NCBI GenBank assembly: GCA_021847925.1
Contig: JAJZNI010000016.1
Location: 1-50,508 of the forward strand
From: a bacterium
GTDB taxonomy: Bacteria > Chloroflexota > Dormibacteria > Aeolococcales > Aeolococcaceae
DNA: 50,508 bases
Direction of reading: 5' to 3'
In this document: piece by piece, positions 1 through 50,508 of the stretch
How positions within the stretch are numbered: position 1 is the first letter of the stretch
Layout: every line of letters starts with the position of its first letter
Translations under genes and position numbers: made by a program
The notes under the pieces: model-generated
What the model was told of the DNA's origin: nothing
Database searches by the model: none
Seen by the model: the letters and a program-made list of their open reading frames with translations, nothing else

Positions 1-969
1 AGCCGCCGCGACGCGCCCTCCCCCCGGGCCGTCGCCGCCGAGGTCGATCCGGCCGTGGTGGACATCGACAGCACCCTCGCCGGGGGCACCGGCCTCGCCG
101 AGGGGACGGGGATGGTGATCAGCCCCTCCGGGCTCGTGCTCACCAACAATCACGTCATCGCGGGGAGCGCGAGCCTCAGCGTCCAGGTGGACGGCACCGG
201 GCCCCGGCATCCCGCGCGTGTCATCGGGGACGACCCCACCCGTGACGTCGCCCTCGTCCAGATCGAGGGCGTCTCGGGCCTCCGCACGGTCAGCTTCGCG
301 GACCCGTCCGCGCTGAGCCCGGGGGCCGCGGTCTTCGTGATCGGCAACGCGCTGGGGCGCGGGGGCACCCCGGCGATCAGCGCGGGGACGGTGGCCGCCC
401 TCGGTCAGACCATCTCCGCGAGCAGTCCGACCGGCGCCACCGAGACGCTCCGGGGGATGATCGAGGTCAGCGCGCTGATCCAGAGCGGCGACTCGGGGGG
501 GCCGCTGGTCGACGCGTCCGGCCGCGTCGTCGGCATGGACACCGCGGGCTCGATCAAGGGCCCCATCACGGGCCCCACCACGAGCCGGACCGGCTTCGCG
601 ATCCCCATCGGGACCGCGCGCCGGATCGCAGCCGAGATCCGGGCCGGGCGGGCCAGCGGCACCATCGAGATCGGTCCGGGCCCGCTGATCGGCGTCATCG
701 TCGGCGACGCCGGCGCGGCGCCCTCACCCCCCAGCACCTCGGGCGCTGACGTGATCGCGGTCGACCCGGGCACCCCCGCCGCCGCCGCGGGACTGCGCCG
801 GGGCGACGTGATCACGACCCTGGGCGGGACCGCGATCACCTCGGCCGGGTCTCTCTCGACCGCGCTCGACGCCTACCGCGCGGGTCAGAGGGTGAGGCTC
901 GGGTGGATCGACCCGTCCGGGGAGCGGCGCAGCGCCGTGATCACCCTCGCCCCCGGGCCCCCCGCCTGA
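1..969 (+). CDS. Trypsin-like serine protease, S1C (HtrA/DegP-like) with C-terminal PDZ domain; 5' end runs off the window
   Basis: Frame 1 is open from base 1, so the listed ORF 55..969 only marks the first in-window GTG. Catalytic motifs LTNNHV (His) and GDSGGPLVD (Ser). PDZ-like segment GDVITTLGG. High GC3. Confidence 0.9.
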   Translation, partial: SRRDAPSPRAVAAEVDPAVVDIDSTLAGGTGLAEGTGMVISPSGLVLTNNHVIAGSASLSVQVDGTGPRHPARVIGDDPTRDVALVQIEGVSGLRTVSFADPSALSPGAAVFVIGNALGRGGTPAISAGTVAALGQTISASSPTGATETLRGMIEVSALIQSGDSGGPLVDASGRVVGMDTAGSIKGPITGPTTSRTGFAIPIGTARRIAAEIRAGRASGTIEIGPGPLIGVIVGDAGAAPSPPSTSGADVIAVDPGTPAAAAGLRRGDVITTLGGTAITSAGSLSTALDAYRAGQRVRLGWIDPSGERRSAVITLAPGPPA

Positions 970-1138
970 GCGCGGCGGGCGGGCTCCCCGCGCGGCCCGG
1001 GCCGGCGCCCGGCCTCCGGAGCGCCGCGGCGGACGCATGATATGCGTGCATGCACGGCACCCTGGGGAACCACTGCGGACGGCTGGGCCGGGGGCCCCGA
1101 CCGCCCTCGACCCGGCGACGCCGTCGGAGGTGAGCACC

Positions 1139-2416
1139 ATGGCAGAGGCAGCGCTCGCGACGAGGGAGACGGCGGTCGACGACCCCTGGCACAACGCTCA
1201 GCGGCAGTTCGACGCCGCGGCCGACCTCCTCGAGCTGGACGGCGGCGTGCGCGCCTTCCTGCGCGAGGCGGAGCGGCAGCTCATCGTCGACTTCCCGGTG
1301 AAGATGGACGACGGGTCGATCCGGATGTTCGAGGGCTACCGGGTGCAGCACAACCTGGCTCGCGGGCCCGCCAAGGGGGGCATCCGCTACCACCCGCAGG
1401 TGACCCTCAACGAGATCAAGGCCCTGGCCATGTGGATGACCTGGAAGTGCGCCGCGGCGGGTCTCCCCTTCGGAGGCGCCAAGGGGGGCGTCATCTGCGA
1501 CCCGAAGCGTCTGAGCCGCGGCGAGCTGGAGCGGCTGACGCGCCGCTACGCGGCGGAGATCTCCGTGCTCATCGGGCCGGAGCGGGACATCCCCGCTCCC
1601 GACGTCAACACCACCCCCCAGGTGATGGCCTGGATCATGGACACGGTCTCGATGAGCGCGGGGTACTCGATCCCGGCCGCGGTGACCGGGAAACCGCTCT
1701 CGGTGGGAGGCAGCCAGGGTCGCAACGAGGCGACCGGTCGCGGCGTGTCGATCGTCGCCCGGCGCGTCTGCTCCCGGCTGGGCCGCGATCCCCGCGACCT
1801 CAGGGTGGCCGTCCAGGGGTTCGGCAACGCCGGCAGCGTCGCGGCCCGGCTGATGGCGGAGGGCGGCTTCCGCATCCACGCCGTCTCGGACACGCGCGGG
1901 GCCGTCTGGAGCGACACCCCCCTCGACATGGCCGCGCTCGCCGCCCACAAGCAGCGGACCGGCACGGTGGCGGGGTTCCCCGATGGCCGGCCCATCTCGA
2001 ACGCGGAGCTCCTGGAGGCGCCCGTGGACGTGCTGGTCCCGGCCGCGCTCGAGAATCAGATCACCGCGGAGAACGCCGCGCGGATCAGGGCGGCGCTGGT
2101 CCTGGAGGCGGCCAACGGCCCCACGACACCCGACGCGGACGAGATCCTCTCCCGCCGCGGGGCGACGGTCGTCCCCGACATCATCGCCAACGCCGGCGGC
2201 GTCATCGTCTCGTACTTCGAATGGGTCCAGGACCTGCAGTCCTTCTTCTGGGAGGAGGCCGAGATCAACGACCGCCTGGCCAGGATCATCACCACTGCCT
2301 TCGACACCGCGTGGACCGCCGCGGAGCACCTCCACGTCCCGCTGCGGCTGGGCGCCTACACCGTGGCGGTCCAGAGGGTCGCCGAGGCGACCGCGGACCG
2401 CGGCATCTACCCCTGA
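1139..2416 (+). CDS. gdh: Glutamate dehydrogenase (Glu/Leu/Phe/Val dehydrogenase family), 425 codons
   Basis: Motif GPAKGGIRYHPQVTLNEIKALAMWMTWKCAAAGLPFGGAKGG and Rossmann motif VQGFGNAG. ATG at 1139 is preceded by GGAGG at 1126-1130. The upstream part of ORF 1037..2416 is treated as non-coding. Confidence 0.95.
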   Translation: MAEAALATRETAVDDPWHNAQRQFDAAADLLELDGGVRAFLREAERQLIVDFPVKMDDGSIRMFEGYRVQHNLARGPAKGGIRYHPQVTLNEIKALAMWMTWKCAAAGLPFGGAKGGVICDPKRLSRGELERLTRRYAAEISVLIGPERDIPAPDVNTTPQVMAWIMDTVSMSAGYSIPAAVTGKPLSVGGSQGRNEATGRGVSIVARRVCSRLGRDPRDLRVAVQGFGNAGSVAARLMAEGGFRIHAVSDTRGAVWSDTPLDMAALAAHKQRTGTVAGFPDGRPISNAELLEAPVDVLVPAALENQITAENAARIRAALVLEAANGPTTPDADEILSRRGATVVPDIIANAGGVIVSYFEWVQDLQSFFWEEAEINDRLARIITTAFDTAWTAAEHLHVPLRLGAYTVAVQRVAEATADRGIYP

Positions 2417-2441
2417 TGCCGCCGGGGGCGAGGGCGGCCGG

Positions 2442-3545
2442 TCACCCCGCCTGAGAGGTCGCCGCGGGGGTGAGCACCGAGACCGTGCTGCCCTGGGGCA
2501 CCAGCTCGATCAGCACCTGGCCGGCGACGAGCGGAGCGGGCTGACCGCTGGCCAGCGTGAGCTGGGGCGGTCCCGTGGCTCCCTGGTCCCAGCTGATCGG
2601 GTAGAGCTGGCCGCCCACGGCGAGCTGGCCGCTGCCGCTCGCGTTGGGGCCGATGCCGAAGTCCAGCCCGTCGATCCATGGGTAGTTCGCGGCGTTCTCG
2701 TTGTCGGCGGGGACGGTGATGACCGGGACCTGGAGGACCACGACGTTCGGCACCTCCCACGGCTGTCCGGTGTTGGCGTCCCTGAGGATCCCGGTCGCCG
2801 GGTAGGCGCTGCTTCCCGGCTCGGTGCGCTCGTAGGCGCCGTGGGCCGGGTCGTAGGTGAAGATCGGCCGCTCGTAGGCCGTGATCGGCACCTGGAAGCT
2901 GGTGGCGGCCGCCCCTCCCGCGGGGAGCGCCGACGCCTGCGTGCGCTGCCAGAGCTGGTAGCCCACCGTCCCCATGTGCACCCTCTGCTCAAATGACTGG
3001 AGCACGCTGCCGTTGGTGTACAGGTTGTGCGGTGCTGCGCGCGACGAGATCCGGTACAGGACGCGCGACCCCACCAGTGCGCTGTCCGGGTTGTAGGAGC
3101 GCAGGGGGCTGGCCCTGAGCTGGGCCAGCGTGTAGTTGCTGGCGCCGGAGTAGAGCAGCACGCCCCCGTAGATCTGGAGCAGGCGCAGGTTCACAGGGCG
3201 CGCGCTGCGCACCGGCCCGATGTCCTCCGAGGCGGGGGGCGGGGTGAACCAGAAGGCGGTGAAGCGAGTGATCCCCCCCTCCGTGTCGTACTCGTAGACG
3301 AGGCTGGCGCTGCTCAGCCCCGACTGCGGCCGGGCCGCGTAGAGGTTCTCGACCTGCACCATGAGGGGGGCCCCCAGCGGGGCGGGCTTGAGCGTGGGGG
3401 CTGGCAGCGTGGGGGACGCGGCGGGGCTGGCGGCGGGGCGGGCATGGTGGGACGGCGGCCGCGTCGCGGAGGCCGCGCCGCAGCCGGCGAGAGCGAGGAC
3501 CATAGCGGCGGCGACGGCCGATCGGGAGGGACGGTTTCGGAACAT
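2442..3545 (-). CDS. DUF3048-like secreted lipoprotein
   Basis: Start MFRNRPSRSAVAAAMVLALAGCG (signal peptide plus lipobox LAGC). Body resembles the DUF3048/YerB family. The longer ORF 2442..4466 overlaps fhs and is rejected upstream of 3545. Confidence 0.8.
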   Translation of the reverse strand: MFRNRPSRSAVAAAMVLALAGCGAASATRPPSHHARPAASPAASPTLPAPTLKPAPLGAPLMVQVENLYAARPQSGLSSASLVYEYDTEGGITRFTAFWFTPPPASEDIGPVRSARPVNLRLLQIYGGVLLYSGASNYTLAQLRASPLRSYNPDSALVGSRVLYRISSRAAPHNLYTNGSVLQSFEQRVHMGTVGYQLWQRTQASALPAGGAAATSFQVPITAYERPIFTYDPAHGAYERTEPGSSAYPATGILRDANTGQPWEVPNVVVLQVPVITVPADNENAANYPWIDGLDFGIGPNASGSGQLAVGGQLYPISWDQGATGPPQLTLASGQPAPLVAGQVLIELVPQGSTVSVLTPAATSQAG

Positions 3546-3715
3546 GGTGGCCGGTGCCTCAGGGGGACGCCCCGGGACCCCCGGGCGCGAGGCCACATTG
3601 TGCCCCATGGCCGGGCGGCTGTGCGCGCTCCGGGCGTGAGGGGAGGGCTCCCGCCCCGCCCCCGGCGTGCCGCGAGCGCCCGCGGCCGCCCACCGGACCG
3701 CTCCCCCGCCTCCGA

Positions 3716-5389
3716 TCAGAAGAGGCCCACGATCTCCCCGGCCTGGTCCACGTCGACCCGCTCGGCGGCCGGATGCGCGGTGAGCCCCGGCATGGTGCGC
3801 ATCTCGCCGCTCACGAGGTAGACGAACCCCGCGCCGGCGGCCGGGCGCACCTCGCGGATCGGCATGGTCCAGCCGGTGGGGGCTCCCTTGAGCCGGGGAT
3901 CGGAGGACAGGCTGAGCTGCGTCTTGGCGACGCACACCGGCGAGCGGCCGAAGCCGTCCCGCTCGCACTGGCGGAGCTGACGCCGGGCGCTCGCCTCGTA
4001 GACGACATCGGAGGCCCCGTACACCCGGGTGGCGAGCGTCAGGACCTTCTCCTCCAGCGAGGCGCCCTCCGGGTAGAGGAACCGGAAGCTCTTCGGCTCC
4101 TCCGCCGCCTCGGCCACCGCCTCGGCCAGCTCGACGGCCCCCGCCCCCCCGTCGGCGTAGGCGGTGCTGACGGCGCAGCGCACGCCGAGCCCGCCGGCGA
4201 TCCGGCGGATGGCGGTGTGCTCGCTGGGGTGGTCCTCCGGGTGAGCGTTGATGGCGACCACCACCGGGATCCCGAAGAGGCGGATGTTCTCCACCTGCTT
4301 GCGCAGGTTCGCGCCCCCCACCTCCACCTCCTCGGGGCGCTCCTCGAGCATCTCCGGTGGGAGCGGCCTGCCCGCGACGACGCGGTGGCGGCCCGAGTGG
4401 GCCTTGAGCCCGCGCACCGTGGCCACCACCACCGCGGCGTCCGGGCGCAGACCGCTCACGCGGCACTTGATGTCGAAGAAGCGCTCCGCTCCCATGTCGG
4501 CGCCGAAGCCCGCCTCGGTCACCAGGAAGTCGCCGGCGCGGATGCCCACCAGGTCCCCGATCACGGAGGAGTTGCCGTGGGCGATGTTGCCGAACGGCCC
4601 GGCGTGGACGATGGCCGGCGTCCCCTCCCGGGTCTGGAGAAGGTTGGGCTTCACCGCCTCGCGCATGATCACCGCCATCGCTCCCGCGGCGCGCAGGGCC
4701 TCGGCGGTGACCGGCTCCCCGTCGCGGGTGTGCCCCACCACGATGCGACCGAGCCGCGCCCGGAGATCGGTGAGGGAGCGGGCGAGGGCGAGGACCGCCA
4801 TCACCTCCGAGGCGGCCGTGATGTCGAAGCCGCTCTGCCGGGGCACCCCATCCTGCGGCGTCCCCAGCCCGATGACGACCTCGCGCAGGGAGCGGTCGCA
4901 GATGTCGAGGACGCGCCGCCAGGAGATGCCCCCCGGGTCGATGCCCAGCGAGTTCCCCTGGTACAGGTGGTTGTCGAGCATGGCCGCGAGGAGGTTGTGG
5001 GCGGCGGCCACCGCGTGCATGTCGCCGGTCAGATGGAGGGCCACCCGGTCGAAGGGGACGAGGCTGCTGCGGCCTCCGCCCGCCGCGCCCCCCTTCACGC
5101 CGAAGGTGGGACCCATCGACCCCTGGCGCAGCGAGACCACGGCGCGCCGCCCGATCCGGCGCAGGCCGTCGCCGAGGCCGATGGTGGTGACGGTCTTGCC
5201 CTCCCCGAGGGGGGTGGGCGTGATCGCCGAGACCAGGACGTAGCGGCCCGCAGCGCGGGCGGCCAGGGCGTCGAGGGCGCCGAGGCGGATCTTGGCGACC
5301 CCCTCCCCGTACGGCTCCAGGAGCTCGGGGCCGAGCCCGGCCTCCTCCGCGACCTCAGCGATCGAACGCGTCACGGACACCAGCTGCAT
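3716..5389 (-). CDS. fhs: Formate--tetrahydrofolate ligase
   Basis: 557 aa. P-loop-like PTPLGEGKTVTTIGL, and full-length colinearity with FTHFS as I recall it. Confidence 0.95.
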   Translation of the reverse strand: MQLVSVTRSIAEVAEEAGLGPELLEPYGEGVAKIRLGALDALAARAAGRYVLVSAITPTPLGEGKTVTTIGLGDGLRRIGRRAVVSLRQGSMGPTFGVKGGAAGGGRSSLVPFDRVALHLTGDMHAVAAAHNLLAAMLDNHLYQGNSLGIDPGGISWRRVLDICDRSLREVVIGLGTPQDGVPRQSGFDITAASEVMAVLALARSLTDLRARLGRIVVGHTRDGEPVTAEALRAAGAMAVIMREAVKPNLLQTREGTPAIVHAGPFGNIAHGNSSVIGDLVGIRAGDFLVTEAGFGADMGAERFFDIKCRVSGLRPDAAVVVATVRGLKAHSGRHRVVAGRPLPPEMLEERPEEVEVGGANLRKQVENIRLFGIPVVVAINAHPEDHPSEHTAIRRIAGGLGVRCAVSTAYADGGAGAVELAEAVAEAAEEPKSFRFLYPEGASLEEKVLTLATRVYGASDVVYEASARRQLRQCERDGFGRSPVCVAKTQLSLSSDPRLKGAPTGWTMPIREVRPAAGAGFVYLVSGEMRTMPGLTAHPAAERVDVDQAGEIVGLF

Positions 5390-5409
5390 GACCCGGGGAT
5401 GGTAAGCGC

Positions 5410-6327
5410 TCAGCCCGGGAACAGACCCTCCACCGAGAGGTAGCGCTCCCCGCTGTCATAGGAGAAGCTCAGGACGCGGGCCCCGTCGGCCATCTCCGGG
5501 AGCTTCTGGGCCACGGCGGCGAGCGAGGCTCCGGAGGAGACCCCGACCAGCATGCCCTCCTCACGAGCGCACCGCCGCGCGTACTCGGAGGCGTCCTCCG
5601 GGGCGACCTGGATCACGCCGTCCAGGAGGTCGGTGCGCAGCACCCCGGGGACGAAACCGGCGCCGATCCCCTGGATGGAGTGGGGCCCGGGGCTGCCTCC
5701 GGAGAGCACCGGGGAGAGGGTGGGCTCCACGGCGAACACCCGCAGCGCGGGCCAGCGCGCCCTGAGGACCTCGGCGCAGGCGGTGATGTGCCCGCCGGTG
5801 CCCACGCCCGTGATCAGGTAGTCGAGCCCCTCCGGGAAGTCGGCCGCGATCTCCGCGGCGGTGCCGCGCCGGTGCGCCTCGACGTTGGCCGGGTTGTCGA
5901 ACTGCATCGGCATCCAGGCCCCGGGGATCTCCCGGCGCAGCTCCTCCGCGCGGGCGATCGCGCCCTTCATCCCCAGCTCGCGGGGGGTCAGCTCCAGCTC
6001 CGCCCCGTAGGCCTTCATCAGCCGGCGCCGCTCGATGGAGAACGACTCGGGCATGCAGAGGATGAGGCGATATCCCTTGACGGCGCAGACCAGGGCGAGT
6101 CCGATGCCGGTGTTCCCGGAGGTCGGCTCGACGACCACCGACCCCGGCCCGATGAGCCCCCGACGTTCGGCGTCCTCGACCATCTCCAGGGCGATCCGGT
6201 CCTTGATGCTGCCACCCGGGTTGACCCGCTCCTGCTTCAGCCACACGCTGACCCGCGGGTCGAAGAGCCTGCGAACGCGGACGTGGGGGGTTCTGCCGAT
6301 CGTCTCCAGGACGCTGTCGTGGGGCAT
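5410..6327 (-). CDS. cysK: Cysteine synthase (O-acetylserine sulfhydrylase), PLP-dependent
   Basis: GGSIKDR (PLP lysine), [24 protein letters not shown] at 6325-6327 is preceded by GAGGAGG and lies 16 nt after the cysE stop. Confidence 0.9.
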
Positions 6328-6343
6328 GCGGGTCCTCCTCGGG

Positions 6344-7258
6344 CTAGATGGAGTAGTCGATGCTGTCCAGGGTGTCGGCCACGCTGCGCACCCGGATCTG
6401 GCTCGTGTGATAGACGAACGAATGCGGGGGTACGCCGGTCGTGAGCCAGACGTTCCCGCCGATGACGCTGTCGTGGCCCACGACCGTGTCGCCACCCAGC
6501 ACCGTGGCATTGGCGTAGATGACCACACGGTCCTCGATGGTGGGGTGGCGCTTGGAGCCGGCGGCGGACTTGGCCACGCTCAGCGCGCCGAGGGTCACCC
6601 CCTGGTAGAGCTTGACCCGATCGCCGATCACCGCCGTCTCGCCGATGACGATGCCGGTGCCGTGGTCGATGCAGAGGCTGTCGCCGATGGCGGCTCCGGG
6701 GTGGATGTCGATCCCGGTGCGCGCGTGCGCCGCCTCGCTGAGCAGGCGGGGCAGCAGGGGGGTTCCCTGGCGGTGCAGCTCGTGGGCGAGGCGGTGGACG
6801 GCGATGGCGACGAAACCCGGGTAGGCGGCGACAACCTCGTCCAGGCTCTCGGCGGCGGGGTCGCCGTCGAGGATGGCCTGGGCATCGGCCCGCAGCCGCT
6901 CGCGGATGTCGGGCAGCGCCGCGGTGAGCCCGGCGGCGGCCGCCCCCGCCCCGGTGGGCGGCTCCACCGAGCGGAGCATGCTCCCCAGCTCGGCACGCAG
7001 AAGGGTGATGCGGGAGGCCAGCTGGGCCTCGTTCGCGGTGCGCTCCACGCCCTCCTGGGGGAAGAGCAGACCGAGCGCGGCGTCGACGAAGCGGTCGATC
7101 CGCCGCCGCGACGGCAGCCGGGGGGGGCGAGCGCCGCGCCGCTCCATCAGGCGGCGGGCCACCTCGCGATCCGCGTCCACGGGCTCCCGGGCGTGTCCTC
7201 GGGGGTGCGCGCTCGGCGCCGCCTCGACGCCCCGATCCGCCCGGCTCGTCGCATCCAT
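6344..7258 (-). CDS. cysE: Serine O-acetyltransferase, long N-terminal (EpsC-like) form
   Basis: Hexapeptide-repeat core [44 protein letters not shown]-domain [16 protein letters not shown]. Start ambiguous: ATG at 7258 or GTG at 7309, and neither has a clear SD. Confidence 0.85.
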
Positions 7259-7346
7259 CAGGGCTGCAAGCCTGACAGGTGCGCGTGCCGGCCCGCCCGC
7301 CCACGCCACACGACCCGGGGTGACCGCGGGCCGCGCGGGGTACCGG

Positions 7347-8669
7347 CTACCGTGCTCCCGCCGGGAGCTGCCGGCCGCCCGCGCCCGGCAGCACCGTGTA
7401 CGGCCAGCTGGCGGGGCCGAACGGCACGTGGGCGCGCACCGTGTGGCCCTCCGCGCTCAACCAGCGCTGAAGGTCGACCCGGATCCCGTACAGCATCTCG
7501 AACTCGTAGCGGTCCGGGGGCCACCCCTCCTGCTCCGCGATCTCCCTGATGGCGCGGACGAGGGTGTGGTCGTGGGTTGCGAAGATGGGGCGGAAGCCGG
7601 CCTCGCGGGCCTGCGCCGACAGCATGCTCCGTGCCAGCGCCAGGTACGCGGCGCTCACCGCGCGCTGGCCCTGGTGCTCCTCCTCGGGCGTCGACGAGTA
7701 GGCGCCCTTGACGAGCCGCACCGCGGTCGGGTGGCGCAGGAGCGGCTCGACGTCCCGGGCGGTGCGCCGCAGCCTCGCCTGCAGCGTGATCCCGGCGGCG
7801 AGGCCCCGCGCCGCCAGGGCGGCGTGGAGGCGGAGGGTCGGCTCCACCAGCGAGAGGTCCTCCATGTCGAGCGTGACCAGGTTGAGACGCCCGGGCGGCT
7901 GCTCGGCGGCCGCTCGAACGATCCGCTCGGCGTTGCGCACGCAGAGGTCCGCGTCGGTGATCAGCCCGATGGCGGTGGGGTCGACGGAGACGTGCGCGCC
8001 CAGCCCCGCCGCCCCCAGGAGGCGGCAGGCCTCGACGGTCGAGGTCACCATGCTCTCGACGCGCTCCGGATCGCTCACGTACTCGCTGAGAAAGAAGAGC
8101 TCGGCGCCGATGTCCTGGCTCACACGGAGCCGCTGGGCCATCGCCACCGCGGCCTCCGCCGTGGGGGGCACCCGGGCGGCCATCTGCTCCTCGAACCCCG
8201 CGAGCTGCAGGCGCTCGTAGAGGTCGTGGACGTCCCCCGCGCCCAGCTCCGCGCCGAGCTGGTCGAGGAGATCCTCCTCGACCGAGTGCAGATGGCGGCG
8301 CAGCAGGCGCACCAGGGCGGTGATGTGGCGCCGGCAGCTCGCATTGTCGCTGATGCCGGCGGCGAACCGGGCGTGGTCGTGGAGCACCCTCGTCGCCCGC
8401 CGGTCGAGCTCCTCGCACTCCGCGGCGAGGCGATCCACCAGCATCGGGTCGACTCCGGCGAGCCGGCGCACCTCCGGGAAGAGGATCGACCTCTCGGCCC
8501 GCAGATGCGGGGTCATCACCTCCTGCAGGTAGTCCGACACCCGGGCAAACGCCGTGAGCTTGTCGGCGAACTCGGCCCTGTCGCGCAACCGGTCCTCGAG
8601 CTGGGAGACCAGGGCCACCCCGCTGCGGAGCCGGTCGTGCAGATGGCGCAGGCTGTCCGTCGCCGTCAT
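7347..8669 (-). CDS. Hemerythrin (HHE cation-binding) domain fused to monofunctional proline dehydrogenase
   Basis: The N-terminal ~140 aa have two HxxxE elements (PHLRAE, HSVEE). The C-terminal ~300 aa carry the PRODH barrel motifs RLVKGAY, FATHD, EFEMLYG and VPFG..W.PY. GC3 jumps to ~29/30 at the ATG at 8669. An in-frame ATG at 8759 has the better SD but lower GC3. Confidence 0.8.
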
Positions 8670-8932
8670 GCTCCCACCATCGCAGCAAGCGCAGCGAGGC
8701 GCCAGGGTCCAACTGCACGTGCCGGGACGGGACCGCCGTCGTGGCGCCGGGAGCGCCATCGAGCTCCCCGCCCGGCCGGAGCGCGGCCCGCGCGGGTCCC
8801 GCGACCTCGCACCGCTGCCGGGCTCGGCGCCCTCGGGGCGTCGGGGCGGCCTCCGTGCCCGAGGCGTGGAGCCGGACCCCGGGGCCTGCTCCCGGGACCG
8901 CGACGTGGGGGTCCTCGCCGGCGAGGGGGCCG

Positions 8933-11350
8933 TCAGGCCTCGATCACCTGGCCCAGGCGCTCCTCCTCCGCGGCGCGGTGCGCCACCAGCACGGCGTGCA
9001 GCCGCTGGAGCACCGGGCGGAAGGCGGCCTGGTCGCTCGGGGTCGGCCCGTTCGGGGCCACGTCGTCGAGGAGGCGGACGAGCGTGGCCGTGTCGCGGGC
9101 GATCTCGGCATGCTGGCGCCGCGCCGCGGCCAGCTCTCCGCCGCCGAGACCGTAATGGAGGAGCAGCGGGTACATCAGCTCCTCCTCCCTCCTCTCGTGG
9201 GGCAGCACCTCGTCGCAGAGGAACCGGCGAGCCTCCTCGAGCCTCCGGCGGGCCGCCGCCGGAGGGATCTCGCCGAGCGTGTCCGCGACCTCGATGAGGG
9301 CTCTGGTGCCCGCCCGCATGCCCCGGTGCTCGCGGAGGGTGCTCCTCCACTGCGACGCGGGCCCACCCGCGGCCCGGTGCTCGCGCGCCGCTCGCAGCGC
9401 GTTGAGGATGACCGCGGCGTCGATGACCTCCTGGAGAGCCGCACCGACCGCGGGGACGAGGAGGCCGATGCCGGCGAGCACCATGGCGCCCGCCGACAGA
9501 GCCATGCCCGCGGCCATGCTCTGGACCGCGATCGCCCGGCTCCGCCGCGCGATCTCCACCGCCTCCCCCACCCTCTCGATGCGGTCGGCCATCAGCACGG
9601 CGTCGGCGACCTCCGAGGACGCCGTCGCACCGCGCGCGCCCATGGCGACGCCCACGTCGGCGGCCGCCAGGGCGGGAGCGTCGTTGATGCCGTCGCCCAC
9701 CATGACGACGGTCCCGTGGCGCCTCTCCGCCTCGACGACCTCCAGCTTTCGCTCCGGCGTGCACTCCGCGTACGCGTCATCGAGGCCCGTGGCGGACGAT
9801 ACCTGACGGGCGGCGGCGGTCTGGTCCCCGGTCACCATCACGACCCGCCGGATGCCCGACCTGCGCAGGCGCTCGACCGCCAGGCGGGCATCGGGCCGGA
9901 CCGGGTCCTCGAGGACGAACGCCGCGCGCAACTCGCCGCCGACACCGAGGAACACGGCCACCTGCCCCTCGCGGGCGGCGCTCTGGCGGAGCTCGTCCGC
10001 CCACTGCGGGACCGAGCCGGCGCCGGCATAGACCGCCCTGCCCACGCGGAGCGTCTGGTCGCCGATCCGCCCGCAGATGCCCTGCCCGGGCTCCTCGCGC
10101 ACGGATCTCGGCAGCGCCAGGGCCTCCCCCGCGTCGCGGGCGGCCTCGACGATGGGCCGCGCCAGGGGGTGGGTGGAGGCCTGCTCCAGCGAGGCCGCGA
10201 ACCACAGCGCATCCGCGGATGAGATCCGCTCCGACGTCGCGACGCGCCGCAGCGTGGGGCGGCCCTCCGTCAGCGTGCCCGTCTTGTCGAACAGAACCGT
10301 GCGAGCTCGCCCCAGGACCTCGAGAGCCGAGCCGCTCTTCACCACCACGCCGCGGCGCGCACACCGCGACATGCCCCCGACCAGGGCGATCGGCGCGGCG
10401 AGGATCAGGGGACAGGGGGTGGCCACGACCAGCACCGCCACCGCCCGCGTCAGCGAATGCGCCGCGATCCCCGCCACGGCCGCGAGAGCGACGGTGACGG
10501 GGACGAACCACACCGCGAACCGATCGGCCATGCGCACGAGCGGCGCGCGGGACTGCTCCGCGGCGCGGACCAGGCGCACGAGCTGCGCGTAGGTCCCCTC
10601 GCTCGCCAGCGCGCTCGCCCGCATCCGGAAGGCACCCCCTCCGTTCAGCACCCCGCTGCGCACCGCGTCGCCGGGCAGGCGCTGCACCGGGACCGCCTCG
10701 CCGGTGAGCGGCGACTCGTCGAGGAAGGCGGGATCGACGAGGTTCCCGTCGAGGGGGACGACCTCGCTCGGGGCGACGAGGATGACGTCGCCCGGCCGGA
10801 TGGCGTCCACATCCACCGTCGTCACGGCGGCGCCCGCGAGCCGCCGCGCCGTCACCGGCGCGCGGTTGATGAGGGAGCTGAGCTCGCGCCGCGCCCGCCG
10901 CGACGCACGCGCCTCCAGAGCCCGCCCCGAGGCCAGCATCAGGGCGATGACGCTCCCGGCCAGCGTCTCCCCGATGGCGAGGGCACCCGCGAGGGCCAGC
11001 ACCGCCACCGCGTCGACGCTCACGTGCCCGCGCGCGACGTGGCGGACGAGATCGGCCCCGGAGAGCACCAGGGCCACGGCCGTGACCGCGCCCCACACCC
11101 AGCCGGCGGCGCTCGTGAGGCCCGCCCAGCGGAGACCACCCCCGGCAGCCATGGCCACGGCGGCCACCACCACGGCGGCGTCCATGGCGCGTCCCGGCAG
11201 GGGTCCGTGCCGGGAGCGGGCAGCCTCGCCGGACGCCGGTCGGCGCGGGGAGCCGGCGGCACCGCCTCGCGCAGGGCGCCTCTCACGCCCGTCGGGGGCG
11301 GGGGACGCACCGGGCCCGCGAAGGGACACCCGCGGGATCCCGCGCCACAT
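8933..11350 (-). CDS. P1B-type heavy-metal-translocating ATPase with TPCP transmembrane motif and C-terminal hemerythrin-like domain (P1B-5-like)
   Basis: DKTGTLT, MVTGD, GDGINDAPAL, and TM motif ATPCPL. No N-terminal metal-binding domain. C-terminal ~140 aa have PHERREEE and HRAAEEE (HxxxE). Start ambiguous: ATG at 11350 follows TGA-GGGAGG of the upstream gene; ATG at 11185 begins directly at the first TM segment. Confidence 0.9.
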   Translation of the reverse strand: MWRGIPRVSLRGPGASPAPDGRERRPARGGAAGSPRRPASGEAARSRHGPLPGRAMDAAVVVAAVAMAAGGGLRWAGLTSAAGWVWGAVTAVALVLSGADLVRHVARGHVSVDAVAVLALAGALAIGETLAGSVIALMLASGRALEARASRRARRELSSLINRAPVTARRLAGAAVTTVDVDAIRPGDVILVAPSEVVPLDGNLVDPAFLDESPLTGEAVPVQRLPGDAVRSGVLNGGGAFRMRASALASEGTYAQLVRLVRAAEQSRAPLVRMADRFAVWFVPVTVALAAVAGIAAHSLTRAVAVLVVATPCPLILAAPIALVGGMSRCARRGVVVKSGSALEVLGRARTVLFDKTGTLTEGRPTLRRVATSERISSADALWFAASLEQASTHPLARPIVEAARDAGEALALPRSVREEPGQGICGRIGDQTLRVGRAVYAGAGSVPQWADELRQSAAREGQVAVFLGVGGELRAAFVLEDPVRPDARLAVERLRRSGIRRVVMVTGDQTAAARQVSSATGLDDAYAECTPERKLEVVEAERRHGTVVMVGDGINDAPALAAADVGVAMGARGATASSEVADAVLMADRIERVGEAVEIARRSRAIAVQSMAAGMALSAGAMVLAGIGLLVPAVGAALQEVIDAAVILNALRAAREHRAAGGPASQWRSTLREHRGMRAGTRALIEVADTLGEIPPAAARRRLEEARRFLCDEVLPHERREEELMYPLLLHYGLGGGELAAARRQHAEIARDTATLVRLLDDVAPNGPTPSDQAAFRPVLQRLHAVLVAHRAAEEERLGQVIEA

Positions 11351-11366
11351 GGACGGCCGGCCTCCC

Positions 11367-12422
11367 TCAGCTGCCGGGGTAGGTGCCGAGCGTGACGGGG
11401 AGCGCCGCCGCGGCGCCACCTGCCCTCACCAGCTCGAGATGCACGGATGCGCCCGGCTCGAGGCCGGCGAGGATCGAGCTCAGGTCCGTCGCGGTACGCA
11501 CCGGGGTGCCGTTGAGCGAGGTGATCCTGTCGCCGGGAACCAGACCGGCCCGGCCGGCCGGGCCGCCCGGGACGACGGCGATGACCACCGCCCCGTGGGT
11601 GGTGTCGCTCGCCACCTGCACGCCGAGGTAGGCGCGCTTGGAGTCGACGACCGCCCCATGGGCGACGATCTGGCCGGCGAGGTCCTTTACCGTGTTGCTG
11701 GGGATGGCGAACCCGATGCCCGGCACGGCGCCGCCGTCATTCGGGTCCACGACCCCGAGGGTGGGGATCCCGATGACCCTCCCGTCCACATCGACCAGCG
11801 CGCCCCCGCTGTTCCCCGGGTTGATCGCCGCGCTGGTCTGGATCACCGCGGGCAGCACCACCCCGTTCCCCTCGGGAACGCCGGTCCGGAACCCGCTCAC
11901 GATCCCGTCGGTGACGCTGGACCGCAGCCCCAGCGGGTTGCCCACGGCCAGCACGATGGCGCCGACCTCGAGCCTGCTCGAGTCCCCGAACGAGGCCGGG
12001 GTCAGCGCTGCCGCCCCGGGATCCACCCTGACCACCGCGAGATCGTTGGGCGCGTACGCGCTGACGAGGGACGCGGGCAGCGTCACGCCGTCGGCGAAGG
12101 TGACCCTGAAGGACGTCGCGCCGGCGACGACGTGGGCGTTCGTGACGATGTCCCCGTGAGCATCGAACACCACCCCCGAGCCCAGTCCCTGTGACGTGGA
12201 GATCTGCACCACCGAGGGGCCGACCCGGTCCACGACGGCGACGAAGCGATCCTGGAGGGCGCCGGCGGCGTCGGAGGCGCCCGCGAAGGGCGCCGGGGAC
12301 GCCGGGGCGGGCGAGGAGCCTCCCGAGGCGCCACCGCACGCCGCCGAGACGGCGGCGGTGGCGCCCAGGAGGGCCACCACCCAGAGACGGTGGACCGAGG
12401 AGGAGGCACGCGGGTGTCGCAC
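11367..12422 (-). CDS. Trypsin-like serine protease, S1C (HtrA-like) with PDZ domain; probable lipoprotein/secreted
   Basis: VTNAHVV (His), NDLAVV (Asp), GNSGGALVD (Ser), PDZ GDRITSLNG. N-terminus VRHPRASSSVHRLWVVALLGATAAVSAACGG. Start taken as GTG at 12420-12422 because GC3 drops upstream. Confidence 0.85.
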   Translation of the reverse strand: MRHPRASSSVHRLWVVALLGATAAVSAACGGASGGSSPAPASPAPFAGASDAAGALQDRFVAVVDRVGPSVVQISTSQGLGSGVVFDAHGDIVTNAHVVAGATSFRVTFADGVTLPASLVSAYAPNDLAVVRVDPGAAALTPASFGDSSRLEVGAIVLAVGNPLGLRSSVTDGIVSGFRTGVPEGNGVVLPAVIQTSAAINPGNSGGALVDVDGRVIGIPTLGVVDPNDGGAVPGIGFAIPSNTVKDLAGQIVAHGAVVDSKRAYLGVQVASDTTHGAVVIAVVPGGPAGRAGLVPGDRITSLNGTPVRTATDLSSILAGLEPGASVHLELVRAGGAAAALPVTLGTYPGS

Positions 12423-12445
12423 GGGGGCAGCGTCGCATCCGGTGC

Positions 12446-12463
12446 TGAACCGAGGATGAACCG
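12446..12463. promoter_or_regulatory. Direct repeat TGAACCG-N4-TGAACCG (11-bp phasing), flanked by GGTGCTG on both sides
   Basis: The sequence ggtgcTGAACCGaggaTGAACCGggtgctg at 12441-12470 lies in the gap between the HtrA-like gene and the small HTH ORF, next to an OmpR-family two-component system. Confidence 0.3.
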
Positions 12464-12638
12464 GGTGCTGCGCCGTCGCCTCGCGCTTCAGCCTGACTTC
12501 ATCTCCCCCCTCCAGCATCGAGCCCTGTCGGCGGGGCCCGTCCCCGCGCATCGACCGGCTTCGGAGAGTGAACCATGGTGGGGACGCTGCGGCGCGAGAC
12601 GTCCGCGCCCGGGCCACCGCGGACGGTGGGAGGCTGAC

Positions 12639-12878
12639 GTGCGCGCGGCCCACCCCGGCGTCCTCGATCCCTTCCAGAGGCACCGCTGGGCGCGCGCCCT
12701 CCAGCGCTGGGCTCCCGACCTCTGCACCGTTGCCGGGGCGGCCGACATCCTCGGCATCGATCCCCACCGCCTCGCCCGCGCCCTCTCGAGGCAGGTCCAG
12801 GGCCCGCCCGTGACCCCGCAGACGCGCCTCACGCGGGCTGAGCTGGTCGCGGCGCTGCGACACCGGGAGCCGCCGTAG
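12639..12878 (+). CDS. Small (79 aa) putative helix-turn-helix protein
   Basis: GTG at 12639 is preceded by GGGAGG (12628-12633). By my count 73 of 79 codons end in G/C. HTH-like segment CTVAGAADILGIDPHRLARAL. The 3' end overlaps the convergent kinase gene by 50 nt. Confidence 0.4.
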   Translation: MRAAHPGVLDPFQRHRWARALQRWAPDLCTVAGAADILGIDPHRLARALSRQVQGPPVTPQTRLTRAELVAALRHREPP

Positions 12879-14307
12879 CGGCGCCCCCGGCGCCGTCCCG
12901 GTCCGGCCGCCGCCGGGGCAGCTCGACCACGAAGCACGCGCCCCGCTCGGTGGCCTCGTCGAGCCGGATGGTGCCCCCGTGAGCCGCGACCACGGCTGCC
13001 GTGAGGGCGAGGCCGAGTCCGGAGCCTCCGGTGTCGCGACCCCGCGCGGGATCGGAGCGCGAGAAGCGCCGGAAGAGCCGCGGGCGCACGGACCGGTCCA
13101 CCCCCGGGCCCTGGTCGCGGACCGTGAGCCGCCACGCGGTGTCGTCGAAGGAGGCCGCGATCGCGACGGTGCCGCCCGCCGGGGAGTGGCGGATGGCGTT
13201 GCCGACGAGGTTGTCGACCGCTCGCCGCATCAGCTCGGGATCGATGGCGACCAGCTCCTCCTGGGGGATGTCGACCACGATGGCCACGCCCGACCGGCCG
13301 GCCAGCGCCCTCCAGTGCTCCGCAGCCTCCTCGAGGAAGTCGAAGACATCGACCTGCTGGAGGGCGGGCCGCAGCTCACCGGCGTCCGCCCTCGCGAGCA
13401 CGAGCAGATGGTCGACGATGCGGGTGAGCCGGTCGGCCTCGGCCAGGACCGCCGCGAGCGCGTGGCGGTACCCGGGGACGTCGCGCTCGCGCCGCAGGGT
13501 GACCTCGACCTCCGAGCGCAGCGCGGCGAGCGGCCCCCGCAACTCGTGCGCCGCGTCGGCGGTGAAGCGCTGGAGCACGTCGAAGGCCGTCTGGAGCCGG
13601 TCCAGCATCGCGTCGAAGGTGGCGGCCAGCCTGCCCAGCTCGTCCGCGGGGAGATCCAGGTGGAGGCGGCGGTCGAGGCTGTGCTCGCTCAGGTCCCGGG
13701 CGGCGGCGGTGATCCGGCGCACCGGGCTCAGCACGCGCCCGGCGAGGAGGTAGGCGGAGAGCGCCGATCCCCCGACGAGGAGCACGACCGTGATCCCGAG
13801 GAGGAGAGCCACCAGGTGCATGGAGCTCTCGTAGAGATCCAGCGGGTGGCTGAGCACCAGGGTGTCCACCCGGCCACCGGGAAGGGTCACGCGGTGGATG
13901 AGGAGCCGCTGGTCGACGCCGGCGATGGCCCTGGTCTCGAGCACGGGAGAGCCCTCCACCCGCAGGGCATCCCGCACCGCGGGCATCACCGCGGCGGCCT
14001 CGGGGGCGATCCCTGCCGCATCGACGACGGCGCCGCGGGAGTCGAGGATCAGGGCGCCGATCGCCGTGCCGTCCGGTGCCTCGGCGGGAAGCACCGAGCC
14101 GCCGTGGAAGAGCACGGTCTCGCCGCTCGCCTCCAGCCCCGAGGAGATCACCTGCGCCTGGCCGCGCAGGCTGCTGTCGATGGTGGCGAGCGAGGAGCCG
14201 GTGAACGCGAACCAGAACGCGGCGGCGCCGGCCGTGAGCATCACCGCGGCCGCCGCGGTGTACGCGAGCGTCAGGCGGACGCGGGTGCGGCGGAGGAAGT
14301 CGCGCAT
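12829..14307 (-). CDS. Sensor histidine kinase (two TM segments, HAMP, HisKA, HATPase_c); CusS/MprB-like architecture
   Basis: H-box AAHELRGPLAAL, N-box VGNAIRHS, G-box GSGLGLAL. N-terminus RVRLTLAYTAAAAVML. Overlaps the regulator gene by 37 nt. Confidence 0.9.
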   Translation of the reverse strand: MRDFLRRTRVRLTLAYTAAAAVMLTAGAAAFWFAFTGSSLATIDSSLRGQAQVISSGLEASGETVLFHGGSVLPAEAPDGTAIGALILDSRGAVVDAAGIAPEAAAVMPAVRDALRVEGSPVLETRAIAGVDQRLLIHRVTLPGGRVDTLVLSHPLDLYESSMHLVALLLGITVVLLVGGSALSAYLLAGRVLSPVRRITAAARDLSEHSLDRRLHLDLPADELGRLAATFDAMLDRLQTAFDVLQRFTADAAHELRGPLAALRSEVEVTLRRERDVPGYRHALAAVLAEADRLTRIVDHLLVLARADAGELRPALQQVDVFDFLEEAAEHWRALAGRSGVAIVVDIPQEELVAIDPELMRRAVDNLVGNAIRHSPAGGTVAIAASFDDTAWRLTVRDQGPGVDRSVRPRLFRRFSRSDPARGRDTGGSGLGLALTAAVVAAHGGTIRLDEATERGACFVVELPRRRPDRDGAGGAATAAPGVAAPRPAQPA

Positions 14308-14984
14308 GCTCGCCCTGGCTCGAGCCGGTACCCCGCACCGCGCAGGGTGACGATGGGGTCGGCGACACCGGCCGCGGCGAGCTTGCGCCGGATGCGCGCG
14401 ATGTAGACCTCGATGAGATTCGAGTCGCTGTCGAACTCGTAGTTCCAGACGTGCTCCTCGATCTGAACCCGGCTCAGCAGCTGCCGCGGGTGGTGCATCA
14501 GGTACTCGAGGATCGCGAACTCCTTGCCGGTGAGGGCCAGCGGCACACCTCCGACCGTCGCGCGCCGCGCCGCGACGTCGAGGGAGAGGATGCCGGCCGA
14601 GAGCCGGTTGGCCCGGGAGTCGAGGTGGCGCCGCACCAGCGCCCGCACGCGGGCCAGCAGCTCCGCGAAGGCGAACGGCTTGACGAGGTAGTCGTCGGCA
14701 CCTGACTCGAGGCCGCGCACCCGGTCCTCCACCGCGTCGCGGGCGGTCAGCATCAGGACCGGTGTGCGGATCCGCTGCGCCCGCAGCCGACCGCAGACGT
14801 CGAAGCCGTCCCCCTCACCCGGAAGCATGACGTCAAGGACGATGACGTCGAAGGCGGTGGTGAGCGCGGCGGCGATCGCCTCGCCGCCCTCGCGCACGAC
14901 GTCGACGCCGAACCCCTCCTCGCTCAGACCGCGGCGCAGGGACTCGGCGGTCTGGCGGTCATCCTCCACGACCAGGATTCGCAT
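14271..14984 (-). CDS. OmpR-family response regulator
   Basis: MRILVVEDD, receiver Asp in VIVLDVMLPG, winged helix LTGKEFAILEYLM...RGAGYRL. GGAGG lies 6 nt upstream of the ATG. Confidence 0.95.
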   Translation of the reverse strand: MRILVVEDDRQTAESLRRGLSEEGFGVDVVREGGEAIAAALTTAFDVIVLDVMLPGEGDGFDVCGRLRAQRIRTPVLMLTARDAVEDRVRGLESGADDYLVKPFAFAELLARVRALVRRHLDSRANRLSAGILSLDVAARRATVGGVPLALTGKEFAILEYLMHHPRQLLSRVQIEEHVWNYEFDSDSNLIEVYIARIRRKLAAAGVADPIVTLRGAGYRLEPGRACATSSAAPASA

Positions 14985-15394
14985 GCCTGCCTCCGCCGCG
15001 GGAGCCCCCGGCGCCGCTGGCGCCGCCGTGGCCCCCGGTAAGCGACGATGCGCGGGGCGCCCGCCGCGCGCCAGGGCCGCATGGCCACCAGCCGGGGGTC
15101 GGGGGTCACCAGCGGTCCGGGCCGTTCAGCCCACCACACGAGGACCTCGACCCCCTCCCCCCGGGGTGCCCCAGCCGGGCTTCCGTGCGAGCCGCGCTGC
15201 CAGCCCTTGTCAGCTCCGGTCTCCCCTCCTGCGGGCGATGCATCGTCCGGTGGAAGCGTCGGCGTCTGGGATGAAGGTAACCGCCGAACCTGAAACGAAT
15301 CTGAACCGCCCGTGGCCTCCGCCAGCACCTCTCGGTGCGAGGCGCCGCCCGTTCTGATGCGCTGATCAACCCACTGCGGTTGGGCCGTGCCCTG

Positions 15395-15586
15395 CATGGA
15401 TGCGAGCAACCCCATCGGGGCGGCCACCCCCACCCCGTCCTGGAGCACGCTCCAGCCGAGCAGGGCGCCGCCCGCCAGGTACCCGAGGATGGCGGGAAGC
15501 CCGGCCCTGCGCGTGAGCCACCCCGCGGCGGCCGCGAGCCCGAGGAGGAGCCCGATCTCCAGGACGTCCGTCGCGGAGGTCTCCAT
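15395..15586 (-). pseudogene. N-terminal remnant (~60 codons) of a cation:proton antiporter (Kef/NhaP-type)
   Basis: METSATDVLEIGLLLGLAAAAGWLTRRAGLPAILGYLAGGALLGWSVL resembles the first two TM helices of CPA-family antiporters. Family resemblance and GC3 both collapse near 15395. The remaining 160 codons of ORF 14924..15586 look like noise and run into the regulator gene. Confidence 0.35.
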
Positions 15587-15638
15587 GAGCCGATTCTGCC
15601 CCGGTCATCCGCCGGCCCCGCGCGACTGACTGCCCGGG

Positions 15639-16793
15639 TCAGTTCCCGCCATGCGGAGCGACCGAGGCGGCCCGGGTGAGGATCGCGGCCGCGCGGCGCA
15701 GCAGCCTGGAGGCGAGGAGCAGCGGGTCCTCACCCGAGTCTGCGACCTCACCCAGCGAGACAGCGGACGTGAACCCCGGGGGCAGAGCGAGCACCGAGCC
15801 GGCCACCGCGATGCAGGGGACGCCGTGGAGCGCCGCCCGACGGGCGACCTCGGCCGGGGCCTTTCCTGCGGCGGTCTGCGTATCAAGCCGTCCCTCCCCC
15901 GTGATGACCAGGTCGCAGCCGTCCAGGGCCGCGTCGAGGCCGAGGGCGTCGGCCACCAGGGCCGCGCCGGGCACCAGATCAGCTCCGAGGACGGCCAGAC
16001 CCCAGCCGCAGCCCCCGGCGGCCCCCGTCCCGGGAGCTGCGGAGAGCCGCGCTGGAATGCCGCCATCCCTCTCCATGACGGAGACCAGACGGGCCAGGCC
16101 GTCCTCGAGCTGGACCACCTGCTCGGGGCTCGCCCCCTTCTGGGGAGCAAACACTCTGGCGGCGCCCGCCGGACCGAGGAGCGGGCTGAGCACGTCGACG
16201 GCTGCCTCGAGGCGCAGCCGGCCAATGCGCGGATGCAGTTCGCTGAGGTCGACGCGGTCCAGCCCCGTGAGAGCCCCGCCGCCGCCGCGCAGCGGCTGCC
16301 CTCGACGATCCAGGAGCCGGGCGCCCAGGGCTGTCAGGAGCCCCGCTCCGCCATCGGTTGACGCCGAGCCCCCGAGTCCGACCACTACACGTCGCGCGCC
16401 GCCGTCGATGGCGCGCGCCAGCATCTCCCCCACGCCACGCGACGTCGCGTCCAGCGGACGTGGGCTGGCCAGGCGGCGCAGCCCGGCCACCCCGGCCAGC
16501 TCCACGACGGCCGTCTCCTCGTCGAGCCAGCCGAGGCTCGCGATCGCCCGCCCGCCCAGCGGTCCTGAGACGGGATGGCGCTGGAGGTGAGCCCCCGAGA
16601 CACCGCGGACGAGGAGGCTGAGGGTGCCGTCGCCACCATCGGCCATGGGCACCGTGACCGGCTCCCCTCCCGCGTCGCGCACGCCGGCCGCCAGGGCACG
16701 CGCCGCAGCGGCCGCGCTCAGCGTCCCCCGGAAGGCATTGGGGGCACAGAGGACCCTGAGGCGCGTCGATGACGCGGTGAGCGGGCGGGTCAC
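15639..16793 (-). CDS. glxK: Glycerate kinase
   Basis: PMADGGDGT and VITGEGRLDTQTAAGKAP motifs. 384 aa. Confidence 0.9.
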   Translation of the reverse strand: MTRPLTASSTRLRVLCAPNAFRGTLSAAAAARALAAGVRDAGGEPVTVPMADGGDGTLSLLVRGVSGAHLQRHPVSGPLGGRAIASLGWLDEETAVVELAGVAGLRRLASPRPLDATSRGVGEMLARAIDGGARRVVVGLGGSASTDGGAGLLTALGARLLDRRGQPLRGGGGALTGLDRVDLSELHPRIGRLRLEAAVDVLSPLLGPAGAARVFAPQKGASPEQVVQLEDGLARLVSVMERDGGIPARLSAAPGTGAAGGCGWGLAVLGADLVPGAALVADALGLDAALDGCDLVITGEGRLDTQTAAGKAPAEVARRAALHGVPCIAVAGSVLALPPGFTSAVSLGEVADSGEDPLLLASRLLRRAAAILTRAASVAPHGGN

Positions 16794-16887
16794 CCCCTCT
16801 GCTCCACGCCGGCGGGGGGCGCCTCACCGCCCGGCGAGATGGGGCGGGGCTCGCTCCGCCGCAGGGTACCACTCGGCGTCCGCATCC

Positions 16888-18036
16888 TCACACCACGTTG
16901 TGCTCGGGGATCAGCAACCCCCTGGCGAAGCGCTCGGGTGCGAACGGCGCCAGGTCGAGCCGGGGCTCCTCTCCGATGAACTGCTCGGCCAGCAGCAGCC
17001 CCACGGCAGGTGCCTGCTGAAAGCCGTGTCCGGAAAAGCCGCAGGCGCACCAGAATCCCTCCAGGGCCGACACGGGACCCAGGACCGGCTGGTGATCCGG
17101 CGTGGACTCATACAGACCGACCCACCCGGTGCGGACCCCGGCGTCGAGCAGCGCGGGGGCACGCCGTGACGCCACCTGCCCAATCTCCTCAAGGAAGCCC
17201 CACCTCACCTCGGTCGCGAAGCTGGGCACCTCCTCCCTGGCGCCCATGCCGAAGAGCAGGCCGCCGCCCTCGGGGTGGAAGTACAGGGACGTCGAGAAGT
17301 CGATCACCATCGGATGATCGTGCGGAATCCGCGTGAGCGGCTCCGTCACGAACACGTGGCGGGGGTAGGGCAGCACCGGTATCGATACACCCACCAGTTC
17401 GCCGATTCCTCCAGACCAGGCTCCCGCACAGGTGAACACCGCCGCCGTGGAGAGATCTCCTGCGCTGGTGCGCACGCCGGTCACCCGCCCCATTCGGGTG
17501 TCGATCCCCCGCACCTCCACTCCCTCAAGGATCCGTGCACCCATGCGTCGAGCCGCGGCCGCGTAACCGATCGTCACCTCGTGGGGGCTCGCGATGCCGT
17601 CGCTCGGGCAGAATGTGCCCCCCAGGACCCCATCCGTCTCGAGCAACGGGGTCAGCTCCCGGATCTCCGAGGTGCTCACCCAGCGCGCGTCGTCGACGCC
17701 GCAATCCCGCCACATCCCAAGCAACCCCTCGAATCTCTCCACATCGGCATCATCGGTGAGGACGAAGAGATAGCCGGTGCGCCGGAACGACGGGTCGACG
17801 CCGATCTCGTCGGGGAATCGCTCGAGCAGGCGGACCGCGAGCTGCTGGATCTCGACGTTGCGGCGATACGAGAACTGACGGCGGACTCCCCCGGCGCAGC
17901 GGCCCGTGGATTGAGACCCGAGAGTCTCGCGTTCACACAGGGTCACGCGCACCCCCCGCGCGCTCAGGTGATATGCGATCGAGCATCCGATGACGCCGCC
18001 GCCGATGATCACCACGTCTGCCCCGTCGCGCGTCAC
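16888..18036 (-). CDS. FAD-dependent oxidoreductase, DAO family (sarcosine oxidase beta / D-amino-acid oxidase-like)
   Basis: DVVIIGGGVIGCSIAYHL dinucleotide fold, C-terminal GFSGHGF. The GTG start at 18034-18036 overlaps the upstream stop as GTGA. The upstream part of ORF 16888..18324 is rejected. Confidence 0.9.
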   Translation of the reverse strand: MTRDGADVVIIGGGVIGCSIAYHLSARGVRVTLCERETLGSQSTGRCAGGVRRQFSYRRNVEIQQLAVRLLERFPDEIGVDPSFRRTGYLFVLTDDADVERFEGLLGMWRDCGVDDARWVSTSEIRELTPLLETDGVLGGTFCPSDGIASPHEVTIGYAAAARRMGARILEGVEVRGIDTRMGRVTGVRTSAGDLSTAAVFTCAGAWSGGIGELVGVSIPVLPYPRHVFVTEPLTRIPHDHPMVIDFSTSLYFHPEGGGLLFGMGAREEVPSFATEVRWGFLEEIGQVASRRAPALLDAGVRTGWVGLYESTPDHQPVLGPVSALEGFWCACGFSGHGFQQAPAVGLLLAEQFIGEEPRLDLAPFAPERFARGLLIPEHNVV

Positions 18037-19001
18037 CCGGGCTCGCCCTCGCGAAGCTCTCCACTCTCGTCCACCAGGCGGCGGTAGACAAGCCTCGCGA
18101 TCGCCCAATCCTGGGCGGCGACGCCCACGGACTTGAAGACGGTCCAACCTCCGCGAGGTGGCTGGCGCTGGCTGATGACCTGACCGAGCTCGACCAGGTC
18201 TGCCTCGCTGAGCCGTCCGGTTGCCATCGCCTGGATCAGGTCGCCCGCCTCCGCCAGCGCGGCGGGGAGGTGGTCGACGGCCACACACGCCGCGCGTGAG
18301 AGGACCTCGGCGGCCACCTCGCACATGTCGGGTCGGTATGCGCCGATCGCATTGATGTGGACGTGCTCGCCGAGGTCAGAGGCCTCGAACAGGGGACTCC
18401 TCGACGGGGTGGCACAGCAGATCACGTCAGCGCCGTGCACCGCCTCGCGAGTGCCTCCGACGACCGCCACCGCCAGGTGCTCATGCCGCCGGCGCAGCCG
18501 CCCCGCGAGGGCCTCCGCCGTGGCCCGATTCCGGCTCGCGATCCGCACCTCCTCGATGGGGCGAGCCGCCAGCACAGCCTCGGCCTGGTCCCAGGACTGC
18601 CCGCCCGACCCGAGTACCGCCAGGCAACGGGCGGCGGGCAGGGCCAGCGCGGCCGTGGCCGCCCCCGACGCGGCCCCGGTGCGCACGCGGGTCAGAGCCG
18701 CCCCGTCAATGTTGAGACGGGGAGTGCCCCTGGCATCGAACCAGACCGCCACTCCCTGGACCACCGGGACGCCGCTTCCCGCGTTGGTCTCGACCATCGA
18801 GACGAGCTTGGCGACCGCACCGTCCTCACCATCACAGCGGGCGATCATGCAGAGCAGTGAGCCGTCCCTCAACGCCATGCGCAGGGGCTGCTCCACCTCT
18901 CCGCGCGTCAGGGCGGTGAACACCCTCGCGACCTCGCGGATGGCATCTTCGACCGGTACAAGACGGCGCAGCGCGCGCTCGTCAACGAACAGGCCGGTCA
19001 T
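18033..19001 (-). CDS. Ornithine cyclodeaminase / mu-crystallin family protein (possible cyclic ketimine / pyrroline-2-carboxylate reductase)
   Basis: Family-typical N-terminus (LRRLVPVEDAIREVARVF) and Rossmann motif LAVLGSGGQS. Start ATG at 19001 (alternative GTG at 19022). Confidence 0.9.
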   Translation of the reverse strand: MTGLFVDERALRRLVPVEDAIREVARVFTALTRGEVEQPLRMALRDGSLLCMIARCDGEDGAVAKLVSMVETNAGSGVPVVQGVAVWFDARGTPRLNIDGAALTRVRTGAASGAATAALALPAARCLAVLGSGGQSWDQAEAVLAARPIEEVRIASRNRATAEALAGRLRRRHEHLAVAVVGGTREAVHGADVICCATPSRSPLFEASDLGEHVHINAIGAYRPDMCEVAAEVLSRAACVAVDHLPAALAEAGDLIQAMATGRLSEADLVELGQVISQRQPPRGGWTVFKSVGVAAQDWAIARLVYRRLVDESGELREGEPG

Positions 19002-19273
19002 CCGAGCGTGCCCTGCGCGCACGAACAGCCTGCAAAGGCCTGCCGGCTAGGCGGGAGGCCAGAGACTGACGCGAGTGCTCTCGTCCGGGGTCGCAGGGGG
19101 ATCTCCCACATCCGAGAAACCCGGATCACGAGCGCCCACGATGAACAGCTTGGAACTCCGGCCCCGGCGTCGCCACAGTGCCCGTGGCACCCGTGTCCAC
19201 AGCTTGAGGAGTGACCTGACGAAGCTCACCATCGCCCTCCCAACCTGAGGTCACCGCCGTCTCCATCACCGAT

Positions 19274-20674
19274 TCACGCCCGCCACCCGGTCGCGGGTCT
19301 GGCCATGGCGGCCGGCGGCACACGGGCCGAGCCCAGCGCATCCATGACCGCCCGGGCAGCGGCCCGTCCGGACCGCGCCGCCGCCTCCATGTTCCCGAGC
19401 TCGGCGAAGTAGTCGCCCGCGAAGTGAATGCTTCCGTCGGTCACCGAGGCGGCCGGTGGAGCTGCCACACCGGGGCGCCGGAAGGTGTTGCCGGGATCCC
19501 ACCGGTGGATCAGGGTCTCGCTCACGTGGCCGCGAAGGCTCGGGTACACACGGTAGAGATCGCGCAGGTAGACGTCCCGGACCTCCTCATCGTTGCTCTC
19601 CATCAGGCTACGGGCGGGCGGCCCCCCGACGTAGACCATCAGGCTGCCTCCGGGACGTCGCACACCGCGGCGCAGGCAGCTGGCATGGTTGAAGAGCATG
19701 TCGAAGGAGCGGCCCGGGGTCATCAGCGCATAGACGTCGTCCCAGGGCGCACGGTCCCGCTCGGACGTCAGCACCGCCATGGACAGGAAGGGACCGTAGC
19801 TCACCGACCTCAGGAAGCGCTCCACGGGAGGACTGATGGTCCTCACGACCCGGCGGGCCACGTGCGCCGGCGCGGCGACGATGACGTGGCGCGCGCTGAC
19901 CCGCACCGTCTCGCTTCCGGTGCAGTAGGTCACGACCGCTTCGCCGCCCTCAACCTCCACGGCCGTGACGGTGGAGCCCGTCCGCGCCGCCGCCCCGAGC
20001 TGCTGGGCCATGGCCACGGGAAGACGCGCGGTGCCGCCGCGGAGGTTGAGGGAGATCTCGCTGTCGGGCCCGCTCCAGACCTGGGCGAAGAGGCGGATGC
20101 CCACCGACGCCGCCATCTCGTTGGCCTCCGCCGTGGCGCGCCGCGCGGCGCACCGGAAGATGCCCTCGACCCGACGTGGCAGCGGGCCGAGGAACTCCGC
20201 GAAGGTGATGCGGTCCAGTTCCGCGCGCCGTCGTTCCGTCCCACGCCCCCCGCGCGCGGCGGAGTCGAGATCGCGGCGCACGGCCGTGCGGAGCTTGAGG
20301 CCCGCTCGGGCAAAGGCGATGCGTTCTGAGAGCGAGAGGGGCAGGCGCAGCGGGTAGGCCTCCACCCGCCGCGTGGGGAACACCCGGCCCTCGAACTCCA
20401 TGGCCGTGGTGCTGCCGGGGATGCTCAGTGTCTCGAGGCCGAGTTCCGCGACCAGCGCATCGAGGAGTGATCCGCGCCCGGGGAACAGGTGAGCGCCGAG
20501 GTTCAGCCAGTACTCGCCTCTCGGCTCGGATCTCATGCGTCCGCCGAAGCGATCCGAGGCCTCCAGGACCAGCACGCTCCGGTGCCGCAGCATCCAGGCG
20601 GCGGTGAGGCCGGCGATGCCCCCACCCACCACGATGACGTCCAGCGTTCCGTTCGCCTCATCCGCCGCGCTCAC
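19274..20674 (-). CDS. FAD-dependent amine-oxidase-like oxidoreductase
   Basis: DVIVVGGGIAGLTAAW followed by LEASDRFGGR (amine oxidase / PPO-type fold). GTG start preceded by AGGGAG. Confidence 0.85.
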   Translation of the reverse strand: MSAADEANGTLDVIVVGGGIAGLTAAWMLRHRSVLVLEASDRFGGRMRSEPRGEYWLNLGAHLFPGRGSLLDALVAELGLETLSIPGSTTAMEFEGRVFPTRRVEAYPLRLPLSLSERIAFARAGLKLRTAVRRDLDSAARGGRGTERRRAELDRITFAEFLGPLPRRVEGIFRCAARRATAEANEMAASVGIRLFAQVWSGPDSEISLNLRGGTARLPVAMAQQLGAAARTGSTVTAVEVEGGEAVVTYCTGSETVRVSARHVIVAAPAHVARRVVRTISPPVERFLRSVSYGPFLSMAVLTSERDRAPWDDVYALMTPGRSFDMLFNHASCLRRGVRRPGGSLMVYVGGPPARSLMESNDEEVRDVYLRDLYRVYPSLRGHVSETLIHRWDPGNTFRRPGVAAPPAASVTDGSIHFAGDYFAELGNMEAAARSGRAAARAVMDALGSARVPPAAMARPATGWRA

Positions 20675-20701
20675 GGCTCGATCTCCCTGTGTCCGGGCCG
20701 G

Positions 20702-21979
20702 TCACGGGTAGATGCCCCGTGCCAGGGTGGCGTCGGCGACCCGCTGCACCGCCACGGCGTAGGCTCCCAGCCGAAGCGGGACGCGCAGGCGCTGGGCGGC
20801 CGACCACGCCGCGTCGAAGGCGCTGCTCATGACGCCCTCCAGGCGGGCGTTGATCTCCTTCTCCTCCCAGAAGAAGGACTGCAGGTCCTGGACCCACTCG
20901 AAGTAGGAGACCGTCACTCCACCCGCGCTCGCAACGATGTCCGGGACCACGGTGATACCCCTCCGGTTCAGGATGTCGTCGGCGGCAGGGGTGATGGGGC
21001 CGTTCGCCGCCTCCAGGATGAGCGAGGCGCGAATGCGGCCGGCGTTGCCCGCCGTGATCTGGTTCTCCAGCGCCGCCGGCACCAGCACGTCGATCGGCGC
21101 CTCAAGCACCGCGTCACCGGCCACGGAGCGCGTGCCAGGAAAGCCGGCCACGGACCCGGTGCGCTGCTTGTGCGCGATGACCTCACGCACCGCCAGCGGG
21201 GTCTCGCTGACGATGGCGCCCCCCGTATCGGAGATGGCCAGGATCCGGAAGCCGTCCTCCTCCATCAGTCGGGCGGCGGTGCTGCCGACATTGCCGAAGC
21301 CCTGCACCGCCACGCTCAACTGCCGAGGGTCGCGCCCGAGCCGCGCGCAGATCCGGCGTGCGACCGTGGCAGCCCCGCGGCCCGGCGCCTCGACGCGGCC
21401 CCGGCTGCCTCCGACGGCGAGAGGCTTCCCCGTGACCGTGGCGGGGACGGAGTAGCCCTCCGCCATGGATATGGTGTCCATGATCCAAGCCATAACCGCG
21501 GGAGTGGTATTGACATCCGGAGCCGGGATGTCGCGCTCCGGTCCGATCAGGACGGAGATCTCCGCCGCATAGCGGCGCGTGAGCCGCTCCAGCTCCCCCG
21601 GGCTGAGCAGCTTGGGGTTCACCACCACGCCGCCCTTGGCGCCACCGAAGGGGAGGCCCGCGATGGCGCACTTCCACGTCATCCACATGGCGAGCGCCTT
21701 GATCTCGTTGAGCGTGACCTGCGGGTGGTAGCGGATACCTCCCTTGGTGGGCCCCGGAACCAGGTTGTGCTGCACCCGGTAACCCGTGAACATGCGAATC
21801 GAGGAGTCGTCCATCCGGACCGGGAAGTCAACGACGAGCTGACGCTGGGCCTCCCTCAGCAGGGCCCGCACGCCGTGGTCGAGGTCGAGGAGATCGGCAG
21901 CTGCGTCAAACTGCCTCTGCGCATTCGGCCATGGGTCCTCGATGGAGACGGCCCGTCTCGGCAGCGCCGTTTGTGCCAT
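20702..21979 (-). CDS. gdh: Glutamate dehydrogenase paralog, 425 codons, inverted relative to the copy at 1139..2416
   Basis: Colinear and gap-free with the first copy by eye: same GGIRYHPQVTLNEIKALAMWMTWKC and LPFGGAKGG motifs, same length, same C-terminus RGIYP. ATG at 21977-21979. Confidence 0.95.
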   Translation of the reverse strand: MAQTALPRRAVSIEDPWPNAQRQFDAAADLLDLDHGVRALLREAQRQLVVDFPVRMDDSSIRMFTGYRVQHNLVPGPTKGGIRYHPQVTLNEIKALAMWMTWKCAIAGLPFGGAKGGVVVNPKLLSPGELERLTRRYAAEISVLIGPERDIPAPDVNTTPAVMAWIMDTISMAEGYSVPATVTGKPLAVGGSRGRVEAPGRGAATVARRICARLGRDPRQLSVAVQGFGNVGSTAARLMEEDGFRILAISDTGGAIVSETPLAVREVIAHKQRTGSVAGFPGTRSVAGDAVLEAPIDVLVPAALENQITAGNAGRIRASLILEAANGPITPAADDILNRRGITVVPDIVASAGGVTVSYFEWVQDLQSFFWEEKEINARLEGVMSSAFDAAWSAAQRLRVPLRLGAYAVAVQRVADATLARGIYP

Positions 21980-22046
21980 GCGGCTCACCCCCCCGGACGG
22001 AGCGGTGCGCCGTCCGCGCACACGATGGCCTTCCTCGCGTTCACGA

Positions 22047-22403
22047 TCACACCCCTCCGCCCTGCCTGACCAGGATGGCGGCGATCGGCACGGCAACGCA
22101 CAGCCACGCCGCGACGCCCGCGAGGAGCGCATAGGGCACGCCCACCCCCGCGCGCAAGGCCACGTAGGTGACAGCAAGATAGACGGCGATGGCGGGGACG
22201 GCGATGAGCGCTGAGAGCGAGGCGCCCTTCACCGCGCTCGCCCCCGCGGTCTGTCCCACGAAGACGAAGCCGACCAGCGTAACCACGGGAACCATCACGA
22301 GGACGCCCGCGAGGGCCGGCCCGACGCGCGTCGCGACGAGCGGGACCGTGGCCACGATCGCCCCTCCGGCCACGAAACGGAGTGCAAACTCGATCACCGC
22401 CAT
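22047..22403 (-). CDS. Small 4-TM membrane protein (DUF3147-like)
   Basis: 118 aa, strongly hydrophobic, high GC3, sits between the SDR and gdh on the same strand. Confidence 0.7.
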   Translation of the reverse strand: MAVIEFALRFVAGGAIVATVPLVATRVGPALAGVLVMVPVVTLVGFVFVGQTAGASAVKGASLSALIAVPAIAVYLAVTYVALRAGVGVPYALLAGVAAWLCVAVPIAAILVRQGGGV

Positions 22404-22493
22404 CGCATCAGCCTCCGCTCACGCCGCAGAAGATCCGTCCAGCCCCACCGCGGGCAACCTCGGGCTGGCCGGGTGGGCATCCATCACCTCCGA

Positions 22494-23276
22494 TCACCAG
22501 CGATACCGGTCGATCGCCATGAGCCCCGCGGTCTTGGCCCCGTCGATCGGGATCGCCGCACCGGTCACGAATGACGCCTCGTCGGACACCAGGTACATCA
22601 CGAGGCGCGCCACCTCCCCCGGTTCCCCGATGCGCCGCGCCGGGCAGACCGCGTGGGCACGGCGCCGGCCCTCGTCCTGACCACCCGTCGCGTCCCATTC
22701 GTCCCAGGTCATCTGGGTGGCGATGGGCCCCGGACAGATCGCGTTAACGCGCAGTCCCTGATCAGCGTATCCGAGCGCCAGCGAGCGGGTCAGGCTGACC
22801 ACGGCCGCCTTGGACGCAGCGTAGCCGACGCTCCCCGCCACCCCCACGAGCCCCGCCATCGAGGCGTTGTTCACGATCACGCCGCGAGACCTCAGCAGGT
22901 GCGGGAGGGCGTGCTTGCAGCACAGCCACGTGCCCTTCACGTTGGTGTCGAAGAGGAGATCCCAGTCATCCTCCCGCGGTCCGTCGAGCCCCTCGGCCAC
23001 CTCGACGCCGCTGTTGTTGAAGAGGATGTCGATCCTCCCGAGCTCGCCGGCCACCCTCTGCATCAGAGCCGCGACCGCGCCCGGGTCGGTGACGTCCGTC
23101 GCGGCGAAGATCGCGCGGGCCCCGCCCTCGCCGAGGGCCCGAGCCATGGCCTCGCCCCGCTCCCGGGAGCGGCCCGCGATGACGACCGAGGCTCCCGCTC
23201 CGGCGAGGAGCTCGGCGGTCGCCGCTCCGATGCCGCTCGCCCCTCCTGTGACCACCGCGACCCGTCCGGCGAGCAT
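22494..23276 (-). CDS. Short-chain dehydrogenase/reductase (SDR)
   Basis: VTGGASGIGAATA, NNSG, YAASKAAV. Start shares one base with the upstream stop (TGATG). Confidence 0.9.
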   Translation of the reverse strand: MLAGRVAVVTGGASGIGAATAELLAGAGASVVIAGRSRERGEAMARALGEGGARAIFAATDVTDPGAVAALMQRVAGELGRIDILFNNSGVEVAEGLDGPREDDWDLLFDTNVKGTWLCCKHALPHLLRSRGVIVNNASMAGLVGVAGSVGYAASKAAVVSLTRSLALGYADQGLRVNAICPGPIATQMTWDEWDATGGQDEGRRRAHAVCPARRIGEPGEVARLVMYLVSDEASFVTGAAIPIDGAKTAGLMAIDRYRW

Positions 23277-24373
23277 CAGGCCACCGCCGGAGCGCTGAGC
23301 AGGGCGCGCTCCTGATCCGGCCCCCAGATGTCACCGACGGTGAAGCCCTCGGGAAACGGGTCATCGGCGTCGACGACGTACTGCGTCATCGCGGTCACGA
23401 AGGCCTGGCCGCTCACCGCCGGCACCACCGCCGGGTGCCCGCCGACCGTCGTCGTGCCCACCACGCGACCGGTGAACACGGTGCCCATGATCCCCTCATG
23501 GACGAAGTCCTCTCCGATGCCCAGCCGGCCCTTGGCATGGAGGCATGCCATCCGGGCGCAGGTGCCGGTACCGCAGGGAGAGCGGTCGAGGATCCCCGTC
23601 CAGGTCTCGGGCCGGTCCCAATCCAGCGAGCCCGTCGAGACGACCACCGTGTTCTTGAGGGTGGCGTCGGGCCTGGTCGGCGGGGCGGAGAACTGGGTGA
23701 CGGTGACGCCGGAGATGTCCGGGTTCTCCGGGTGGACAGCCGGGAGCTGCTCGCGCGTCGCGGCCTTGATCATCTCGCCGAGCCGGACGATGTCATGGCC
23801 CTCGTCAGGGGTCAGCCTCAGGCCCAGCGCACGGGCCTCGGTGATGACGAACATCATCCCCCCGTAAGCGACGTCCACCGTCACCGTCCCCAGCTGGGGC
23901 ACCTCCACGTTGGCATCGAGGTGGAGGGCGAAGGCCGGGACGTTCTGGAAGGTGACGCGCCGGACGCTCTGGTCCTGAACCTCGGCGCGGATCCGCACCA
24001 GTCCGGCGGGGGCCTCCAGCGCGAACTCCGTGACGGGCTCCTGCATCGGCACCATCCCCGTCTCCAGCAGCACCGTGGCCACGCACATGGTGTTGCTCCC
24101 CGACATGGGCGGGTACTCCTGCGGCTCCATGATCACGTAGCCCGCCACCGCCTCGGGATCGCTGCTGGGCAGGATCAGGTTGCAGCAGCTCCCCGGGTAG
24201 CCACGCGGCTCTTTCAGCATGAGCCTGCGAAGCCCATCGCCATGCATCTCGAGATACCGCTTCTTCTCGAACATGGTCGTACCCTGGACGTTCAGGACGC
24301 CCCCCGTGATGACCCGGCCGTGGTTGCCCCCCGCGTGGGCATCCACCGCCGTGATGCATCGCGCCAGCTTCAT
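23276..24373 (-). CDS. Proline racemase superfamily protein, atypical Ser/Cys catalytic pair (PRS-A)
   Basis: DAHAGGN..RV, PMSGSNTMC in place of PMCGH, DRSPCGTG retained, C-terminal GDIW. GAGGAG lies 6 nt upstream of the ATG. Confidence 0.9.
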   Translation of the reverse strand: MKLARCITAVDAHAGGNHGRVITGGVLNVQGTTMFEKKRYLEMHGDGLRRLMLKEPRGYPGSCCNLILPSSDPEAVAGYVIMEPQEYPPMSGSNTMCVATVLLETGMVPMQEPVTEFALEAPAGLVRIRAEVQDQSVRRVTFQNVPAFALHLDANVEVPQLGTVTVDVAYGGMMFVITEARALGLRLTPDEGHDIVRLGEMIKAATREQLPAVHPENPDISGVTVTQFSAPPTRPDATLKNTVVVSTGSLDWDRPETWTGILDRSPCGTGTCARMACLHAKGRLGIGEDFVHEGIMGTVFTGRVVGTTTVGGHPAVVPAVSGQAFVTAMTQYVVDADDPFPEGFTVGDIWGPDQERALLSAPAVA

Positions 24374-24423
24374 CGCACGCTCCTCATCGCAGCCCTGGCT
24401 CCGGTTGACAACCCGTCGCCGGT

Positions 24424-24452
24424 ATCGTAGTCTTTGTCAGACAGTAAGTCAA
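24424..24452 (-). promoter_or_regulatory. Sigma-A-type promoter of the PRS-A operon with an operator-like TGTC/GACA element in the spacer
   Basis: Read on the minus strand: TTGACT (24447-24452), a 17-nt spacer tactgtctgacaaagac, then TACGAT (24424-24429), about 45 nt upstream of the PRS-A ATG. This is the most AT-rich patch of the divergent PRS-A/gntR gap. Confidence 0.45.
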
Positions 24453-24513
24453 ACAGCACCCCCACCGGGAACCCTAGACTCCCCTCATTCGAAGGTCGCC
24501 CCATCTGAAGCAA

Positions 24514-25227
24514 ATGGACACCCTGGCCAGTTTGTCGCCCGTATCGTCATCCACCCGCCGTGAGGAGGTGGTCCGAGCGCTGCGGCGCGCCATCCTGACC
24601 GGGGAGTTGCAGGCAGGCGATCACCTGCGCGAGGTCGCGCTCGCCGAGCGTCTGGGCGTCAGCCGGCCCACCGTGCGCGAGTCGATGCGCCAGCTGATCC
24701 AGGAGGGCCTGTTGACCCAGGAGCCCTACCGCGGGACGCGCGTGGTCGAGCCCCAGCCGGAGACGCTTCTGGAGATCGCGGATGTCAGGTCGGCGCTCGA
24801 GGCACTCGCAGCTCGCAAGGCCGCCACTCGCGGCGCGGCGCTCCTCGGCGAGCCCTTCGAAAAGGCTCTCGCGGACCTCGAGCAGGCGGCCACATCGGGC
24901 GATCAGTCGCTCATGCACGAGGCGCACGTGAACTTCCACGGTCTCGTCTACACGGCCTCCGGCAGCCAGCTGCTGGAGCAGGTGTGGAACCTGATACGCG
25001 CACGCATCGCCTTCGCGGTCGCGTGGGACCAGATGGCATACCCGGATTCCGCGTGGGGCGAACGCCAGCTTCAGCGCCATCGGGCTATCGTCACCGCGAT
25101 CATGGGAGGCGACGCGGCCAGCATCGACCACGTGGTGAACGAGCACATCGGCGCTGCGGCTCGGGACGTGGTGGACAGGGTCAACAAGGTGCAGGGCCGG
25201 CGAGATCGCCGGATCCGCTCGGCGTGA
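24514..25227 (+). CDS. GntR-family transcriptional regulator with FCD (FadR C-terminal) domain
   Basis: Winged HTH LREVALAERLGVSRPTVRESMRQL. All-helical C-domain with His residues (HVNFHGL, HRAIV). Confidence 0.9.
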   Translation: MDTLASLSPVSSSTRREEVVRALRRAILTGELQAGDHLREVALAERLGVSRPTVRESMRQLIQEGLLTQEPYRGTRVVEPQPETLLEIADVRSALEALAARKAATRGAALLGEPFEKALADLEQAATSGDQSLMHEAHVNFHGLVYTASGSQLLEQVWNLIRARIAFAVAWDQMAYPDSAWGERQLQRHRAIVTAIMGGDAASIDHVVNEHIGAAARDVVDRVNKVQGRRDRRIRSA

Positions 25228-25284
25228 CGAAGCTCGCTGAGAGCGTTCAGGGCGGGTGATGCAGAACAATGGAGGGCCAGTGGC

Positions 25285-26202
25285 ATGCGCAAGCGCGTGG
25301 AGTTGAGGGGGATTCTCCCCGCGATGGTGACGCCGTTCACAGGTGACGGTGCTCGACTCGACGAGGCGGCGCTGGCCGCGCTCAGCGATCGCCTCATCGC
25401 CGCGGGGGTGGGAGGCCTGATCCCGTGCGGAAGCACGGGTGAGTTCGTGTCGCTCAGCCATGCCGAGCGCCGCCGCGTGACCGAGGTCGTGGTGGAAGCG
25501 GCGCGCGGGCGCGTGCCCGTGGTTCCACAGACCGGGGCGCTGACCACCGCGGAGACCATTGAGCTCAGCCGTCACGCGGAGGCCGCCGGTGCCGCCGCCG
25601 TCATGATCGTCCCGCCCTACTACGAGGCCCCCCCGTGGGAGGACATCGTCCAGCACTACCGCGCCGTCTCGGCGGCGATCAGCATCCCGATCATGCTCTA
25701 TCACATCCCCTCAGCCCACGGGTACAAGCTCAGTGCGGCTCAGATCGGCGAGTTGGCTGAGGTTGATGGCGTCGACTTCATCAAGGACAGCAGCGCAGAC
25801 CTCGTGCAGCTGACTGAGCTTCTGCAGCGCTACGGTGACCGGATCCAGGTGTTCAACGGTTGGGATACGCTCACCTTTTACGGCTTCGCCGCCGGCACTC
25901 CCGCATCGGTCTGGGGTGCGGCGAACTTCATCCCCGATCTCTGCGTCGAGCTGTACGACACCGTCTACCGTCGCGGTGACCTGGAGGCCGGCCGCGAGGT
26001 CTGGCAGCGGGTGTGGCCGATCTGCCGCTACCTCGAGGAGCAGGCCTACGCGGCGCGGGTCAAGGGCGGCTGCGAGCTGATCGGGCACCCGGTGGGCCCG
26101 CCGCGCCTCCCCCTGCGCGCGGTGGCCTCCACGGACCAGGCGCGTCTCGCGGAGCTGCTCCGCCGGGCCGAGGTATCCATGCCCGCCGCCGTGGCCAGCT
26201 GA
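25285..26202 (+). CDS. DHDPS/N-acetylneuraminate-lyase family Schiff-base lyase (candidate pyrroline-4-hydroxy-2-carboxylate deaminase or 2-keto-3-deoxy-acid aldolase)
   Basis: ILPAMVTPF, GSTGEF, YHIP, catalytic Lys in FIKDSS. Confidence 0.9.
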   Translation: MRKRVELRGILPAMVTPFTGDGARLDEAALAALSDRLIAAGVGGLIPCGSTGEFVSLSHAERRRVTEVVVEAARGRVPVVPQTGALTTAETIELSRHAEAAGAAAVMIVPPYYEAPPWEDIVQHYRAVSAAISIPIMLYHIPSAHGYKLSAAQIGELAEVDGVDFIKDSSADLVQLTELLQRYGDRIQVFNGWDTLTFYGFAAGTPASVWGAANFIPDLCVELYDTVYRRGDLEAGREVWQRVWPICRYLEEQAYAARVKGGCELIGHPVGPPRLPLRAVASTDQARLAELLRRAEVSMPAAVAS

Positions 26203-26221
26203 CCCGCTCGCGGATACGAGA

Positions 26222-27946
26222 GTGAACGGACCGGTTTCGTCGGAGCTGGGCTCCGAATACTGGCGCGGCGCCGAAGCCGCTGTTCGGCGCACGATCTACC
26301 GGGGCACCGGCTTGGGCGACGACATCGCCGATCGGCCTCACATCGGTATCGTCAACGCGTACACGGATGCCTCGCCCGCGTACACGCACCTGCGCGGCCT
26401 CGCCGATGCTGTCAAGACCGGGGTATGGGCTGCCGGCGGAATTCCCTTCGAGTTCGGCACCTTCGCCACCTGCGGCAACATCGGCCTTGGCAGCGAGACG
26501 CTCAAGTACGAGCTCGTCATTCGCGATGCCCTGGCCGGGTCCATCGAGATCATGGCGAGCGTCCACCACTTCGCGGGGCTGGTCCTTCTGGCCTCGACGG
26601 ACAGCGTGATCCCAGGGCACATCCTCGGCGCGCTCCGCCTCAACCGCCCCACCCTCTTTGTCACCGGCGGTCCGATGCTCAGCGGGCACTGGCGCGGGCG
26701 GTCCGTCACCGCCATGCACGTCAACGAGGCCGTCTTCGGCGGTCTGCCCTCGGGAGCGATCACTCCAGATGAGCTGAAGGGGCTGGAGGACTCCGCCTGT
26801 CCCACGGCGGGAGCCTGCCCCGTCATGGGCACCGCCAACACCATGCAGATCCTCACCGAGCCCCTGGGGCTGGCTCTGCCGGCCACCGCCACCATACCCG
26901 CGGTGATGGTGGACAAGGTGCGTGCCGCGCACGTCTCCGGCCGGCGCATCGTGGACCTCGTCCGGCAGGGATGTCGCGTGGGGGACGTCCTCGACAGCCG
27001 GGCTCTGCGCAACGCGCTCATCGTCGACCTCGCCATCGGCGGATCGACCAACGCCGTGCTCCACCTGCTCAGCTTCGCCAGAGAGCTGGGGCTTCCCCTC
27101 ACCCTGGACGATTTTGACGAGCTGTCCCGGGTCATCCCCTGCCTGTCCGGTGTGCTACCCAACGGGCCGCACACCGTCGATCAGTTCCACCAGGCTGGAG
27201 GCGTCCCCCAACTGATGAAGCACCTCGGTGACCTCCTGGATGGAGACGCCGTCTCCGCTGATGGGCGCCCATGGCGGACCGTGCTCGAGCGTGTCGAGGA
27301 CCGTCCCTCGTCGGTGATCGCGACCCGCGAGAAGCCCCGCTTCGCGGACGGAGGTCTCTCCGTCCTGCGCGGGAACCTCGCGCCCTCGGGAGCCATCATC
27401 CGCCAGAGCGCCGTGCCCTCCGAGATGCAACGGCACACCGGTCCGGCCATCTGCTTCGACAGTGACAGGGACGCCTACGAGGCCGTCATCGGCGGCCGGG
27501 TGCGCCGGGGCTCGGTGGTGGTCGTGCGCTACCAGGGTCCGCGCGGTGCGCCGGGGATGGTCGAGGTCATGCTCACCTCCGACGCCCTCACCAGCACGGG
27601 GCGCAACCGCGACACCGCGCTCATCACCGACGGACGCTTCAGCGGATTCAATCACGGTCCCATCGTCGGTCACATCGACCCGGAGGCCGCGGTGGGCGGG
27701 CCGATCGCCCTCGTCGAGGATGGCGACACCGTCGAGATCGACATCCAGAACCGCCGCTTGGAGCTGCACGTCGAGGCTCGTGAGCTCGAGCGCCGCCGCG
27801 CCTCGTGGCGTCCACCCGAGCGATTCCAGCGCATCGGGCGAGGCATCCTCGGTCTCTATGCGATGACGGCGCTTCCCGCGAGCGAGGGGGCCGCGATGCA
27901 GCCGTGGACCGAGGCCAGCCACGAGAGGGAGCCGGCCGCCGTCTAG
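26222..27946 (+). CDS. IlvD/Edd family dehydratase
   Basis: 574 aa. Fe-S ligand region CPTAGACPVMGTANTMQ and C-terminal ITDGRFSG. GTG start. Confidence 0.9.
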   Translation: MNGPVSSELGSEYWRGAEAAVRRTIYRGTGLGDDIADRPHIGIVNAYTDASPAYTHLRGLADAVKTGVWAAGGIPFEFGTFATCGNIGLGSETLKYELVIRDALAGSIEIMASVHHFAGLVLLASTDSVIPGHILGALRLNRPTLFVTGGPMLSGHWRGRSVTAMHVNEAVFGGLPSGAITPDELKGLEDSACPTAGACPVMGTANTMQILTEPLGLALPATATIPAVMVDKVRAAHVSGRRIVDLVRQGCRVGDVLDSRALRNALIVDLAIGGSTNAVLHLLSFARELGLPLTLDDFDELSRVIPCLSGVLPNGPHTVDQFHQAGGVPQLMKHLGDLLDGDAVSADGRPWRTVLERVEDRPSSVIATREKPRFADGGLSVLRGNLAPSGAIIRQSAVPSEMQRHTGPAICFDSDRDAYEAVIGGRVRRGSVVVVRYQGPRGAPGMVEVMLTSDALTSTGRNRDTALITDGRFSGFNHGPIVGHIDPEAAVGGPIALVEDGDTVEIDIQNRRLELHVEARELERRRASWRPPERFQRIGRGILGLYAMTALPASEGAAMQPWTEASHEREPAAV

Positions 27947-27971
27947 CGATGGAGTCGCCAGCGCGCCACAC

Positions 27972-29033
27972 GTGCCTCGGGTGCAAGGCTCGGTGAGCGC
28001 CCCGCCCGTCAAGGTGCTGCTGGCGATCCGGGTCGACCCGCACCAGGTCGCCCGGATCGCCGCGGTCAGCCCCCGGCTGCTGGTCACCTACCGGCCCGAG
28101 CTGCTGCCCGCCGGGGGGCTCACGGGGGCGGCCCCGGCCCGTGACCCGGCGGACGGGGTGACGAGCATGGGGGGCGCCTCGGCGTGGAGGGATCTGCTGG
28201 CCGACGCCGAGATCATGCTCGGCTTCGATTGGGAGGAGCCGGGGAACCTCCTGCGGCGGGCGCCCCGACTGCGCTGGGTCCAGGCCGACAGCGCGGGAAT
28301 CGGCGAGTTCGTCGCCGCCCATGGTCTCGTGGACGACCGCCTGCAGTTGACCACCGCATCCGGCGTCCACGGCCAGCCCATCTCCGAGTACGTCCTCGCC
28401 GGGATGCTCCACTTCGCCAAGCGCTTTCCCGACCTGGCGGAGTGGAAGGCGGCCCGTGAGTGGCGGCCGTACACCCCCGTGGAGCTGGCCGGCTCCGAGG
28501 TCCTGATCATCGGTCTGGGGGCCATCGGACGCGCCGTCGCGCGGCTCTGCGCCGCAGTGGGGATGAGGGTGACCGGGCTGCGCCGAACCGGCGGACCGCC
28601 ACCCCCCGGGGTGTCCCACATCCTCGGCCATGCCGAGCTCGACGAGCGCCTGCCGGACTTCTCCTTCGTGGTGCTGGCCGCTCCTCTGACGCCGTGGACC
28701 CATCATCTCCTCGACAGGCCTCGCATCGAGCGCCTGCGCCGAGGCGCGGTGGTGATCAACGTCGGGCGAGGGGCGCTCATCGACGAGGAGGCGCTGGTGG
28801 CGGCCCTGGCTGGCGGTGGCCTCGGAGGCGCGGTGCTGGATGTCTTCGAGATCGAGCCCCTGCCGGCTGCCAGCCCCCTGTGGAGCCTGTCCAACGTCGT
28901 CATCACCGCGCACTCGTGCGGGGCGGTCACCGAGGAGCCCGACCGCATCGTCGATCTCTTCATCGACAACCTCGGCAGGTATCTCTCCGGGCAAGCGCTC
29001 AGGAACCTCTACCAGGCGGACCGAGGCTACTGA
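27972..29033 (+). CDS. D-isomer-specific 2-hydroxyacid dehydrogenase (NAD-binding)
   Basis: IIGLGAIGRAVARL, NVGRGALIDEEAL, ITAHSCG. Start uncertain among three GTGs at 27972, 27981 and 27993. Confidence 0.9.
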   Translation: MPRVQGSVSAPPVKVLLAIRVDPHQVARIAAVSPRLLVTYRPELLPAGGLTGAAPARDPADGVTSMGGASAWRDLLADAEIMLGFDWEEPGNLLRRAPRLRWVQADSAGIGEFVAAHGLVDDRLQLTTASGVHGQPISEYVLAGMLHFAKRFPDLAEWKAAREWRPYTPVELAGSEVLIIGLGAIGRAVARLCAAVGMRVTGLRRTGGPPPPGVSHILGHAELDERLPDFSFVVLAAPLTPWTHHLLDRPRIERLRRGAVVINVGRGALIDEEALVAALAGGGLGGAVLDVFEIEPLPAASPLWSLSNVVITAHSCGAVTEEPDRIVDLFIDNLGRYLSGQALRNLYQADRGY

Positions 29034-29114
29034 GCCGCCTCCCCAGCGCGACCAAGCAGGCAGCGGTTCTCTCCCTCAGGGTCACCGCCGCCCACGGCTC
29101 CGGCCCCCTCCTCT

Positions 29115-30485
29115 TCACGCACCCTGGGCGCTCTGAAGCCTCCTCCACGCCGCCGCATGCTCGACCACGACGTCCTCCACCGCCGCGACGACGCCGGAGA
29201 GCTCCCCATAGCCCACCGGCGTCGAGATGGCGAGCATCCCTCGCGGGGCGATGAGCACCCCCCTATTGAGGAGCCCCAGGAAGAGGTCTCGCTTCATGGG
29301 CTCGCTCGCGGCCCGCATCGTGCGGTGGTCCCGCACCCGCACGGCGGTGAAATGGATGTTGAGGAGCGAGGCCAGACCGGTGATCTGGGCGGCGATCCCA
29401 CGGCCCGCGAAGGTCTCCCGCAGCCTGCCACGCAACCACTCGCCCCTCTCGCCGAGCTCGCGGAACACGGACGGTGTGAGCTCGCGCAGCTGGGCCAACC
29501 CTGCCCTCATGCCCAGGGGATGCCCGTTGAAAGTGCCTCCCTGAGGTAGGCTGCGCTCCCGTTCGGGGTCGAGGCAGGACATCACCTCGGCACGACCGCC
29601 GAAGGCCGCCACCGGCAGGCCCCCGCCGATGATCTTGCCCAGCGTGGTGAGGTCGGGCTCCACGCCGTACAGCGCCTGGGCACCGCCGCGGTCCACGCGA
29701 AACGAGATCACCTCGTCGAAGATCAGCAGCATCCCCAGCTCTGCGGTCACCGCGCGCAGAGCCTCGAGAAACCCGGGCTCGGCGGGGATGGTGCCGCCCA
29801 CTCCCAGCACGGGCTCGACGATGACGCCGGCCACATCATGCGCGTGTTCCCTCAGGATCCGGACGGCGCCCTCGGGATCGTTGAAGGGCACGACCACGGT
29901 GTCGTGCACGACCCACCGGGGGATCCCCGGCGAGTCCGCCTCCGCCACCGGCCTGGCCGCGGGCCCCGCCGTCGCCAGGTCCGGATGCGTGCTCACCTGC
30001 GCGAGGTCGTGAGTTCCGTGGTAGCCGCCCTCGACGCGGGCGAGGCGCGGGCGTCCCGTGAAGGTTCGCGCGAGCCGCATCGCATACATCGTCGCCTCGG
30101 TTCCCGAGTTGGTGAACCGCACCCGCTCCACAGAGCGCACCCGGCCCACCAGCTCCTCCGCGAGCTCCACCTCCGCGGCGGTCGCCGCGGCGAAGCTGGT
30201 TCCGCGTTCCACCTGCGCCGTCACCGCGGCCACCACCGCAGGATGCGCGTGACCCAGGATCAGTGCGGTGTAGTTGCCGAGCATGTCGAGGCGCTCAGTG
30301 CCATCGACGTCCCACACGCGGCAACCCAGCCCGCGCTCCAGGTAGAGGGGATAGGGCTGGAAGTGGACCGTCGTCCGGGTGGTCCCTCCCGGCATCACCG
30401 CGGCGGCTCTGCGGTGGAGCTCGCAGGAGCCCGGCGTCGTGGCAACGTAGCGGGCCTCCTCAGCCGTCCTGCCCTCCGCGGCCAC
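29115..30485 (-). CDS. Class-III PLP aminotransferase, glutamate-1-semialdehyde aminomutase-like
   Basis: MPGGTTR, FDEVISFR, PLP Lys in TLGKIIGGGLP. Confidence 0.9.
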   Translation of the reverse strand: MAAEGRTAEEARYVATTPGSCELHRRAAAVMPGGTTRTTVHFQPYPLYLERGLGCRVWDVDGTERLDMLGNYTALILGHAHPAVVAAVTAQVERGTSFAAATAAEVELAEELVGRVRSVERVRFTNSGTEATMYAMRLARTFTGRPRLARVEGGYHGTHDLAQVSTHPDLATAGPAARPVAEADSPGIPRWVVHDTVVVPFNDPEGAVRILREHAHDVAGVIVEPVLGVGGTIPAEPGFLEALRAVTAELGMLLIFDEVISFRVDRGGAQALYGVEPDLTTLGKIIGGGLPVAAFGGRAEVMSCLDPERERSLPQGGTFNGHPLGMRAGLAQLRELTPSVFRELGERGEWLRGRLRETFAGRGIAAQITGLASLLNIHFTAVRVRDHRTMRAASEPMKRDLFLGLLNRGVLIAPRGMLAISTPVGYGELSGVVAAVEDVVVEHAAAWRRLQSAQGA

Positions 30486-30508
30486 GTTCTCCGGCGCCTC
30501 CCTCGGTC

Positions 30509-32008
30509 TCAGTCGCCCTTGAGGTTGATGTAGATGTGCTTGGTCTCGAGGAAATCCTCGAGTCCCCAGGGACCGAGCTCACGTCCGAACCCGGACCGCT
30601 TGTACCCTCCCCACACGGTCTCCGTCGGGGCGGGCTGGGAGTCGTTGATCCACACCGTCCCGGCGCGCAGCGCGCGGGCGGTGCGGATGGCCCGCGTGAT
30701 GTCGTTGGTCCACACGGCGGCCGCCAGCCCGTAGTCGGTGTCGTTGGCGAGGTCGACGGCGTCGTCGATGTCGTGGAAGGGAATGACGACGCCGACCGGC
30801 CCGAAGATCTCCTCGCGCGCGATCCGCATCGACCTGTCCACGTCGTAGAAGAGGGTCGGGGGCACGAAGTACCCCGAGGCCAGGTCCGGCGCAGCAGGGG
30901 TGGGGCTGGGCGTGACCAGCTTTGCCCCCTCCGCCAGTCCGGAGTCGATGTAGCCCTGCACGCGATCGCGCTGCTCCGCGCTCACCAGAGGCCCCATGGT
31001 GGTGCCGGCGTCGAGGCCGTGGCCCAGGCGCACACCACCGGCTCGTTTCCGCAACGCCTCGAGGGCTCGGTCGTAGACCTTCGCCTGGACGAGGATCCGG
31101 CTGCCCGCCGAGCAGACCTCACCCTGATTCCAGAAGATCCCGAAGCAGGTCCCGTCGATGGCGCGCTCGAAGCTCGCGTCGTTGAAGATGATGTTGGGGG
31201 ACTTCCCGCCCAGCTCCAGGGTCACCCGCTTCACGGAGTCGGCCGACTCGCGCATCACGAGCTGGCCGACCTCCAGCGACCCGGTGAAGCTGATCTTGTC
31301 CACCTTGGGATGCTGGACCAGGGGCAGCCCGGCCGTCGGACCATAACCGGTCACCACATTGAGGGCTCCGTCCGGCAGGCCCGCCTCGCGGAGGATCTCG
31401 GGGAGCTCGAGAGCGGTGAGAGGCGTCTGCTCGGCCGGCTTGACCACGCAGGTGCAGCCCGCGGCCAGCGCCGGGGCAAGCTTCTGGACAGCCATCAGCA
31501 ACGGGTAGTTCCATGGCACGATGAGCCCGGCGACGCCGACGGGCTCCTTGACCACGAGGCTCAGCGCGTCGGGACCGACCGGTGGTATCGCACCCATCAC
31601 CTTGGTCGCCCAGCCCCCGTAGTACTCGAACATGAAGGCGGCCTCGTCGATGTCCTCCAGCGCCTCGCCGATGGGCTTGCCGCTGTCCAGCACCTCCAGC
31701 TCGGCGAGCCGGCGGCGCTCGCGCCGAACCACCTCCGCGGCCCGGATCAGCACCCGACCGCGTTCGCGCTCCGGTGCCCGGGGCCAGGGGCCCGCGTCGA
31801 ACGCCCGCCGCGCGGCGGCAACCGCGCGATCGACGTCGGCGGCCTTGGCGTGTGCCACGTGCGCCAGAGGCACACCCCGGGCGGGATCCACGGTGTCGAA
31901 GCGATCGCCGTCGGCGGCGTCCTCCCACCGACCATCGATGAACAGCTTGCAGTCGCGCACCTCGCTCGCGCGGGGGAGAGCTCCGGTCGTCACTTCCATC
32001 TCCGTCAA
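30509..32008 (-). CDS. NAD(P)-dependent aldehyde dehydrogenase
   Basis: FTGSLEVGQ, ELGGKSP, catalytic Cys GEVCSAGSR, EEIFGPV. 32008 is a TTG; an in-frame ATG at 31999 is the likely start. Confidence 0.9.
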   Translation of the reverse strand: MTEMEVTTGALPRASEVRDCKLFIDGRWEDAADGDRFDTVDPARGVPLAHVAHAKAADVDRAVAAARRAFDAGPWPRAPERERGRVLIRAAEVVRRERRRLAELEVLDSGKPIGEALEDIDEAAFMFEYYGGWATKVMGAIPPVGPDALSLVVKEPVGVAGLIVPWNYPLLMAVQKLAPALAAGCTCVVKPAEQTPLTALELPEILREAGLPDGALNVVTGYGPTAGLPLVQHPKVDKISFTGSLEVGQLVMRESADSVKRVTLELGGKSPNIIFNDASFERAIDGTCFGIFWNQGEVCSAGSRILVQAKVYDRALEALRKRAGGVRLGHGLDAGTTMGPLVSAEQRDRVQGYIDSGLAEGAKLVTPSPTPAAPDLASGYFVPPTLFYDVDRSMRIAREEIFGPVGVVIPFHDIDDAVDLANDTDYGLAAAVWTNDITRAIRTARALRAGTVWINDSQPAPTETVWGGYKRSGFGRELGPWGLEDFLETKHIYINLKGD

Positions 32009-32041
32009 CCTGCTGCTTGGTCGCTTTCCCCGGCCTTGCGG

Positions 32042-32965
32042 TCAGGGCTCCTCGTGCGCTCCTCCGTCGGCCAGGAGGAAGAGCGCGGAGTGATCCAGAT
32101 CCCCGCGATCGCTGTCGACAAGCTGCTGAAACCCGGCCAGGGCGGCCTCGAGGGCGGGAGTCGGGACCCCGTAGGCGGCCGCCGACCGGCGGGCGATCCC
32201 CGCGTCCTTGAGGTGGAGGCGAGCGCGGAACCCGGGACTGAACGACCGGTCGAGCATGCGCTGCCCATGGACCTCGAGGATGCGGCTCGCGGCAAAGCCG
32301 CCCAGCAGCGCCTCGCGGACCTTCGCCGGGTCGACCCCCGCGGCCGTGGCGAGCGCGAGGGCCTCGGCGACGGCCTCGATGGTCGCCCCCACGACCAGCT
32401 GATTGGCGGCCTTCGCGACCTGTCCCGCGCCGACCTCACCGATGTGCACGACCTTGGCTCCGAGAACGTCCAGGACGGGCCTGGCCCGCGCCACATCCGC
32501 CTCTCCCCCTCCCACCATGATGGAGAGGGTTCCGCCGATGGCGCCCTGCTCACCCCCGGACACCGGCGCGTCCACCATCCCCACGCCACGGGCTCGCATC
32601 TCCTCGGCGATGCCGCGGGTGGCGATGGGATCCACCGTGCTCATGTCGATCAGCAGCAGACCGGGCCGGCTCGCCTCCAGGAGCCCCCCCGGCCCACGCA
32701 CCACCCGCTCCAGGTCCGGCGTGTCCGGCAGCATGGTGATGACCGCGTCACTGCGGGCTGCGACGTCGGCGGGTCCGGCTCCGCGCTCGGCACCCTCGGC
32801 CACCAGCGCGTCGACGGGCCCCCGGCTGCGCGAGTGGACCACCAGGTTGTAGCCCGCATGCAGGAGGTTCAGCGCCATCGGGCGTCCCATGATCCCCAGG
32901 CCGATGAAGCCGATGCGGTCCCGCCCCGCGGTGAGCGGTGGCTCAGACATCGATTCGCCATCCAT
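32042..32965 (-). CDS. glxR: 2-hydroxy-3-oxopropionate (tartronate semialdehyde) reductase
   Basis: Near full-length resemblance to E. coli GlxR/GarR as I recall it: IGFIGLGIMG, DAPVSGGE.GA..GTLSIMVGG, GGFA.SRILEVHG, DHSAL. Alternative ATG at 32950. Confidence 0.9.
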   Translation of the reverse strand: MDGESMSEPPLTAGRDRIGFIGLGIMGRPMALNLLHAGYNLVVHSRSRGPVDALVAEGAERGAGPADVAARSDAVITMLPDTPDLERVVRGPGGLLEASRPGLLLIDMSTVDPIATRGIAEEMRARGVGMVDAPVSGGEQGAIGGTLSIMVGGGEADVARARPVLDVLGAKVVHIGEVGAGQVAKAANQLVVGATIEAVAEALALATAAGVDPAKVREALLGGFAASRILEVHGQRMLDRSFSPGFRARLHLKDAGIARRSAAAYGVPTPALEAALAGFQQLVDSDRGDLDHSALFLLADGGAHEEP

Positions 32966-33734
32966 ACTCGGTCACCCACCTGAAGCTCTCGTCCGTCGGC
33001 ACCGTGGGACGGTACTCCAGCCCAACCCGCCCCCCATAGCCGAGCTGATCCAACTCGCTGAGGATGCGCCCATAGGCAAGCTCGCCGGATCCGGGCTCCC
33101 CCCGCTCGGGGGAATCGGCGATCTGGACGTGCCCCACACGGTCGATGAGCCGCCGCAGCGTCGCGAGCACGTTGCCCTGGGTCCGCTGGACATGGTACAC
33201 GTCGAACTGGAGGCGCAGGTGCGGCGACCCCACGTCGGCCAGCATCCGCTCCGCCACGCCGAGGCCGTCGACGAAGAATCCCGGGGTCTCGATCGGGTTG
33301 AGCTGCTCGATGTGCAGGGTGATGCCGCTCCCGGCAACCTGCTGTGCCGCCCAGCGCAGGTTCTCGACGGCGCACTCGTACTGGTCATCCCAGGGCAGCG
33401 AGCCGTCCCGCAGCCCCACCAGGCAGTTGAGCTTGCGGGTGCCCAGCTCGGTGGCGTAGCGGACGGCCGTGTCCACTCCCTGGCGGAACTCGGCCCGCCG
33501 CTCGGGGAGGACCGCCATCCCACGTTCCCCAGCGGACCAGTCCCCGGCGGGGAGGTTGAAGAGATCGAGGGCCAAGCTGGCGTGCCCCAGCACGTCGCGC
33601 AGATCCTCCGCTCCGTACTCGTACGGGAAGAGGAACTCCACGGCGCGGAAGCCCACACGAGCGGCCGCCCCGAACCGCTCGGGAAACGGGAGCTCGGCGA
33701 AGAGCATGCTCAGGTTGGCGGAGAAGCGGGGCAC
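32943..33734 (-). CDS. hyi: Hydroxypyruvate isomerase
   Basis: MPRFSANLSMLF, NLPAGDW.AGERG, HRGEPG-like SPERGEPGSGE. Colinear with E. coli Hyi. Confidence 0.93.
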   Translation of the reverse strand: MPRFSANLSMLFAELPFPERFGAAARVGFRAVEFLFPYEYGAEDLRDVLGHASLALDLFNLPAGDWSAGERGMAVLPERRAEFRQGVDTAVRYATELGTRKLNCLVGLRDGSLPWDDQYECAVENLRWAAQQVAGSGITLHIEQLNPIETPGFFVDGLGVAERMLADVGSPHLRLQFDVYHVQRTQGNVLATLRRLIDRVGHVQIADSPERGEPGSGELAYGRILSELDQLGYGGRVGLEYRPTVPTDESFRWVTEYGWRIDV

Positions 33735-33745
33735 GTTCCGGCGGC

Positions 33746-35083
33746 CTATCCGAGGACCGCGCGATCCGCTATCTCAAGCGCCGCGTCCAGTATCTCAAAG
33801 CCCTGTGCCAGCTCATCCTCGCTGATGCAGAGAGGGGGGTTGGTGTGGATCGACCCGCCGACGATCTGCGTGTAGAGCCCGTGCTCCCGGAGGTGGCTGC
33901 TGATCGCCTTCATCTCGTCGCTCGTGCCACCGAACGGGGCGATCGGCGTGTAGGGGTCCTGCCGGCGCACGAGGTCGATGATGCCGAAGAGGCCGAGGTT
34001 GCGATGCGCGCCGACACTCGGGTGCCGCGCCGCCAGCCGCTCGTGGTGCCCGCGCATCACCGGACCCAGGGCGGCGGAGCGTTCGATGAGCCCGTCCTCC
34101 TCGTACACCCTCAGGGTGGCCAGGGAGGCCGCCAGGGAGATGGGGTGGCTCGAGTACGTCAACCCGCCGGAGAACATCGTGGTCTCAAACCTCTCGGCGA
34201 CGTGGCGCCGCATCGCCACCGCGCCCAGGGGCAGGTAGGACGATGTGATCCCCTTGGCCATGGTCATGAGGTCGGGCACCGTGTCCCAGTGATCGATCGC
34301 GAACCATCTGCCGCTGCGCCCGAAGCCGGCCATCACCTCGTCCGCGACCATGAGGATGCCGTGCCGGTCGCAGAGCTCCCGGACACCCTGGATGTAGCCG
34401 TCGGGCGGGATCAGCACGCCGTTGGTCCCCACGATCGTCTCCAGGAAGACGGCGGCGATGGTGTGCGGACCCTCGTACCTGATGACATCCTCGAGGCCCT
34501 GCAGGCTCTCCTCCACGGGCCGTGGCTCCCTCTCTCCCCAGCGGTGGGTGTCGGGATACCTGACCACCCCCACCAGGCCGGGCTCGTTGGGCCAGCGGCG
34601 CGGGTCGCCGGTGAGGCTCATGGCCCCGAAGGTGGCGCCGTGGTAGGCCCGGTAGCGGGCCAGCACCTTGTAGCGCCCCGTGTACAGGCGGGCCAGCTTC
34701 ATGGCGTTCTCCACCGCCTCCGCCCCCCCCAGGGTGAAGAACACCTTGTCCATGTCACCGGGCAGGATCGACGCCAGCTTCTCTCCGAGCCGGGCGCGGA
34801 TCTCGGTCACGAAGGCCGGCTGCACGAACTGCAGCCGGGTGGCCTGCTCGGTGATCGCGTCGACCACGCGCTGGTCTCCATGCCCGATGTTGACGCACAT
34901 GAGCTGGCTGCAGAAGTCGAGGATCGCGCTGCCCTCGGGCGTGTACAGCCACACACCCTTCGCATGGTCGATGGCGATCGGATCCACCGCGCCCTGGATC
35001 GACCAGGAGAAGAAGGTGTGCTGCTTCGATAGCCGGACCATCTCCTCGCTCGTCATCGCACGCCGAGCCGCTGTCACAGTCAT
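33746..35083 (-). CDS. Class-III PLP aminotransferase (omega-amino acid:pyruvate / taurine-pyruvate type)
   Basis: ADEVMAGFGRSGRWF, PLP Lys in MAKGITSSYLPLG. 445 aa. Confidence 0.9.
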   Translation of the reverse strand: MTVTAARRAMTSEEMVRLSKQHTFFSWSIQGAVDPIAIDHAKGVWLYTPEGSAILDFCSQLMCVNIGHGDQRVVDAITEQATRLQFVQPAFVTEIRARLGEKLASILPGDMDKVFFTLGGAEAVENAMKLARLYTGRYKVLARYRAYHGATFGAMSLTGDPRRWPNEPGLVGVVRYPDTHRWGEREPRPVEESLQGLEDVIRYEGPHTIAAVFLETIVGTNGVLIPPDGYIQGVRELCDRHGILMVADEVMAGFGRSGRWFAIDHWDTVPDLMTMAKGITSSYLPLGAVAMRRHVAERFETTMFSGGLTYSSHPISLAASLATLRVYEEDGLIERSAALGPVMRGHHERLAARHPSVGAHRNLGLFGIIDLVRRQDPYTPIAPFGGTSDEMKAISSHLREHGLYTQIVGGSIHTNPPLCISEDELAQGFEILDAALEIADRAVLG

Positions 35084-35195
35084 AGTTCACTCTGCTCCTG
35101 CTGCGCCCCGTCCTCCACGCGGAGGTGACGCGCCTGCTCTCCTGTGCTGCTCGCACCGTCTGCGGCGACCACCCGCCTCCGCCGTCCCGGCCTCA

Positions 35196-36338
35196 TCAAC
35201 GAGATCCCCTGGGGCCCACGACCTCGAACAGGGGATCTCCCAGCGCCTCGGGGTCCACGTCGACGCCGAGCCCGGGCGCTGCGGAGGCCGAGGCCCTCCC
35301 GTCCTTCAGGGTCGCGCCTCCCGAGCGGGCGATGGGACGGTGGGAGGCGGCGGTGAGGTGGGTGGCCGTCACATGGGATGCCGCCAAGAAGTTGTCGGGG
35401 CGGCAGCTCGCCGCGAGCTGGCTGATCCCGGCGGTGGCGAGGTCCCCGCCCATCGGCTCGTCGATCATCACCATCAGCCCCGCGCTCTGGGCCAGGTCGC
35501 GAATCCGTGCGGCCTTCGTCAGGCCACCCACCCGCGCGGGCTTGATGTTGATGGCGTCCGCGGCGCCGCGCTTGAGGCAGGCGAGCAGGTCGTTGACGTC
35601 GCAGACAAGCTCGTCGATGGTCACGGGGAGCTCGGTTCGCTGGCGGACCTGCGCCAGCTCCTCCATGGTGCGGCACGGCTGCTCCACGTACGTGTCACGT
35701 CCACGGATGGCGGCGATGAATCGCAGAGCCTGGCCCATCGTCCAGCCGCGGTTCGCATCGCTCGTCACGAAGTCGGCCCGCCCCGCCACGGCGTCGAGCA
35801 CCGCATGCACACGGGTGGCGTCCTCGATCGGGTCCTCGCCCAGCTTCAGTTGCCAGCAACGGTAGCCGGAGCCGGCCATGGTCGCCGCCTCTCTGGCCAT
35901 CGCCTCCGGGCTGGCGAGGGTCAGGGGGTGGAAGACAGGGTAGTCGTCCTGATGGCGGCCACCCAGCAGCTTGTGCACCGGAAGCCCCAGCACCCTCCCT
36001 CGCGCGTCCCACAGAGCCGCATCGATCGCCGCCTTGCCGGGGAGGTGGCCGCGAAGCGCCGCATCCATGCGGTCGAGAACCACGTCGTTCGCCATCAGGT
36101 CGGCGCCGACCACGATCGGGGCCAGCTCCCTCACGGTGGCCTGCACACTCCCGGCGAAGCCCTCGATGTAGTTGCCTCCCAGAGTGCACGCCTCGCCGTA
36201 GCCCGTGACGCCGCCCTCTGTGGCCACCTCCACCACCGTCGTCTCCATGCGCGTCAGCGTCCGTCCGTGCGACATCGTGTAGCTACCCGTCGCGAGGGGC
36301 AGGTCGAGAGAGTAGCAGCGCAGCGACGTCACCTTCAT
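35196..36338 (-). CDS. Enolase-superfamily enzyme (mandelate racemase / muconate-lactonizing subgroup-like)
   Basis: Metal ligands in SDANRGW, YVEQPC and TIDELV. Barrel Lys in NIKPARVGG. WQLKLG sits where KxK is expected. The ATG at 36336-36338 overlaps the PRS-B stop as ATGA. The upstream part of ORF 35196..36707 is rejected. Confidence 0.9.
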   Translation of the reverse strand: MKVTSLRCYSLDLPLATGSYTMSHGRTLTRMETTVVEVATEGGVTGYGEACTLGGNYIEGFAGSVQATVRELAPIVVGADLMANDVVLDRMDAALRGHLPGKAAIDAALWDARGRVLGLPVHKLLGGRHQDDYPVFHPLTLASPEAMAREAATMAGSGYRCWQLKLGEDPIEDATRVHAVLDAVAGRADFVTSDANRGWTMGQALRFIAAIRGRDTYVEQPCRTMEELAQVRQRTELPVTIDELVCDVNDLLACLKRGAADAINIKPARVGGLTKAARIRDLAQSAGLMVMIDEPMGGDLATAGISQLAASCRPDNFLAASHVTATHLTAASHRPIARSGGATLKDGRASASAAPGLGVDVDPEALGDPLFEVVGPRGSR

Positions 36339-37438
36339 GCGAGAACCTCCACCGACGGCCGCCGAGCCACGCTCTCGGATGCATCCGCCCAGATATCCCC
36401 GAGCGCGTAGCCCTGGGGAAACGGGTCCCCCTCGTCCAGCACGTAGGTCGACATCCCGGTAACCCACGCGCGCCCCGATATCGTCGGCACCACGGCGCGC
36501 AGCTTCCCCACGTGCGTCTCCGCGATCAACGTACCGGTGAAGTGGGTCCCGAGAATCCCCTCGTGAACGAACTTCTCGCCAATGCGGAGACGGCCCTCGG
36601 ATTCGAGCACGGCCATCCGCGCCGAGGTCCCCGTCCCGCAGGGAGAGCGATCGAGCGCTCCGGTCCAGGACTCGGGCCGACCCGGGTCGACCGCACCCGT
36701 GGTGCAAATCACCGCGTTCCGGCCACCCACGCCAGGAGCGTCGGCCGGTGCATGCAGCATCGTCAGCGTGATGCTGTTGATCGCCGGGTTATCCGGGTGC
36801 CGCACGGCCAGCTCCTCCTGCGCGATCCTCTTGATGATGGCCCCGGCCCTGACGATCGCCCGGGCATTGGAAGACGTCAACTCAACCCCGGCCTCCGCGG
36901 CGGATGCCAGCACAAAGAACTGGCCACCGAACGCCACGTCCACGGTGACACGCCCGAGCTCAGGCACCTTGAGCACCCTCTTCTCGTGCACCACGAACGC
37001 CGGCACATTGCGAAGCGTCACCCTCTCGACCTTGGTCGAGCGCACCTCAGCCTCGACCTCGATGAGACCAACTGCAGTCTCCAGCACCAGTCTGGTCACG
37101 GGCTCGGTCGCCGGAAGCGCACCCGTCTCCAGCAGCGCCGTGACCACGCACATCGTGTTGCTGCCCGACATCGGGTTGAAACCACTCTGCTCCATCACGA
37201 TCAACCCGGCGTCAGCGGCGGCCGTCGTGGGCGGGAGCACAAGGCTGCAGCACATCGCGGGATATCCGCGCGGCTCCTGCAGCATCAGTCGCCTCAGCCA
37301 GTCCAGGTTCGCTCGGCAGTACTCCAAGCGCTCGGCCATTGACCGTCCCTGGACGCGGAGGGCACTGCTGAGGAGCACCCGACCAGGCTCCCCCTCAGCG
37401 TGAACGTCGATCGCGCTGACCATGAACCGCGGCCGCAT
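36335..37438 (-). CDS. Proline racemase superfamily protein, atypical Ser/Cys catalytic pair (PRS-B)
   Basis: DVHAEGEPGRV, PMSGSNTMC, DRSPCGTG, C-terminal GDIW. Alternative ATG at 37423. Confidence 0.9.
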   Translation of the reverse strand: MRPRFMVSAIDVHAEGEPGRVLLSSALRVQGRSMAERLEYCRANLDWLRRLMLQEPRGYPAMCCSLVLPPTTAAADAGLIVMEQSGFNPMSGSNTMCVVTALLETGALPATEPVTRLVLETAVGLIEVEAEVRSTKVERVTLRNVPAFVVHEKRVLKVPELGRVTVDVAFGGQFFVLASAAEAGVELTSSNARAIVRAGAIIKRIAQEELAVRHPDNPAINSITLTMLHAPADAPGVGGRNAVICTTGAVDPGRPESWTGALDRSPCGTGTSARMAVLESEGRLRIGEKFVHEGILGTHFTGTLIAETHVGKLRAVVPTISGRAWVTGMSTYVLDEGDPFPQGYALGDIWADASESVARRPSVEVLA

Positions 37439-37449
37439 CCCATCCGCTC

Positions 37450-38313
37450 CTACTTCACCTTCAGAGCGTCAACGAACTCGCGCAGCCCCGCGCTCGAGGG
37501 GTTGCTGAAGGCGAGCGAGGGCTCCTCCTGCTCAAGGATCTGCCCGTCCTCCACGAACATCACCCGGTCCGCCGCCTTTGAGGCGAAGGCCATATCGTGG
37601 GTGACGATCACGCAGGCGATGCCATCGTTGCGCGCCAGGTTGGTCAGGATGTTGAGCACCCCGGAGGCGATGGGGGGATCCAGGGCGGAGGTGATCTCGT
37701 CGCACAGCATCACCCGCGGCTGCATCATCAGGGCCCGCGCGATGGCCACGCGCTGGCGCTGACCTCCGGACAGTTCCGAGGGCCGGCTGTGCATCCGGTC
37801 GCGCAACCCGACCTCGTCCAGCGCCGCCTCGGCACGGGAACGGATCTCGCTCTCCGGTTGCCTGAGGACCCGCCGCGGGCCGAGAGCCAGGTTCTTGTAC
37901 ACGCTCATGTGAGGCCACAGCGTGTACTGCTGGAATACCATTCCCACCAGCCTCCGCTGTGTCGCCCACCCATCCAGGTGCTTTCCATCCTTGATCACGG
38001 TGAGGCCGCTGATATCCAATTCCCCGGTTTCGGGCTGGGCGAGCCCGGCGATGACACGCAGAAGCGTGCTCTTGCCGGAGCCACTCTTCCCCATCACAAC
38101 CAGCATCTCGCCCGGGGTGACCTCGAAATCCACCTCGCGGAGGACACACCGCTGTCCGAAGTACTTGGAGATGCCGCGCCCCGCCACGATCGCACCACCG
38201 CCGTTTCCCTGCCGCGTCGCCCCGGGCGCTGCCTGGGCATGCACCACGCTCATCATCTCCTCTGCACGCCTCCCGGTCGCGGCTTCACCACCACTCGCGT
38301 CGCTTGCCACCAT
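37450..38313 (-). CDS. Polar amino acid ABC transporter, ATP-binding protein
   Basis: Walker A GKSGSGKST, signature LSGGQRQRVAIARAL, Walker B VMLCDE. GGAGGAG lies 7 nt upstream of the ATG at 38313. Confidence 0.95.
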   Translation of the reverse strand: MVASDASGGEAATGRRAEEMMSVVHAQAAPGATRQGNGGGAIVAGRGISKYFGQRCVLREVDFEVTPGEMLVVMGKSGSGKSTLLRVIAGLAQPETGELDISGLTVIKDGKHLDGWATQRRLVGMVFQQYTLWPHMSVYKNLALGPRRVLRQPESEIRSRAEAALDEVGLRDRMHSRPSELSGGQRQRVAIARALMMQPRVMLCDEITSALDPPIASGVLNILTNLARNDGIACVIVTHDMAFASKAADRVMFVEDGQILEQEEPSLAFSNPSSAGLREFVDALKVK

Positions 38314-38355
38314 GTCTCTTCTCCTCCGATCACCGAGCCGGACACCACGCCCGCG

Positions 38356-39123
38356 TCAACCTCCGAAGCCCCCAAAGAGCAGATGCGTGGGCAGCAGCTT
38401 GAGCATGAGACTCCGGGCTCCCCGCGGCCGGTTCGGGGTCTGCCCCTCCTGCCCAGCGAGCATGCGACGCTCGATGGCGCTGGTGATCAGGGTGGCCGGG
38501 AAGGCGATGATGAAATATATGGCGGCGATCGTCGTGTAGATCTCCATCGGCCGGAAGAGGAGGCTGGACTCGATGTTTCCCTTGTAGGTGAGGTCGGCAA
38601 CCCCAAGCGTAGAGACCAGGGAACTGTCCTTGAACAGGCTGATGTTCAGCGACAGGATCACGGGGATCTGCTGCCGCAGGGCCTGGGGTACAGTGACAAA
38701 GCGGATCTGGTCGACGCGCCTGAGGCCGACCACCTGTGCCGCTTCCAGGTGCTCCTTTGGCACCGCCTGGAATCCGGCGCGGTACGCCTCGGCCATGAAG
38801 GCGGTGAGGTTGGCGCTGAGGGCGATCACCACCGCAATGAATGCCGGGAGGTTGATCCCAAGCACCACGGGGAGGGCGTAGTACACCCAGATGAGCTGCA
38901 CGAGCAGGGGCGTTCCGCGGAAGATCTCGATGTACAGCTGAGCCGGCCACCGAATGATCGTGACGGTTGCCATGCGCGCGAGGGCCAGGGGCACAGCCAC
39001 CACCATGCTGACGGCGATGGTCACCACGGTGATCTCGAGCGTCAACTCCAAGCCCTGGAGCAGCGATGGGAATATCGGGGGGATGATGCTCCAGTCGAAC
39101 TGGTATGCGAGGAGACCGCCCAT
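38356..39123 (-). CDS. Polar amino acid ABC transporter permease (HisM/GlnP type)
   Basis: EAA loop EAAQVVGLRRVDQIRFVTVPQALR. About 5 TM segments. Confidence 0.9.
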   Translation of the reverse strand: MGGLLAYQFDWSIIPPIFPSLLQGLELTLEITVVTIAVSMVVAVPLALARMATVTIIRWPAQLYIEIFRGTPLLVQLIWVYYALPVVLGINLPAFIAVVIALSANLTAFMAEAYRAGFQAVPKEHLEAAQVVGLRRVDQIRFVTVPQALRQQIPVILSLNISLFKDSSLVSTLGVADLTYKGNIESSLLFRPMEIYTTIAAIYFIIAFPATLITSAIERRMLAGQEGQTPNRPRGARSLMLKLLPTHLLFGGFGG

Positions 39124-39136
39124 CAGCGCCTATCCA

Positions 39137-40030
39137 CTACGACGACGACGACGACAGCAGCATGCTCCCCAGGTCGGAGGTGCTGGCGATGTATCCGGCT
39201 GCTGCCATGGCACGACCGATCTTGCCTGCGGCGACGGCGTTGTTGATGATGATGTCGATCGCCTCGAGCGACGCGGGATCGACCGTCGCCGGCACGCCAT
39301 AGTCCACGTTGTGGACGAAGATCGAGGGGCTGGGCACCACTATCTTGTACTGGGGATCCTGCTTGACCTGGACCTCGGCGTCACCCAGGTCGGTGAACTC
39401 CGAGCCGACGCGGCCGCTCTGCAGCGCAAGGAAGGCGTGCGGCCAGTCGGGAAGCTTGGTCTCCGGGGGGGCCGGGCTGATCGCCTCGAGGGCGAGGTCC
39501 TCGGCACTGCCGGCGGCCACCGAGATGGACTTACCGGACGCGAAGATGGCGGCCGAGGTCCTGTAGGGGGTGTTCGCCGGGACCACGAAGACGCCGGGGT
39601 AGGTCCAGATCGCCGACGTGTACTGGATGGCCAGGGCACGCTGCCCAGTCGCGTCCAGGTCCGCCGCGAAGTCGTACTTGCCGGCCTCGAGACCGGTGAC
39701 GATGTTCTGCCACGTGGTGTCAACGGTCACCAACTTGACGTTGAGGTCCTTGGCCAGCTGTTGCGCTGGGATCAGGTCCGGTCCGGTGCAGGCACCGTTG
39801 GCTGCGATGTCGATGGTCGGCGGCGAGGTGGCGCACCCGACGGTGAGCTTTCCAGCGCTCTTGATCTGGTTCAGGAAGCTGTAGGGGGTGGCCAGCGGAC
39901 CTGCGCTCGCGCCGGCGCTCCCACCCCCTCCCCCAATCTTGGCGCCGCCGAACCCGGCGAGGCCGCCGATGACGATCACGCCGATGACGCCCCAAACGAT
40001 TTGATTCGTGCGATTCATGTGCGCACTCAC
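39137..40030 (-). CDS. ABC transporter substrate-binding protein (family 3, polar amino acids), N-terminal membrane anchor plus Gly-rich linker
   Basis: Anchor IVWGVIGVIVIGGLAGFGG, then linker GGGGGSAGASAG, then an SBP_bac_3-like body. Ends in five Ser codons (TCG x5). Alternative ATG at 40018. Confidence 0.85.
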   Translation of the reverse strand: MSAHMNRTNQIVWGVIGVIVIGGLAGFGGAKIGGGGGSAGASAGPLATPYSFLNQIKSAGKLTVGCATSPPTIDIAANGACTGPDLIPAQQLAKDLNVKLVTVDTTWQNIVTGLEAGKYDFAADLDATGQRALAIQYTSAIWTYPGVFVVPANTPYRTSAAIFASGKSISVAAGSAEDLALEAISPAPPETKLPDWPHAFLALQSGRVGSEFTDLGDAEVQVKQDPQYKIVVPSPSIFVHNVDYGVPATVDPASLEAIDIIINNAVAAGKIGRAMAAAGYIASTSDLGSMLLSSSSS

Positions 40031-40098
40031 TCCTCATCCCTAAGTTGCTGACACTGCGGAGTCACACGCCGGGCTCTGCGATAACCGTCACCTCCGTA

Positions 40099-41106
40099 TC
40101 AGGCCACCAGGAATCCATGCCGCATGGGATCGTCAGGATCGAGGGCGAAGGTGCTCTCTCCCGTGATGAAGGCTGATCCCGTCACCTCCACCCTCACCGC
40201 GGGCAGGTCCCCCACCCGCGCCTTCTCGACGGCACGGGCACGGAAGAGCGCCCCGGTGATGCTCTCGTGCACGAACTCCTCCCCCATCTCCAGCTCCCCC
40301 CTGGCTACGAGGGTCGCCACCTTGGCGCAGGTGCCGGTCCCGCACGGCGACCGATCCGCCCCACCCGGTCGGATTATGACGAGGATCCGAGCGTCGGCGC
40401 CGTCAGCCACCGGGGGGCCGAAGTACTGGATGTGAGTGAGGCCTCGGATGTCGGGGAGGGTCGGGTGCGCCACATCCACGGCAGCATCGAAGGCGGGGCG
40501 CAGCAGCTTGGCGGTTCCGATTGCCTCGGCGGCGTGCTCGATGTCGAGTGTGAGCCCGACCTGGGCCGCCTCGGTGATCGCATAGAAGTTGCCGCCGTAG
40601 GCGATGTCGGCGCGCACGCGCCCGTGGTGCGGGAGGTCGATCACGACGTCTCGGTGGAGGAGAAAGGAGGGAGCGTTCACGAAGCTGACCTCCTGGGCCC
40701 GGCCGTCACACACCTTGACCCGCGCCTCGACGAGACCGGCCGGCGTGTCCAACCGGATCTCCGTGTGGGGCTCCCTCACCGTCACCGCGCCGGTCTCGAC
40801 CAGGACCGTGCACAGGCCTATGGTGTCGTGCCCGCACATCGGGAGGTACCCGCTCGTCTCTATAAAGAGGACACCGACGTCGGCGCGGGGATCGCAGGGC
40901 GCGGTGAGGATGCAGCCGGACATGACGCTGTGGCCACGCGGCTCGAACATGAGTGCGGTGCGCACCCAGTCCAGCCGGCGCTGGAGATCGAGCATCTTCT
41001 CCAGCATCGTGCCCCCCTCCAGGGGTGGCACCCCCGAGAGCACGGTCCGGGTTGGGTTGCCGCCCGTGTGGCTCTCAATGGTGCGAAAGACGTGGTCAGC
41101 TCGCAT
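40099..41106 (-). CDS. Proline racemase superfamily protein, canonical Cys/Cys pair (4-hydroxyproline 2-epimerase or proline racemase; PRS-C)
   Basis: ESHTGGNPTR, PMCGHDTIG, DRSPCGTGTCAK. 335 aa. Confidence 0.9.
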   Translation of the reverse strand: MRADHVFRTIESHTGGNPTRTVLSGVPPLEGGTMLEKMLDLQRRLDWVRTALMFEPRGHSVMSGCILTAPCDPRADVGVLFIETSGYLPMCGHDTIGLCTVLVETGAVTVREPHTEIRLDTPAGLVEARVKVCDGRAQEVSFVNAPSFLLHRDVVIDLPHHGRVRADIAYGGNFYAITEAAQVGLTLDIEHAAEAIGTAKLLRPAFDAAVDVAHPTLPDIRGLTHIQYFGPPVADGADARILVIIRPGGADRSPCGTGTCAKVATLVARGELEMGEEFVHESITGALFRARAVEKARVGDLPAVRVEVTGSAFITGESTFALDPDDPMRHGFLVA

Positions 41107-41301
41107 CGAGGATACCTGCGCACCAGTGGCCGGGCCCAGGGGGCTGCCCGTCGCCGCGTACCGTCCGCCAGCCCCCCCGGCCAGCCCCGGCTGACCCCTG
41201 GAAGCTCAGCTCCCCCGGTCTCTCGGCGGCCTCTGCGGCCCACCGAGGGGCCACCCAGCCCACATCCCACATCACGTGCCCGTCCCGGATGTTGAATTCT
41301 G

Positions 41302-41326
41302 CTTGTCCGTCTGACAGACTGACAAG
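41302..41326. promoter_or_regulatory. 25-bp near-perfect palindrome, candidate GntR-family operator
   Basis: CTTGTCCGTCTGACAGACTGACAAG: 11 of 12 arm positions pair around centre 41314. It lies in the divergent gap between PRS-C and the ALDH gene, immediately upstream of a TAGGAT -10-like hexamer (41331-41336). Confidence 0.5.
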
Positions 41327-41449
41327 GCGGTAGGATACATCCGCAGGCCCGGGGAGTCCATCACCCGTGGGGGTGACCCGGGACCATCTCGATCCGGAGC
41401 GTGGTGGAAGCGAGCCGGACGGGCCGCCGGCGAGGAGGAGACGACGTCG

Positions 41450-42937
41450 ATGAGCACCAGCACCTACCTCGAACCGCTCGGGAACATGATCGGAGGCGAG
41501 TGGCGGCCGGCTCGGAGCGGCGAGACGCTCCCGGTGGAGGATCCGGCCACCGGTCGGCCGTTCTCCCAGATCCCGGCGAGCGGCGCGGCCGACATAGATG
41601 ACGCGATCGCCTCGGCTCGCTCCACGCTGCGGTCCGGCAGCTGGTCGCGCCTCCAGCCCAGCGAGCGGGGGCGCATCATGTGGCAGCTCGCCTCCCTGAT
41701 CCGACGGGACGGCGAGGCGCTCGCCCACGCGGAGACCCGCGACTCGGGCAAGCCGATCCGCGAGGCTCGCGAGGACATCGCCGGGACCGCGGACATCTTC
41801 GAGTACTACGCGGGTGCCGCCAGCAAGCTGACGGGACAATCCCATCCCCTGCCCAGTGCCCAGCTGGGCATGGTCATGCGCTTCCCCATCGGGGTCGTCG
41901 GGACGATCACCCCCTGGAACTTCCCCATCTACGTGGCTGCATGGAAGGTCGCTCCGGCGCTCGCGTGCGGAAACTCCGTGATCCTCAAACCGTCCGAGCT
42001 GGCGAGCCTCACCTGCCTCGGTCTGGGCGGGCTCGCCCTCGAGGCCGGCATGCCCGCAGGGGCCCTCAACGTGGTCTCGGGCACGGGCGGCGACGCCGGT
42101 GCCCCGCTCGCCGGCCACCCCGACGTCGACCTCCTCGCCTTCACCGGGGGTGTGGTCACCGGCCGCAAGGTGATGAGCTCGAGGGCCCAACTGGTCCGAC
42201 CCGTGCAGATGGAGCTGGGTGGCAAGTCCCCGAACATCGTGTTCGACGACGCGGACTTCGACCGGGCGGTCAGGGGGGCGGCGTTCGGGATCTTCTTCGC
42301 GCAGGGTGAGAACTGCAATGCCGGCAGCCGGGTGCTGGTCCAGGACACCATCTACGAGCGCTTCGTGGAGGGGCTTGCCGGCATGGCCCGGAGCATAAGG
42401 GTGCTCCCACCGACCGACGAGCGCTGCCAGATGGGTGCGCTGATCTCACGTGCGCACCTGGAAAAGGTCGCCGGGTACGTCGAGACGGGGGTCAGGGAGG
42501 GGGCCAGGCTGGTGACGGGAGGTCGTCGTCTCGATGACGGTGCCCTGCAGGGCGGCCACTTCTACGCACCCACGGTGCTTGCCGACGTCAGGCCACACCA
42601 CCGCGTCTTCACGGAGGAGATCTTCGGACCCGTCGTCGTCGTGACCCCCTTCCATGACGAGGAGGAGGCGATCCAGTTGGCGAACGCGACCGAGTACGGG
42701 CTGGCGGCCGGCGTATGGACCAGCAACGTCAGCCGCGCGCTGCGGTGCGTTCAGGAGATCGATTCCGGCTACGTCTGGGTGAACACCTTCAACTACACGC
42801 CCGTCGAGGCCCCCTTCGGGGGAGTGAAGGGTTCTGGGTTCGGCCGCGATTGCGGGATGCAGGCTCTCGACACCTACACGACGTGGAAGACGGTGGCCTG
42901 GGCCACCGCTCCCTTCACGAATTGGTATGAGAGCTGA
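41450..42937 (+). CDS. NAD(P)-dependent aldehyde dehydrogenase (candidate 2-ketoglutarate semialdehyde or P5C dehydrogenase)
   Basis: FTGGVVTGRKV, ELGGKSP, GENCNAGSR, EEIFGPV. GGAGGAG lies 9 nt upstream of the ATG. Confidence 0.9.
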   Translation: MSTSTYLEPLGNMIGGEWRPARSGETLPVEDPATGRPFSQIPASGAADIDDAIASARSTLRSGSWSRLQPSERGRIMWQLASLIRRDGEALAHAETRDSGKPIREAREDIAGTADIFEYYAGAASKLTGQSHPLPSAQLGMVMRFPIGVVGTITPWNFPIYVAAWKVAPALACGNSVILKPSELASLTCLGLGGLALEAGMPAGALNVVSGTGGDAGAPLAGHPDVDLLAFTGGVVTGRKVMSSRAQLVRPVQMELGGKSPNIVFDDADFDRAVRGAAFGIFFAQGENCNAGSRVLVQDTIYERFVEGLAGMARSIRVLPPTDERCQMGALISRAHLEKVAGYVETGVREGARLVTGGRRLDDGALQGGHFYAPTVLADVRPHHRVFTEEIFGPVVVVTPFHDEEEAIQLANATEYGLAAGVWTSNVSRALRCVQEIDSGYVWVNTFNYTPVEAPFGGVKGSGFGRDCGMQALDTYTTWKTVAWATAPFTNWYES

Positions 42938-43742
42938 TCGCAGGATCATCCTCAAAAAGGCCCGGGAAGTCGTGGACCAGTCCGCGTGCCCCCAGCACCA
43001 GACGCGCCGCCCTGAGCGTGGGCCCGACCAGCGGCTCGGTCGTGTACTGCTCGTAGCGGATGGTCAGCAGTTCCCCGGGCCGCGAGAAGAGCACCTCCTG
43101 ATGATCGTAGATGCTGGGCAGGCGGAGGCTGTGGATGCGAACCGAGCCGACCCGCGCCCCACGCGACTCGGGCAGGCCGAAGCGGGTGTGGTCGATCCCC
43201 GGAGGAGGGCCCCCGACCCGTTCAAGACGTTCCGCGGTCTCGATGGAGGTGCCCGACGGCGAGTCGAGCTTCTCCGGCATGTGAGCCTCGATGATCTCCA
43301 CGTCACCCATGTAACGGCGCACGAGCTCGGCGCAGCGGAACATGAGGTGACCCGCCAGCGTCAGGTTGGGCGCCTTGAAAGCACCGACGCCGCGGCTGGC
43401 GGCGAGCCGGCCCAGCTCGGACACGTCCTCGGCCGACATCCCGGTCGTCCCCATCACGACGGCCATGCCGGCCTCTATGCCCGCCCGGCAGTGCTTGACC
43501 GCCACCTCGGGCGCGCTGAAGTCGATGAGCACCTGTCCCCCGGTGCCGCGCACCGCCTCCTCCACCTCGCTCTCCAAGCGGACACCGGTCTCGCGCATGC
43601 CGAGAACGACCCCCACGTCCTCGCCGGCCCGCTGGCGGCCAACCGCACCCACCAAGGCAAAGTCGGTGCTCCGCAGGATCGCCGGCACCATGGACCTGCC
43701 GACCCGGCCCGTGGCCCCCGTGAACACGACTCTAATGGGCAT
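42915..43742 (-). CDS. DapB-like (4-hydroxy-tetrahydrodipicolinate reductase family) oxidoreductase
   Basis: N-terminal VVFTGATGRVGRSM. Substrate-domain motif IIEAHMPEKLDSPSGTS versus the canonical E(A/S)HHxxKxDAPSGTA. The 3' end overlaps the convergent ALDH gene by 23 nt. Confidence 0.85.
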   Translation of the reverse strand: MPIRVVFTGATGRVGRSMVPAILRSTDFALVGAVGRQRAGEDVGVVLGMRETGVRLESEVEEAVRGTGGQVLIDFSAPEVAVKHCRAGIEAGMAVVMGTTGMSAEDVSELGRLAASRGVGAFKAPNLTLAGHLMFRCAELVRRYMGDVEIIEAHMPEKLDSPSGTSIETAERLERVGGPPPGIDHTRFGLPESRGARVGSVRIHSLRLPSIYDHQEVLFSRPGELLTIRYEQYTTEPLVGPTLRAARLVLGARGLVHDFPGLFEDDPAISSHTNS

Positions 43743-43771
43743 CAGACACTCTCCTCACAGGTGGTGATCGC

Positions 43772-44515
43772 ATGGACACTCTGAGCGGCCGGCGCGCCCT
43801 CGTCACAGGGGGCGGCGGCGCGATCGGACGGGTTGCGCTCGGCACCCTCCTCGACCTCGACGTCGACGAGGTGGTGGTCACCGGGCGGCGACGGGAGCCG
43901 CTCGACGAGGTCGAGCGGCTGGCACCCGGTCGCGTGCGCGGACATCAGATGGATGTGGCCGAGGACGCAGCTTGGACGCGCCTCCTGACGGAGGTGCAAT
44001 CGGACGGCCGCGGCATCGACGTCCTCGTCGCCTGCGCCGGCGTGGCGCGCCGGGCTCCGTACCTGGAGGGCCGGCTCGAGGACTGGGAGGAGATGTGGCG
44101 GACCAACGTGCTCGGCACCCTCCTCGCCGCGCGCCACCTCGTCCCCGGGATGTCCGAGCGAGGCTGGGGACGGATCGTCCTGATCTCCTCGGCGGCGGCC
44201 CACATCGGGCTTCCCGGCCGGGCCGTCTACGGCGCCACAAAGGCGGCCATCGAGGCTCTCGCGCGCTCCCTGGCCGCCGAGTTCGGCGGCTGTGGGATCC
44301 TGGTCAACACCATCGCCCCCGGCATGTACCTCACCTCGATGACGGAGGCTTTTCTGGAGGCCAACCCCGCCACCGCCGCCGCGATTCGAGACAGGATCCC
44401 GGTGCACCGCTTCGGCCAGGTCGGGGAGCTGGCCGAAGCCTTCCGGCTCCTCGTGACCACCACGTACATGCAGGGGGCGTCGCTGCGCGTGGACGGCGGC
44501 TGGACAGCGACCTGA
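43772..44515 (+). CDS. Short-chain dehydrogenase/reductase (SDR)
   Basis: VTGGGGAIGRV, YGATKAAI. Confidence 0.9.
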   Translation: MDTLSGRRALVTGGGGAIGRVALGTLLDLDVDEVVVTGRRREPLDEVERLAPGRVRGHQMDVAEDAAWTRLLTEVQSDGRGIDVLVACAGVARRAPYLEGRLEDWEEMWRTNVLGTLLAARHLVPGMSERGWGRIVLISSAAAHIGLPGRAVYGATKAAIEALARSLAAEFGGCGILVNTIAPGMYLTSMTEAFLEANPATAAAIRDRIPVHRFGQVGELAEAFRLLVTTTYMQGASLRVDGGWTAT

Positions 44516-44551
44516 CGTGGCAGCGGCCATCCCTCGCGCCTCACCCTGCAT

Positions 44552-44573
44552 GATAATCTGACAGTATGACAAT
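44552..44573 (+). promoter_or_regulatory. -10-like GATAAT plus operator-like TCTGACAGTATGACAAT overlapping the start codon of the HcnC-like gene (possible leaderless promoter)
   Basis: GATAAT at 44552-44557, then 8 nt to the ATG at 44566, with no SD. 14 of 17 positions of 44557-44573 match 41310-41326. Confidence 0.4.
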
Positions 44574-45768
44574 CTCTCGCGATCATGGCGGCACGACGAT
44601 CGGGGTCTGCGACGCGATCGTGGTGGGCGCCGGGATCGTCGGAGCCTCGTGCGCCCACGCGCTGGCCAAGGCCGGGCTCGCCGTTCGGATCGTGGAGAGA
44701 GACGCGCCGGCTCGGGGAACCTCCGGCGCATGCGAGGGGAATCTCGTCCTCTGGGACCGAACGTCAGACCCCGACCTCGCGCTCACTCGCGTGAGCCATC
44801 GCCGCTGGGCTGAGCTCGCCGAGGAGCTGAGCGCCGGCGTGGGCATCGACATCGAGTACGCGCGCAAGGGGAGCCTGATGGTCATCCCCGAGAGCGGTGG
44901 GATCGACGGTGCACGCCGGCAGTGCGACTGGCTGGGTGGACAGGGCGTCCGCTACGAGTGGCTGGACGCAGCGGGAGTGCGCGAGGCCGAGCCGTGGCTC
45001 AAGGGGGCCGTTGACGGAGCCGCCTACTTCCCGGACGACGCTCAGATCGAGCCGCGCCTCGCAACGTGGGCCCAGGTGCGGGCCGCGCAACGGTGCGGAG
45101 CCACCCTGCACGCCCACCAACCGGTGCTGGACGTCCAATCCAGCGCCACAGGCGTGCGCGTGACCACCGGCCTGGGGGTGCTGTCGGCCGACTGGCTGGT
45201 CGTGGCGGCAGGGGTGTGGAGCCCGGAGGTCGTCCGCTCCCTCCATGTCGACGTGCCGGTCCGCCCGCGCAAGGGTCAGATCGCCATCATCGCCGGCTCA
45301 CCCGTCCAGGTGATCCACAAGGTCATGGAGGCATCGTACGTGCAGACCGTCGCCAGTGACGACGAGCAGCTCCAGGTCGCCAACGTCGTCGAGTCCACGC
45401 GCAGCGGCTCCATCCTCCTGGGCAGCAGCCGTGAGGTGACGGTGCCCTCGGATCGTGGCGTCGAGCTCTCCGTTCTGAGCAGAATCGTGGCGCGGGCGCT
45501 GGACTTCTTCCCCGACCTGGCGTCGGCACAGGTGATCCGGAGCTACGCGGGCTTGCGCCCGATGACCCCCGACCATCTGCCGCTCATCGGCCCGCTGCGT
45601 GAGCACCCACGGGTCATCCTCGCCACCGGTCACGAGGGCGGCGGGGTCATGGGCGCCGCGGCGACCGCGGACATGGTCGCTGCCCTGATCATGGGTGCTC
45701 CGACCCCGGTACCCCCGGAACCCTACCTCCCCACGCGGACGCTGAACCCCGCGGGCAGCCACGGCTGA
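44566..45768 (+). CDS. FAD-dependent oxidoreductase, HcnC / opine oxidase B / D-hydroxyproline dehydrogenase beta-like subunit
   Basis: DAIVVGAGIVGASCAH. DAO-family length (400 aa). Followed by the 2Fe-2S and HcnB-like subunits. Confidence 0.9.
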   Translation: MTISRDHGGTTIGVCDAIVVGAGIVGASCAHALAKAGLAVRIVERDAPARGTSGACEGNLVLWDRTSDPDLALTRVSHRRWAELAEELSAGVGIDIEYARKGSLMVIPESGGIDGARRQCDWLGGQGVRYEWLDAAGVREAEPWLKGAVDGAAYFPDDAQIEPRLATWAQVRAAQRCGATLHAHQPVLDVQSSATGVRVTTGLGVLSADWLVVAAGVWSPEVVRSLHVDVPVRPRKGQIAIIAGSPVQVIHKVMEASYVQTVASDDEQLQVANVVESTRSGSILLGSSREVTVPSDRGVELSVLSRIVARALDFFPDLASAQVIRSYAGLRPMTPDHLPLIGPLREHPRVILATGHEGGGVMGAAATADMVAALIMGAPTPVPPEPYLPTRTLNPAGSHG

Positions 45769-45772
45769 CGCC

Positions 45773-46057
45773 ATGGAACGCCTGGAACATGTCCGCCGCG
45801 GCCGGCAGATCACCATCGAGGTGGACGGCGAGCGGGTCGATTGCTGGGAGGGGGAGACGGTCGCCACCGCGATGCTCACGCGGCATCTCCGCCTCAGCCG
45901 GGATGCGTCCCGACCGCGGTCGGTCTTCTGCGCTATCGGCGTCTGCTTCGAGTGTGCCGCGGAGATCGACGGCACCGCAGGCGTTCGCACCTGCATGACG
46001 CCGGCGGTCGCGGGCATGCGCGTGCGGACCACGTCAGGAGGGTCCGCCCGTGCCTGA
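45773..46057 (+). CDS. Small (2Fe-2S)-binding subunit, HcnA / opine oxidase small-subunit-like
   Basis: ITIEVDGERVDCWEGETVATAM...FCAIGVCFECAAEIDG...RTCMT. Confidence 0.85.
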   Translation: MERLEHVRRGRQITIEVDGERVDCWEGETVATAMLTRHLRLSRDASRPRSVFCAIGVCFECAAEIDGTAGVRTCMTPAVAGMRVRTTSGGSARA

Positions 46058-47426
46058 TCTGCTCATCGTCGGCGCCGGACCGGCCGGTCTGGCCGCCGCC
46101 ATCCAGGCGGGGGAGCTCGGCCTTGACACAGTGGTGGTCGACGAGAACACCACCGCCGGCGGCCAGTTCTATCGCCAGTATCCGGAGAGCTTCCAGGAGC
46201 CGGCATCCCCTCGCGATCCGCAGCGGGAGAGGGGCAGACAGGTCATCTCTCGCGCCCGTCGCGCCGCCGAATTCCGACTCGGCGCCTCCGTCTGGGGCAT
46301 CGACGGACCGGATGTGTGGCTGGATCAGGGCGGCGAACCCGACCTGGTGCGGAGCCACTGCACGCTGCTCGCCACCGGAGCGCATGATCGCCCCACACCT
46401 TTTCCGGGCTGGACGCTCCCGGGTGTCATCACCGCAGGTGCGGCGCAGACCCTGGTCAAGGGCCAGGCGGTGAAGCCCGGCTCCCGCGCCGTCGTCGCCG
46501 GCTCCGGCCCCTTTCTGCTGACGGTGGCCGCGCATCTGGTGGCGGCCGGGGTGCGGGTTGTCGAGGTGGTGGAGGCCGCCACCCTCCACGAGGGCCTCCG
46601 TCTCCTGCCTCGGACGCTCCCCTATCCCGCGAGATACGTGGAGCTGTCCCGCTACCTCACACCGCTGCTGCGGCACGGAGCCCGGTTCACGAGAGGCTGC
46701 GTCGTCGCCGCAGCCGAGGGGCGCGACCACGTGGAGCGCGTTGAGTTGGAACCGCTGCGGGGTGGACCGCGCAGGACGCGCAGCGTCGGAGTGGACCTGC
46801 TCTGCGTCGGATATGGCTTCTCCGCACCCACGGACCTGGCGCGCCTGGCCGGCTGCTCGCTGCGCTGGGACACCGGCATGGCGCAGCCAGTCCCTCGGCA
46901 CGACAGGTGGCAGGCGACGTCCGTTCCCGGGCTGCTGGTGGCGGGGGAAGCGTGCGGCCTGGGCGGAGCGTCGGTCTCAGCCCTGGAGGGCCAGATCGCC
47001 GCGATCGGGGCTGCTCGGCAGTTGGCTCGCCTCTCCGACCCCGAGGCCGCGCGGCTCGCCCGGCCGCTCTGGGCTCGCCTCCGGCGGGCTCGCGGCTTCG
47101 CCCGCGTGCTCACCGACGCGTTCCCTCACCGCCTCCAGCTCGCTGAGCTCCCCACCGACGACACCATCGTCTGCCGGTGCCAGAACGTACGTTGGGGCAC
47201 GGTGAGAAAGGCGGTCGAGGAGGGGGCCCATGACCTCAACGAGGTGAAGACCAGCACGCGATGTGGCATGGGCTGGTGTCAGGGACGCATCTGCGGTGCG
47301 GCGCTTCCCGACCTGATCACATCGCGTGTCGATCCCGGCTTCGACCACAGTGCGGTGTTCACAGCCCGGCCACCGCTCCGGCCGGTACGGGCATCGACGC
47401 TGGCCCGGGCACTCCCCCGCCGCTGA
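46050..47426 (+). CDS. FAD/NAD(P)-binding oxidoreductase, HcnB / opine oxidase A-like subunit with C-terminal BFD-like Fe-S motif
   Basis: LLIVGAGPAGLAAA. C-terminal CRCQNV....C.MGWCQGRIC. The GTG start overlaps the upstream stop by 8 nt and is preceded by AGGAGGG. Confidence 0.9.
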   Translation: MPDLLIVGAGPAGLAAAIQAGELGLDTVVVDENTTAGGQFYRQYPESFQEPASPRDPQRERGRQVISRARRAAEFRLGASVWGIDGPDVWLDQGGEPDLVRSHCTLLATGAHDRPTPFPGWTLPGVITAGAAQTLVKGQAVKPGSRAVVAGSGPFLLTVAAHLVAAGVRVVEVVEAATLHEGLRLLPRTLPYPARYVELSRYLTPLLRHGARFTRGCVVAAAEGRDHVERVELEPLRGGPRRTRSVGVDLLCVGYGFSAPTDLARLAGCSLRWDTGMAQPVPRHDRWQATSVPGLLVAGEACGLGGASVSALEGQIAAIGAARQLARLSDPEAARLARPLWARLRRARGFARVLTDAFPHRLQLAELPTDDTIVCRCQNVRWGTVRKAVEEGAHDLNEVKTSTRCGMGWCQGRICGAALPDLITSRVDPGFDHSAVFTARPPLRPVRASTLARALPRR

Positions 47427-47433
47427 TCCCCTC

Positions 47434-48483
47434 ATGCCGGCCGGAGCTGCAAGCCGCGTGCGCATGCCGCGTACGCGATTTGCGCCCCATCTGGTCATGT
47501 TCGCAGCCATGCTCATCTGGAGCGCCAACGCGACGGTGGTCAAGCTGGGCCTCGAGCACGTGCGTCCGGCCAGCTTCTTCGGCGCCCGCTTCCTCATGGG
47601 CGCGGCGGCGAGCTGGATCATCGCGCTCGCGGTGCACCGGCGCAGAGCCCTCGCCCCCCCTCGGGCGCGGGTCCCGCTCGTCGCCATCATCGGGATCGGC
47701 GCCAACCAGGTGTTCTTCGCATTCGGATTGAACCTGACAACCGCTGTCGACGCGTCGCTCATCCAGGGACTGACCCCGCTCTTCGCAGGTGCGATGGTCA
47801 TGCTCCTGGCGCGCGGCCGTCTCGGCAACAAGGAGATCACCGCCCTGCTTCTCGGACTGGCGGGCGTGAGCATCGTGGTCCTCGCCACCCCGGCACACGG
47901 GGGCGGAAGCGTAACAGGGGACCTCATCAACCTCGGAGCACCGCTCAGCTACGCGTTCTTCCTCGTGTTCACCGCCTCGGATGCCGCGCGCCTGCCGGCC
48001 ACTCGCATCACCCCGTGGGCGCTGACCGGAGGCCTGGTGATCCTCCTTCCGCTGGGACTGGTCGATGCGGTCCGCGCACCGGAGGACTGGCTCGCATCGC
48101 TGCCGGAACTCTTCTTCGCCGGCCTGCTGTCCACCACCTTTGCCTACACCGCCGGCCTGTGGGCGCTGCCCCGGCTGGGTGCGACAGCTGCAGCCATCTA
48201 CAGCTACCTCCAGCCACCGCTCGGGGCCGCCATCGGAGCGCTCTTCCTCGGCGAGCCGTATGTGCCCATCCAGCTGGCGGGCACGGCGATCATCCTTCTC
48301 GCCGCCTACCTCGGCGGCAGCCAGGCGGCTCCGGTGATCGGCGTCGCCCAGGGCGCGCCTCCGGGCAGCGAACCCGACTCGCCACCGATCACGGGTGACG
48401 ACCCCGCGGGCCGCTCCGCCGTCCAGACCGGCACGAATGTCTCGAGCAGCCGTGAGACGGGGGAGGCCGAGTGCAGCACATGA
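47434..48483 (+). CDS. DMT-superfamily (EamA) transporter
   Basis: About 10 TM segments and two EamA-like halves. Start ATG at 47434 or 47464. The upstream part of ORF 47326..48483 overlaps the preceding gene. Confidence 0.85.
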   Translation: MPAGAASRVRMPRTRFAPHLVMFAAMLIWSANATVVKLGLEHVRPASFFGARFLMGAAASWIIALAVHRRRALAPPRARVPLVAIIGIGANQVFFAFGLNLTTAVDASLIQGLTPLFAGAMVMLLARGRLGNKEITALLLGLAGVSIVVLATPAHGGGSVTGDLINLGAPLSYAFFLVFTASDAARLPATRITPWALTGGLVILLPLGLVDAVRAPEDWLASLPELFFAGLLSTTFAYTAGLWALPRLGATAAAIYSYLQPPLGAAIGALFLGEPYVPIQLAGTAIILLAAYLGGSQAAPVIGVAQGAPPGSEPDSPPITGDDPAGRSAVQTGTNVSSSRETGEAECST

Positions 48484-48503
48484 ACACGGGAGGCCAGTCG
48501 CAC

Positions 48504-49247
48504 ATGGCACGCGCGGTCATCGTTTCCGGGGGCGGTACCGGCATCGGCCGTTCGGTCGCAGCGCGCTTCACTCAGGCGGGCGACCACGTGGTCATCATCG
48601 GCAGGCGGGCGGCGGTGCTGGAGGCCGTCGCCCACTCGCTCGAGGGGCCCGGAGCGGTGACGTGGTTTTCGGCAGACCTCGCCGACCCTTCCGACGTGGA
48701 TCGCGTCGCCGCCCAGCTCCCCGATGTCGTCGACGTCGTCGTCAACAACGCGGGAGGCTACGCCTCGCGGGGCATGCCGTGGCGAGGCCCGGCCGACATC
48801 GCCCGGGCCCTGACCACCGACTTCACGAACAACGTGCTCTCCGCCGTCCTGCTCACGGCGGCCCTGAGCCCCCGACTGCGGCGCCCCGGCGGCCGGATCA
48901 TCACCATCAGCTCGATCGCAGGAGTTCGTGGCGGCGTGGGACCGTACGGGGCCTACGCGTCGGCGAAGTCCGCACTGCTCGGCTGGTCGCACGGCCTGGC
49001 CACCGAGCTCGGCCCGGACGGGATCACCGTGAACCTCGTCGCTCCCGGCTACATCGCGGAAACGGACTTCTTCGCCGGCACCATGACGTCGCACCGCCAC
49101 CAGGAGCTGGTCGCGCAGACCCTGGTCGGCCGGGCCGGACGGCCGGACGACGTGGCCGCGGCCGTGGAGTACCTGGCGTCCGCCGAGGCCGGGTTCGTCA
49201 CCGGCCAGATGCTCCACGTCAACGGGGGTGCCCTCATGGGCCGGTGA
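48504..49247 (+). CDS. Short-chain dehydrogenase/reductase (SDR, FabG-like)
   Basis: VSGGGTGIGRSVA, VVNNAGG, YASAKSAL. ATG at 48504 is preceded by GGGAGG. Confidence 0.9.
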   Translation: MARAVIVSGGGTGIGRSVAARFTQAGDHVVIIGRRAAVLEAVAHSLEGPGAVTWFSADLADPSDVDRVAAQLPDVVDVVVNNAGGYASRGMPWRGPADIARALTTDFTNNVLSAVLLTAALSPRLRRPGGRIITISSIAGVRGGVGPYGAYASAKSALLGWSHGLATELGPDGITVNLVAPGYIAETDFFAGTMTSHRHQELVAQTLVGRAGRPDDVAAAVEYLASAEAGFVTGQMLHVNGGALMGR

Positions 49248-49249
49248 GG

Positions 49250-50470
49250 TCAGGCACCCCCGCCCGATGTGGCCGCCTGCCACCCCCGTGCGGCAACCGG
49301 GTCCCACCAGCCGGCGCCTCCCTCGACCATGAGCACGGCGGGATGGAGATTCACGGTCGTGCAGCAGTGCACGGGGATGACGACCACCCGGTCGCCCACC
49401 GTCAGGCCCGAGGAGCCCTGAGCGATCAACACCCCATGCTCCTCGCTCATCCTCTGCACCAGGAGGTTCTCCCGGCCGGCCACCCGGCCGTAGCCCTGAA
49501 CGGTCGGCACGCTCACATCGGCGGCCAGCGCCTTGGATCCGGCGTCGATCACGGCTCGGTCGACAGCCGGGGTCGCGACCACCGTGGCCACCACCCCCAG
49601 AGCGCAGTCGTCCTGCGACATCGCCCCGAGGGCGACCTGCTGCACGTCCCCGTACACGTAGGAGCCTGGGCGGGCCTCGATGACGATGCCCGCATCGCTC
49701 GCCGTGGCGGTGCGCGCCGCGGCGGCGGATCCGTCACCCACCTCCGGCGCAGCGCCGGCCGCGGGGTCACGCAGGCCGATCGTGGGAGTGGAACCCAGGC
49801 TCAGCTCCCGCACCGGGATTCCCTCCGCCCGCAGCAGGTCCACGGTGGCGCGCAGCGCTGCGCGCTCGTGCTCGGCGGCTGAGGCGACCCCCGCCGGGTC
49901 CCGGGCTGCGTACACGTGGCCCGGGAACGTCAGCAGACCTCGAAACCTCTCGATGCCGACCGCCTCCACCAGCCGGTGCACCGCGGGCACCGTGGTCCGG
50001 CCCGCCACGCTCCCGAGCCGGTGGTGACCGCTGTCGACCTCCCAGAGGATCTCCACGTTCGCCGGGACGCCGGCGACGGCCTCCACGCTGTCCACGCTCA
50101 CGGCGAGACGCCTCAGCCGCGCCGCCAGATCCGCGACGCGTCGCAGCTTCGCGGCGCCCACCGGAGGATGCGCGAGGAGGATGTCGTCCACCCCCGCATC
50201 CGCGAACAGCTCGGCCTCACGGAGGGTCGCTGCCGTCAGCCCGTGGGCGCCCTGAGCGATCTGCCGGCGCGCGACGAAGGAGCTCTTGTGAGTCTTCGCG
50301 TGAGGGCGCAGCCGCCAGCCCAGCGCCGCGACCCGCTGTTGCATGGCGAAAAGGTTGGCGTCCATGGTCGCGACGTCGACAGCGGCGACCGGCGTCGTGA
50401 AGGGTTCAGCTGCGGCGAGCAGCGCCTCCGGCCTCATCGACTCGGCCGGGGGTCTCGGCTTGGCCGCCAC
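49250..50470 (-). CDS. PLP enzyme with alanine-racemase-type N-terminal barrel, D-threonine aldolase / D-serine (3-hydroxyaspartate) dehydratase-like
   Basis: PLP-lysine motif RPHAKTHKS and C-terminal beta domain. Start GTG at 50470 or ATG at 50437. Confidence 0.85.
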   Translation of the reverse strand: MAAKPRPPAESMRPEALLAAAEPFTTPVAAVDVATMDANLFAMQQRVAALGWRLRPHAKTHKSSFVARRQIAQGAHGLTAATLREAELFADAGVDDILLAHPPVGAAKLRRVADLAARLRRLAVSVDSVEAVAGVPANVEILWEVDSGHHRLGSVAGRTTVPAVHRLVEAVGIERFRGLLTFPGHVYAARDPAGVASAAEHERAALRATVDLLRAEGIPVRELSLGSTPTIGLRDPAAGAAPEVGDGSAAAARTATASDAGIVIEARPGSYVYGDVQQVALGAMSQDDCALGVVATVVATPAVDRAVIDAGSKALAADVSVPTVQGYGRVAGRENLLVQRMSEEHGVLIAQGSSGLTVGDRVVVIPVHCCTTVNLHPAVLMVEGGAGWWDPVAARGWQAATSGGGA

Positions 50471-50508
50471 CGGAGCATCCCTGCGGCTGCATTCCGAAGG
50501 CGCCCCAT

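Follow-up and report, generated by a model that had tools for sequence, protein, structure and literature searches.

One gene of the window (the whole stretch of 50,508 nucleotides that was analysed) encodes a hemerythrin-like module joined to a barrel of the proline dehydrogenase (PRODH) fold, which keeps its FAD-contact motifs and has lost the residues of the proline site. The product is tentatively interpreted, at somewhat less than an even chance, as an uncharacterised O2/redox-responsive flavo-iron protein of low-oxygen respiration and not as a gated proline dehydrogenase. The database name 'proline dehydrogenase' would credit Dormibacterota and their relatives with a proline catabolism which the active site does not support. 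If the barrel serves a new function, the fusion would provide the first demonstration of a PRODH-fold protein that operates in the absence of the Lys/Arg/Arg proline site, and the first case of a hemerythrin-type module on a flavoenzyme.

The gene is an uninterrupted single ORF on the minus strand with the ATG at 8669 and the TAG at 7347-7349 (features in Table 1). Searches with Pfam profiles gave matches above the cutoff for both domains, namely Hemerythrin (PF01814) at residues 3-137 with 49.3 bits (cutoff 25.3) and Pro_dh (PF01619) at residues 185-419 with 74.9 bits (cutoff 27). The AF2 model of the whole protein reached a pLDDT of 91.7 and a pTM of 0.83. In a database survey, the two-domain architecture was common to about 26 protein clusters of 60-78% identity; the fusion recognized in the initial annotation is genuine and conserved. 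That annotation knew of no characterised example, and a full-text literature search for hemerythrin plus proline dehydrogenase fusions likewise found no paper describing one. A frameshift or assembly error joining two genes was excluded, as Logan contigs of four runs, each from a different study, extend across gene, domain junction and 3' end and show 0 indels there. With dN/dS values of 0.12-0.30 (barrel) and 0.17-0.39 (hemerythrin module), both domains are under purifying selection and are, therefore, functional. The fusion protein is small and soluble-looking and lends itself to expression.

Table 1. Features of the fusion gene and its surroundings in the window.
Feature	Position	Strand	Remarks
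Fusion CDS	7347..8669	-	440 aa + stop; hemerythrin-like module + PRODH-fold barrel
Five-helix hemerythrin-like module, residues 1-166	8172..8669	-	Pfam match residues 3-137 = 8259-8663; AF2; Foldseek
Candidate metal-ligand span	8277..8639	-	H11, H55, E59, H126, E131
Candidate ligand codons	H11 8637-8639; H55 8505-8507; E59 8493-8495; H126 8292-8294; E131 8277-8279	-	
H97-D98-H99 motif, close to where helix 3 ends	8373..8381	-	kept only in the fused clade
PRODH-fold (beta-alpha)8 barrel, residues 171-424	7398..8159	-	phmmer, Foldseek; FAD-contact motifs kept
Asp230 codon	7980..7982	-	replaces active-site Lys (K329 in E. coli PutA; ISLKLTQLG in T. thermophilus)
Glu391 codon	7497..7499	-	replaces the EFQxLxG Gln (Q511 in E. 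coli PutA)
His414 codon	7428..7430	-	replaces active-site Tyr (E. coli PutA Y540); fused-clade-specific
Leu427-Pro428 codons	7386..7391	-	at the helix-8 Arg-Arg pair of relatives (E. coli PutA R555/R556)
C-terminal tail, residues 425-440	7350..7397	-	predicted disordered (pLDDT < 50); replaces helix 8
Spacer, ATPase stop to fusion ATG	8670..8932	-	263 nt, non-coding; GGTGGGAG ribosome-binding-like motif just before ATG
P1B-5-type metal ATPase with own hemerythrin domain, upstream neighbour	8933..11350	-	TIGR01525 498.9 bits; Pfam E1-E2_ATPase, Hydrolase, Hemerythrin
Downstream same-strand pair	5410..7309	-	serine O-acetyltransferase-like + cysteine synthase A
Serine O-acetyltransferase-like gene	6344-7258 or 7309	-	NCBIfam EpsC 152 bits, cutoff 150
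Cysteine synthase A	5410-6327	-	NCBIfam cysK 375 bits, cutoff 351

In the AF2 model, the module is composed of four long helices and a fifth one (residues 3-29, 34-68, 75-103, 109-141 and 144-166; pLDDT about 90). Both the profile score and the up-down helical bundle fold place it among the hemerythrin/HHE domains (PF01814), and stand-alone hemerythrin relatives of about 170 aa span residues 1-165 of the fusion. The best Foldseek matches in the PDB were the HHE-type structures of NMB1532 (2p0n) and PF0695 (3cax) with TM values of 0.72-0.75, followed by the hemerythrin-like iron/oxygen-sensing domain of FBXL5 (3v5x-z, 3u9j). Over all these fold matches TM was 0.5-0.75, whereas the identity was 10-20% and the Foldseek E-values were weak (3.8e-3 or worse).

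Five residues are candidate metal ligands, all of which align with ligand columns of the hemerythrin-like domains of P1B-type ATPases: H55, E59, H126 and E131 are invariant in 27/27 fused sequences and H11 is present in all 26 which cover its column. From the two HxxxE elements noted initially, H55xxxE59 is conserved, but the second conserved element is H126xxxxE131 and, hence, not HxxxE; the H128xxxE132 of the window protein lacks such conservation, with Gln at position 128 in 23/27 fused sequences. The helix-3 column, which holds HxE in P1B-5-type domains, reads Ala/Asn-Cys-Glu in the fusion, and no His was found there in the fused clade. The ligand set differs from that of canonical di-iron hemerythrins, and because this His ligand is missing at the aligned column, the metal centre may not be of the classical di-iron type. 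The H97-D98-H99 motif is situated 13-15 residues beyond the helix-3 His column (H97 in 26, D98 in 27 and H99 in 23 of the 27 fused sequences). At its position, the closest stand-alone relative, P0121, has R-D-R, and the ATPase hemerythrin domains are without His. Judging from the conserved residues, the module most likely binds iron via H11, H55, E59, H126 and E131 and would respond to O2 or redox state.

According to a 2022 review of bacterial hemerythrin-domain sensors (PMC9388753), the only characterised partners of these domains are MCP, GGDEF, HD-GYP and P1B-5 ATPase. The fusion is similar to DcrH, to Bhr-DGC and to Bhr-HD-GYP in that a hemerythrin bundle and an output domain are linked covalently (PMC9388753). 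However, the fusion carries a flavin barrel instead of a signalling domain, an output not found among the characterised ones, and its ligands are not the canonical H-HxxxE-HxxxH-HxxxxD; the protein does not belong to the DcrH type. The C-terminal domains of P1B-5-type ATPases (A. cellulolyticus, S. meliloti Nia) align with the fusion in the H, HxxxE and HxxxxD/E columns, but the helix-3 HxE of their variant H-HxxxE-HxE-HxxxxD is absent from the fusion and the domains are not close paralogues. An origin of the module as a duplicate of the hemerythrin domain of the neighbouring ATPase was considered and rejected: BLASTP gave only a 19-residue motif match (E 0.04).

The barrel was compared with solved PRODHs using phmmer (E 8e-34 to 2e-23 for 5m42, 2ekg and 4h6q) and Foldseek (TM(target) 0.80-0.93, rmsd about 1.9 A). 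The enzymes of T. thermophilus (2g37, 2ekg, 5m42) and D. radiodurans (4h6q, 4h6r) have the same (beta-alpha)8 barrel at 30-35% identity and share the FAD-contact motifs DMED, LQA, RLVKGA and ATHD with the fusion, in which their N-terminal helices are replaced by the 166-residue hemerythrin-like module. The strings RLVKGAY, FATHD, EFEMLYG and VPFG..WPY, by which the barrel had been recognized, were all found in the translation. The equivalents of the FAD site of E. coli PutA are kept, namely D268 (D370 in PutA), Q297 (Q404), R318 (R431), K321 (K434), H366 (H487) and L393 (L513); the Tyr552 equivalent and the conserved Glu196 are also retained. The barrel is predicted to bind FAD.

The substrate side of the barrel is altered. 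Compared to the Thermus and Deinococcus enzymes, Lys is changed to Asp, the Gln of EFQ to Glu, Tyr to His and Arg-Arg to Leu-Pro, and helix 8 is missing. Of 94 related loci that were scored, only 2 do not have Asp at the K329 column. At the Y540 column, Tyr is kept by one fused member only, the basal P0026. The R555/R556 region reads Leu427-Pro428-Gly429 in the window protein; P0003 and P0026 keep the Arg pair and most of the fused clade does not. The tail which replaces helix 8 varies in length and sequence among the fused homologues, and the Pfam Pro_dh match ends at profile position 254 of 278. The NCBIfam equivalog ProDh_Thermus (NF045947) gave 151.7 bits against a cutoff of 500. A frameshift at the 3' end was rejected as a candidate: the other frames after WPYTV, inspected by eye, contain no RRxxERPxN-like helix 8, and the assemblies show no indel. 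In the homologue alignment 'LPG..GEHP' is in frame with the canonical 'RRVGEHP', thus, the Arg pair was lost by substitution.

In characterised enzymes, the Arg pair ion-pairs with the proline carboxylate and the Lys is the proposed catalytic base and carboxylate partner (PMC10651016). The fusion has the PRODH barrel with its FAD motifs and lacks the active-site Lys and Tyr as well as the helix-8 Arg-Arg pair, which contradicts the description as a complete PRODH barrel. Because Lys, Gln, Tyr, the Arg-Arg pair and helix 8 are lost, the barrel is predicted to be unable to bind L-proline in the manner of characterised PRODHs. Proline oxidation, the output assumed initially, is therefore unlikely, with Arg-Arg changed to Leu-Pro-Gly, Lys to Asp and the ring-packing Tyr540 to His. 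Since P0003 and P0026 keep the Arg pair, some activity towards a carboxylate substrate may persist in the clade.

The exchanges Lys to Asp and Gln to Glu define a wide, uncharacterised subfamily of stand-alone proteins, termed 'Asp-type' here, whereas the exchange of Tyr to His and the loss of the Arg pair are confined to the fused clade. Using tblastn, 415 relatives of the query were confirmed in species genomes, and Asp and Glu are present in nearly all of the best 80 loci. The stand-alone Asp-type proteins (about 315 aa) were found in Achromobacter, Alphaproteobacteria, Bacteroidota, Actinomycetota and Dormibacterota and have 45-58% barrel identity to the fusion. In contrast to the latter, they retain helix 8 and the Arg-Arg pair as well as Tyr and WWPY and are without the hemerythrin module; in some, a DCC1-like thiol-disulfide domain is present at the C-terminus instead. 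It is beside the stand-alone paralogue of Dormibacterota that the fused clade nests. Genes for stand-alone Asp-type barrels were found beside an F420H2:quinone reductase gene or within a menaquinone biosynthesis cluster. The NCBI label for these proteins is only 'proline dehydrogenase family protein'.

The gene order acetyltransferase-cydA-cydB-cydD-cydC-fusion-hypC-hypC-hypD-hypE was found in 14/14 Dormibacterota-labelled species-representative loci, and several metagenome contigs have the same cydABDC-fusion-hyp order. For the divergent fused P0026, cydABDC is kept upstream and the hyp genes are absent. P0121 (47% identity) occupies the slot of the fusion after cydABDC, and another stand-alone hemerythrin relative is encoded beside a 2-oxoacid:ferredoxin oxidoreductase, Usp, OsmC and a GAF sensor kinase. 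The synteny argument is borrowed from 60-67% identical homologues, because cyd genes do not adjoin the gene in the window, nor in the two relatives nearest to it (78% and 72% identity). A literature search for Dormibacterota together with cytochrome bd and hydrogenase found nothing. The phylum Dormibacterota is reported to live on atmospheric trace gases. With this lifestyle, the fixed slot, flanked by the cytochrome bd operon on one side and by the [NiFe]-hydrogenase maturation genes on the other, hints at a component of low-O2 handling.

In the favoured interpretation as an O2/redox-responsive flavo-iron protein, a hemerythrin-like module from a small family encoded directly behind the cydABDC operon, with or without the barrel, would have been joined to an FAD barrel derived from the divergent Asp-type subfamily (Lys to Asp, Gln to Glu), and the fused clade would further have lost Tyr, the Arg-Arg pair and helix 8. 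The flavin barrel would still move electrons and might exchange them with the menaquinone pool as in PRODH-family enzymes. The iron centre would sense O2 or redox state and either control the electron flow of the flavin or swap electrons with the flavin directly, whereby the protein would be tied to low-oxygen respiration via cytochrome bd. Flavodiiron proteins provide a functional analogy only: they are linked to O2/NO stress and carry flavin and non-haem iron on one polypeptide, but their folds, a metallo-beta-lactamase-like di-iron domain and a flavodoxin domain, are entirely different from the fusion.

Among the other explanations, a self-contained flavo-iron oxidoreductase, in which the FAD of the barrel would be the built-in reductase of the hemerythrin iron, is unlikely but fares best; it is reached purely by inference. 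Electrons would pass from menaquinol or a small donor via FAD and the iron centre to O2, H2O2 or NO, so that oxidants would be scavenged beside cytochrome bd and oxygen-sensitive processes, e.g., [NiFe]-hydrogenase maturation, would be protected. This would agree with the strong purifying selection and the kept FAD motifs of a barrel devoid of helix 8 and substrate residues, with the HDH motif exclusive to fused proteins and with the position of the gene between cydABDC and hypCDE. It would also agree with the stand-alone relatives beside 2-oxoacid:ferredoxin oxidoreductases; such Fe-S enzymes are reported to be protected from oxidative damage by the hemerythrins of C. jejuni (PMC4257069). However, the characterised bacterial hemerythrin-domain fusions are sensors and not catalysts, and the helix-3 ligand is uncertain. 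A PRODH barrel turned into the flavin reductase of a hemerythrin iron, where the flavin would have been opened to the iron module once helix 8 and the amino-acid site were lost, would represent a new type of menaquinone-linked oxidant (O2, H2O2, NO) reductase which acts beside cytochrome bd and shields hydrogenase maturation from oxygen in Dormibacterota and relatives; we consider this quite unlikely.

It is rather unlikely that the barrel, as the whole Asp-type subfamily, is a dehydrogenase for a different small molecule and the hemerythrin module a conventional O2/redox switch. The Asp/Glu pair occurs throughout the wide stand-alone subfamily, which keeps Tyr and the Arg pair. Stand-alone Asp-type genes often have an AraC-type regulator as partner, and this pairing suggests that the enzyme is catabolic and inducible. 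However, the Arg pair and Tyr kept by these proteins are lost in the fused clade, which thus diverged beyond a simple substrate change. Furthermore, clustering of the neighbours at 30 diverse loci yielded no conserved metabolic partner of the stand-alone barrel, but only the AraC-type regulator (5 loci).

A true L-proline dehydrogenase which is gated by an attached di-iron O2/iron sensor and feeds proline (e.g., from 3-hydroxyproline-type genes) into P5C is improbable. The Pro_dh match, the PRODH fold, the FAD motifs with the equivalents of Asp370, Leu513 and Tyr552, the conserved Glu196 and the Arg pair of two fused members would fit such an enzyme. The window also holds Pro_racemase-family, cis-3-hydroxyproline dehydratase-like and pyrroline-2-carboxylate reductase-like genes, and Pro_racemase/3-hydroxyproline-type pathways could yield proline. 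These points are opposed by the exchanges of K329 (Asp), R555/R556 (Leu-Pro-Gly), Y540 (His) and Q511 (Glu), by the absent helix 8 and by a PRODH equivalog score far under the cutoff. The initial annotation had the gene supply the proline-to-P5C step for the imino-acid cluster, but this cluster begins at 18033, about 9 kb away (at least 9 kb), with unrelated genes (HtrA protease, two-component system, glycerate kinase) in between, and the conserved neighbours elsewhere are cydABDC and hyp. The aldehyde dehydrogenase genes of the window lie no closer than 21 kb, and their scores do not reach the P5CDH cutoffs. PRODHs commonly, though not necessarily, pair with a P5C (glutamate semialdehyde) dehydrogenase, in the genome or covalently. 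In 80 related loci, no P5C or aldehyde dehydrogenase gene adjoins the gene (0/80), and only one aldehyde dehydrogenase lies within 10 kb (about 6 kb off, in L077).

Finally, an artefact of two genes joined by error or a decaying pseudogene with a functionless barrel, for which only the variable and disordered C-terminal tail might speak, can practically be dismissed given the four agreeing assemblies, which already refute the artefact, the same architecture in 26 homologous clusters, the dN/dS of 0.12-0.39 across both domains and the invariant FAD motifs.

The ATPase encoded upstream of the fusion contains a TPCP motif (10409-10420) and a QExxD string, which we take to be signatures of the P1B-5 subgroup, and its architecture is shared by all of the best 120 homologues (120/120). 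The C-terminal hemerythrin domain (PF01814, 57.4 bits) has the motifs REH, PHERREE, QHAE and AHRAAEE; the ligand-motif definition for the P1B-5 ATPase type was taken from PMC9388753. The ATPase is a possible operon partner of the fusion gene; the adjacency of both genes is not conserved and is absent in the nearest relatives of the fusion. Search matches of the ATPase had 57-61% identity and mixed labels (Acidoferrales, Actinomycetota). The source is placed as a high-GC bacterium from metagenomes of mine drainage, tailings and sediment. Promoter and terminator scans and an Rfam scan found no sigma-70-like promoter, terminator or Rfam element around the fusion gene, and three small metatranscriptomes of one study gave only spurious matches of 18-35 nt. 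Among the independent assemblies only one indel was seen, a deletion polymorphism of 4 nt at position 8805 of the spacer ahead of the ATG; it is present in 3/4 of them and would interrupt the ORF if this were extended upstream.

The window has a G+C content of 67-76%, and the mechanical ORF of the fusion gene reaches upstream to 9764. The N-termini of homologues uniformly read M-x-x-T-D-x-L-R-H-L-H-D, for which reason the extension upstream of the ATG was judged to be non-coding; a GGTGGGAG motif is located just before this ATG. The spacer upstream of the gene has a 4-nt deletion polymorphism at window position 8805, carried by three of four independent metagenome assemblies of the organism; the deletion would break any such extension. 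As initially annotated, hemerythrin and PRODH-family domains occur in one ORF, both scoring above their Pfam cutoffs. To check for a joining of two genes by misassembly or frameshift, Logan contigs covering 7000-9400 were used; they come from four runs, each of a different study (mine drainage, mine tailings, sediment and an unspecified metagenome). Within the gene, domain junction and 3' end included, substitutions only and no indels were found; thus, the fusion stands, and an artefact or a pseudogene is highly improbable. A search of 5.8 billion proteins gave 26 clusters with the Hemerythrin+Pro_dh architecture (60-78% identity), most of which carry the JGI name 'proline dehydrogenase'; the fused family is already in databases, under a misleading name. 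The species-representative genome collection contains 14 full-length fused genes, all hosted by MAGs labelled Candidatus Dormibacterota, Dormibacteria, Changshengia or 'uncultured Chloroflexia'. Pairwise dN/dS among fused genes ranged from 0.12 to 0.30 in the barrel and from 0.17 to 0.39 in the hemerythrin module, so that purifying selection acts on both. The fusion is real and conserved.

Positions of the fusion gene, its domains and neighbouring genes in the window
Feature	Position	Strand	Remarks
Fusion ORF	ATG 8669 to TAG 7347-7349	-	440 aa
Hemerythrin (PF01814)	residues 3-137		fusion protein; Pfam 49.3 bits, cutoff 25.3
Pro_dh (PF01619)	residues 185-419		fusion protein; Pfam 74.9 bits, cutoff 27
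P1B-type heavy-metal ATPase	8933-11350	-	upstream, 263-nt spacer; TIGR01525, 498.9 bits
Serine acetyltransferase-like gene, cysK			downstream of fusion gene
OCD/pyrroline-2-carboxylate reductase-like gene	18033-19046		
Pro_racemase-family paralogues (three)	23276-24436, 36335-37468, 40099-41205		
cis-3-hydroxyproline dehydratase-like enolase	35196-36788		
Further genes of the imino-acid region			amine-oxidase and DAO-type flavoproteins, DHDPS-like gene, two ALDHs, two class-III aminotransferases, GntR regulator, amino-acid ABC transporter

For the C-terminal domain, sequence searches pointed to the PRODHs of T. thermophilus and D. radiodurans (E 8e-34 to 2e-23); the fold agrees with theirs as well, at TM(target) 0.80-0.93 and an rmsd of about 1.9 A. 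Residues were mapped by alignment of the barrel with E. coli PutA (from NC_000913) and a T. thermophilus fragment. The equivalents of PutA D370, Q404, R431, K434, H487 and L513 are kept; K329 is replaced by Asp230, Q511 by Glu391, Y540 by His414, Y406 by Arg299 and R555/R556 by Leu427-Pro428-Gly429. In PRODH, Arg555 and Arg556 form ion pairs with the substrate carboxylate, Lys329, proposed as the catalytic base, touches the ring heteroatom and the carboxylate, and Tyr540, Tyr552 and Leu513 pack on the substrate ring (PMC10651016). Since the window protein is without the equivalents of the Lys, both Arg and Tyr540, canonical proline binding is not expected. The Pro_dh match runs no further than position 254 of the 278 in the profile, the protein reaches 151.7 bits with the NCBIfam Thermus PRODH equivalog, whose cutoff is 500, and residues 425-440 are disordered in the AlphaFold2 prediction; helix 8 is thus absent. 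Hence, the PRODH fold is present whereas four active-site features defining PRODH are lacking, and the earlier description as a complete monofunctional PRODH barrel does not hold.

The Lys to Asp and Gln to Glu replacements are shared with a broad subfamily of stand-alone proteins, about 315 aa long (Asp-type), which NCBI calls just 'proline dehydrogenase family protein'. It retains Tyr, WWPY, Arg-Arg and helix 8, and its taxa include Achromobacter, Alphaproteobacteria, Bacteroidota, Ignavibacteria, Actinomycetota and Dormibacterota. In species genomes, tblastn confirmed 415 relatives of the query, and nearly all of the best 80 loci have the Asp and Glu. In the tree, the fused clade is monophyletic and stands beside a Dormibacterota stand-alone paralogue. 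The basal fused cluster P0026 retains Tyr and Arg-Arg; all other fused members have His instead of Tyr. Leu-Pro replaces Arg-Arg (window 7386-7391) in the window protein and P0002, and again in P0014 and the crown group. P0003, the sister to the former pair, retains Arg-Arg, so that either two (convergent) losses or one reversal occurred. A C-terminal DCC1-like thiol-disulfide oxidoreductase domain (PF04134) is frequent in the stand-alone paralogue; thus, both paralogues in Dormibacterota are tied to redox modules.

AlphaFold2 modelled the full-length protein with pLDDT 91.7 and pTM 0.83 and the hemerythrin-like module alone with pLDDT 89.6, predicting five long helices for the module (3-29, 34-68, 75-103, 109-141 and 144-166). 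The top PDB fold matches were the HHE-type NMB1532 (2p0n) and PF0695 (3cax) with TM 0.72-0.75, followed by FBXL5 hemerythrin-like domains; E-values were weak, a common outcome with helical bundles. H55, E59, H126 and E131 are invariant in 27/27 fused sequences, and H11 in all 26 which cover its column. Two HxxxE elements had been proposed initially: H55xxxE59 is conserved, whereas H128...E132 is peculiar to the window sequence, the conserved element being H126xxxxE131. In the alignment, H11 and these four residues share columns with the ligands of the C-terminal hemerythrin-like domains of P1B ATPases, whose motif is H-HxxxE-HxE-HxxxxD (review, PMC9388753). The helix-3 HxE column is Ala/Asn-Cys-Glu in the fused clade; therefore, the candidate metal site probably differs from the classical five-His di-iron type. 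At the end of helix 3, 13-15 residues beyond the HxE column, an H97-D98-H99 motif (window 8373-8381) is conserved only in barrel-fused modules, the nearest stand-alone, cyd-linked relative having R-D-R. It could form a second metal site or an interface with the flavin domain. The module is rare: exhaustive HMMER searching of 1.84 billion representatives gave 12 matches at E <= 1e-3, namely the fused representative and mostly stand-alone proteins of 160-215 aa covering residues 1-165.

The gene order large acetyltransferase/CoA-ligase gene - cydA - cydB - cydD - cydC - fusion - hypC - hypC - hypD - hypE - cvpA, with hypF on the opposite strand, was found at 14/14 fused species-genome loci and on metagenome contigs for the fused clusters P0004, P0005 and P0020. 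The divergent P0026 keeps cydABDC-fusion without the hyp genes. P0121, the closest stand-alone hemerythrin relative (47% identity, residues 3-163), occupies the identical slot right after cydABDC, with 2-oxoacid:ferredoxin oxidoreductase genes 1.5 kb further on; P0123, also stand-alone, lies beside such genes, OsmC, Usp and a GAF-GAF histidine kinase/NarL pair. As stand-alone relatives of the module are found in cyd-linked or redox contexts, it is the hemerythrin module that carries the link to low-oxygen respiration, and the barrel was added to this module.

Further arrangements were seen at related loci. Stand-alone module relatives at L094-L098 are surrounded by genes for 2-oxoacid:ferredoxin oxidoreductase, OsmC, Usp, a GAF-GAF histidine kinase and a NarL-type regulator, which looks like a hypoxia or oxidative-stress neighbourhood. 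Dormibacterota stand-alone Asp-type genes adjoin an F420H2-dependent quinone reductase gene (PF04075; L013, L029, L033-L039, L091). In one actinobacterial lineage, the Asp-type gene lies inside a menaquinone biosynthesis cluster; at L011, L012 and L038, such a gene has menD/menC on one side and menA/menB/menE/ubiE/menF on the other. In Achromobacter spp. (L041-L079), the order flavohaemoglobin (hmp) - Rrf2 regulator - DAO-type flavoprotein - EamA transporter - Asp-type gene - AraC regulator is conserved, resembling an inducible catabolic or nitrosative-stress-linked unit.

The most likely reading, held tentatively, is that of a flavo-iron protein which serves low-oxygen respiration and responds to O2 or redox state. 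Its iron module would sense O2 or the redox state; the flavin barrel, its proline site lost, would still move electrons, with menaquinone as the most plausible donor or acceptor in the manner of PRODH-family enzymes; and the iron module would control this flow or exchange electrons with the flavin. This reading builds on the observed domains, conservation of ligands and FAD motifs, proline-site loss, selection and synteny, and we infer cofactor binding, the quinone link and inter-domain coupling. Its proposed working principle is that of bacterial hemerythrin sensor-output fusions, but the protein departs from their canonical ligand definition and the output domain is new. It is rather unlikely that the barrel is a built-in flavin reductase that supplies the iron centre, where O2, H2O2 or NO would then be reduced; the loss of the helix-8 lid, the restriction of the HDH motif to fusions and the reported protection of Fe-S oxidoreductases by C. 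jejuni hemerythrins (PMC4257069) speak for this reading. It is also unlikely that the barrel acts on another substrate as a dehydrogenase controlled by the hemerythrin module. Quite doubtful is the hemerythrin-gated proline dehydrogenase initially suggested to supply the imino-acid cluster. The imino-acid genes are real and form a large catabolic region (window 18033-45768), every score being under equivalog cutoffs; nothing ties the fusion gene to them, and they start about 9 kb away, past an HtrA protease, a two-component system and a glycerate kinase. At none of the best 80 of the 415 related loci does an aldehyde or P5C dehydrogenase adjoin the gene, the sole aldehyde dehydrogenase within 10 kb being about 6 kb off, in L077. 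No studied member of the fused family was found by full-text literature search. The protein offers a clear and testable example of how a catalytic barrel was put to new use once fused, in a phylum that is poorly understood; it is not yet evidence for a new principle.

The transported metal and what the hemerythrin domain does are still debated for P1B-5 ATPases. The ATPase upstream of the fusion gene matches this type as described in PMC9388753, and its architecture is common to all of its best 120 homologues. Thus, two hemerythrin-bearing genes are adjacent in the window; their hemerythrin domains are not close paralogues. This adjacency is not conserved: P0002 (78% identical) follows a divergent MerR gene, and neither ATPase nor cyd genes were found near P0003 (72% identical) at its locus. 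Two Glu/Leu/Phe/Val dehydrogenase-family genes are also present in the window, at 941-2416 (+) and 20702-22228 (-), one of them inside the imino-acid region.

Follow-up and report, generated by a model that had tools for sequence, protein, structure and literature searches.

Hydroxyproline is an amino acid of collagen and of plant walls. Large composite L-hydroxyproline clusters, in which the trans-4-, trans-3- and cis-3-hydroxyproline routes are joined, have already been described, and hold LhpJ (an enolase-type cis-3-hydroxyproline dehydratase), extra proline-racemase-superfamily (PRS) genes, a three-subunit D-hydroxyproline dehydrogenase and the GntR/FCD repressor HypR. LhpJ is flanked by PRS genes (PMC5144071), and clusters with two PRS genes have been explicitly discussed (PMC4113996). 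One characterized Ser/Cys PRS protein is a 4-hydroxyproline 2-epimerase with 3-hydroxyproline activity, Ser/Thr relatives are trans-3-hydroxyproline dehydratases or 4-hydroxyproline epimerases, and pyrroline-2-carboxylate (Pyr2C) reductases of the OCD type have been described as well (PMC4113996). Precedents for HypR come from S. coelicolor and S. meliloti, and S. coelicolor SCO6289-6291 have been identified with P. aeruginosa LhpB/F/E (PMC6608401).

The locus analyzed here lies in a window of 50,508 nucleotides (Table 1) and is read as a composite island for the catabolism of free hydroxyproline stereoisomers and probably also of D-/L-proline, a reading that we put at roughly three chances in five. 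The host is an uncultured high-GC bacterium; both the names given to homologues of the aminotransferase AT_b and the closest locus indicate Chloroflexota. The enolase, PRS genes and flavoenzyme are accounted for, since the described composite clusters have them. Together, the three-subunit dehydrogenase, DHDPS-family, PRS and GntR/FCD genes make up the same set as the experimentally supported HypR regulon of S. coelicolor, and the flavoenzyme shares its domain set and gene order with SCO6289-6291 (PMC6608401).

Extent and conserved core of the island

Genes were called by third-position GC, and families were then assigned with Pfam and NCBIfam. All families named in an earlier note on this DNA were recovered where it had placed them, including three PRS genes, of which alignment gives two Ser/Cys dyads and one Cys/Cys dyad. 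The description of nearly every gene as belonging to a family of proline, hydroxyproline or D-amino-acid breakdown was overstated: the IlvD-like gene, the D-2-hydroxyacid dehydrogenase, the class-III aminotransferases and the tartronate-semialdehyde-reductase-like and hydroxypyruvate-isomerase-like genes are not of hydroxyproline-pathway families. The left edge, set at 22494, was too short, as the gene island continues leftward to about 15.6 kb. The last gene of this leftward run encodes glycerate kinase; no such gene was found beside the cluster in relatives, and its membership of the island is uncertain. The glutamate dehydrogenase paralogue shares 71% identity with another copy at 1139-2416 and is probably either a passenger or a nitrogen-handling gene. 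The second DAO-family oxidoreductase may act as a dehydrogenase of D-imino or D-amino acids. Its GTG start overlaps the stop codon of the OCD gene, its identity to the DAO subunit of the flavoenzyme is 26%, and all its NCBIfam matches fall below cutoff.

Table 1. Features of the island and its flanks.
Feature	Position	Strand	Evidence or remark
Glycerate kinase	15639-16793	-	PF02595 7e-108; TIGR00045 314 bits > cutoff 168
Second FAD-dependent DAO-family oxidoreductase, SoxB/ThiO-like	16888-18036	-	PF01266 2e-75
OCD/mu-crystallin family protein	18033-19022	-	PF02423 4e-50
Flavin amine oxidase	19274-20674	-	PF01593 6e-49
Glutamate dehydrogenase paralogue	20702-21979	-	ELFV_dehydrog domains
SDR1	22494-23276	-	adh_short_C2 2e-60
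PRS1	23276-24373	-	PF05544 3e-120; Ser/Cys dyad PMSGSNT ... DRSPCGTG
PRS1/GntR divergent promoter gap	24374-24513		candidate operator TTTGTCAGACAG at 24433-24444
GntR/FCD (FadR-subfamily) regulator	24514-25227	+	GntR + FCD domains (Pfam)
DHDPS-family enzyme	25285-26202	+	PF00701 3e-63; below all NCBIfam cutoffs
IlvD/EDD-family dehydratase, dihydroxy-acid-dehydratase type	26222-27946	+	TIGR00110 567 bits < cutoff 618
D-2-hydroxyacid dehydrogenase	27981-29033	+	PF02826 4e-48
Accessory block, five genes	29115-35083	-	Pfam, NCBIfam
Class-III aminotransferase	29115-30485	-	Pfam, NCBIfam
ALDH1	30509-31999	-	Pfam, NCBIfam
Tartronate-semialdehyde-reductase-like	32042-32965	-	Pfam, NCBIfam
Hydroxypyruvate/2-oxo-tetronate-isomerase-like	32943-33734	-	Pfam, NCBIfam
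Class-III aminotransferase AT_b	33746-35083	-	Pfam, NCBIfam
Enolase-superfamily enzyme, MLE subgroup	35196-36338	-	NF043002; PDB 4MGG
PRS2	36335-37438	-	PF05544 5e-110; Ser/Cys dyad PMSGSNT ... DRSPCGTG
Polar-amino-acid-type ABC importer	37450-40018	-	Pfam, NCBIfam
ABC importer ATPase	37450-38313	-	Pfam, NCBIfam
ABC importer permease	38356-39123	-	Pfam, NCBIfam
ABC importer SBP_bac_3 binding protein	39137-40018	-	Pfam, NCBIfam
PRS3	40099-41106	-	PF05544 5e-120; Cys/Cys dyad PMCGHDT ... DRSPCGTG
Near-perfect 23-bp palindrome TTGTCCGTCTGACAGACTGACAA, PRS3/ALDH2 divergent gap	41303-41325		candidate operator
ALDH2	41450-42937	+	PF00171 6e-169
DapB-like NAD(P)H reductase	42915-43742	-	TIGR00036 176 bits > cutoff 122
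SDR2	43772-44515	+	adh_short_C2 1e-45
Three-subunit flavoenzyme	44566-47426	+	Pfam
Beta subunit	44566-45768	+	DAO (Pfam)
Gamma subunit	45773-46057	+	Fer2_4 (Pfam)
Alpha subunit	46050-47426	+	Pyr_redox_2 + Fer2_BFD (Pfam)
EamA-family transporter	about 47464-48483	+	Pfam; start codon estimated
SDR3	48471-49247	+	downstream of dehydrogenase genes, same strand

The clustering is not a matter of chance, because the PRS family is small and much of the gene order is shared with relatives, at protein identities of 52-85%. A conserved core is seen across the related loci L011, L035, L039, L040 and L047-48, in four units: PRS3-ABC importer-PRS2-enolase(-PRS1)-SDR; the flavin amine oxidase, DHDPS and GntR genes; SDR-DapB-like-ALDH; and DAO-Fer2-Pyr_redox. 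The importer is kept between PRS3 and PRS2 in L011, L035 and L039, and PRS2 orthologues (59-76% identity) stand immediately upstream of the enolase in these loci and in L040. The DHDPS gene is among the most widely retained of the cluster type, with orthologues at 60-62% identity in L011, L037, L040, L041 and L048.

In the window, the long leftward operon begins with PRS3, and the stop codon of PRS2 abuts the start codon of the enolase gene (36338, a longer open reading frame having been rejected). SDR1 is co-transcribed with PRS1 and is a conserved partner of the PRS/enolase operon; its orthologues, at 66% identity, come immediately after the enolase in L011 and after PRS1 in L040, where PRS2-enolase-PRS1-SDR1 form one contiguous run. 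Gene order thus points to PRS2-enolase-PRS1-SDR1 as the putative ancestral operon, apparently split here by lineage-specific accretion at 26.2-35.1 kb.

This 26.2-35.1 kb accretion brings together the IlvD-like dehydratase, the 2-hydroxyacid dehydrogenase, two aminotransferases, ALDH1, the isomerase and the reductase, and probably constitutes a distinct module for amines or hydroxy acids. Related clusters repeatedly carry an arabinonate-dehydratase-like IlvD, to which the IlvD-like protein has just 38% identity, and the 2-hydroxyacid dehydrogenase gene is not conserved in them. The five-gene block is called accessory because it recurs only in an 81% relative, L035 (four of its five genes, then a DDE transposase), and because copies of AT_b occur in unrelated contexts. 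AT_b is 80-84% identical to more than 100 other database proteins, and both homologues with contexts examined (81-82% identity) lie in settings unrelated to the cluster. The complete block is confined to the same species, and apart from L035 all relatives, L011, L039 and L040 among them, lack it. Synteny in relatives supports the core but not one indivisible cluster that includes the 29.1-35.1 kb block, and the surplus genes of the earlier note are not one coherent block. The block may instead be co-expressed with the cluster and functionally tied to it; no terminator or promoter is predicted at its boundary with the enolase gene, and the retention of four of its five genes in L035 also favors such a tie.

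Predicted hydroxyproline routes

Nearly all of the proteins miss their NCBIfam equivalog cutoffs, and their specific activities therefore remain predicted. In bits, PRS1 scores 374 against 550 with its top match, the t3HypD model; PRS2, 315 against 550; PRS3, 360 against 376 with the 4HypE model NF010578 and 377 against 556 with ProR; the enolase protein, 319 against 500 with its top match, the cis-3-hydroxyproline dehydratase model NF043002; ALDH2, 377-378 with the KGSADH models (cutoffs 750-770; 377 against 770); and the OCD protein, 165 (cutoff 266), 163 and 125 with the Pyr2C-reductase models, each below cutoff.

A complete trans-4-hydroxyproline route can, as previously claimed, be assembled by family from the genes present, its steps being assigned here by family and synteny. 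Imino acids would enter through the polar-amino-acid ABC system. PRS3 (Cys/Cys) would epimerize trans-4-L-hydroxyproline to cis-4-D-hydroxyproline, which the beta-gamma-alpha flavoenzyme, a proposed D-hydroxyproline dehydrogenase, would oxidize to pyrroline-4-hydroxy-2-carboxylate. Deamination by the DHDPS-family enzyme would then yield alpha-ketoglutarate semialdehyde, and ALDH2, the proposed alpha-ketoglutarate-semialdehyde dehydrogenase, would oxidize this to 2-oxoglutarate. PRS3 is thus proposed as a 4-hydroxyproline 2-epimerase and is possibly also a proline racemase; its closest PDB entries are ProR and bifunctional ProR/HypE. A Lys of the DHDPS protein aligns with a Lys of PDB 3NA8 (FIKDSS/MVKEST stretch) and is the likely Schiff-base Lys. 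Synteny joins ALDH2 to the DapB-like gene in both L011 (66% identity) and L035 (85%), and in L035 to PRS3 as well.

The claim that the Ser/Cys PRS and enolase proteins have no assigned step fails, as precedents exist for both. PRS1 is a candidate hydroxyproline 2-epimerase or trans-3-hydroxyproline dehydratase; its closest PDB entries 4K8L, 1TM0 and 4K7G are all Ser/Thr, and 4LB0 is Ser/Cys. At the second dyad position, characterized trans-3-hydroxyproline dehydratases have Thr whereas the island proteins have Cys, and therefore no gene is a confident trans-3-hydroxyproline dehydratase. In a second route, from 3-hydroxyprolines to L-proline, the LhpJ-like enolase-superfamily enzyme would dehydrate cis-3-L-hydroxyproline to pyrroline-2-carboxylate, the Ser/Cys PRS pair would either epimerize or dehydrate 3-/4-hydroxyproline isomers, and an imine reductase would convert pyrroline-2-carboxylate to L-proline.

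The top PDB match of the enolase protein is 4MGG (276 bits, 40% identity), and K165, D194, E219, D242 and K266, comprising both catalytic Lys and three metal ligands, are invariant (17 homologues). Against its being purely a cis-3-hydroxyproline dehydratase, such an activity would need no company of amine oxidase, ALDH and DHDPS, beside which the homologue is found in several Actinobacteria with no PRS gene within 10 kb. For the reductase that the 3-hydroxyproline routes require, the OCD protein is the best family-level candidate. The OCD gene falls outside the range given in the earlier note. The DapB-like protein, with IIEAHMPEKLDSPSGT in place of the DapB motif IIELHHNQKADAPSGT, is the alternative; its proposed reaction is the reduction of a cyclic imino acid, either pyrroline-2-carboxylate or a hydroxylated analogue. 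Its gene always adjoins SDR2 in relatives; in L011, L035, L039, L047 and L048 the pair is accompanied by ALDH2 or by the three-subunit dehydrogenase.

Regulator and candidate operators

As claimed earlier, the GntR/FCD regulator is single. A candidate operator is common to both divergent promoter gaps. By analogy with the precedents, the regulator is proposed to be a HypR-like repressor, which would bind TTGTCAG-type palindromes in the two gaps. The window has just two copies of TTGTCAGNC, one in the PRS1/GntR gap and the other in the PRS3/ALDH2 gap. The palindrome in the latter overlaps a -35-like hexamer for the PRS3 operon and is kept at the same place upstream of PRS3 in L035, L039 and L011, where the flanks diverge and it is the only TTGTCAG site of each locus; in L047 and L048, CTGACAA repeats precede the DapB-like gene. 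Counted across the entire window, the motif is no more frequent than expected by chance, and the operator argument thus rests on site positions and conservation. The presence of such a palindrome in both gaps suggests common control.

Conserved genes without an assigned step

Homologues of the flavin amine oxidase (37-50% identity) adjoin the cluster in L011, L040, L020, L022, L023 and L025, and in other lineages the gene shows synteny with those for the enolase, DHDPS and GntR proteins. The EamA gene is also present in the L040 cluster. Proline betaine and N-methylproline, suggested earlier as substrates, lack support, there being no demethylase or Rieske oxygenase among the called genes. The earlier point that genes lack an assigned step holds for several conserved ones: the DapB-like reductase, the SDRs and the flavin amine oxidase. 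Overall, the island represents an expanded form of an already known cluster type and includes these few unassigned conserved enzymes.

Gene content and described counterparts

The window has a GC content of 67-76%, and plain ORF listing yields many spurious frames. Genes were called from third-position GC and families were typed with Pfam and NCBIfam; the resulting map is matched by gene calls on contigs with identical proteins. Nearly all NCBIfam equivalog scores fall below the curated cutoffs, and the enzyme names used here serve as leads only. All families listed in an earlier note, which proposed a supercluster of about 25 kb for imino-acid and hydroxyproline (Hyp) catabolism around one GntR regulator, were recovered in place. 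The accompanying statement that nearly every gene belongs to an imino-acid family is overstated, as several genes in the range are of other kinds, including those so marked in the table and, likewise, the IlvD-type dehydratase and two class-III aminotransferases. Furthermore, the same-strand gene run extends to the left of 22494, where it also includes a small membrane protein.

Features of the window (empty cells, no strand or remark recorded; PRS, proline racemase superfamily; SDR and ALDH, numbered genes of these families)
Feature	Coordinates	Strand	Remark
HtrA-like Trypsin_2-PDZ protease	1-969	+	runs off window start
Glutamate dehydrogenase paralogue	1139-2416	+	
Formate-tetrahydrofolate ligase, PALP enzyme, hexapeptide transferase	3716-7456	-	together; unrelated to island
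P-type (E1-E2) ATPase	8933-11425	-	C-terminal hemerythrin HHE domain
HtrA-like Trypsin_2-PDZ protease	11367-13229	-	
Glycerate kinase	15639-16793		ends leftward run
Second DAO-family flavoenzyme	16888-18036		in leftward run
OCD/mu-crystallin protein	18033-19022		in leftward run
Flavin amine oxidase	19274-20674		in leftward run
Glutamate dehydrogenase	20702-21979	-	in leftward run
SDR1	22494-23276		
PRS1	23276-24373		
GntR regulator	24514-25227		
DHDPS-family gene	25285-26202		
IlvD-like gene	26222-27946		
D-2-hydroxyacid dehydrogenase	27981-29033		outside imino-acid-pathway families
ALDH1	30509-31999		accessory block
Tartronate-semialdehyde-reductase (TSR)-like protein	32042-32965		outside imino-acid-pathway families
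Hydroxypyruvate/2-oxo-tetronate-isomerase (Hyi)-like protein	32943-33734		outside imino-acid-pathway families
Class-III aminotransferase AT_b	33746-35083	-	accessory block
Enolase-superfamily protein	35196-36338		
PRS2	36335-37438		
PRS3	40099-41106		
ALDH2	41450-42937		
DapB-like reductase	42915-43742		
SDR2	43772-44515		
Three-subunit flavoenzyme	44566-47426		DAO, Fer2_4, Pyr_redox_2 with BFD-like [2Fe-2S] domain
SDR3	48471-49247		
D-serine-dehydratase-like/alanine-racemase-N protein	49250-50470	-	right edge

Several further observations concern individual genes of the window. The two glutamate dehydrogenase paralogues lie 18 kb apart and are 71% identical over the compared ORF translations. 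The PALP enzyme and hexapeptide transferase may be a cysK/cysE-like pair. The protein at the right edge is weakly BhcC-like and may be an island member or serve a neighboring D-hydroxy-amino-acid function; weak homologs (27-28% identity) follow the DapB-like gene in two of the loci compared, L045 and L046. A beta-hydroxyaspartate cycle was considered and rejected, since the BhcC-like gene reaches only 138 bits (cutoff 690) and the BhcD-like gene only 92 (cutoff 500).

Among the closest described counterparts are two gene clusters. The "L-hydroxyproline gene cluster" LhpA-L comprises 18 genes in Pseudomonas aeruginosa (PA1252-1269), among them the uncharacterized PRS-like LhpL, and is also found in Sinorhizobium meliloti and in Labrenzia aggregata (Watanabe et al., 2016, PMC5144071, citing Zhang et al., 2015, J Am Chem Soc 137:1388). 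It combines trans-4-, trans-3-, and cis-3-Hyp routes, as the window is proposed to do, and shares with the window an ABC importer, a regulator, and the presence of several PRS genes; the L. aggregata version includes an enolase-superfamily cis-3-Hyp dehydratase, LhpJ (PMC5144071), which the enolase protein of the window resembles. The window differs from this proteobacterial cluster in having three PRS genes, two of them of Ser/Cys type with a 12-residue insertion, and in its additional conserved partners, namely the DapB-like reductase, two SDRs, and the flavin amine oxidase. It also carries an insert of about 9 kb (26.2-35.1 kb) of aminotransferase, ALDH, isomerase, reductase, and IlvD genes, and its host is a high-GC organism, probably of the Chloroflexota. 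The L. aggregata LhpJ gene is reportedly flanked by PRS genes.

The second counterpart is the Streptomyces coelicolor operon SCO6289-6293, which is repressed by the GntR/FCD protein HypR and induced by L-Hyp (Kotowska et al., 2019; PMC6608401). It encodes a DAO beta, a Fer2_4 gamma, and a Pyr_redox/BFD alpha subunit, a DHDPS-type deaminase, and a PRS epimerase, and mutants lacking SCO6293, the epimerase gene, fail to grow on L-Hyp (PMC6608401). The HypR regulon (SCO6289-SCO6294) shares with the window the GntR/FadR-subfamily FCD regulator, a repressor in S. coelicolor, the three flavoenzyme subunits in the same order, a DHDPS-family gene, which in S. coelicolor encodes the deaminase, and a Cys/Cys-type PRS gene, there the epimerase (PMC6608401). 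However, the S. coelicolor operon has five enzyme genes, no 3-Hyp genes, and a semialdehyde dehydrogenase encoded elsewhere (PMC6608401), whereas the window genes are distributed over at least three transcription units. Direct precedents exist for the enolase, for PRS genes in excess of one, for a three-subunit flavoenzyme, and for a lone GntR regulator, and the surplus of enzymes that was earlier taken to hint at an undescribed pathway was overstated. The island extends a known type of composite Hyp cluster and opens no new kind of system.

Candidate enzymes of the core

The majority of PRS members only racemize proline, epimerize 4-Hyp at C2, or dehydrate 3-Hyp, in the latter case trans-3-Hyp, and two adjacent PRS genes in a genome give rise to composite pathways (Zhao et al., 2014; PMC4113996). 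PRS1, PRS2, and PRS3 match PF05544 over their full length (401.6, 368.1, and 401.0 bits; E=3e-120, 5e-110, and 5e-120; cutoff 27). Alignment confirms the earlier reading of their catalytic dyads, with PMSGSNT and DRSPCGTG motifs (Ser/Cys) in PRS1 and PRS2 and PMCGHDT and DRSPCGTG motifs (Cys/Cys) in PRS3. PRS1 and PRS2 have the SGSN Asn, which positions the catalytic Ser in PRS proteins (PMC4113996), and a 12-residue insertion directly before the second motif. Scores against the 4-Hyp 2-epimerase model NF010578 (cutoff 376) are 360.1 bits for PRS3, narrowly under, 256.8 for PRS1, and 274.9 for PRS2; those against the trans-3-Hyp dehydratase models (cutoffs 550/540) are 373.8, 314.6, and 315.5 bits for PRS1, PRS2, and PRS3.

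The SGSN motif is common to PRS1, PRS2, and the proteins of PRS clusters 3 and 9 of Zhao et al. (PMC4113996; 4K7G, 4K8L, 4LB0). The nearest structures of PRS1 and PRS2 are the Ser/Thr proteins 4K8L, 1TM0, and 4K7G, and cluster 3, to which such Ser/Thr proteins belong, mixes trans-3-Hyp dehydratases with 4-Hyp epimerases (PMC4113996). The Ser/Cys dyad itself is that of B9JQV3 (4LB0), a less close cluster-9 4-Hyp epimerase with 3-Hyp epimerase promiscuity (PMC4113996). PRS1 and PRS2 differ from both clusters in mixing their traits, with a sequence like cluster 3 but a dyad like cluster 9, in the insertion, and in NCBIfam scores that miss the equivalog cutoffs by a wide margin; neither activity can be assigned from sequence. 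Epimerization is no less likely a function than dehydration, because the characterized trans-3-Hyp dehydratases have Thr at the second catalytic position (DRSPTGTG in the t3HypD structure 4K7G), where PRS1-3 all have Cys.

PRS3 is closest to true proline racemases and to archaeal bifunctional ProR/HypE enzymes. An attempt to tell these apart by specificity residues was dropped, as exchange of the proposed ProR/HypE residues fails to switch specificity (PMC4364671). Although sequence cannot separate a 4-Hyp epimerase from a proline racemase here, context favors the former: the D-Hyp dehydrogenase, DHDPS, and aldehyde dehydrogenase families occur in the island and are syntenic in relatives, and a neighborhood of D-Hyp oxidase or dehydrogenase, DHDPS-family deaminase, and aldehyde dehydrogenase is the one by which Zhao et al. 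recognize 4-Hyp epimerases (PMC4113996).

The start codon of the enolase gene is at 36338 (MKVTSL...), directly against the stop codon of PRS2, rather than at the upstream TTG of a longer ORF. Against the cis-3-Hyp dehydratase model its product scores 319.3 bits (cutoff 500), by far its best NCBIfam family, the next reaching 144. Its best structure match is 4MGG, which we take to be the L. aggregata enzyme (276 bits), followed by the hydroxyproline-betaine epimerase group; the 2-epimerases 4H2H and 4E8G are among its close family members. Here too the window departs from the Lhp cluster, as its enolase protein is only 40% identical to 4MGG, a level too low to tell its specificity (cis-3-L-Hyp dehydration and 2-epimerization). 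Residues K165, K266, D194, E219, and D242 are invariant in a 17-sequence alignment of homologs and align with 4MGG. The protein thus has the two catalytic Lys and the Mg2+ site of two Asp and one Glu that are the hallmark of cis-3-Hyp dehydratases (PMC5144071).

Only two enolase homologs more than 80% identical to that of the window are found among the matches listed. In Actinobacteria, homologs with 49-53% identity sit with ALDH, DHDPS, and GntR genes; some of these loci include a Ser/Cys PRS (46-52% identity to PRS1), and others an amine oxidase without PRS. A (amine oxidase-)GntR-enolase homolog-ALDH-DHDPS operon recurs in Nocardia, Nocardioides, and Cryptosporangium (L022, L023, L025, and L026) with no PRS within 10 kb, the flavin amine oxidase being missing from L026 only. 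This operon looks like a complete four-step pathway in which an enolase-superfamily enzyme acts first. At another locus, L040, the cluster with the enolase-type candidate also has an AcnX swivel-domain gene (8795-9244); cis-3-Hyp dehydratases come in two non-homologous types, and AcnX represents the one that is not enolase-like.

The flavoenzyme genes encode the domains of a heteromeric, three-gene D-Hyp dehydrogenase (LhpB/E/F), and their DAO-Fer2_4-Pyr_redox_2/BFD order is that of SCO6289-91, a match in domain set and order (PMC6608401, Table 2). The DHDPS protein matches PF00701 with 213.6 bits and is strongly syntenic, and its presumed Schiff-base Lys aligns with a Lys of 3NA8. Naming it as an Lhp deaminase through the PDB was rejected, since 3NA8, the nearest structure, is the uncharacterized PA0223; there is neither a specific model nor a characterized close relative, and the protein may alternatively be a 2-keto-3-deoxy-pentonate dehydratase.

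The DapB-like protein scores 175.6 bits against TIGR00036 (cutoff 122) and retains both the His...Lys pair and the PSGT loop, whereas Met stands in place of the second His (IIEAHMPEKLDSPSGT). This match shows family membership only, and a role in lysine biosynthesis is doubtful because the gene stays linked in relatives to those for SDR2, ALDH2, and the flavoenzyme. A literature phrase search found no paper tying DapB (dihydrodipicolinate reductase) to pyrroline-2-carboxylate reductase or hydroxyproline metabolism. The OCD protein scores 164.9, 163.0, and 125.3 bits against the pyrroline-2-carboxylate reductase models NF005603, NF004793, and NF045512 (cutoffs 266, 322, and 400). Since the OCD family is one of two that supply this reductase for 3-Hyp routes (PMC4113996), the pyrroline reductase step missing from the earlier note may sit in the OCD gene, just outside the range considered there. 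For SDR1-3, the amine oxidase, and the second DAO, inversion at C3/C4 via oxo-prolines and oxidation of further D- or L-isomers are plausible.

Gene order in relatives and the accessory block

Contigs with exact window proteins belong to the same species and have an identical gene order. More distant loci were found by searching an enolase-homolog alignment against species-representative genomes, by individual homolog look-ups, and by searching a DapB-like alignment against metagenome contigs, and all window proteins were then mapped onto the collected loci by tblastn. A scan of the metagenome contigs with the DapB-like protein alone gave no matches, whereas the three-sequence alignment did find loci.

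Gene content of loci related to the island
Locus	Identity to window	Genes
L035	enolase 81%	window order flavoenzyme to PRS3, ABC, PRS2, enolase, AT_b, isomerase, reductase, ALDH1; DDE transposase replaces second aminotransferase
L039	enolase 76%	DapB-like, PRS3, ABC, PRS2, enolase; nothing related beyond enolase
L040	enolase 68%	contiguous PRS2-enolase-PRS1-SDR1, then DAO, amine oxidase, EamA, DHDPS, AcnX fragment
L011 (Chloroflexi MAG)	enolase 65%	PRS3-ABC-PRS2-enolase-SDR1, then DAO, amine oxidase, DHDPS, IlvD, GntR, SDR2, DapB-like, ALDH2
L047/L048	no enolase; DapB-like 56-59%	DAO-Fer2-Pyr_redox-DapB-like-SDR2-GntR-DHDPS-ABC-IlvD; no PRS in 16.8 kb

The island is non-random, as its core order recurs in several lineages at 52-85% protein identity. 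From these loci, the conserved core comprises PRS3-ABC-PRS2-enolase(-PRS1)-SDR1; the amine oxidase, DHDPS, and GntR genes; SDR2-DapB-like-ALDH2; and the three-subunit dehydrogenase. The island had previously been treated as one unit, but is instead a mosaic with a lineage-specific accessory stretch inside this core. In the window, the enolase gene and PRS1-SDR1 stand apart on either side of 24.5-35.1 kb. In L040 they adjoin one another, as do the enolase gene and SDR1 in L011, which lacks PRS1 there, and the present window order is therefore a lineage-specific rearrangement or accretion. The block of aminotransferase, isomerase, reductase, and ALDH genes is found in the closest relatives only. 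Its edge is a rearrangement point, marked by a DDE_5 transposase in L035 (16267-16935) directly after ALDH1.

These accessory genes might instead be an integral lower pathway taking hydroxyproline-derived carbon to glycerate and pyruvate, a bacterial route distinct from the alpha-ketoglutarate-semialdehyde pathway, in which transamination and oxidation (the two class-III aminotransferases and ALDH1), isomerization and reduction (the Hyi- and TSR-like proteins), IlvD-like dehydration, and a glycerate kinase would take part. They share one strand, separated by short gaps, and the block may be co-transcribed with the core because neither a terminator nor a promoter was predicted where the enolase gene meets the aminotransferase gene AT_b. 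The order AT_b-Hyi-TSR-ALDH1 is kept in L035, a glycerate kinase ends the leftward run of the window, and a glycerate 2-kinase accompanies an enolase gene in the L037 cluster. Nevertheless, such a pathway is unlikely, given that L011, L039, L040, and all clusters more distant than these lack the block and that the transposase borders it in L035.

AT_b itself is unusually conserved, with homologs at E <= 1e-60 in 7,988 of 8,000 scored candidates. More than 100 listed proteins are 80-84% identical to it, the few named ones mostly from Chloroflexota or "Candidatus Limnocylindria"; its homologs carry the JGI label taurine--2-oxoglutarate transaminase. Two homologs (81-82% identity; L042 and L043) lie in neighborhoods unrelated to the island, one adjoining an NMT1-type ABC system and the other a GH63-like gene and DHDPS, which suggests that AT_b is a conserved lineage gene that the hydroxyproline genes adjoin by chance or that was recruited in this species.

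The dehydratase weighs in the same direction. An IlvD-family gene does recur beside DHDPS and GntR in L011, L037, L041, and L048 (79% identity between L048 and L011; 58% in L041 and L037), but it is arabinonate-dehydratase-like (770 bits; cutoff 882) and 38% identical to the window gene, which is of the dihydroxy-acid-dehydratase type. A semialdehyde dehydrogenase shared with the pentonate pathway explains this recurrence better. We infer that pentonate and hydroxyproline routes meeting at alpha-ketoglutarate semialdehyde could account for nearby arabinonate-type dehydratases, an explanation that assigns nothing to the window's copy. A literature search with a four-term query found no papers linking IlvD/EDD enzymes to hydroxyproline. 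For the isomerase-reductase pair, an L-threonate/erythronate pathway was also considered but lacks support, as Pfam recognized neither a DUF1537-type kinase nor a class-II aldolase among the called genes.

Candidate operator, substrate range, and proposed route

The GntR protein has both the wHTH and FCD domains. Each of the two divergent gaps contains candidate sites, of the TTGTCAGAC and palindrome kinds, that relatives share; window-wide counts are at chance level. The sequence TTGTCAGNC occurs only twice in the 50.5 kb, at 24434 in the PRS1/GntR gap and at 41317 in the PRS3/ALDH2 gap. The latter site falls within a 23-bp near-perfect palindrome, TTGTCCGTCTGACAGACTGACAA, that overlaps a -35-like hexamer for the PRS3 operon. 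In an alignment of the window, L035, L039, and L011, the element upstream of PRS3 is conserved while the flanks diverge, and TTGTCAG is present as a single copy in each of these three relatives. Tandem CTGACAA repeats lie directly upstream of the DapB-like gene in L047 and L048. The element resembles the FadR-subfamily operator pattern TKGT-N-ACMA but differs from the HypR motif CTNTGC(A/C)ATGTCAC (PMC6608401). TGTCWGACA, TCTGACAG, and the spaced palindrome are no more frequent in the window than in shuffles, and the case for the TTGTCAG-type element, which we propose as a candidate HypR-like operator, therefore rests on position and conservation.

With steps assigned by homology and context, a route for the composite hydroxyproline cluster can be proposed. 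The polar-amino-acid ABC system would import imino acids, and PRS3 would convert trans-4-L-Hyp to cis-4-D-Hyp. The beta-gamma-alpha dehydrogenase would oxidize this to pyrroline-4-hydroxy-2-carboxylate, the DHDPS-type deaminase would yield alpha-ketoglutarate semialdehyde, and ALDH2 would produce 2-oxoglutarate. The enolase enzyme, PRS1, and PRS2 would handle 3-hydroxyprolines and other isomers by dehydration or 2-epimerization, while the OCD protein, the DapB-like protein, or both would reduce pyrroline-2-carboxylate to L-proline. The HypR-like GntR would repress both divergent promoter regions.

The conserved core may also go beyond the three described Hyp routes, as an undescribed "stereoisomer funnel" or oxidative route that takes all Hyp stereoisomers, or 3-Hyp specifically, to alpha-ketoglutarate semialdehyde; this is a speculative extension that we regard as rather unlikely. 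Its members would be the insertion-bearing Ser/Cys PRS pair, the LhpJ-like enolase, SDR1, the amine oxidase, DHDPS, and the DapB-like protein and SDR2 next to the three-subunit dehydrogenase. A new imine reductase of the DapB family would work alongside several C2-epimerases and D-imino-acid dehydrogenases, and SDRs would invert C3 or C4 via oxo-prolines. The PRS-less actinobacterial amine oxidase-GntR-enolase-ALDH-DHDPS clusters would be the minimal version, with the enolase doing the first step instead of a PRS.

A different substrate has also to be weighed. Instead of hydroxyproline, the core could take some other cyclic imino acid or secondary amine (for example pipecolate, hydroxypipecolate, or an N-carboxyalkyl amino acid of opine type), with the three-subunit flavoenzyme as an opine or imino-acid dehydrogenase and the DapB-like and SDR proteins processing its product. 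Flavin opine dehydrogenases have the same three-subunit architecture, nearly all island enzymes score below the NCBIfam equivalog cutoffs, and the L047/L048 clusters combine the flavoenzyme, DapB-like, and SDR genes in the absence of PRS. The substrate of the L048-type cluster (L048 5019-16798; also L047 and L049) may be other than hydroxyproline; upstream of it, the opposite strand encodes an FGGY sugar kinase and a cupin along with two proteins without a Pfam match. For the window, however, a non-hydroxyproline substrate is quite improbable: three PRS genes and an LhpJ-like enolase gene share operons, the majority of PRS members are confined to proline and hydroxyproline chemistry (PMC4113996), and the flavoenzyme matches in domain set and order an operon whose epimerase is needed for growth on L-Hyp (PMC6608401). 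The earlier proposal of proline betaine or N-methylproline is rejected as well, as Pfam detects neither a demethylase nor a Rieske oxygenase among the called genes. Finally, that catabolic operons sharing neither regulation nor a substrate class came to lie together by chance is very hard to credit, even though relatives vary in gene content, L035 has its transposase, housekeeping-like genes (glutamate dehydrogenase, AT_b) are interspersed, and operator motif counts are at chance level, because core order is kept across several lineages and the rare TTGTCAG stands in both divergent gaps and, as sole copy, upstream of PRS3 in three relatives.

This probable composite hydroxyproline cluster has a handful of conserved enzymes without an assigned step that make reasonable subjects for enzymology, and those of most interest are the DapB-like reductase, the LhpJ-like clade, and the Ser/Cys PRS subgroup. 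The DapB-family reductase, tightly linked to a D-Hyp dehydrogenase, and the distinct PRS1/PRS2 subgroup are testable enzyme candidates. The LhpJ-like enolase clade is widespread in Actinobacteria and Chloroflexota, where its usual partners (ALDH, DHDPS, amine oxidase) misfit a simple cis-3-Hyp dehydratase. Collagen and the glycoproteins of plant cell walls supply hydroxyproline, a large source of carbon and nitrogen in soil. Known Hyp clusters are mainly from Proteobacteria, Bacilli, and Streptomyces, and the island carries the composite type to an uncultured high-GC lineage.

Follow-up and report, generated by a model that had tools for sequence, protein, structure and literature searches.

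A Ser/Cys member of the proline racemase superfamily and its likely place in bacterial hydroxyproline catabolism

Collagen, plant cell walls, and peptides give rise to isomers of hydroxyproline that serve as a sizeable source of carbon and nitrogen, and the proline racemase superfamily (PRS) is a textbook case of how function can be read from sequence and genome context. The Ser-type enzymes of this superfamily carry a standard motif in which a His is changed to Ser and an Asn positions the catalytic Ser (PMC4113996, Fig. 5 legend). One of these, the Ser93/Cys protein B9JQV3 (Avi_0518) from Agrobacterium vitis, is a 4-hydroxyproline (4-Hyp) 2-epimerase that also epimerizes 3-hydroxyproline (3-Hyp) promiscuously, and its structure (4LB0) has been solved with t4Hyp bound (Zhao et al. 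2014, PMC4113996). Another is the Ser-Cys protein LhpL of P. aeruginosa (PaLhpL, PA1255), which epimerizes t3LHyp to c3DHyp and is a weak dehydratase (Watanabe et al. 2016, PMC5144071). Coupling of PaLhpL with a pyrroline-2-carboxylate (Pyr2C) reductase yields L-Pro, and its dehydration reaction is ~6000-fold less efficient than that of AcnX (PMC5144071). AcnX is a known cis-3-Hyp dehydratase, whereas OCD and MLD2 are known families of Pyr2C reductases, those of the OCD family having been described in the same study as B9JQV3 (PMC4113996). When Thr of the human dehydratase is mutated to Cys, the enzyme acquires epimerase activity (cited in PMC3958920).

The window examined here, which is a stretch of 50,508 nucleotides from an Aeolococcaceae bacterium, encodes three PRS paralogs (PRS-A, PRS-B, and PRS-C; Table 1). 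PRS-A matches the Pfam family Pro_racemase (PF05544, IPR008794) over residues 10-345 with an E value of 3.1e-120, scoring 401.6 bits (cut-off 27) and spanning positions 2-325 of the 325 positions of the model. Its AF2 model (pLDDT 91.8, pTM 0.90) exhibits the two-domain PRS fold, wherein the catalytic residues reside at the N-termini of opposing helices. Foldseek comparisons return TM scores of 0.87-0.96 against PRS structures overall and 0.88-0.96 against 4K7G and 4LB0, and the top match is the dehydratase 4K7G.

Table 1. Positions of PRS-A, its sequence features, its paralogs, and adjacent genes in the window.
Feature	Position	Strand	Basis
PRS-A, 365-aa PRS protein with Ser91/Cys267 dyad	23276..24373	-	ORF, ATG start
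S91-G-S93-N94 motif: Ser91 for first catalytic Cys, Ser93 for His, Asn94 equivalent to the reported Ser-positioning residue	24092..24103	-	alignment to 4K7G, 4LB0, 7PB3
D263-R-S-P-C267-G-T-G motif with second catalytic residue Cys267	23564..23587	-	alignment
Cys97 (of SNTMC), non-catalytic	24083..24085	-	inside predicted helix 92-104
Clade-specific 12-residue insertion, ~residues 249-260, SLDWDRPETWTG, hairpin just before catalytic Cys loop	23594..23629	-	
TGATG, PRS-A stop (TGA) and SDR start (ATG), common base 23276	23274..23278	-	read directly
Classical SDR, 260 aa, TGxxxGxG and YxxxK motifs	22494..23276	-	Pfam adh_short/adh_short_C2
Hydrophobic protein, 118 aa, weakly GlpM/DUF3147-like	22047..22403	-	GlpM E 4e-4, DUF3147 E 6e-3, both below gathering scores
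Glutamate-type (Glu/Leu/Phe/Val) dehydrogenase, start uncertain	20702..21979	-	Pfam ELFV_dehydrog
Flavin amine oxidase	19274..20674	-	Pfam Amino_oxidase 5.8e-49
Ornithine cyclodeaminase/mu-crystallin (OCD) protein, candidate Pyr2C reductase	18033..19022	-	Pfam OCD_Mu_crystall 3.7e-50
FAD-dependent DAO-family oxidoreductase, start uncertain	16888..18087	-	Pfam DAO 3.1e-80
Divergent GntR/FCD regulator	24514..25227	+	Pfam GntR + FCD
PRS-B, Ser/Cys paralog that also bears the insertion, 51% identical to PRS-A	36335..37438	-	
PRS-C, canonical Cys/Cys paralog, PMCGHDTIG...DRSPCGTG	40099..41106	-	

The first catalytic motif of PRS-A, PMS91GS93N94TMC97, lies within EYPPMSGSNTMCVA, and the second, D263RSPC267GTG, lies within LDRSPCGTGTCA. 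An earlier note on this DNA had proposed from alignment by eye that Ser replaces both the first catalytic Cys and the His after it. Indeed, Ser91 and Ser93 align without gaps to these two residues of the Cys/Cys enzymes ProR (7PB3) and PRS-C, such that PRS-A carries MSGS instead of the canonical MCGH of the ProR and 4-Hyp epimerase clusters 1, 2 and 7. In gap-free alignment, residues S91-G92-S93-N94 likewise correspond to the SGSN of 4K7G, 4K8L, and 4LB0, which is the Ser-type motif of clusters 3 and 9 (Zhao 2014). In the AF2 model, Ser91 directly precedes helix 92-104 and Cys267 directly precedes helix 268-280. The same note had allowed that the Cys of SNTMC might instead occupy the catalytic position. 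We rejected Cys97 as the true catalytic residue, given that it lies inside the helix in the model whereas Ser91 directly precedes it. The structures 4K7G, 4K8L, and 4LB0 have this same Cys, yet their catalytic residue is Ser, and in the identical SGSNSIC string of 4K7G and 4LB0 it is Ser that is on the ligand face.

The patterns MSG[ST]N and DRS[PA]CGTG are present in all 120 of the best PRS-A homologs, and thus Ser91 is not a sequencing accident. In the homolog alignment, D263, R264, S265, C267, and G268-T271 are invariant, whereas Pro266 is changed to Ala in some members. We rejected the idea of a pseudoenzyme in view of this strict conservation of all residues of the catalytic motifs. Judged by its sequence, PRS-A is an intact PRS enzyme wherein Ser takes the place of the first catalytic Cys. 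The earlier note could not assign a Ser/Cys enzyme to a characterized activity and considered it unlikely to be a symmetric two-base racemase, a view not supported in light of the Ser/Cys 4-Hyp 2-epimerase B9JQV3 (PMC4113996). Because this pair has already been shown to act on hydroxyproline in related bacterial enzymes, PRS-A brings no new chemistry but represents an uncharacterized branch of an established enzyme type.

Several features nonetheless set PRS-A apart from the described enzymes. The Cys/Cys enzymes TcPRAC (1W61), AsProR (7PB3), PA1268 (2AZP), and SCO6293 share its fold and the DRSPCGTG motif but differ at the two positions that are Ser in PRS-A. The best structural match, 4K7G, has the Ser-Gly-Ser-Asn motif but a non-catalytic Thr as its second residue in place of Cys267, and B9JQV3 has SGSN...DRSPCGTG and the same fold (TM 0.88-0.94) but an assigned physiological role in 4-Hyp epimerization. 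Furthermore, the 12-residue insertion of PRS-A is missing from PRS-C, 4K8L, 4K7G, 4LB0, and 7PB3. The insertion, which is conserved as LDWxRPxxWTG among PRS-A homologs and includes W252 and W258 of PRS-A, forms a predicted loop (residues 247-259, pLDDT ~83-90) that adjoins the substrate-discriminating 'site 5' and could change the specificity of PRS-A.

We assessed membership in the known isofunctional clusters, which are delimited by ~60% identity or more (e-110 edge), from identities to PDB sequences. Identities of PRS-A to the four solved PRS structures in the comparison range from 37% to 44%, with 44% for 4K8L, 41% for 4K7G, and 37% for 4LB0. PRS-A is therefore outside both cluster 3, which holds PaLhpL, 4K7G, and 4K8L, and cluster 9, which holds the Ser/Cys 4-Hyp epimerase B9JQV3 and from which it also is separated as a distinct clade in a neighbor-joining tree. 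No NCBIfam equivalog reaches its cut-off with PRS-A; the best match, T3LHypDht, scores 373.8 against a cut-off of 550, and another scores 254.5 against 540. The dehydratase class is characterized by Thr at the second position, where PRS-A has Cys267. Thus, the absence of a characterized isofunctional assignment, as anticipated by the earlier note, is borne out.

Instead, PRS-A and PRS-B belong to one clade. Ser, Asn, Cys, and the insertion are retained in each of the 120 best homologs, which are 68-99% identical to PRS-A and come from several phyla. The clade extends over Chloroflexota, Gemmatimonadota, Acidobacteriota, Acidimicrobiia, Streptomyces, Rhizobium, and a haloarchaeal MAG, and in the annotated records examined its named members are all called simply "proline racemase" or "proline racemase family protein". 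The Ser/Cys pair is settled chemistry, but this clade is very widespread and has a conserved Trp-rich insertion beside the substrate pocket. Establishing its function would annotate thousands of genes, and might also explain why some genomes carry three PRS paralogs in one island.

Downstream of PRS-A on the same strand lie the genes for the SDR, a small membrane protein, a glutamate-type dehydrogenase, a flavin amine oxidase, an OCD protein, and a DAO-family protein. The earlier note correctly placed the membrane protein and the dehydrogenase after the SDR, although its DUF3147-like label for the former is reached only at sub-threshold scores. The NCBIfam GdhA/GdhB matches of the dehydrogenase also fall below cut-off, and its true start is probably further downstream, as the listed ORF overlaps that of the membrane protein. 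The OCD gene is kept in the PRS-A operons of three related loci (L081-L083), where it is followed by DAO and where a small gene akin to that of the membrane protein follows the SDR. The dehydrogenase gene is missing from the equivalent operon of the 87% relative, with L081 proceeding from the membrane protein straight to OCD. The flavin amine oxidase is found near the SDR in L084 and L092 as well.

The note's reading of PRS-C as Cys/Cys is accurate, and the third paralog, PRS-B, proves to be a second Ser/Cys protein (PMSGSNTMC...DRSPCGTGTS). An ATGA overlap joins the stop codon of PRS-B to the start of a gene for an MR/MLE protein of the enolase superfamily (35196-36338). PRS-C adjoins an amino-acid ABC transporter, and a three-subunit gene set resembling D-hydroxyproline dehydrogenase (D-HypDH) is located ~3.5 kb away; SCO6289-6293 is a characterized analog of this region (PMC6608401).

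To define the contexts of the clade, we used 80 loci with homologs 46-70% identical to PRS-A, for which GC3-filtered neighbor calls were combined with one Pfam batch scan. These calls replaced a clustering of naive six-frame ORFs from the 80 loci, the output of which was mostly spurious or antisense ORFs of high-GC DNA along with synteny blocks confined to particular lineages. Because tblastn searches of the 80 loci with the neighbor genes of the window found almost none in common, the operon of the window is not the general context of the clade. Hydroxyproline genes are absent near PRS in most of the 80 loci, where PTE, FG-GAP, and esterase genes are the commonest neighbors. The informative arrangements include OCD-PRS-AcnX, in which the genes are 5 and 12 bp apart (L003), PRS-AcnX (L013 and L079), PRS-OCD in Streptomyces (L053), PRS-OCD-MR/MLE (L030), and in Rhizobium a PRS gene divergent from an Ldh/MLD2-family gene. 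Overall, a Pyr2C-reductase context (OCD or MLD2, with AcnX or MR/MLE optional) is seen in the window, L081-L083, L003, L013, L030, L053, L079, and L089/L090. These contexts, with their OCD or Ldh-family reductases and AcnX or MR/MLE dehydratases, point to a putative role in 3-hydroxyproline catabolism.

We hold with moderate confidence that PRS-A is an active, cofactor-independent, 'LhpL-like' Ser/Cys enzyme that converts hydroxyproline, most likely 3-hydroxyproline, in a catabolic island. Like PRS-A, PaLhpL has a Ser/Cys dyad, and its gene is the second PRS gene of a hydroxyproline cluster that also encodes a Cys/Cys epimerase, a Pyr2C reductase, and a cis-3-Hyp dehydratase; the window and L003 show analogous contexts. 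The two differ in that PaLhpL, by its primer-derived termini, is placed with cluster 3 of Zhao, to whose structures PRS-A is 41-44% identical and from which it is distinguished by the insertion before the Cys loop. Moreover, the reductase of the window is of the OCD type rather than the MLD2 type found with PaLhpL, and an SDR gene is fused into the PRS-A operon.

In the mechanism we envision, Ser91, held in place by Asn94, and Cys267 would occupy the N-termini of opposing helices, each acting as the acid/base residue for one face of C-alpha. The substrate is most likely a 3-hydroxyproline isomer, and the expected reaction is the 2-epimerization of trans-3-hydroxy-L-proline to cis-3-hydroxy-D-proline, presumably with some dehydration to Pyr2C. 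The downstream OCD-family protein would then reduce Pyr2C to L-proline, the DAO-family protein would oxidize a D-hydroxyproline product, and PRS-C would handle trans-4-hydroxy-L-proline. The fold, motif positions, conservation, clade membership, and gene contexts are established here, and from them we infer the substrate, the balance of epimerase and dehydratase activity, and the role of the SDR. Several observations weigh against this reading: the window holds two paralogs of the clade, so at least one may differ in substrate; the reported activities lie outside the insertion-bearing clade, in enzymes only 37-44% identical to PRS-A; most of the 80 loci lack hydroxyproline genes near PRS; the contexts of L085 and L087 fit the 4-Hyp route instead; and the insertion could alter specificity.

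It is also conceivable, though we consider it unlikely, that PRS-A is a second 4-hydroxyproline 2-epimerase like B9JQV3, interconverting trans-4-L and cis-4-D or cis-4-L and trans-4-D isomers and feeding DAO and DHDPS-like enzymes. The sole Ser/Cys enzyme solved with its substrate has this activity, the operon includes DAO, a DHDPS-family gene is divergently transcribed in the window, and two clade members occur among such genes elsewhere (L085 beside two DHDPS genes and L087 within a D-HypDH/DHDPS cluster). However, PRS-A is just 37% identical to 4LB0, and in the tightest operons of the clade PRS is paired with the 3-Hyp enzymes OCD and AcnX. In addition, the 4-Hyp role appears already filled in the window, because the Cys/Cys paralog of the 4-Hyp epimerase type, PRS-C, sits with the ABC transporter and has the D-HypDH-like genes nearby.

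Rather improbable, in our judgment, is the reading of the earlier note, in which PRS-A has a chemistry or a substrate not yet described and passes its product directly to a translationally coupled, NAD(P)-dependent SDR; a hydroxyproline/oxoproline oxidoreductase step would be one example. The junction that prompted this proposal is as the note described, reading GCC TGA TGC on the minus strand, and the overlap is one base in L081 (TGATG) and four bases in L084 (ATGA). The SDR itself (Pfam E values of about 1e-57 to 1e-60) carries an Arg-Ser-Arg sequence after strand beta-2 that suggests use of NADP(H). Comparison with solved structures and with NCBIfam models gives no specific assignment: the closest matches are generic SDRs in both cases, for example 7DJS and butanediol dehydrogenases among the structures and butanediol/glucose dehydrogenases and FabG-like proteins among the models. 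An ortholog group at 58% identity or above recurs in proline-derivative clusters with OCD, DAO/Fer2/Pyr_redox, hydantoinase A/B, and M19 peptidase genes, a cluster-9-like Ser/Cys PRS gene of R. etli pC is followed by two SDR genes, and the insertion clade is without an assigned function. Against coupling, only close relatives (78-87% identity) retain the overlap, an adjacent SDR is found in 0 of the 80 loci with 46-70% homologs, and L092 retains a 66%-identical SDR ortholog after an MR/MLE gene while PRS-A is absent. Stop/start overlaps also are ordinary in compact high-GC operons, one of the same kind is present between PRS-B and the MR/MLE gene, and the catalytic apparatus of PRS-A is identical to that of characterized Ser-type PRS enzymes. 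The claim that the PRS product is handed to the SDR is thus a weak one.

A broader scheme, which we regard as a long shot, would give the insertion clade (PRS-A and PRS-B) a specificity new to PRS enzymes, such as dedicated 2-epimerization of a cis or D isomer of 3-hydroxyproline. In this lineage, PRS-A together with the coupled NADP-type SDR and DAO, and perhaps the conserved 2-hydroxyacid dehydrogenase and IlvD/Edd dehydratase, would then form an undescribed route that salvages D- or cis-hydroxyprolines via an oxo- or dihydroxy-intermediate to Pyr2C and proline.

Finally, a dehydratase role yielding Pyr2C, which Watanabe et al. put forward for the two LhpL types alike, is highly improbable for PRS-A. 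The OCD gene in the operon, the OCD or MLD2 genes adjacent in other lineages, the T3LHypDht best match, and the 4K7G top match are in its favor, but dedicated dehydratases have Thr where Cys267 is strictly conserved, the NCBIfam score (374) falls far short of 550, and dehydration by PaLhpL is inefficient relative to the AcnX reaction.

The 140-bp intergenic region between PRS-A and the divergent GntR gene includes a promoter-like site on the minus strand (24424-24452, promoter scan) and an inverted motif of the T-GT-N3-AC-A type at 24434-24445 (motif search). Three TTGTCAGACAGT-like sites are candidate targets of the GntR regulator.

A tblastn search with PRS-A, the proline-racemase superfamily (PRS) gene under study, as query identified three PRS genes in the window. 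The PRS-A protein matches the Pfam Pro_racemase model end to end (E 3.1e-120), and its key residues are Ser91, Ser93, Asn94, Cys97, Asp263 and Cys267. On re-reading, the Ser/Cys pair and the overlap of the PRS-A stop with the start of an SDR gene are accurate as the earlier note described them. In a three-way alignment, PRS-C carries PMCGHDTIG...DRSPCGTG, whereas PMSGSNTMC...DRSPCGTG is common to PRS-A and PRS-B. The motif contrast previously drawn among the paralogs thus holds between PRS-A and PRS-C, but it omitted the same Ser/Cys pair in PRS-B, which also shares a 12-residue insertion with PRS-A.

Features of the window, with the genes downstream of PRS-A listed in their order
Feature	Position	Strand	Remarks
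PRS-A	23276..24373	-	ORF 365 aa
SDR	start at 23276	-	classical SDR, 260 aa
Membrane protein		-	118 aa, hydrophobic; GlpM and DUF3147 matches sub-threshold
GDH, flavin amine oxidase	19274-22177	-	between membrane protein and OCD
OCD/mu-crystallin protein		-	
DAO-family oxidoreductase		-	
Glycerate kinase	15639-16793	-	
DHDPS-family protein, IlvD/Edd-family dehydratase, 2-hydroxyacid dehydrogenase	25285-29033	+	with the GntR/FCD regulator (24514..25227, +) next to PRS-A, all divergent from it
Two class-III aminotransferases, aldehyde dehydrogenase, HIBADH-like gene, xylose-isomerase-like TIM-barrel gene	29115-35083		
PRS-B and MR/MLE pair	35196-37438	-	ATGA overlap at 36335-36338
PRS-B	36335..37438	-	51% identical to PRS-A (tblastn)
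ABC transporter (SBP_bac_3 type)			farther along, as are PRS-B/MR-MLE and PRS-C
PRS-C	40099..41106	-	39% identical to PRS-A (tblastn)
Second aldehyde dehydrogenase			farther along
DapB-like reductase, second SDR	42915-47426		beside DAO/Fer2_4/Pyr_redox_2-BFD trio
TTGTCAGACAGT-like motif	24434-24445		upstream of PRS-A/GntR
TTGTCAGACAGT-like motif	41314-41325		PRS-C/aldehyde-dehydrogenase intergenic region
TTGTCAGACAGT-like motif	44561-44572		just upstream of DAO of the trio

HMMER alignments of PRS-A with solved structures are free of gaps across the first catalytic motif. Opposite Ser91 stands the catalytic Cys in AsProR (7PB3, NMCGHGS), the PPMSGSNSIC Ser in 4K8L, 1TM0 and 4K7G, and the ASSGSNSIC Ser in 4LB0. 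In an AlphaFold2 model computed from an input alignment of 54 sequences (pLDDT 91.8, pTM 0.90), Ser91 lies directly ahead of helix 92-104, which contains Cys97, and Cys267 lies directly ahead of helix 268-280. This predicted placement is the PRS layout of two opposing helix N-termini, and the top Foldseek matches of the model include 4K7G (TM 0.88-0.96) and 4LB0 (TM 0.88-0.94). Because the alignments and the helix placement agree, the first catalytic position of PRS-A is assigned to Ser, as had been proposed, and not to Cys.

The same note held that a Ser/Cys enzyme is unlikely to be a symmetric two-base racemase and assigned it no characterised activity, a premise that matches knowledge before 2014-2016; earlier papers of the team that studied LhpL entered the Ser-Cys type as 'function unknown'. 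The premise is contradicted by two enzymes that epimerise hydroxyproline. The cluster 9 member B9JQV3 (Ser/Cys) acts as a 4-hydroxyproline 2-epimerase with promiscuous activity as a 3-hydroxyproline epimerase (Zhao et al. 2014, PMC4113996), and the Ser-Cys type LhpL of P. aeruginosa (PA1255) converts trans-3-hydroxy-L-proline to cis-3-hydroxy-D-proline (PMC5144071). With a pyrroline-2-carboxylate (Pyr2C) reductase, LhpL also yields L-proline, and its dehydratase activity is weak (kcat/Km 1.23 mM-1 min-1) (PMC5144071). The catalytic residue on one face is Ser93 in 4LB0 (B9JQV3, solved with trans-4-hydroxy-L-proline bound) and Ser90 in 4K7G (B9K4G4, solved with pyrrole-2-carboxylate bound). In these two enzymes Ser stands where Cys/Cys enzymes have His and the motif Asn positions the catalytic Ser, a motif proposed for all Ser-type family members (PMC4113996). 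The Ser/Cys dyad is known chemistry and the catalytic type of PRS-A is already characterised, unlike the cluster to which it belongs.

PRS-A is 44% identical to 4K8L, 41% to 4K7G, 39% to 7PB3 and 37% to 4LB0, and reaches no NCBIfam equivalog at cut-off, the best being T3LHypDht (374 bits versus 550). Named members from two PRS searches are called 'proline racemase', 'proline racemase family protein' or 'hypothetical protein', and annotated Rhizobium records 'proline racemase family protein' or 'probable proline racemase protein'. On this placement and these generic names, PRS-A falls outside any characterised isofunctional cluster, as the note had suspected. Its best 120 database homologs are 68-99% identical, and all 120 keep both MSG[ST]N with DRS[PA]CGTG and the 12-residue insertion LDWxRPxxWTG directly ahead of the Cys loop. 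By the names of these homologs, and by 80 genome loci, the insertion clade reaches Chloroflexota, Gemmatimonadota, Acidobacteriota, Acidimicrobiia, Nitrospinota, Sphingomonadaceae and a haloarchaeal MAG. In a neighbour-joining tree, the Ser-type proteins sampled form one group, within which the insertion-bearing proteins (the PRS-A and PRS-B branches, a Rhizobium PRS3 and a Streptomyces LHD-70 protein) form their own. Its sister is the insertion-free Ser-type set of cluster 3 (4K7G, 4K8L), cluster 9 (4LB0) and R. etli PRS1 and PRS2. The insertion, which has two conserved Trp, sits in the hairpin bearing 'site 5'; in TlProR this site is Trp241, six residues ahead of the motif Asp, and tells proline from hydroxyproline. 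The novelty lies in the membership of PRS-A and PRS-B in a large clade marked by this insertion, in which our searches found no assayed member.

Most of the 80 insertion-clade loci are uninformative, with PTE, FG-GAP/ASPIC and esterase genes as the commonest neighbours. The informative loci of the clade point to 3-hydroxyproline catabolism: OCD-PRS-AcnX, the genes spaced by 5 and 12 bp (L003), PRS-AcnX (L013, L079), PRS-OCD in Streptomyces (L053), PRS-OCD-MR/MLE (L030) and, in Rhizobium, an insertion-clade PRS divergent from an Ldh/MLD2-family gene. AcnX is the known dehydratase of cis-3-hydroxyproline, and Pyr2C reductases come from two families, MLD2 and OCD, the latter described in PMC4113996. 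PRS-A is most likely a Ser91/Cys267 two-base enzyme whose substrate is a 3-hydroxyproline isomer. Epimerisation at C2 would proceed via Ser91 and Cys267, and part of the substrate would, as with PaLhpL, be dehydrated to Pyr2C; the OCD protein would then reduce the latter to proline and the DAO would oxidise the D-epimer.

One rival is that PRS-A is a second 4-hydroxyproline epimerase, the activity of B9JQV3, and three related loci (L085, L086, L087) fit 4-hydroxyproline route contexts. The window DAO/Fer2_4/Pyr_redox_2-BFD trio resembles the three-subunit D-hydroxyproline dehydrogenases of S. coelicolor (SCO6289-6291; PMC6608401) and Pseudomonas, and PRS-C therefore looks like the standard trans-4-hydroxyproline epimerase, with PRS-A and PRS-B as extra paralogs. 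A second rival gives PRS-A a mainly dehydratase role, to which a neighbouring OCD gene would be suited. Cys267 is strictly kept, where dedicated dehydratases have Thr, and this argues for selection on the delivery of a proton from the second face in the PRS-A clade. A third rival, in which PRS-A has a new specificity and works with the SDR, draws on the gene overlap and is set against the wider distribution of that SDR.

The PRS-A/SDR junction reads GCC-TGA-TGC, with base 23276 common to the PRS-A stop and the SDR ATG. This overlap is kept as TGATG in the 87%-identity metagenomic relatives (L081-L083), whose operon runs PRS-A-SDR-small membrane protein-OCD-DAO-PNPOx-ALDH, and as ATGA in the 78% relative (L084). 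The pairing does not extend to more distant loci: among 80 species-representative ones, whose PRS-A homologs are 46-70% identical, no PRS gene has an SDR beside it. The window SDR has its own ortholog group (at least 58% identity). In L092, a relative that matches the window PRS-B, PRS-C and MR/MLE proteins at 59-66% identity, the SDR ortholog (66%) comes straight after MR/MLE, and PRS-A is absent. In L093 and L094 the ortholog (62%) is clustered with OCD, ABC transporter, hydantoinase A/B, M19 peptidase and DAO/Fer2/Pyr_redox genes. Thus, the SDR is a recurrent part of proline-derivative catabolic clusters and has no specific tie to PRS-A. The two genes are very likely co-transcribed; that PRS-A hands its product specifically to this SDR is speculation.

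The L093/L094 SDR (7001-7810 plus flanks) stands in an operon-like row with an ABC transporter, oxoprolinase-like hydantoinase A/B, an M19 dipeptidase and a DAO/Fer2_4/Pyr_redox trio, while the OCD gene is divergent; the locus resembles a distinct cluster for the breakdown of proline derivatives or lactams. On Rhizobium etli CIAT 652 plasmid pC (L089, 1-10053), three Ser/Cys PRS genes of three sub-clades share one cluster with DHDPS, D-amino-acid dehydrogenase and aldehyde dehydrogenase genes. The first lacks the insertion and is nearest cluster 3; the second is cluster-9-like and has two SDRs after it, with 35-39% identity to that of the window; the third, of the insertion clade, adjoins the Ldh/MLD2-family gene.

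The window is a hydroxyproline catabolic island. Downstream of the SDR, the membrane protein is on the same strand as the note stated, and its DUF3147-like label corresponds to sub-threshold matches; the gdh paralog was correctly placed and is of the Glu/Leu/Phe/Val type. Its listed ORF start, which overlaps the membrane-protein gene, probably lies upstream of the true one. Both the GDH and the flavin amine-oxidase gene are missing from the equivalent operon of L081-L083 and therefore look like a lineage-specific insertion. The aminotransferase, aldehyde dehydrogenase, HIBADH-like, xylose-isomerase-like and glycerate kinase genes, interleaved with the hydroxyproline genes, resemble a glyoxylate/hydroxypyruvate-to-glycerate-like route. 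The divergent DHDPS, IlvD/Edd, 2-hydroxyacid dehydrogenase and GntR set recurs in L081-L083, and its DHDPS, IlvD/Edd and GntR members are present again in L092. We know of no described hydroxyproline pathway with an IlvD/Edd dehydratase. The TTGTCAGACAGT-like motif is a GntR-type T-GT-N3-AC-A half-palindrome that may be a shared operator. Its enrichment is statistically weak, with three matches versus 1.1 expected (11 of 100 shuffles reach three).

The PRS-B stop overlaps the start of the MR/MLE enolase-superfamily gene. The best solved relative of the MR/MLE protein is 4MGG, followed by 2PMQ, 4H2H and 4E8G, which we take to be hydroxyproline-betaine epimerase structures. The PRS-B/MR-MLE pair is kept in L084 and L092.

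Follow-up and report, generated by a model that had tools for sequence, protein, structure and literature searches.

What is made by a proline-racemase-superfamily (PRS) protein and an enolase-superfamily protein whose genes overlap by four nucleotides on a Dormibacteria contig? Hydroxyprolines, derived from collagen, plant cell walls and peptide antibiotics, represent a major supply of carbon and nitrogen, and nearly every stereoisomer requires its own bacterial entry enzyme. A first-pass annotation of the window (the whole 50,508-nt stretch of DNA analysed here) had proposed that the two proteins form a dedicated two-step epimerase/dehydratase module, a pair that it did not recognise as described. 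Both proteins belong, as it argued, to families acting on proline derivatives, and the following features bear on the question.

35196..36338, minus strand: enolase-superfamily gene (MLE subgroup), 380 aa, LhpJ/HpbD group
36335..36338, minus strand: ATGA shared by the PRS-B stop and the enolase start, read directly from the sequence
36335..37438, minus strand: PRS-B, PRS protein of 367 aa with a Ser/Cys dyad (PMSGSN / DRSPCGTG)
36346..36350, minus strand: GGAGG, Shine-Dalgarno-like, 7 nt before the enolase ATG and inside the 3' end of PRS-B
37450..40030, minus strand: polar-amino-acid-type ABC importer (Pfam)
37450-38313, minus strand: importer ATPase (Pfam)
38356-39123, minus strand: importer permease (Pfam)
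39137-40030, minus strand: importer binding protein, SBP_bac_3 (Pfam)
40099..41106, minus strand: Cys/Cys PRS (PMCGH / DRSPCGTG), first gene of the operon and third PRS gene of the window
41296..41325, minus strand: sigma-70-like promoter match (consensus match only), upstream of the Cys/Cys PRS gene
23276..24373, minus strand: PRS-A, Ser/Cys PRS paralogue (tblastn)
18033..19022, minus strand: ornithine-cyclodeaminase-family (OCD) protein (Pfam OCD_Mu_crystall)

The plus strand reads TCAT at positions 36335-36338, and hence ATGA on the minus strand, confirming the overlap reported in the first-pass annotation and adding the orientation of both genes, which it had left unstated. Four-nucleotide ATGA overlaps are commonplace in GC-rich operons. 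We take this ATG as the true enolase start because homologues and 4MGG align with the protein from residue 1. The sequence upstream of it is GGTGGAGGTTCTCGC followed by ATG, in which the GGAGG was picked by eye, without statistics. The ABC importer lies immediately upstream of PRS-B, as first noted, with a gap of 11 nt, and gaps across the importer stretch are 11-42 nt; the core operon runs Cys/Cys PRS, ABC importer, PRS-B, enolase, with seven further genes on the same strand after it. The Cys/Cys PRS, which the first-pass annotation of the pair had left out, may be a canonical 4-hydroxyproline 2-epimerase, or else a proline racemase. The promoter match is weak (one found against 0.5 expected), and a terminator scan inside the operon gave nothing convincing. 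An open reading frame at 41096-42190 was treated as spurious because no family profile matched it and it runs into the true PRS gene in a different frame.

The catabolic setting extends beyond the core operon. The window also encodes DHDPS, two further ALDHs, DAO with a Pyr_redox_2/BFD subunit, the OCD protein and a GntR regulator; genes for D-hydroxyproline oxidase, a DHDPS-type deaminase and KGSA dehydrogenase are present, without adjoining PRS-B. The OCD protein scored 165 and 163 bits against NCBIfam models of Δ1-pyrroline-2-carboxylate (Pyr2C) reductase, under their cut-offs, and the family is known to act in this role (PMC4113996), making the protein a candidate for the reductase that would complete a 3-hydroxyproline branch. 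With three PRS genes and one enolase gene, in addition to oxidase, deaminase, aldehyde-dehydrogenase and reductase genes, the island is unusually complete.

PRS-B matched the Pfam Pro_racemase profile (PF05544) over its full length (E 4.9e-110, profile positions 2-324 of 325), and its translation contains NPMSGSNTMC, DRSPCGTG and LGDIW. The shared PMSGSNTMC / DRSPCGTG / GDIW signature claimed for PRS-A and PRS-B, which are 51% identical, could be read in both translations. MSGS and DRSPCGTG align with 4lb0 and 4q2h, placing PRS-B in the Ser-Cys type; all of the 120 best homologues keep the Cys, and the search pattern picked up the Ser motif in 110, missing the remaining 10. With Cys, not Thr, at its second catalytic position, PRS-B retains what two-base epimerisation requires. 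It reached no NCBIfam equivalog cut-off, which counts against the reading favoured below. T3LHypDht was the best model for both paralogues, but PRS-B lies outside that type, with Cys rather than Thr at the second position and 314.6 bits against a cut-off of 550. The 4-hydroxyproline 2-epimerase model PRK13971 gave PRS-B 274.9 bits (cut-off 376), and other NCBIfam epimerase models scored lower. In a rapid neighbour-joining tree, which carries no support values and serves only for grouping, the PRS-B clade is sister to a Ser/Cys clade found in Streptomyces DAO-DHDPS-PRS-ALDH operons; in the ~21 kb fetched around one such operon, the gene of this sister clade was the sole complete PRS to be called.

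The enolase protein comprises MR_MLE_N and MR_MLE_C by Pfam, a capping domain and a barrel, which together with metal ligands ending strands 3, 4 and 5 and lysines ending strands 2 and 6 places it in the MLE subgroup. Its metal ligands and barrel lysine are intact, as the first reading had it: DAN (D194), EQP (E219), DE (D242) and NIKP (K266), joined by WQLKLG (Q163-L-K165), with K165, D194, E219, D242 and K266 invariant in the homologue alignment. The QLK had been taken as a sign of a non-standard acid/base set. We reject this idea, as the HpbD/LhpJ group as a whole has QxK or SxK here (QxK in 4MGG, 2RDX and the HpbD 2PMQ; SxK in 2QDD and 2PS2), with the second lysine, K165, invariant. The best match by sequence in the PDB was 4mgg from L. 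aggregata (274 bits, phmmer), which was also the best fold match (Foldseek E 8e-42, TM 0.90; predicted model pLDDT 88), and NF043002 was by far the best NCBIfam model (320.7 bits, below the equivalog cut-off of 500). Together with the JGI names of many homologues, which were counted towards this placement, these profile and fold comparisons assign the protein to the LhpJ/HpbD group. Dipeptide epimerase, OSBS and NSAR identities were rejected on their weak PDB and NCBIfam matches, 60-112 bits against 274 for 4mgg.

Within this group, however, the enolase does not share the LhpJ loops. The 20s loop reads MS[HRG]GR in the window clade versus WSNGN in 113 of 120 LhpJ-clade proteins, and strand 7 reads D[ED]P[MQ] versus EDTW in all 120; these loops, conserved within the window clade, normally set specificity in the enolase superfamily. 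By sequence, then, the enolase belongs to a distinct side clade with its own specificity loops, which ranges over Actinomycetota, Chloroflexi and Dormibacteria and shares no more than 39% identity with any of the compared enzymes of known structure. With LhpJ the protein has 39% identity, no more than with 2QDD; the source of 2QDD, Roseovarius nubinhibens, does not grow on cis-3-hydroxy-L-proline, which speaks against that compound as the substrate. In the literature within our reach we found no measured activity for any member of the enolase clade or the PRS-B clade.

The pairing recurs. A scan of genome contigs with two peptide patterns yielded 19 loci, and because it relied on those patterns the frequencies of adjacency are indicative and do not amount to a census. 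PRS and enolase genes were immediate neighbours in six independent contigs, with either gene coming first (L001, L020/L021, L022, L029 and L030; also the characterised Roseibium locus, L025). The 4-nt overlap is kept in L020 (8901..10004 / 10001..11131), and in L001 and L020 the same three importer genes lie between two PRS genes, with the Cys/Cys PRS orthologue in the same position. In the window and in L001, L020, L022, L029 and L030 the immediate PRS neighbour of the clade enolase is Ser/Cys; in L030 this neighbour is an orthologue of PRS-A (76% identical). The first-pass annotation had named uniqueness to this genome, together with an enolase of unrelated function, as grounds for abandoning a functional pair, and the conserved adjacency removes them.

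[quoted passage not shown] The two genes would be translationally coupled within a long operon for hydroxyproline uptake and catabolism. The Ser of PRS-B would take the α-proton from an L-hydroxyproline and the Cys would reprotonate the opposite face, giving 2-epimerisation of trans-4- and/or trans-3-hydroxy-L-proline, perhaps with some dehydration of the 3-hydroxy isomer, as in PaLhpL. In the enolase, predicted to be Mg2+-dependent, D194, E219 and D242 would hold the metal that stabilises the enolate, and K165 and K266, on opposite faces, would abstract and deliver the α-proton. Elimination of the 3-OH from a 3-hydroxyproline isomer, most likely cis-3-hydroxy-L-proline, would yield Δ1-pyrroline-2-carboxylate, which the OCD-family reductase encoded elsewhere in the window could convert to L-proline. 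PRS-B and the enolase would thus each serve different 3-/4-hydroxyproline stereoisomers. Of the originally proposed two-step module, the hydroxyproline-family pair stands; a strict sequence of epimerisation and dehydration is the less likely course, and the two enzymes may instead act in parallel on different 3-hydroxyproline isomers. One observation hints at non-redundant roles and runs against the favoured reading: near the enolase of L030 lies a gene whose product has an AcnX swivel domain (PF01989).

[quoted passage not shown] The Ser-Cys protein PaLhpL mainly yields cis-3-hydroxy-D-proline, a dead-end product that builds up in P. aeruginosa; the PRS proteins adjoining the clade enolases are all Ser/Cys and therefore epimerase-competent, whereas the genuine LhpJ of Roseibium is paired with a Ser/Thr PRS, a type assigned as a pure dehydratase; the loops of the window enolase are unlike those of LhpJ; and the stop/start overlap suggests coupled, stoichiometric expression. 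Against this, we found no enolase-superfamily enzyme for D-3-hydroxyproline described, the several FAD oxidases of the window could take D-epimers instead, and some clade members have no PRS gene nearby. Such members are better accommodated by an enolase of the 4-hydroxy branch, acting as an enolase-type 2-epimerase of 4-hydroxyproline or as a dehydratase of 3,4-dihydroxyproline, whose product would enter the route from Δ1-pyrroline-4-hydroxy-2-carboxylate through α-ketoglutarate semialdehyde to 2-oxoglutarate; we rate this assignment as rather improbable for the window protein. Many actinobacterial members lie in enolase-ALDH-DHDPS operons: at Nocardioides, Nocardia, Cryptosporangium and Mycobacterium loci, the enolase gene is followed directly by ALDH and DHDPS-family genes, with FAD oxidases and GntR, and often with no PRS gene within the ≤10 kb fetched on each side (the search at these loci covered PRS genes). 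These PRS-less operons would suit a 4-hydroxy branch more than a Pyr2C one, and the AcnX-type cis-3-hydroxy-L-proline (c3LHyp) dehydratase offers a parallel, as it also acts on 2,3-cis-3,4-cis-dihydroxy-L-proline to give 4-hydroxy-pyrroline carboxylate (PMC5144071). The enolases of these loci are, however, only ~49-53% identical to that of the window and may form a different isofunctional group, PRS genes always accompany the window subclade and already supply epimerase activity, and the nearest characterised relative is a 3-hydroxyproline enzyme.

Two further readings are far less probable. The enolase could be a (hydroxy)proline betaine 2-epimerase, HpbD, in an operon for betaine catabolism: 2pmq and 4h2h are strong matches (~195 bits, TM 0.90), and the metal ligands and lysines coincide with Asp194, Glu219, Asp242, Lys164 and Lys266 of pdHpbD. 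Identity is 32%, however, Trp312 of pdHpbD (PMC3950512) has no conserved counterpart, strand-7 DDAW reads DEPM/Q in the window clade, and the window ORFs that were scanned yielded no Rieske demethylase domain; on the missing Trp and Rieske domain we rejected this very unlikely reading. The idea that adjacency and overlap are incidental, with unrelated functions sharing an operon, can appeal to the frequency of ATGA overlaps in GC-rich genomes and to the clade members without a neighbouring PRS. It has to contend with immediate adjacency in six independent contigs and both gene orders, the rarity of PRS genes in genomes and the same linkage in the characterised Roseibium cluster, and we give it the least credence of all.

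Whatever the pair does, its practical value is as a pointer to a populous and conserved clade of enolases, to which annotation pipelines give either a generic name or one transferred from an enzyme of 39% identity. That the clade comprises cis-3-hydroxy-D-proline dehydratases, the most attractive option, or alternatively entry enzymes of the 4-hydroxy/dihydroxyproline branch, is a tentative proposal that we hold at less than even chances. [quoted passage not shown]

Comparison with known systems places each partner on familiar ground. Ser/Cys PRS proteins are already known and include B9JQV3 (PDB 4LB0), a 4HypE with 3HypE promiscuity in which Ser and Cys lie on opposite faces of the structure and which the paper's text assigns to cluster 8 or 9, orange (eLife 2014, PMC4113996), and PaLhpL (PA1255, the LhpL of Watanabe 2016), a Ser-Cys trans-3-hydroxy-L-proline (t3LHyp) dehydratase and 2-epimerase. 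Like PRS-B, both have Ser in the first motif and Cys in DRSPCGTG, and their genes lie in hydroxyproline clusters. PRS-B is ~35-40% identical to the crystallised Ser/Cys members, reads PMSGSN where 4LB0 reads ASSGSN and, unlike B9JQV3 and PaLhpL, sits in its own enolase-linked clade beside the Streptomyces operon type. The Ser/Thr PRS type (T3LHypDht) shares the PMSGSN first motif with PRS-B and adjoins an enolase in the known system, but has Thr where PRS-B has Cys.

For the enolase, HpbD (2PMQ, 4H2H, 4E8G/4J1O) is of the same subgroup, with QxK, the metal ligands and both lysines in common; it is a 4R-hydroxyproline betaine 2-epimerase and proline betaine racemase, carrying out 1,1-proton transfer on a proline derivative, and differs in its betaine-binding Trp. 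The AcnX family includes the other known type of c3LHyp dehydratase. LhpJ, according to PMC5144071, which cites the 2015 JACS work, dehydrates and 2-epimerises c3LHyp by means of two lysines and Mg2+. LhpJ/4MGG has Q-L-K165, D194, E219, D242 and K266 at positions identical to those of the window enolase, whereas the two part in the 20s loop, the 50s loop and the strand-7 motifs, which are specific to each clade.

The closest precedent for the pair as a whole is the Roseibium locus, where an enolase 96% identical to 4MGG is directly followed by a PRS gene, so that the pair cannot be called undescribed. The gene order there is DHDPS, PRS(Cys/Cys), ALDH, DAO, enolase, PRS. A0NXQ8 presumably lies between A0NXQ7 and A0NXQ9, both of which are listed as characterised PRS proteins; with the Roseibium locus, these lend indirect support to that placement. 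Like the window, the Roseibium LhpJ cluster combines an SBP_bac_3 ABC importer, DHDPS, ALDH, DAO and an adjoining PRS, the last being Ser/Thr in Roseibium and Ser/Cys in the window. The PRS-enolase pairing is thus a variant of a known system, and not new in kind.

The first-pass annotation joined PRS-B, a Ser/Cys member of the proline-racemase superfamily (PRS), to an enolase-superfamily gene (hereafter the enolase) by a start/stop overlap directly after an amino-acid ABC importer, and the sequence (71% G+C) agrees. On the minus strand the PRS-B stop overlaps the enolase start as ATGA (TCAT on the plus strand, 36335–36338), and 11 nt separate PRS-B from the importer (binding protein, permease and ATPase), which comes first. 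The enolase start has good support: alignments to homologues and to PDB 4MGG begin at residue 1. GGAGG lies 7 nt upstream. The translated PRS-B motifs (NPMSGSNTMC, DRSPCGTG and C-terminal LGDIW) are shared, as proposed, with its Ser/Cys paralogue PRS-A; those of the enolase read DAN, EQP, DE, NIKP and WQLKLG.

36335–37438, minus: PRS-B, 367 aa, full-length match to Pfam Pro_racemase (E 4.9e-110)
35196–36338, minus: enolase, 380 aa, two mandelate racemase/muconate-lactonizing-enzyme-type domains of the enolase superfamily
23276–24373: PRS-A, 51% identical to PRS-B with the same motifs, 12 kb from the pair
40099–41106: third PRS gene, canonical Cys/Cys dyad (PMCGH / DRSPCGTG), heading the operon of PRS-B and the enolase
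29115–35083, minus: five genes downstream of the enolase, with small gaps

The whole PRS-B clade shares the Ser/Cys dyad, which is no quirk of a single gene: among the 120 closest homologues the Cys is universal, and 110 gave a hit to the Ser motif. Such enzymes are already covered by the literature. In B9JQV3 (PDB 4LB0), a 4-hydroxyproline 2-epimerase promiscuous for 3-hydroxyproline epimerization, Ser and Cys flank bound trans-4-hydroxy-L-proline from opposite faces (PMC4113996). LhpL proteins are of Ser-Cys and Ser-Thr types (Watanabe, supplementary discussion), and Ser-Cys PaLhpL turns trans-3-hydroxy-L-proline into cis-3-hydroxy-D-proline, with weak formation of pyrroline-2-carboxylate (Watanabe). 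PRS-B reached the cut-off of no NCBIfam equivalog model against which it was run. A quick neighbour-joining tree, read for grouping only, placed it with the enolase-adjacent PRS of three loci from other contigs (L001, L020 and L029); the sister is a Streptomyces clade with a member inside a DAO–DHDPS–PRS–ALDH operon, no other complete PRS gene being called in the ~21 kb retrieved around it. In S. lividans this operon layout is ascribed to 4-hydroxyproline epimerase (PMC4113996). Ochrobactrum 4K8L, listed among 4HypE structures in the data-deposition paragraph of that paper, carries Ser and Thr at its two catalytic positions (PMSGSN / DRSPTGTG), as does t3HypD 4K7G, in keeping with the paper's comment on functional heterogeneity in cluster 3.

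The best solved relative of the enolase, by sequence (274 bits) and by fold (Foldseek E 8e-42, TM 0.90; the query was a predicted model with pLDDT 88), is 4MGG, the cis-3-hydroxy-L-proline enzyme LhpJ of Labrenzia aggregata, followed by 2QDD/3FVD, 2RDX and 2PCE (Roseovarius nubinhibens) and then by the hydroxyproline-betaine epimerases 2PMQ, 4H2H and 4E8G. Assignment as a dipeptide epimerase, OSBS or NSAR was rejected, the matches (PDB, NCBIfam models) being far weaker than that to 4MGG. LhpJ, an MLE subgroup member with Mg2+ and two lysines, epimerizes cis-3-hydroxy-L-proline reversibly at C2 and dehydrates it irreversibly (PMC5144071). Alignment with eleven homologues left Q163-L164-K165, D194, E219, D242 and K266 invariant, upholding the metal ligands and barrel lysine read earlier from DAN, EQP, DE and NIKP; K165, D194, E219, D242 and K266 coincide with residues named for pdHpbD in PMC3950512. 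The suspicion that QLKLG signals a non-standard acid/base set fell away, since QxK and SxK are normal for the group: QxK is common (FQLKVG in 4MGG, FQIKVG in 2RDX, LQVKLG in HpbD 2PMQ), SxK occurs in 2QDD and 2PS2, and QLK is present in 120/120 LhpJ-clade and 109/120 window-clade proteins. Judged by sequence, the catalytic lysine of the motif is the second one, which the enolase retains.

Function cannot simply be transferred from LhpJ, because the enolase is only as close to it (39% identity) as to 2QDD, and R. nubinhibens, which carries 2QDD and 2RDX, did not grow on cis-3-hydroxy-L-proline (PMC4113996, Table 3). LhpJ is itself closer to 2RDX (42%) than to the enolase. The enolase falls in a populous clade (49–94% identity) spanning Mycobacterium, Nocardia, Nocardioides, Actinomadura, Cryptosporangium, and Chloroflexi and Dormibacteria MAGs, with conserved loops of its own:

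20s loop: Y-x-M-S-[HRG]-G-R in the window clade, Y-S-W-S-N-G-N in the LhpJ clade
50s loop: GEACTLGxNY[IL][ED]GF in the window clade, AECCPLGSAYLPSY in the LhpJ clade
Strand 7: D-[ED]-P-[MQ] in the window clade, E-D-T-W in the LhpJ clade

On these sequence grounds the enolase is best called LhpJ-like, a member of the group that stays below the LhpJ equivalog cut-off. A betaine (HpbD) function was rejected: the window clade conserves no equivalent of the Trp with which HpbD binds betaine, and the window ORFs scanned yielded no Rieske demethylase domain.

Adjacency of the enolase to a Ser/Cys PRS recurs in other genomes. A Chloroflexi MAG (L001) keeps the window's six-gene order, L020/L021 (81% identical) keep its order and 4-nt overlap, and the genes are immediate neighbours in L029 and, in reversed order relative to the window, in L022 and L030. 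The adjacent PRS is Ser/Cys in every one of these, that of L030 being a PRS-A orthologue (76% identical). One gene intervenes in L028, and in several further enolase-clade loci a PRS gene lies 2–9 kb away. Given how few PRS genes genomes carry, the linkage goes far beyond what chance would give. Around other clade enolases, for example in Nocardioides, the flanks retrieved (at most 10 kb per side) contained no PRS gene; these loci have a GntR–enolase–ALDH–DHDPS arrangement with FAD oxidases (L027 9192–13529 and L012–L016; Nocardioides, Nocardia, Cryptosporangium), and their enolase may replace the epimerase step or act on dihydroxyproline. FAD or GMC oxidases and a peptide-type ABC transporter lie alongside. 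[quoted passage not shown]

Genes along the minus-strand run holding the pair overlap or stand only slightly apart, in the order Cys/Cys PRS, binding protein, permease, ATPase, PRS-B, enolase, class-III aminotransferase, TIM-barrel isomerase-like protein (xylose-isomerase-like), HIBADH-like reductase (2-hydroxy-3-oxopropionate-reductase-like), aldehyde dehydrogenase and second aminotransferase. Upstream of the first gene is a weak match to a promoter, and a search for terminator-like sites within the operon found none. To our knowledge, none of the five post-enolase genes belongs to described hydroxyproline pathways; one idea is that ring-opened pyrroline-2-carboxylate (5-amino-2-oxopentanoate) is transaminated to 2,5-dioxopentanoate and then oxidized. 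The first four are likewise found after the L020 enolase, though not after that of L001. Elsewhere the window encodes a DHDPS-family protein beside a GntR/FCD regulator, two further aldehyde dehydrogenases, a DAO-type oxidase with a Pyr_redox_2/BFD partner, other FAD oxidases and an ornithine-cyclodeaminase-family (OCD) protein. Since DHDPS, ALDH, DAO and OCD-type families are components of bacterial hydroxyproline pathways (PMC4113996, PMC5144071), the pair sits in a large hydroxyproline-catabolic island, in and around which lie:

42915–43742, minus: DapB-type reductase, passing the dapB equivalog cut-off (175.6 versus 122)
22494–23276, minus: SDR, overlapping the PRS-A stop by 1 nt
1037–2416, plus, and 20702–22177, minus: two Glu/Leu/Phe/Val-dehydrogenase-family genes
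49250–50470, minus: Ala_racemase_N and D-Ser-dehydratase-like protein at the island's edge, weakly matching 3-hydroxy-D-aspartate aldolase BhcC
8933–11419, minus: P-type (E1-E2) ATPase with a C-terminal hemerythrin domain, an unusual fusion

The DapB-type reductase, between an ALDH and an SDR (a position kept in L001 and L020), could be a cyclic-imine (pyrroline-carboxylate) reductase instead of a lysine-biosynthesis enzyme. Homologues of the PRS-A-adjoining SDR directly follow an enolase or PRS gene in three loci (L001 8129–8821, L029 2967–3755 and L030 3010–3798); it is a conserved third partner, possibly one that oxidizes or reduces a ring hydroxyl or oxo group. In the PRS-A operon, the dehydrogenase gene at 20702–22177 stands between the SDR and an amine oxidase, which is unusual in hydroxyproline clusters. 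The Ala_racemase_N protein, a possible D-hydroxy-amino-acid enzyme, has a counterpart near the L028 enolase in a Streptosporangiaceae MAG (13758–14840). The ATPase–hemerythrin fusion bears no relation to the pair.

PRS-B would most likely be a two-base Ser/Cys 2-epimerase of trans-4- and/or trans-3-hydroxy-L-proline that may also dehydrate some of the 3-hydroxy isomer. The enolase would most likely bind the 3-hydroxyproline carboxylate on Mg2+ held by D194, E219 and D242, with K165 or K266 taking the alpha-proton and the 3-hydroxyl eliminated to give delta1-pyrroline-2-carboxylate, which the OCD-family protein could reduce to proline. We somewhat favour cis-3-hydroxy-L-proline as the enolase substrate, PRS-B and the enolase working in parallel. 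The two-step epimerase/dehydratase module first proposed survives as an unlikely rival, in which the Ser/Cys PRS supplies cis-3-hydroxy-D-proline for dehydration by the divergent enolase; such a route would account for both the strict Ser/Cys association and the altered enolase loops. Slightly less probable still, the enolase would serve a 4-hydroxy- or dihydroxyproline branch, as the enolase–ALDH–DHDPS operons suggest.

The first-pass observation was thus correct and its interpretation partly supported. The pair is not the undescribed module it was taken for: a Roseibium genome encodes an LhpJ-type enolase with 96% identity to 4MGG, its gene directly followed by a PRS in a hydroxyproline cluster ordered GntR, ABC importer, DHDPS, PRS (Cys/Cys), ALDH, DAO, enolase, PRS (Ser/Thr; PMSGSNSIC / DRSPTGT). 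What remains of interest is the window's enolase clade with its consistent Ser/Cys PRS partner, in a pair that varies the LhpL/LhpJ arrangement already described for hydroxyproline clusters and is no new kind of module.
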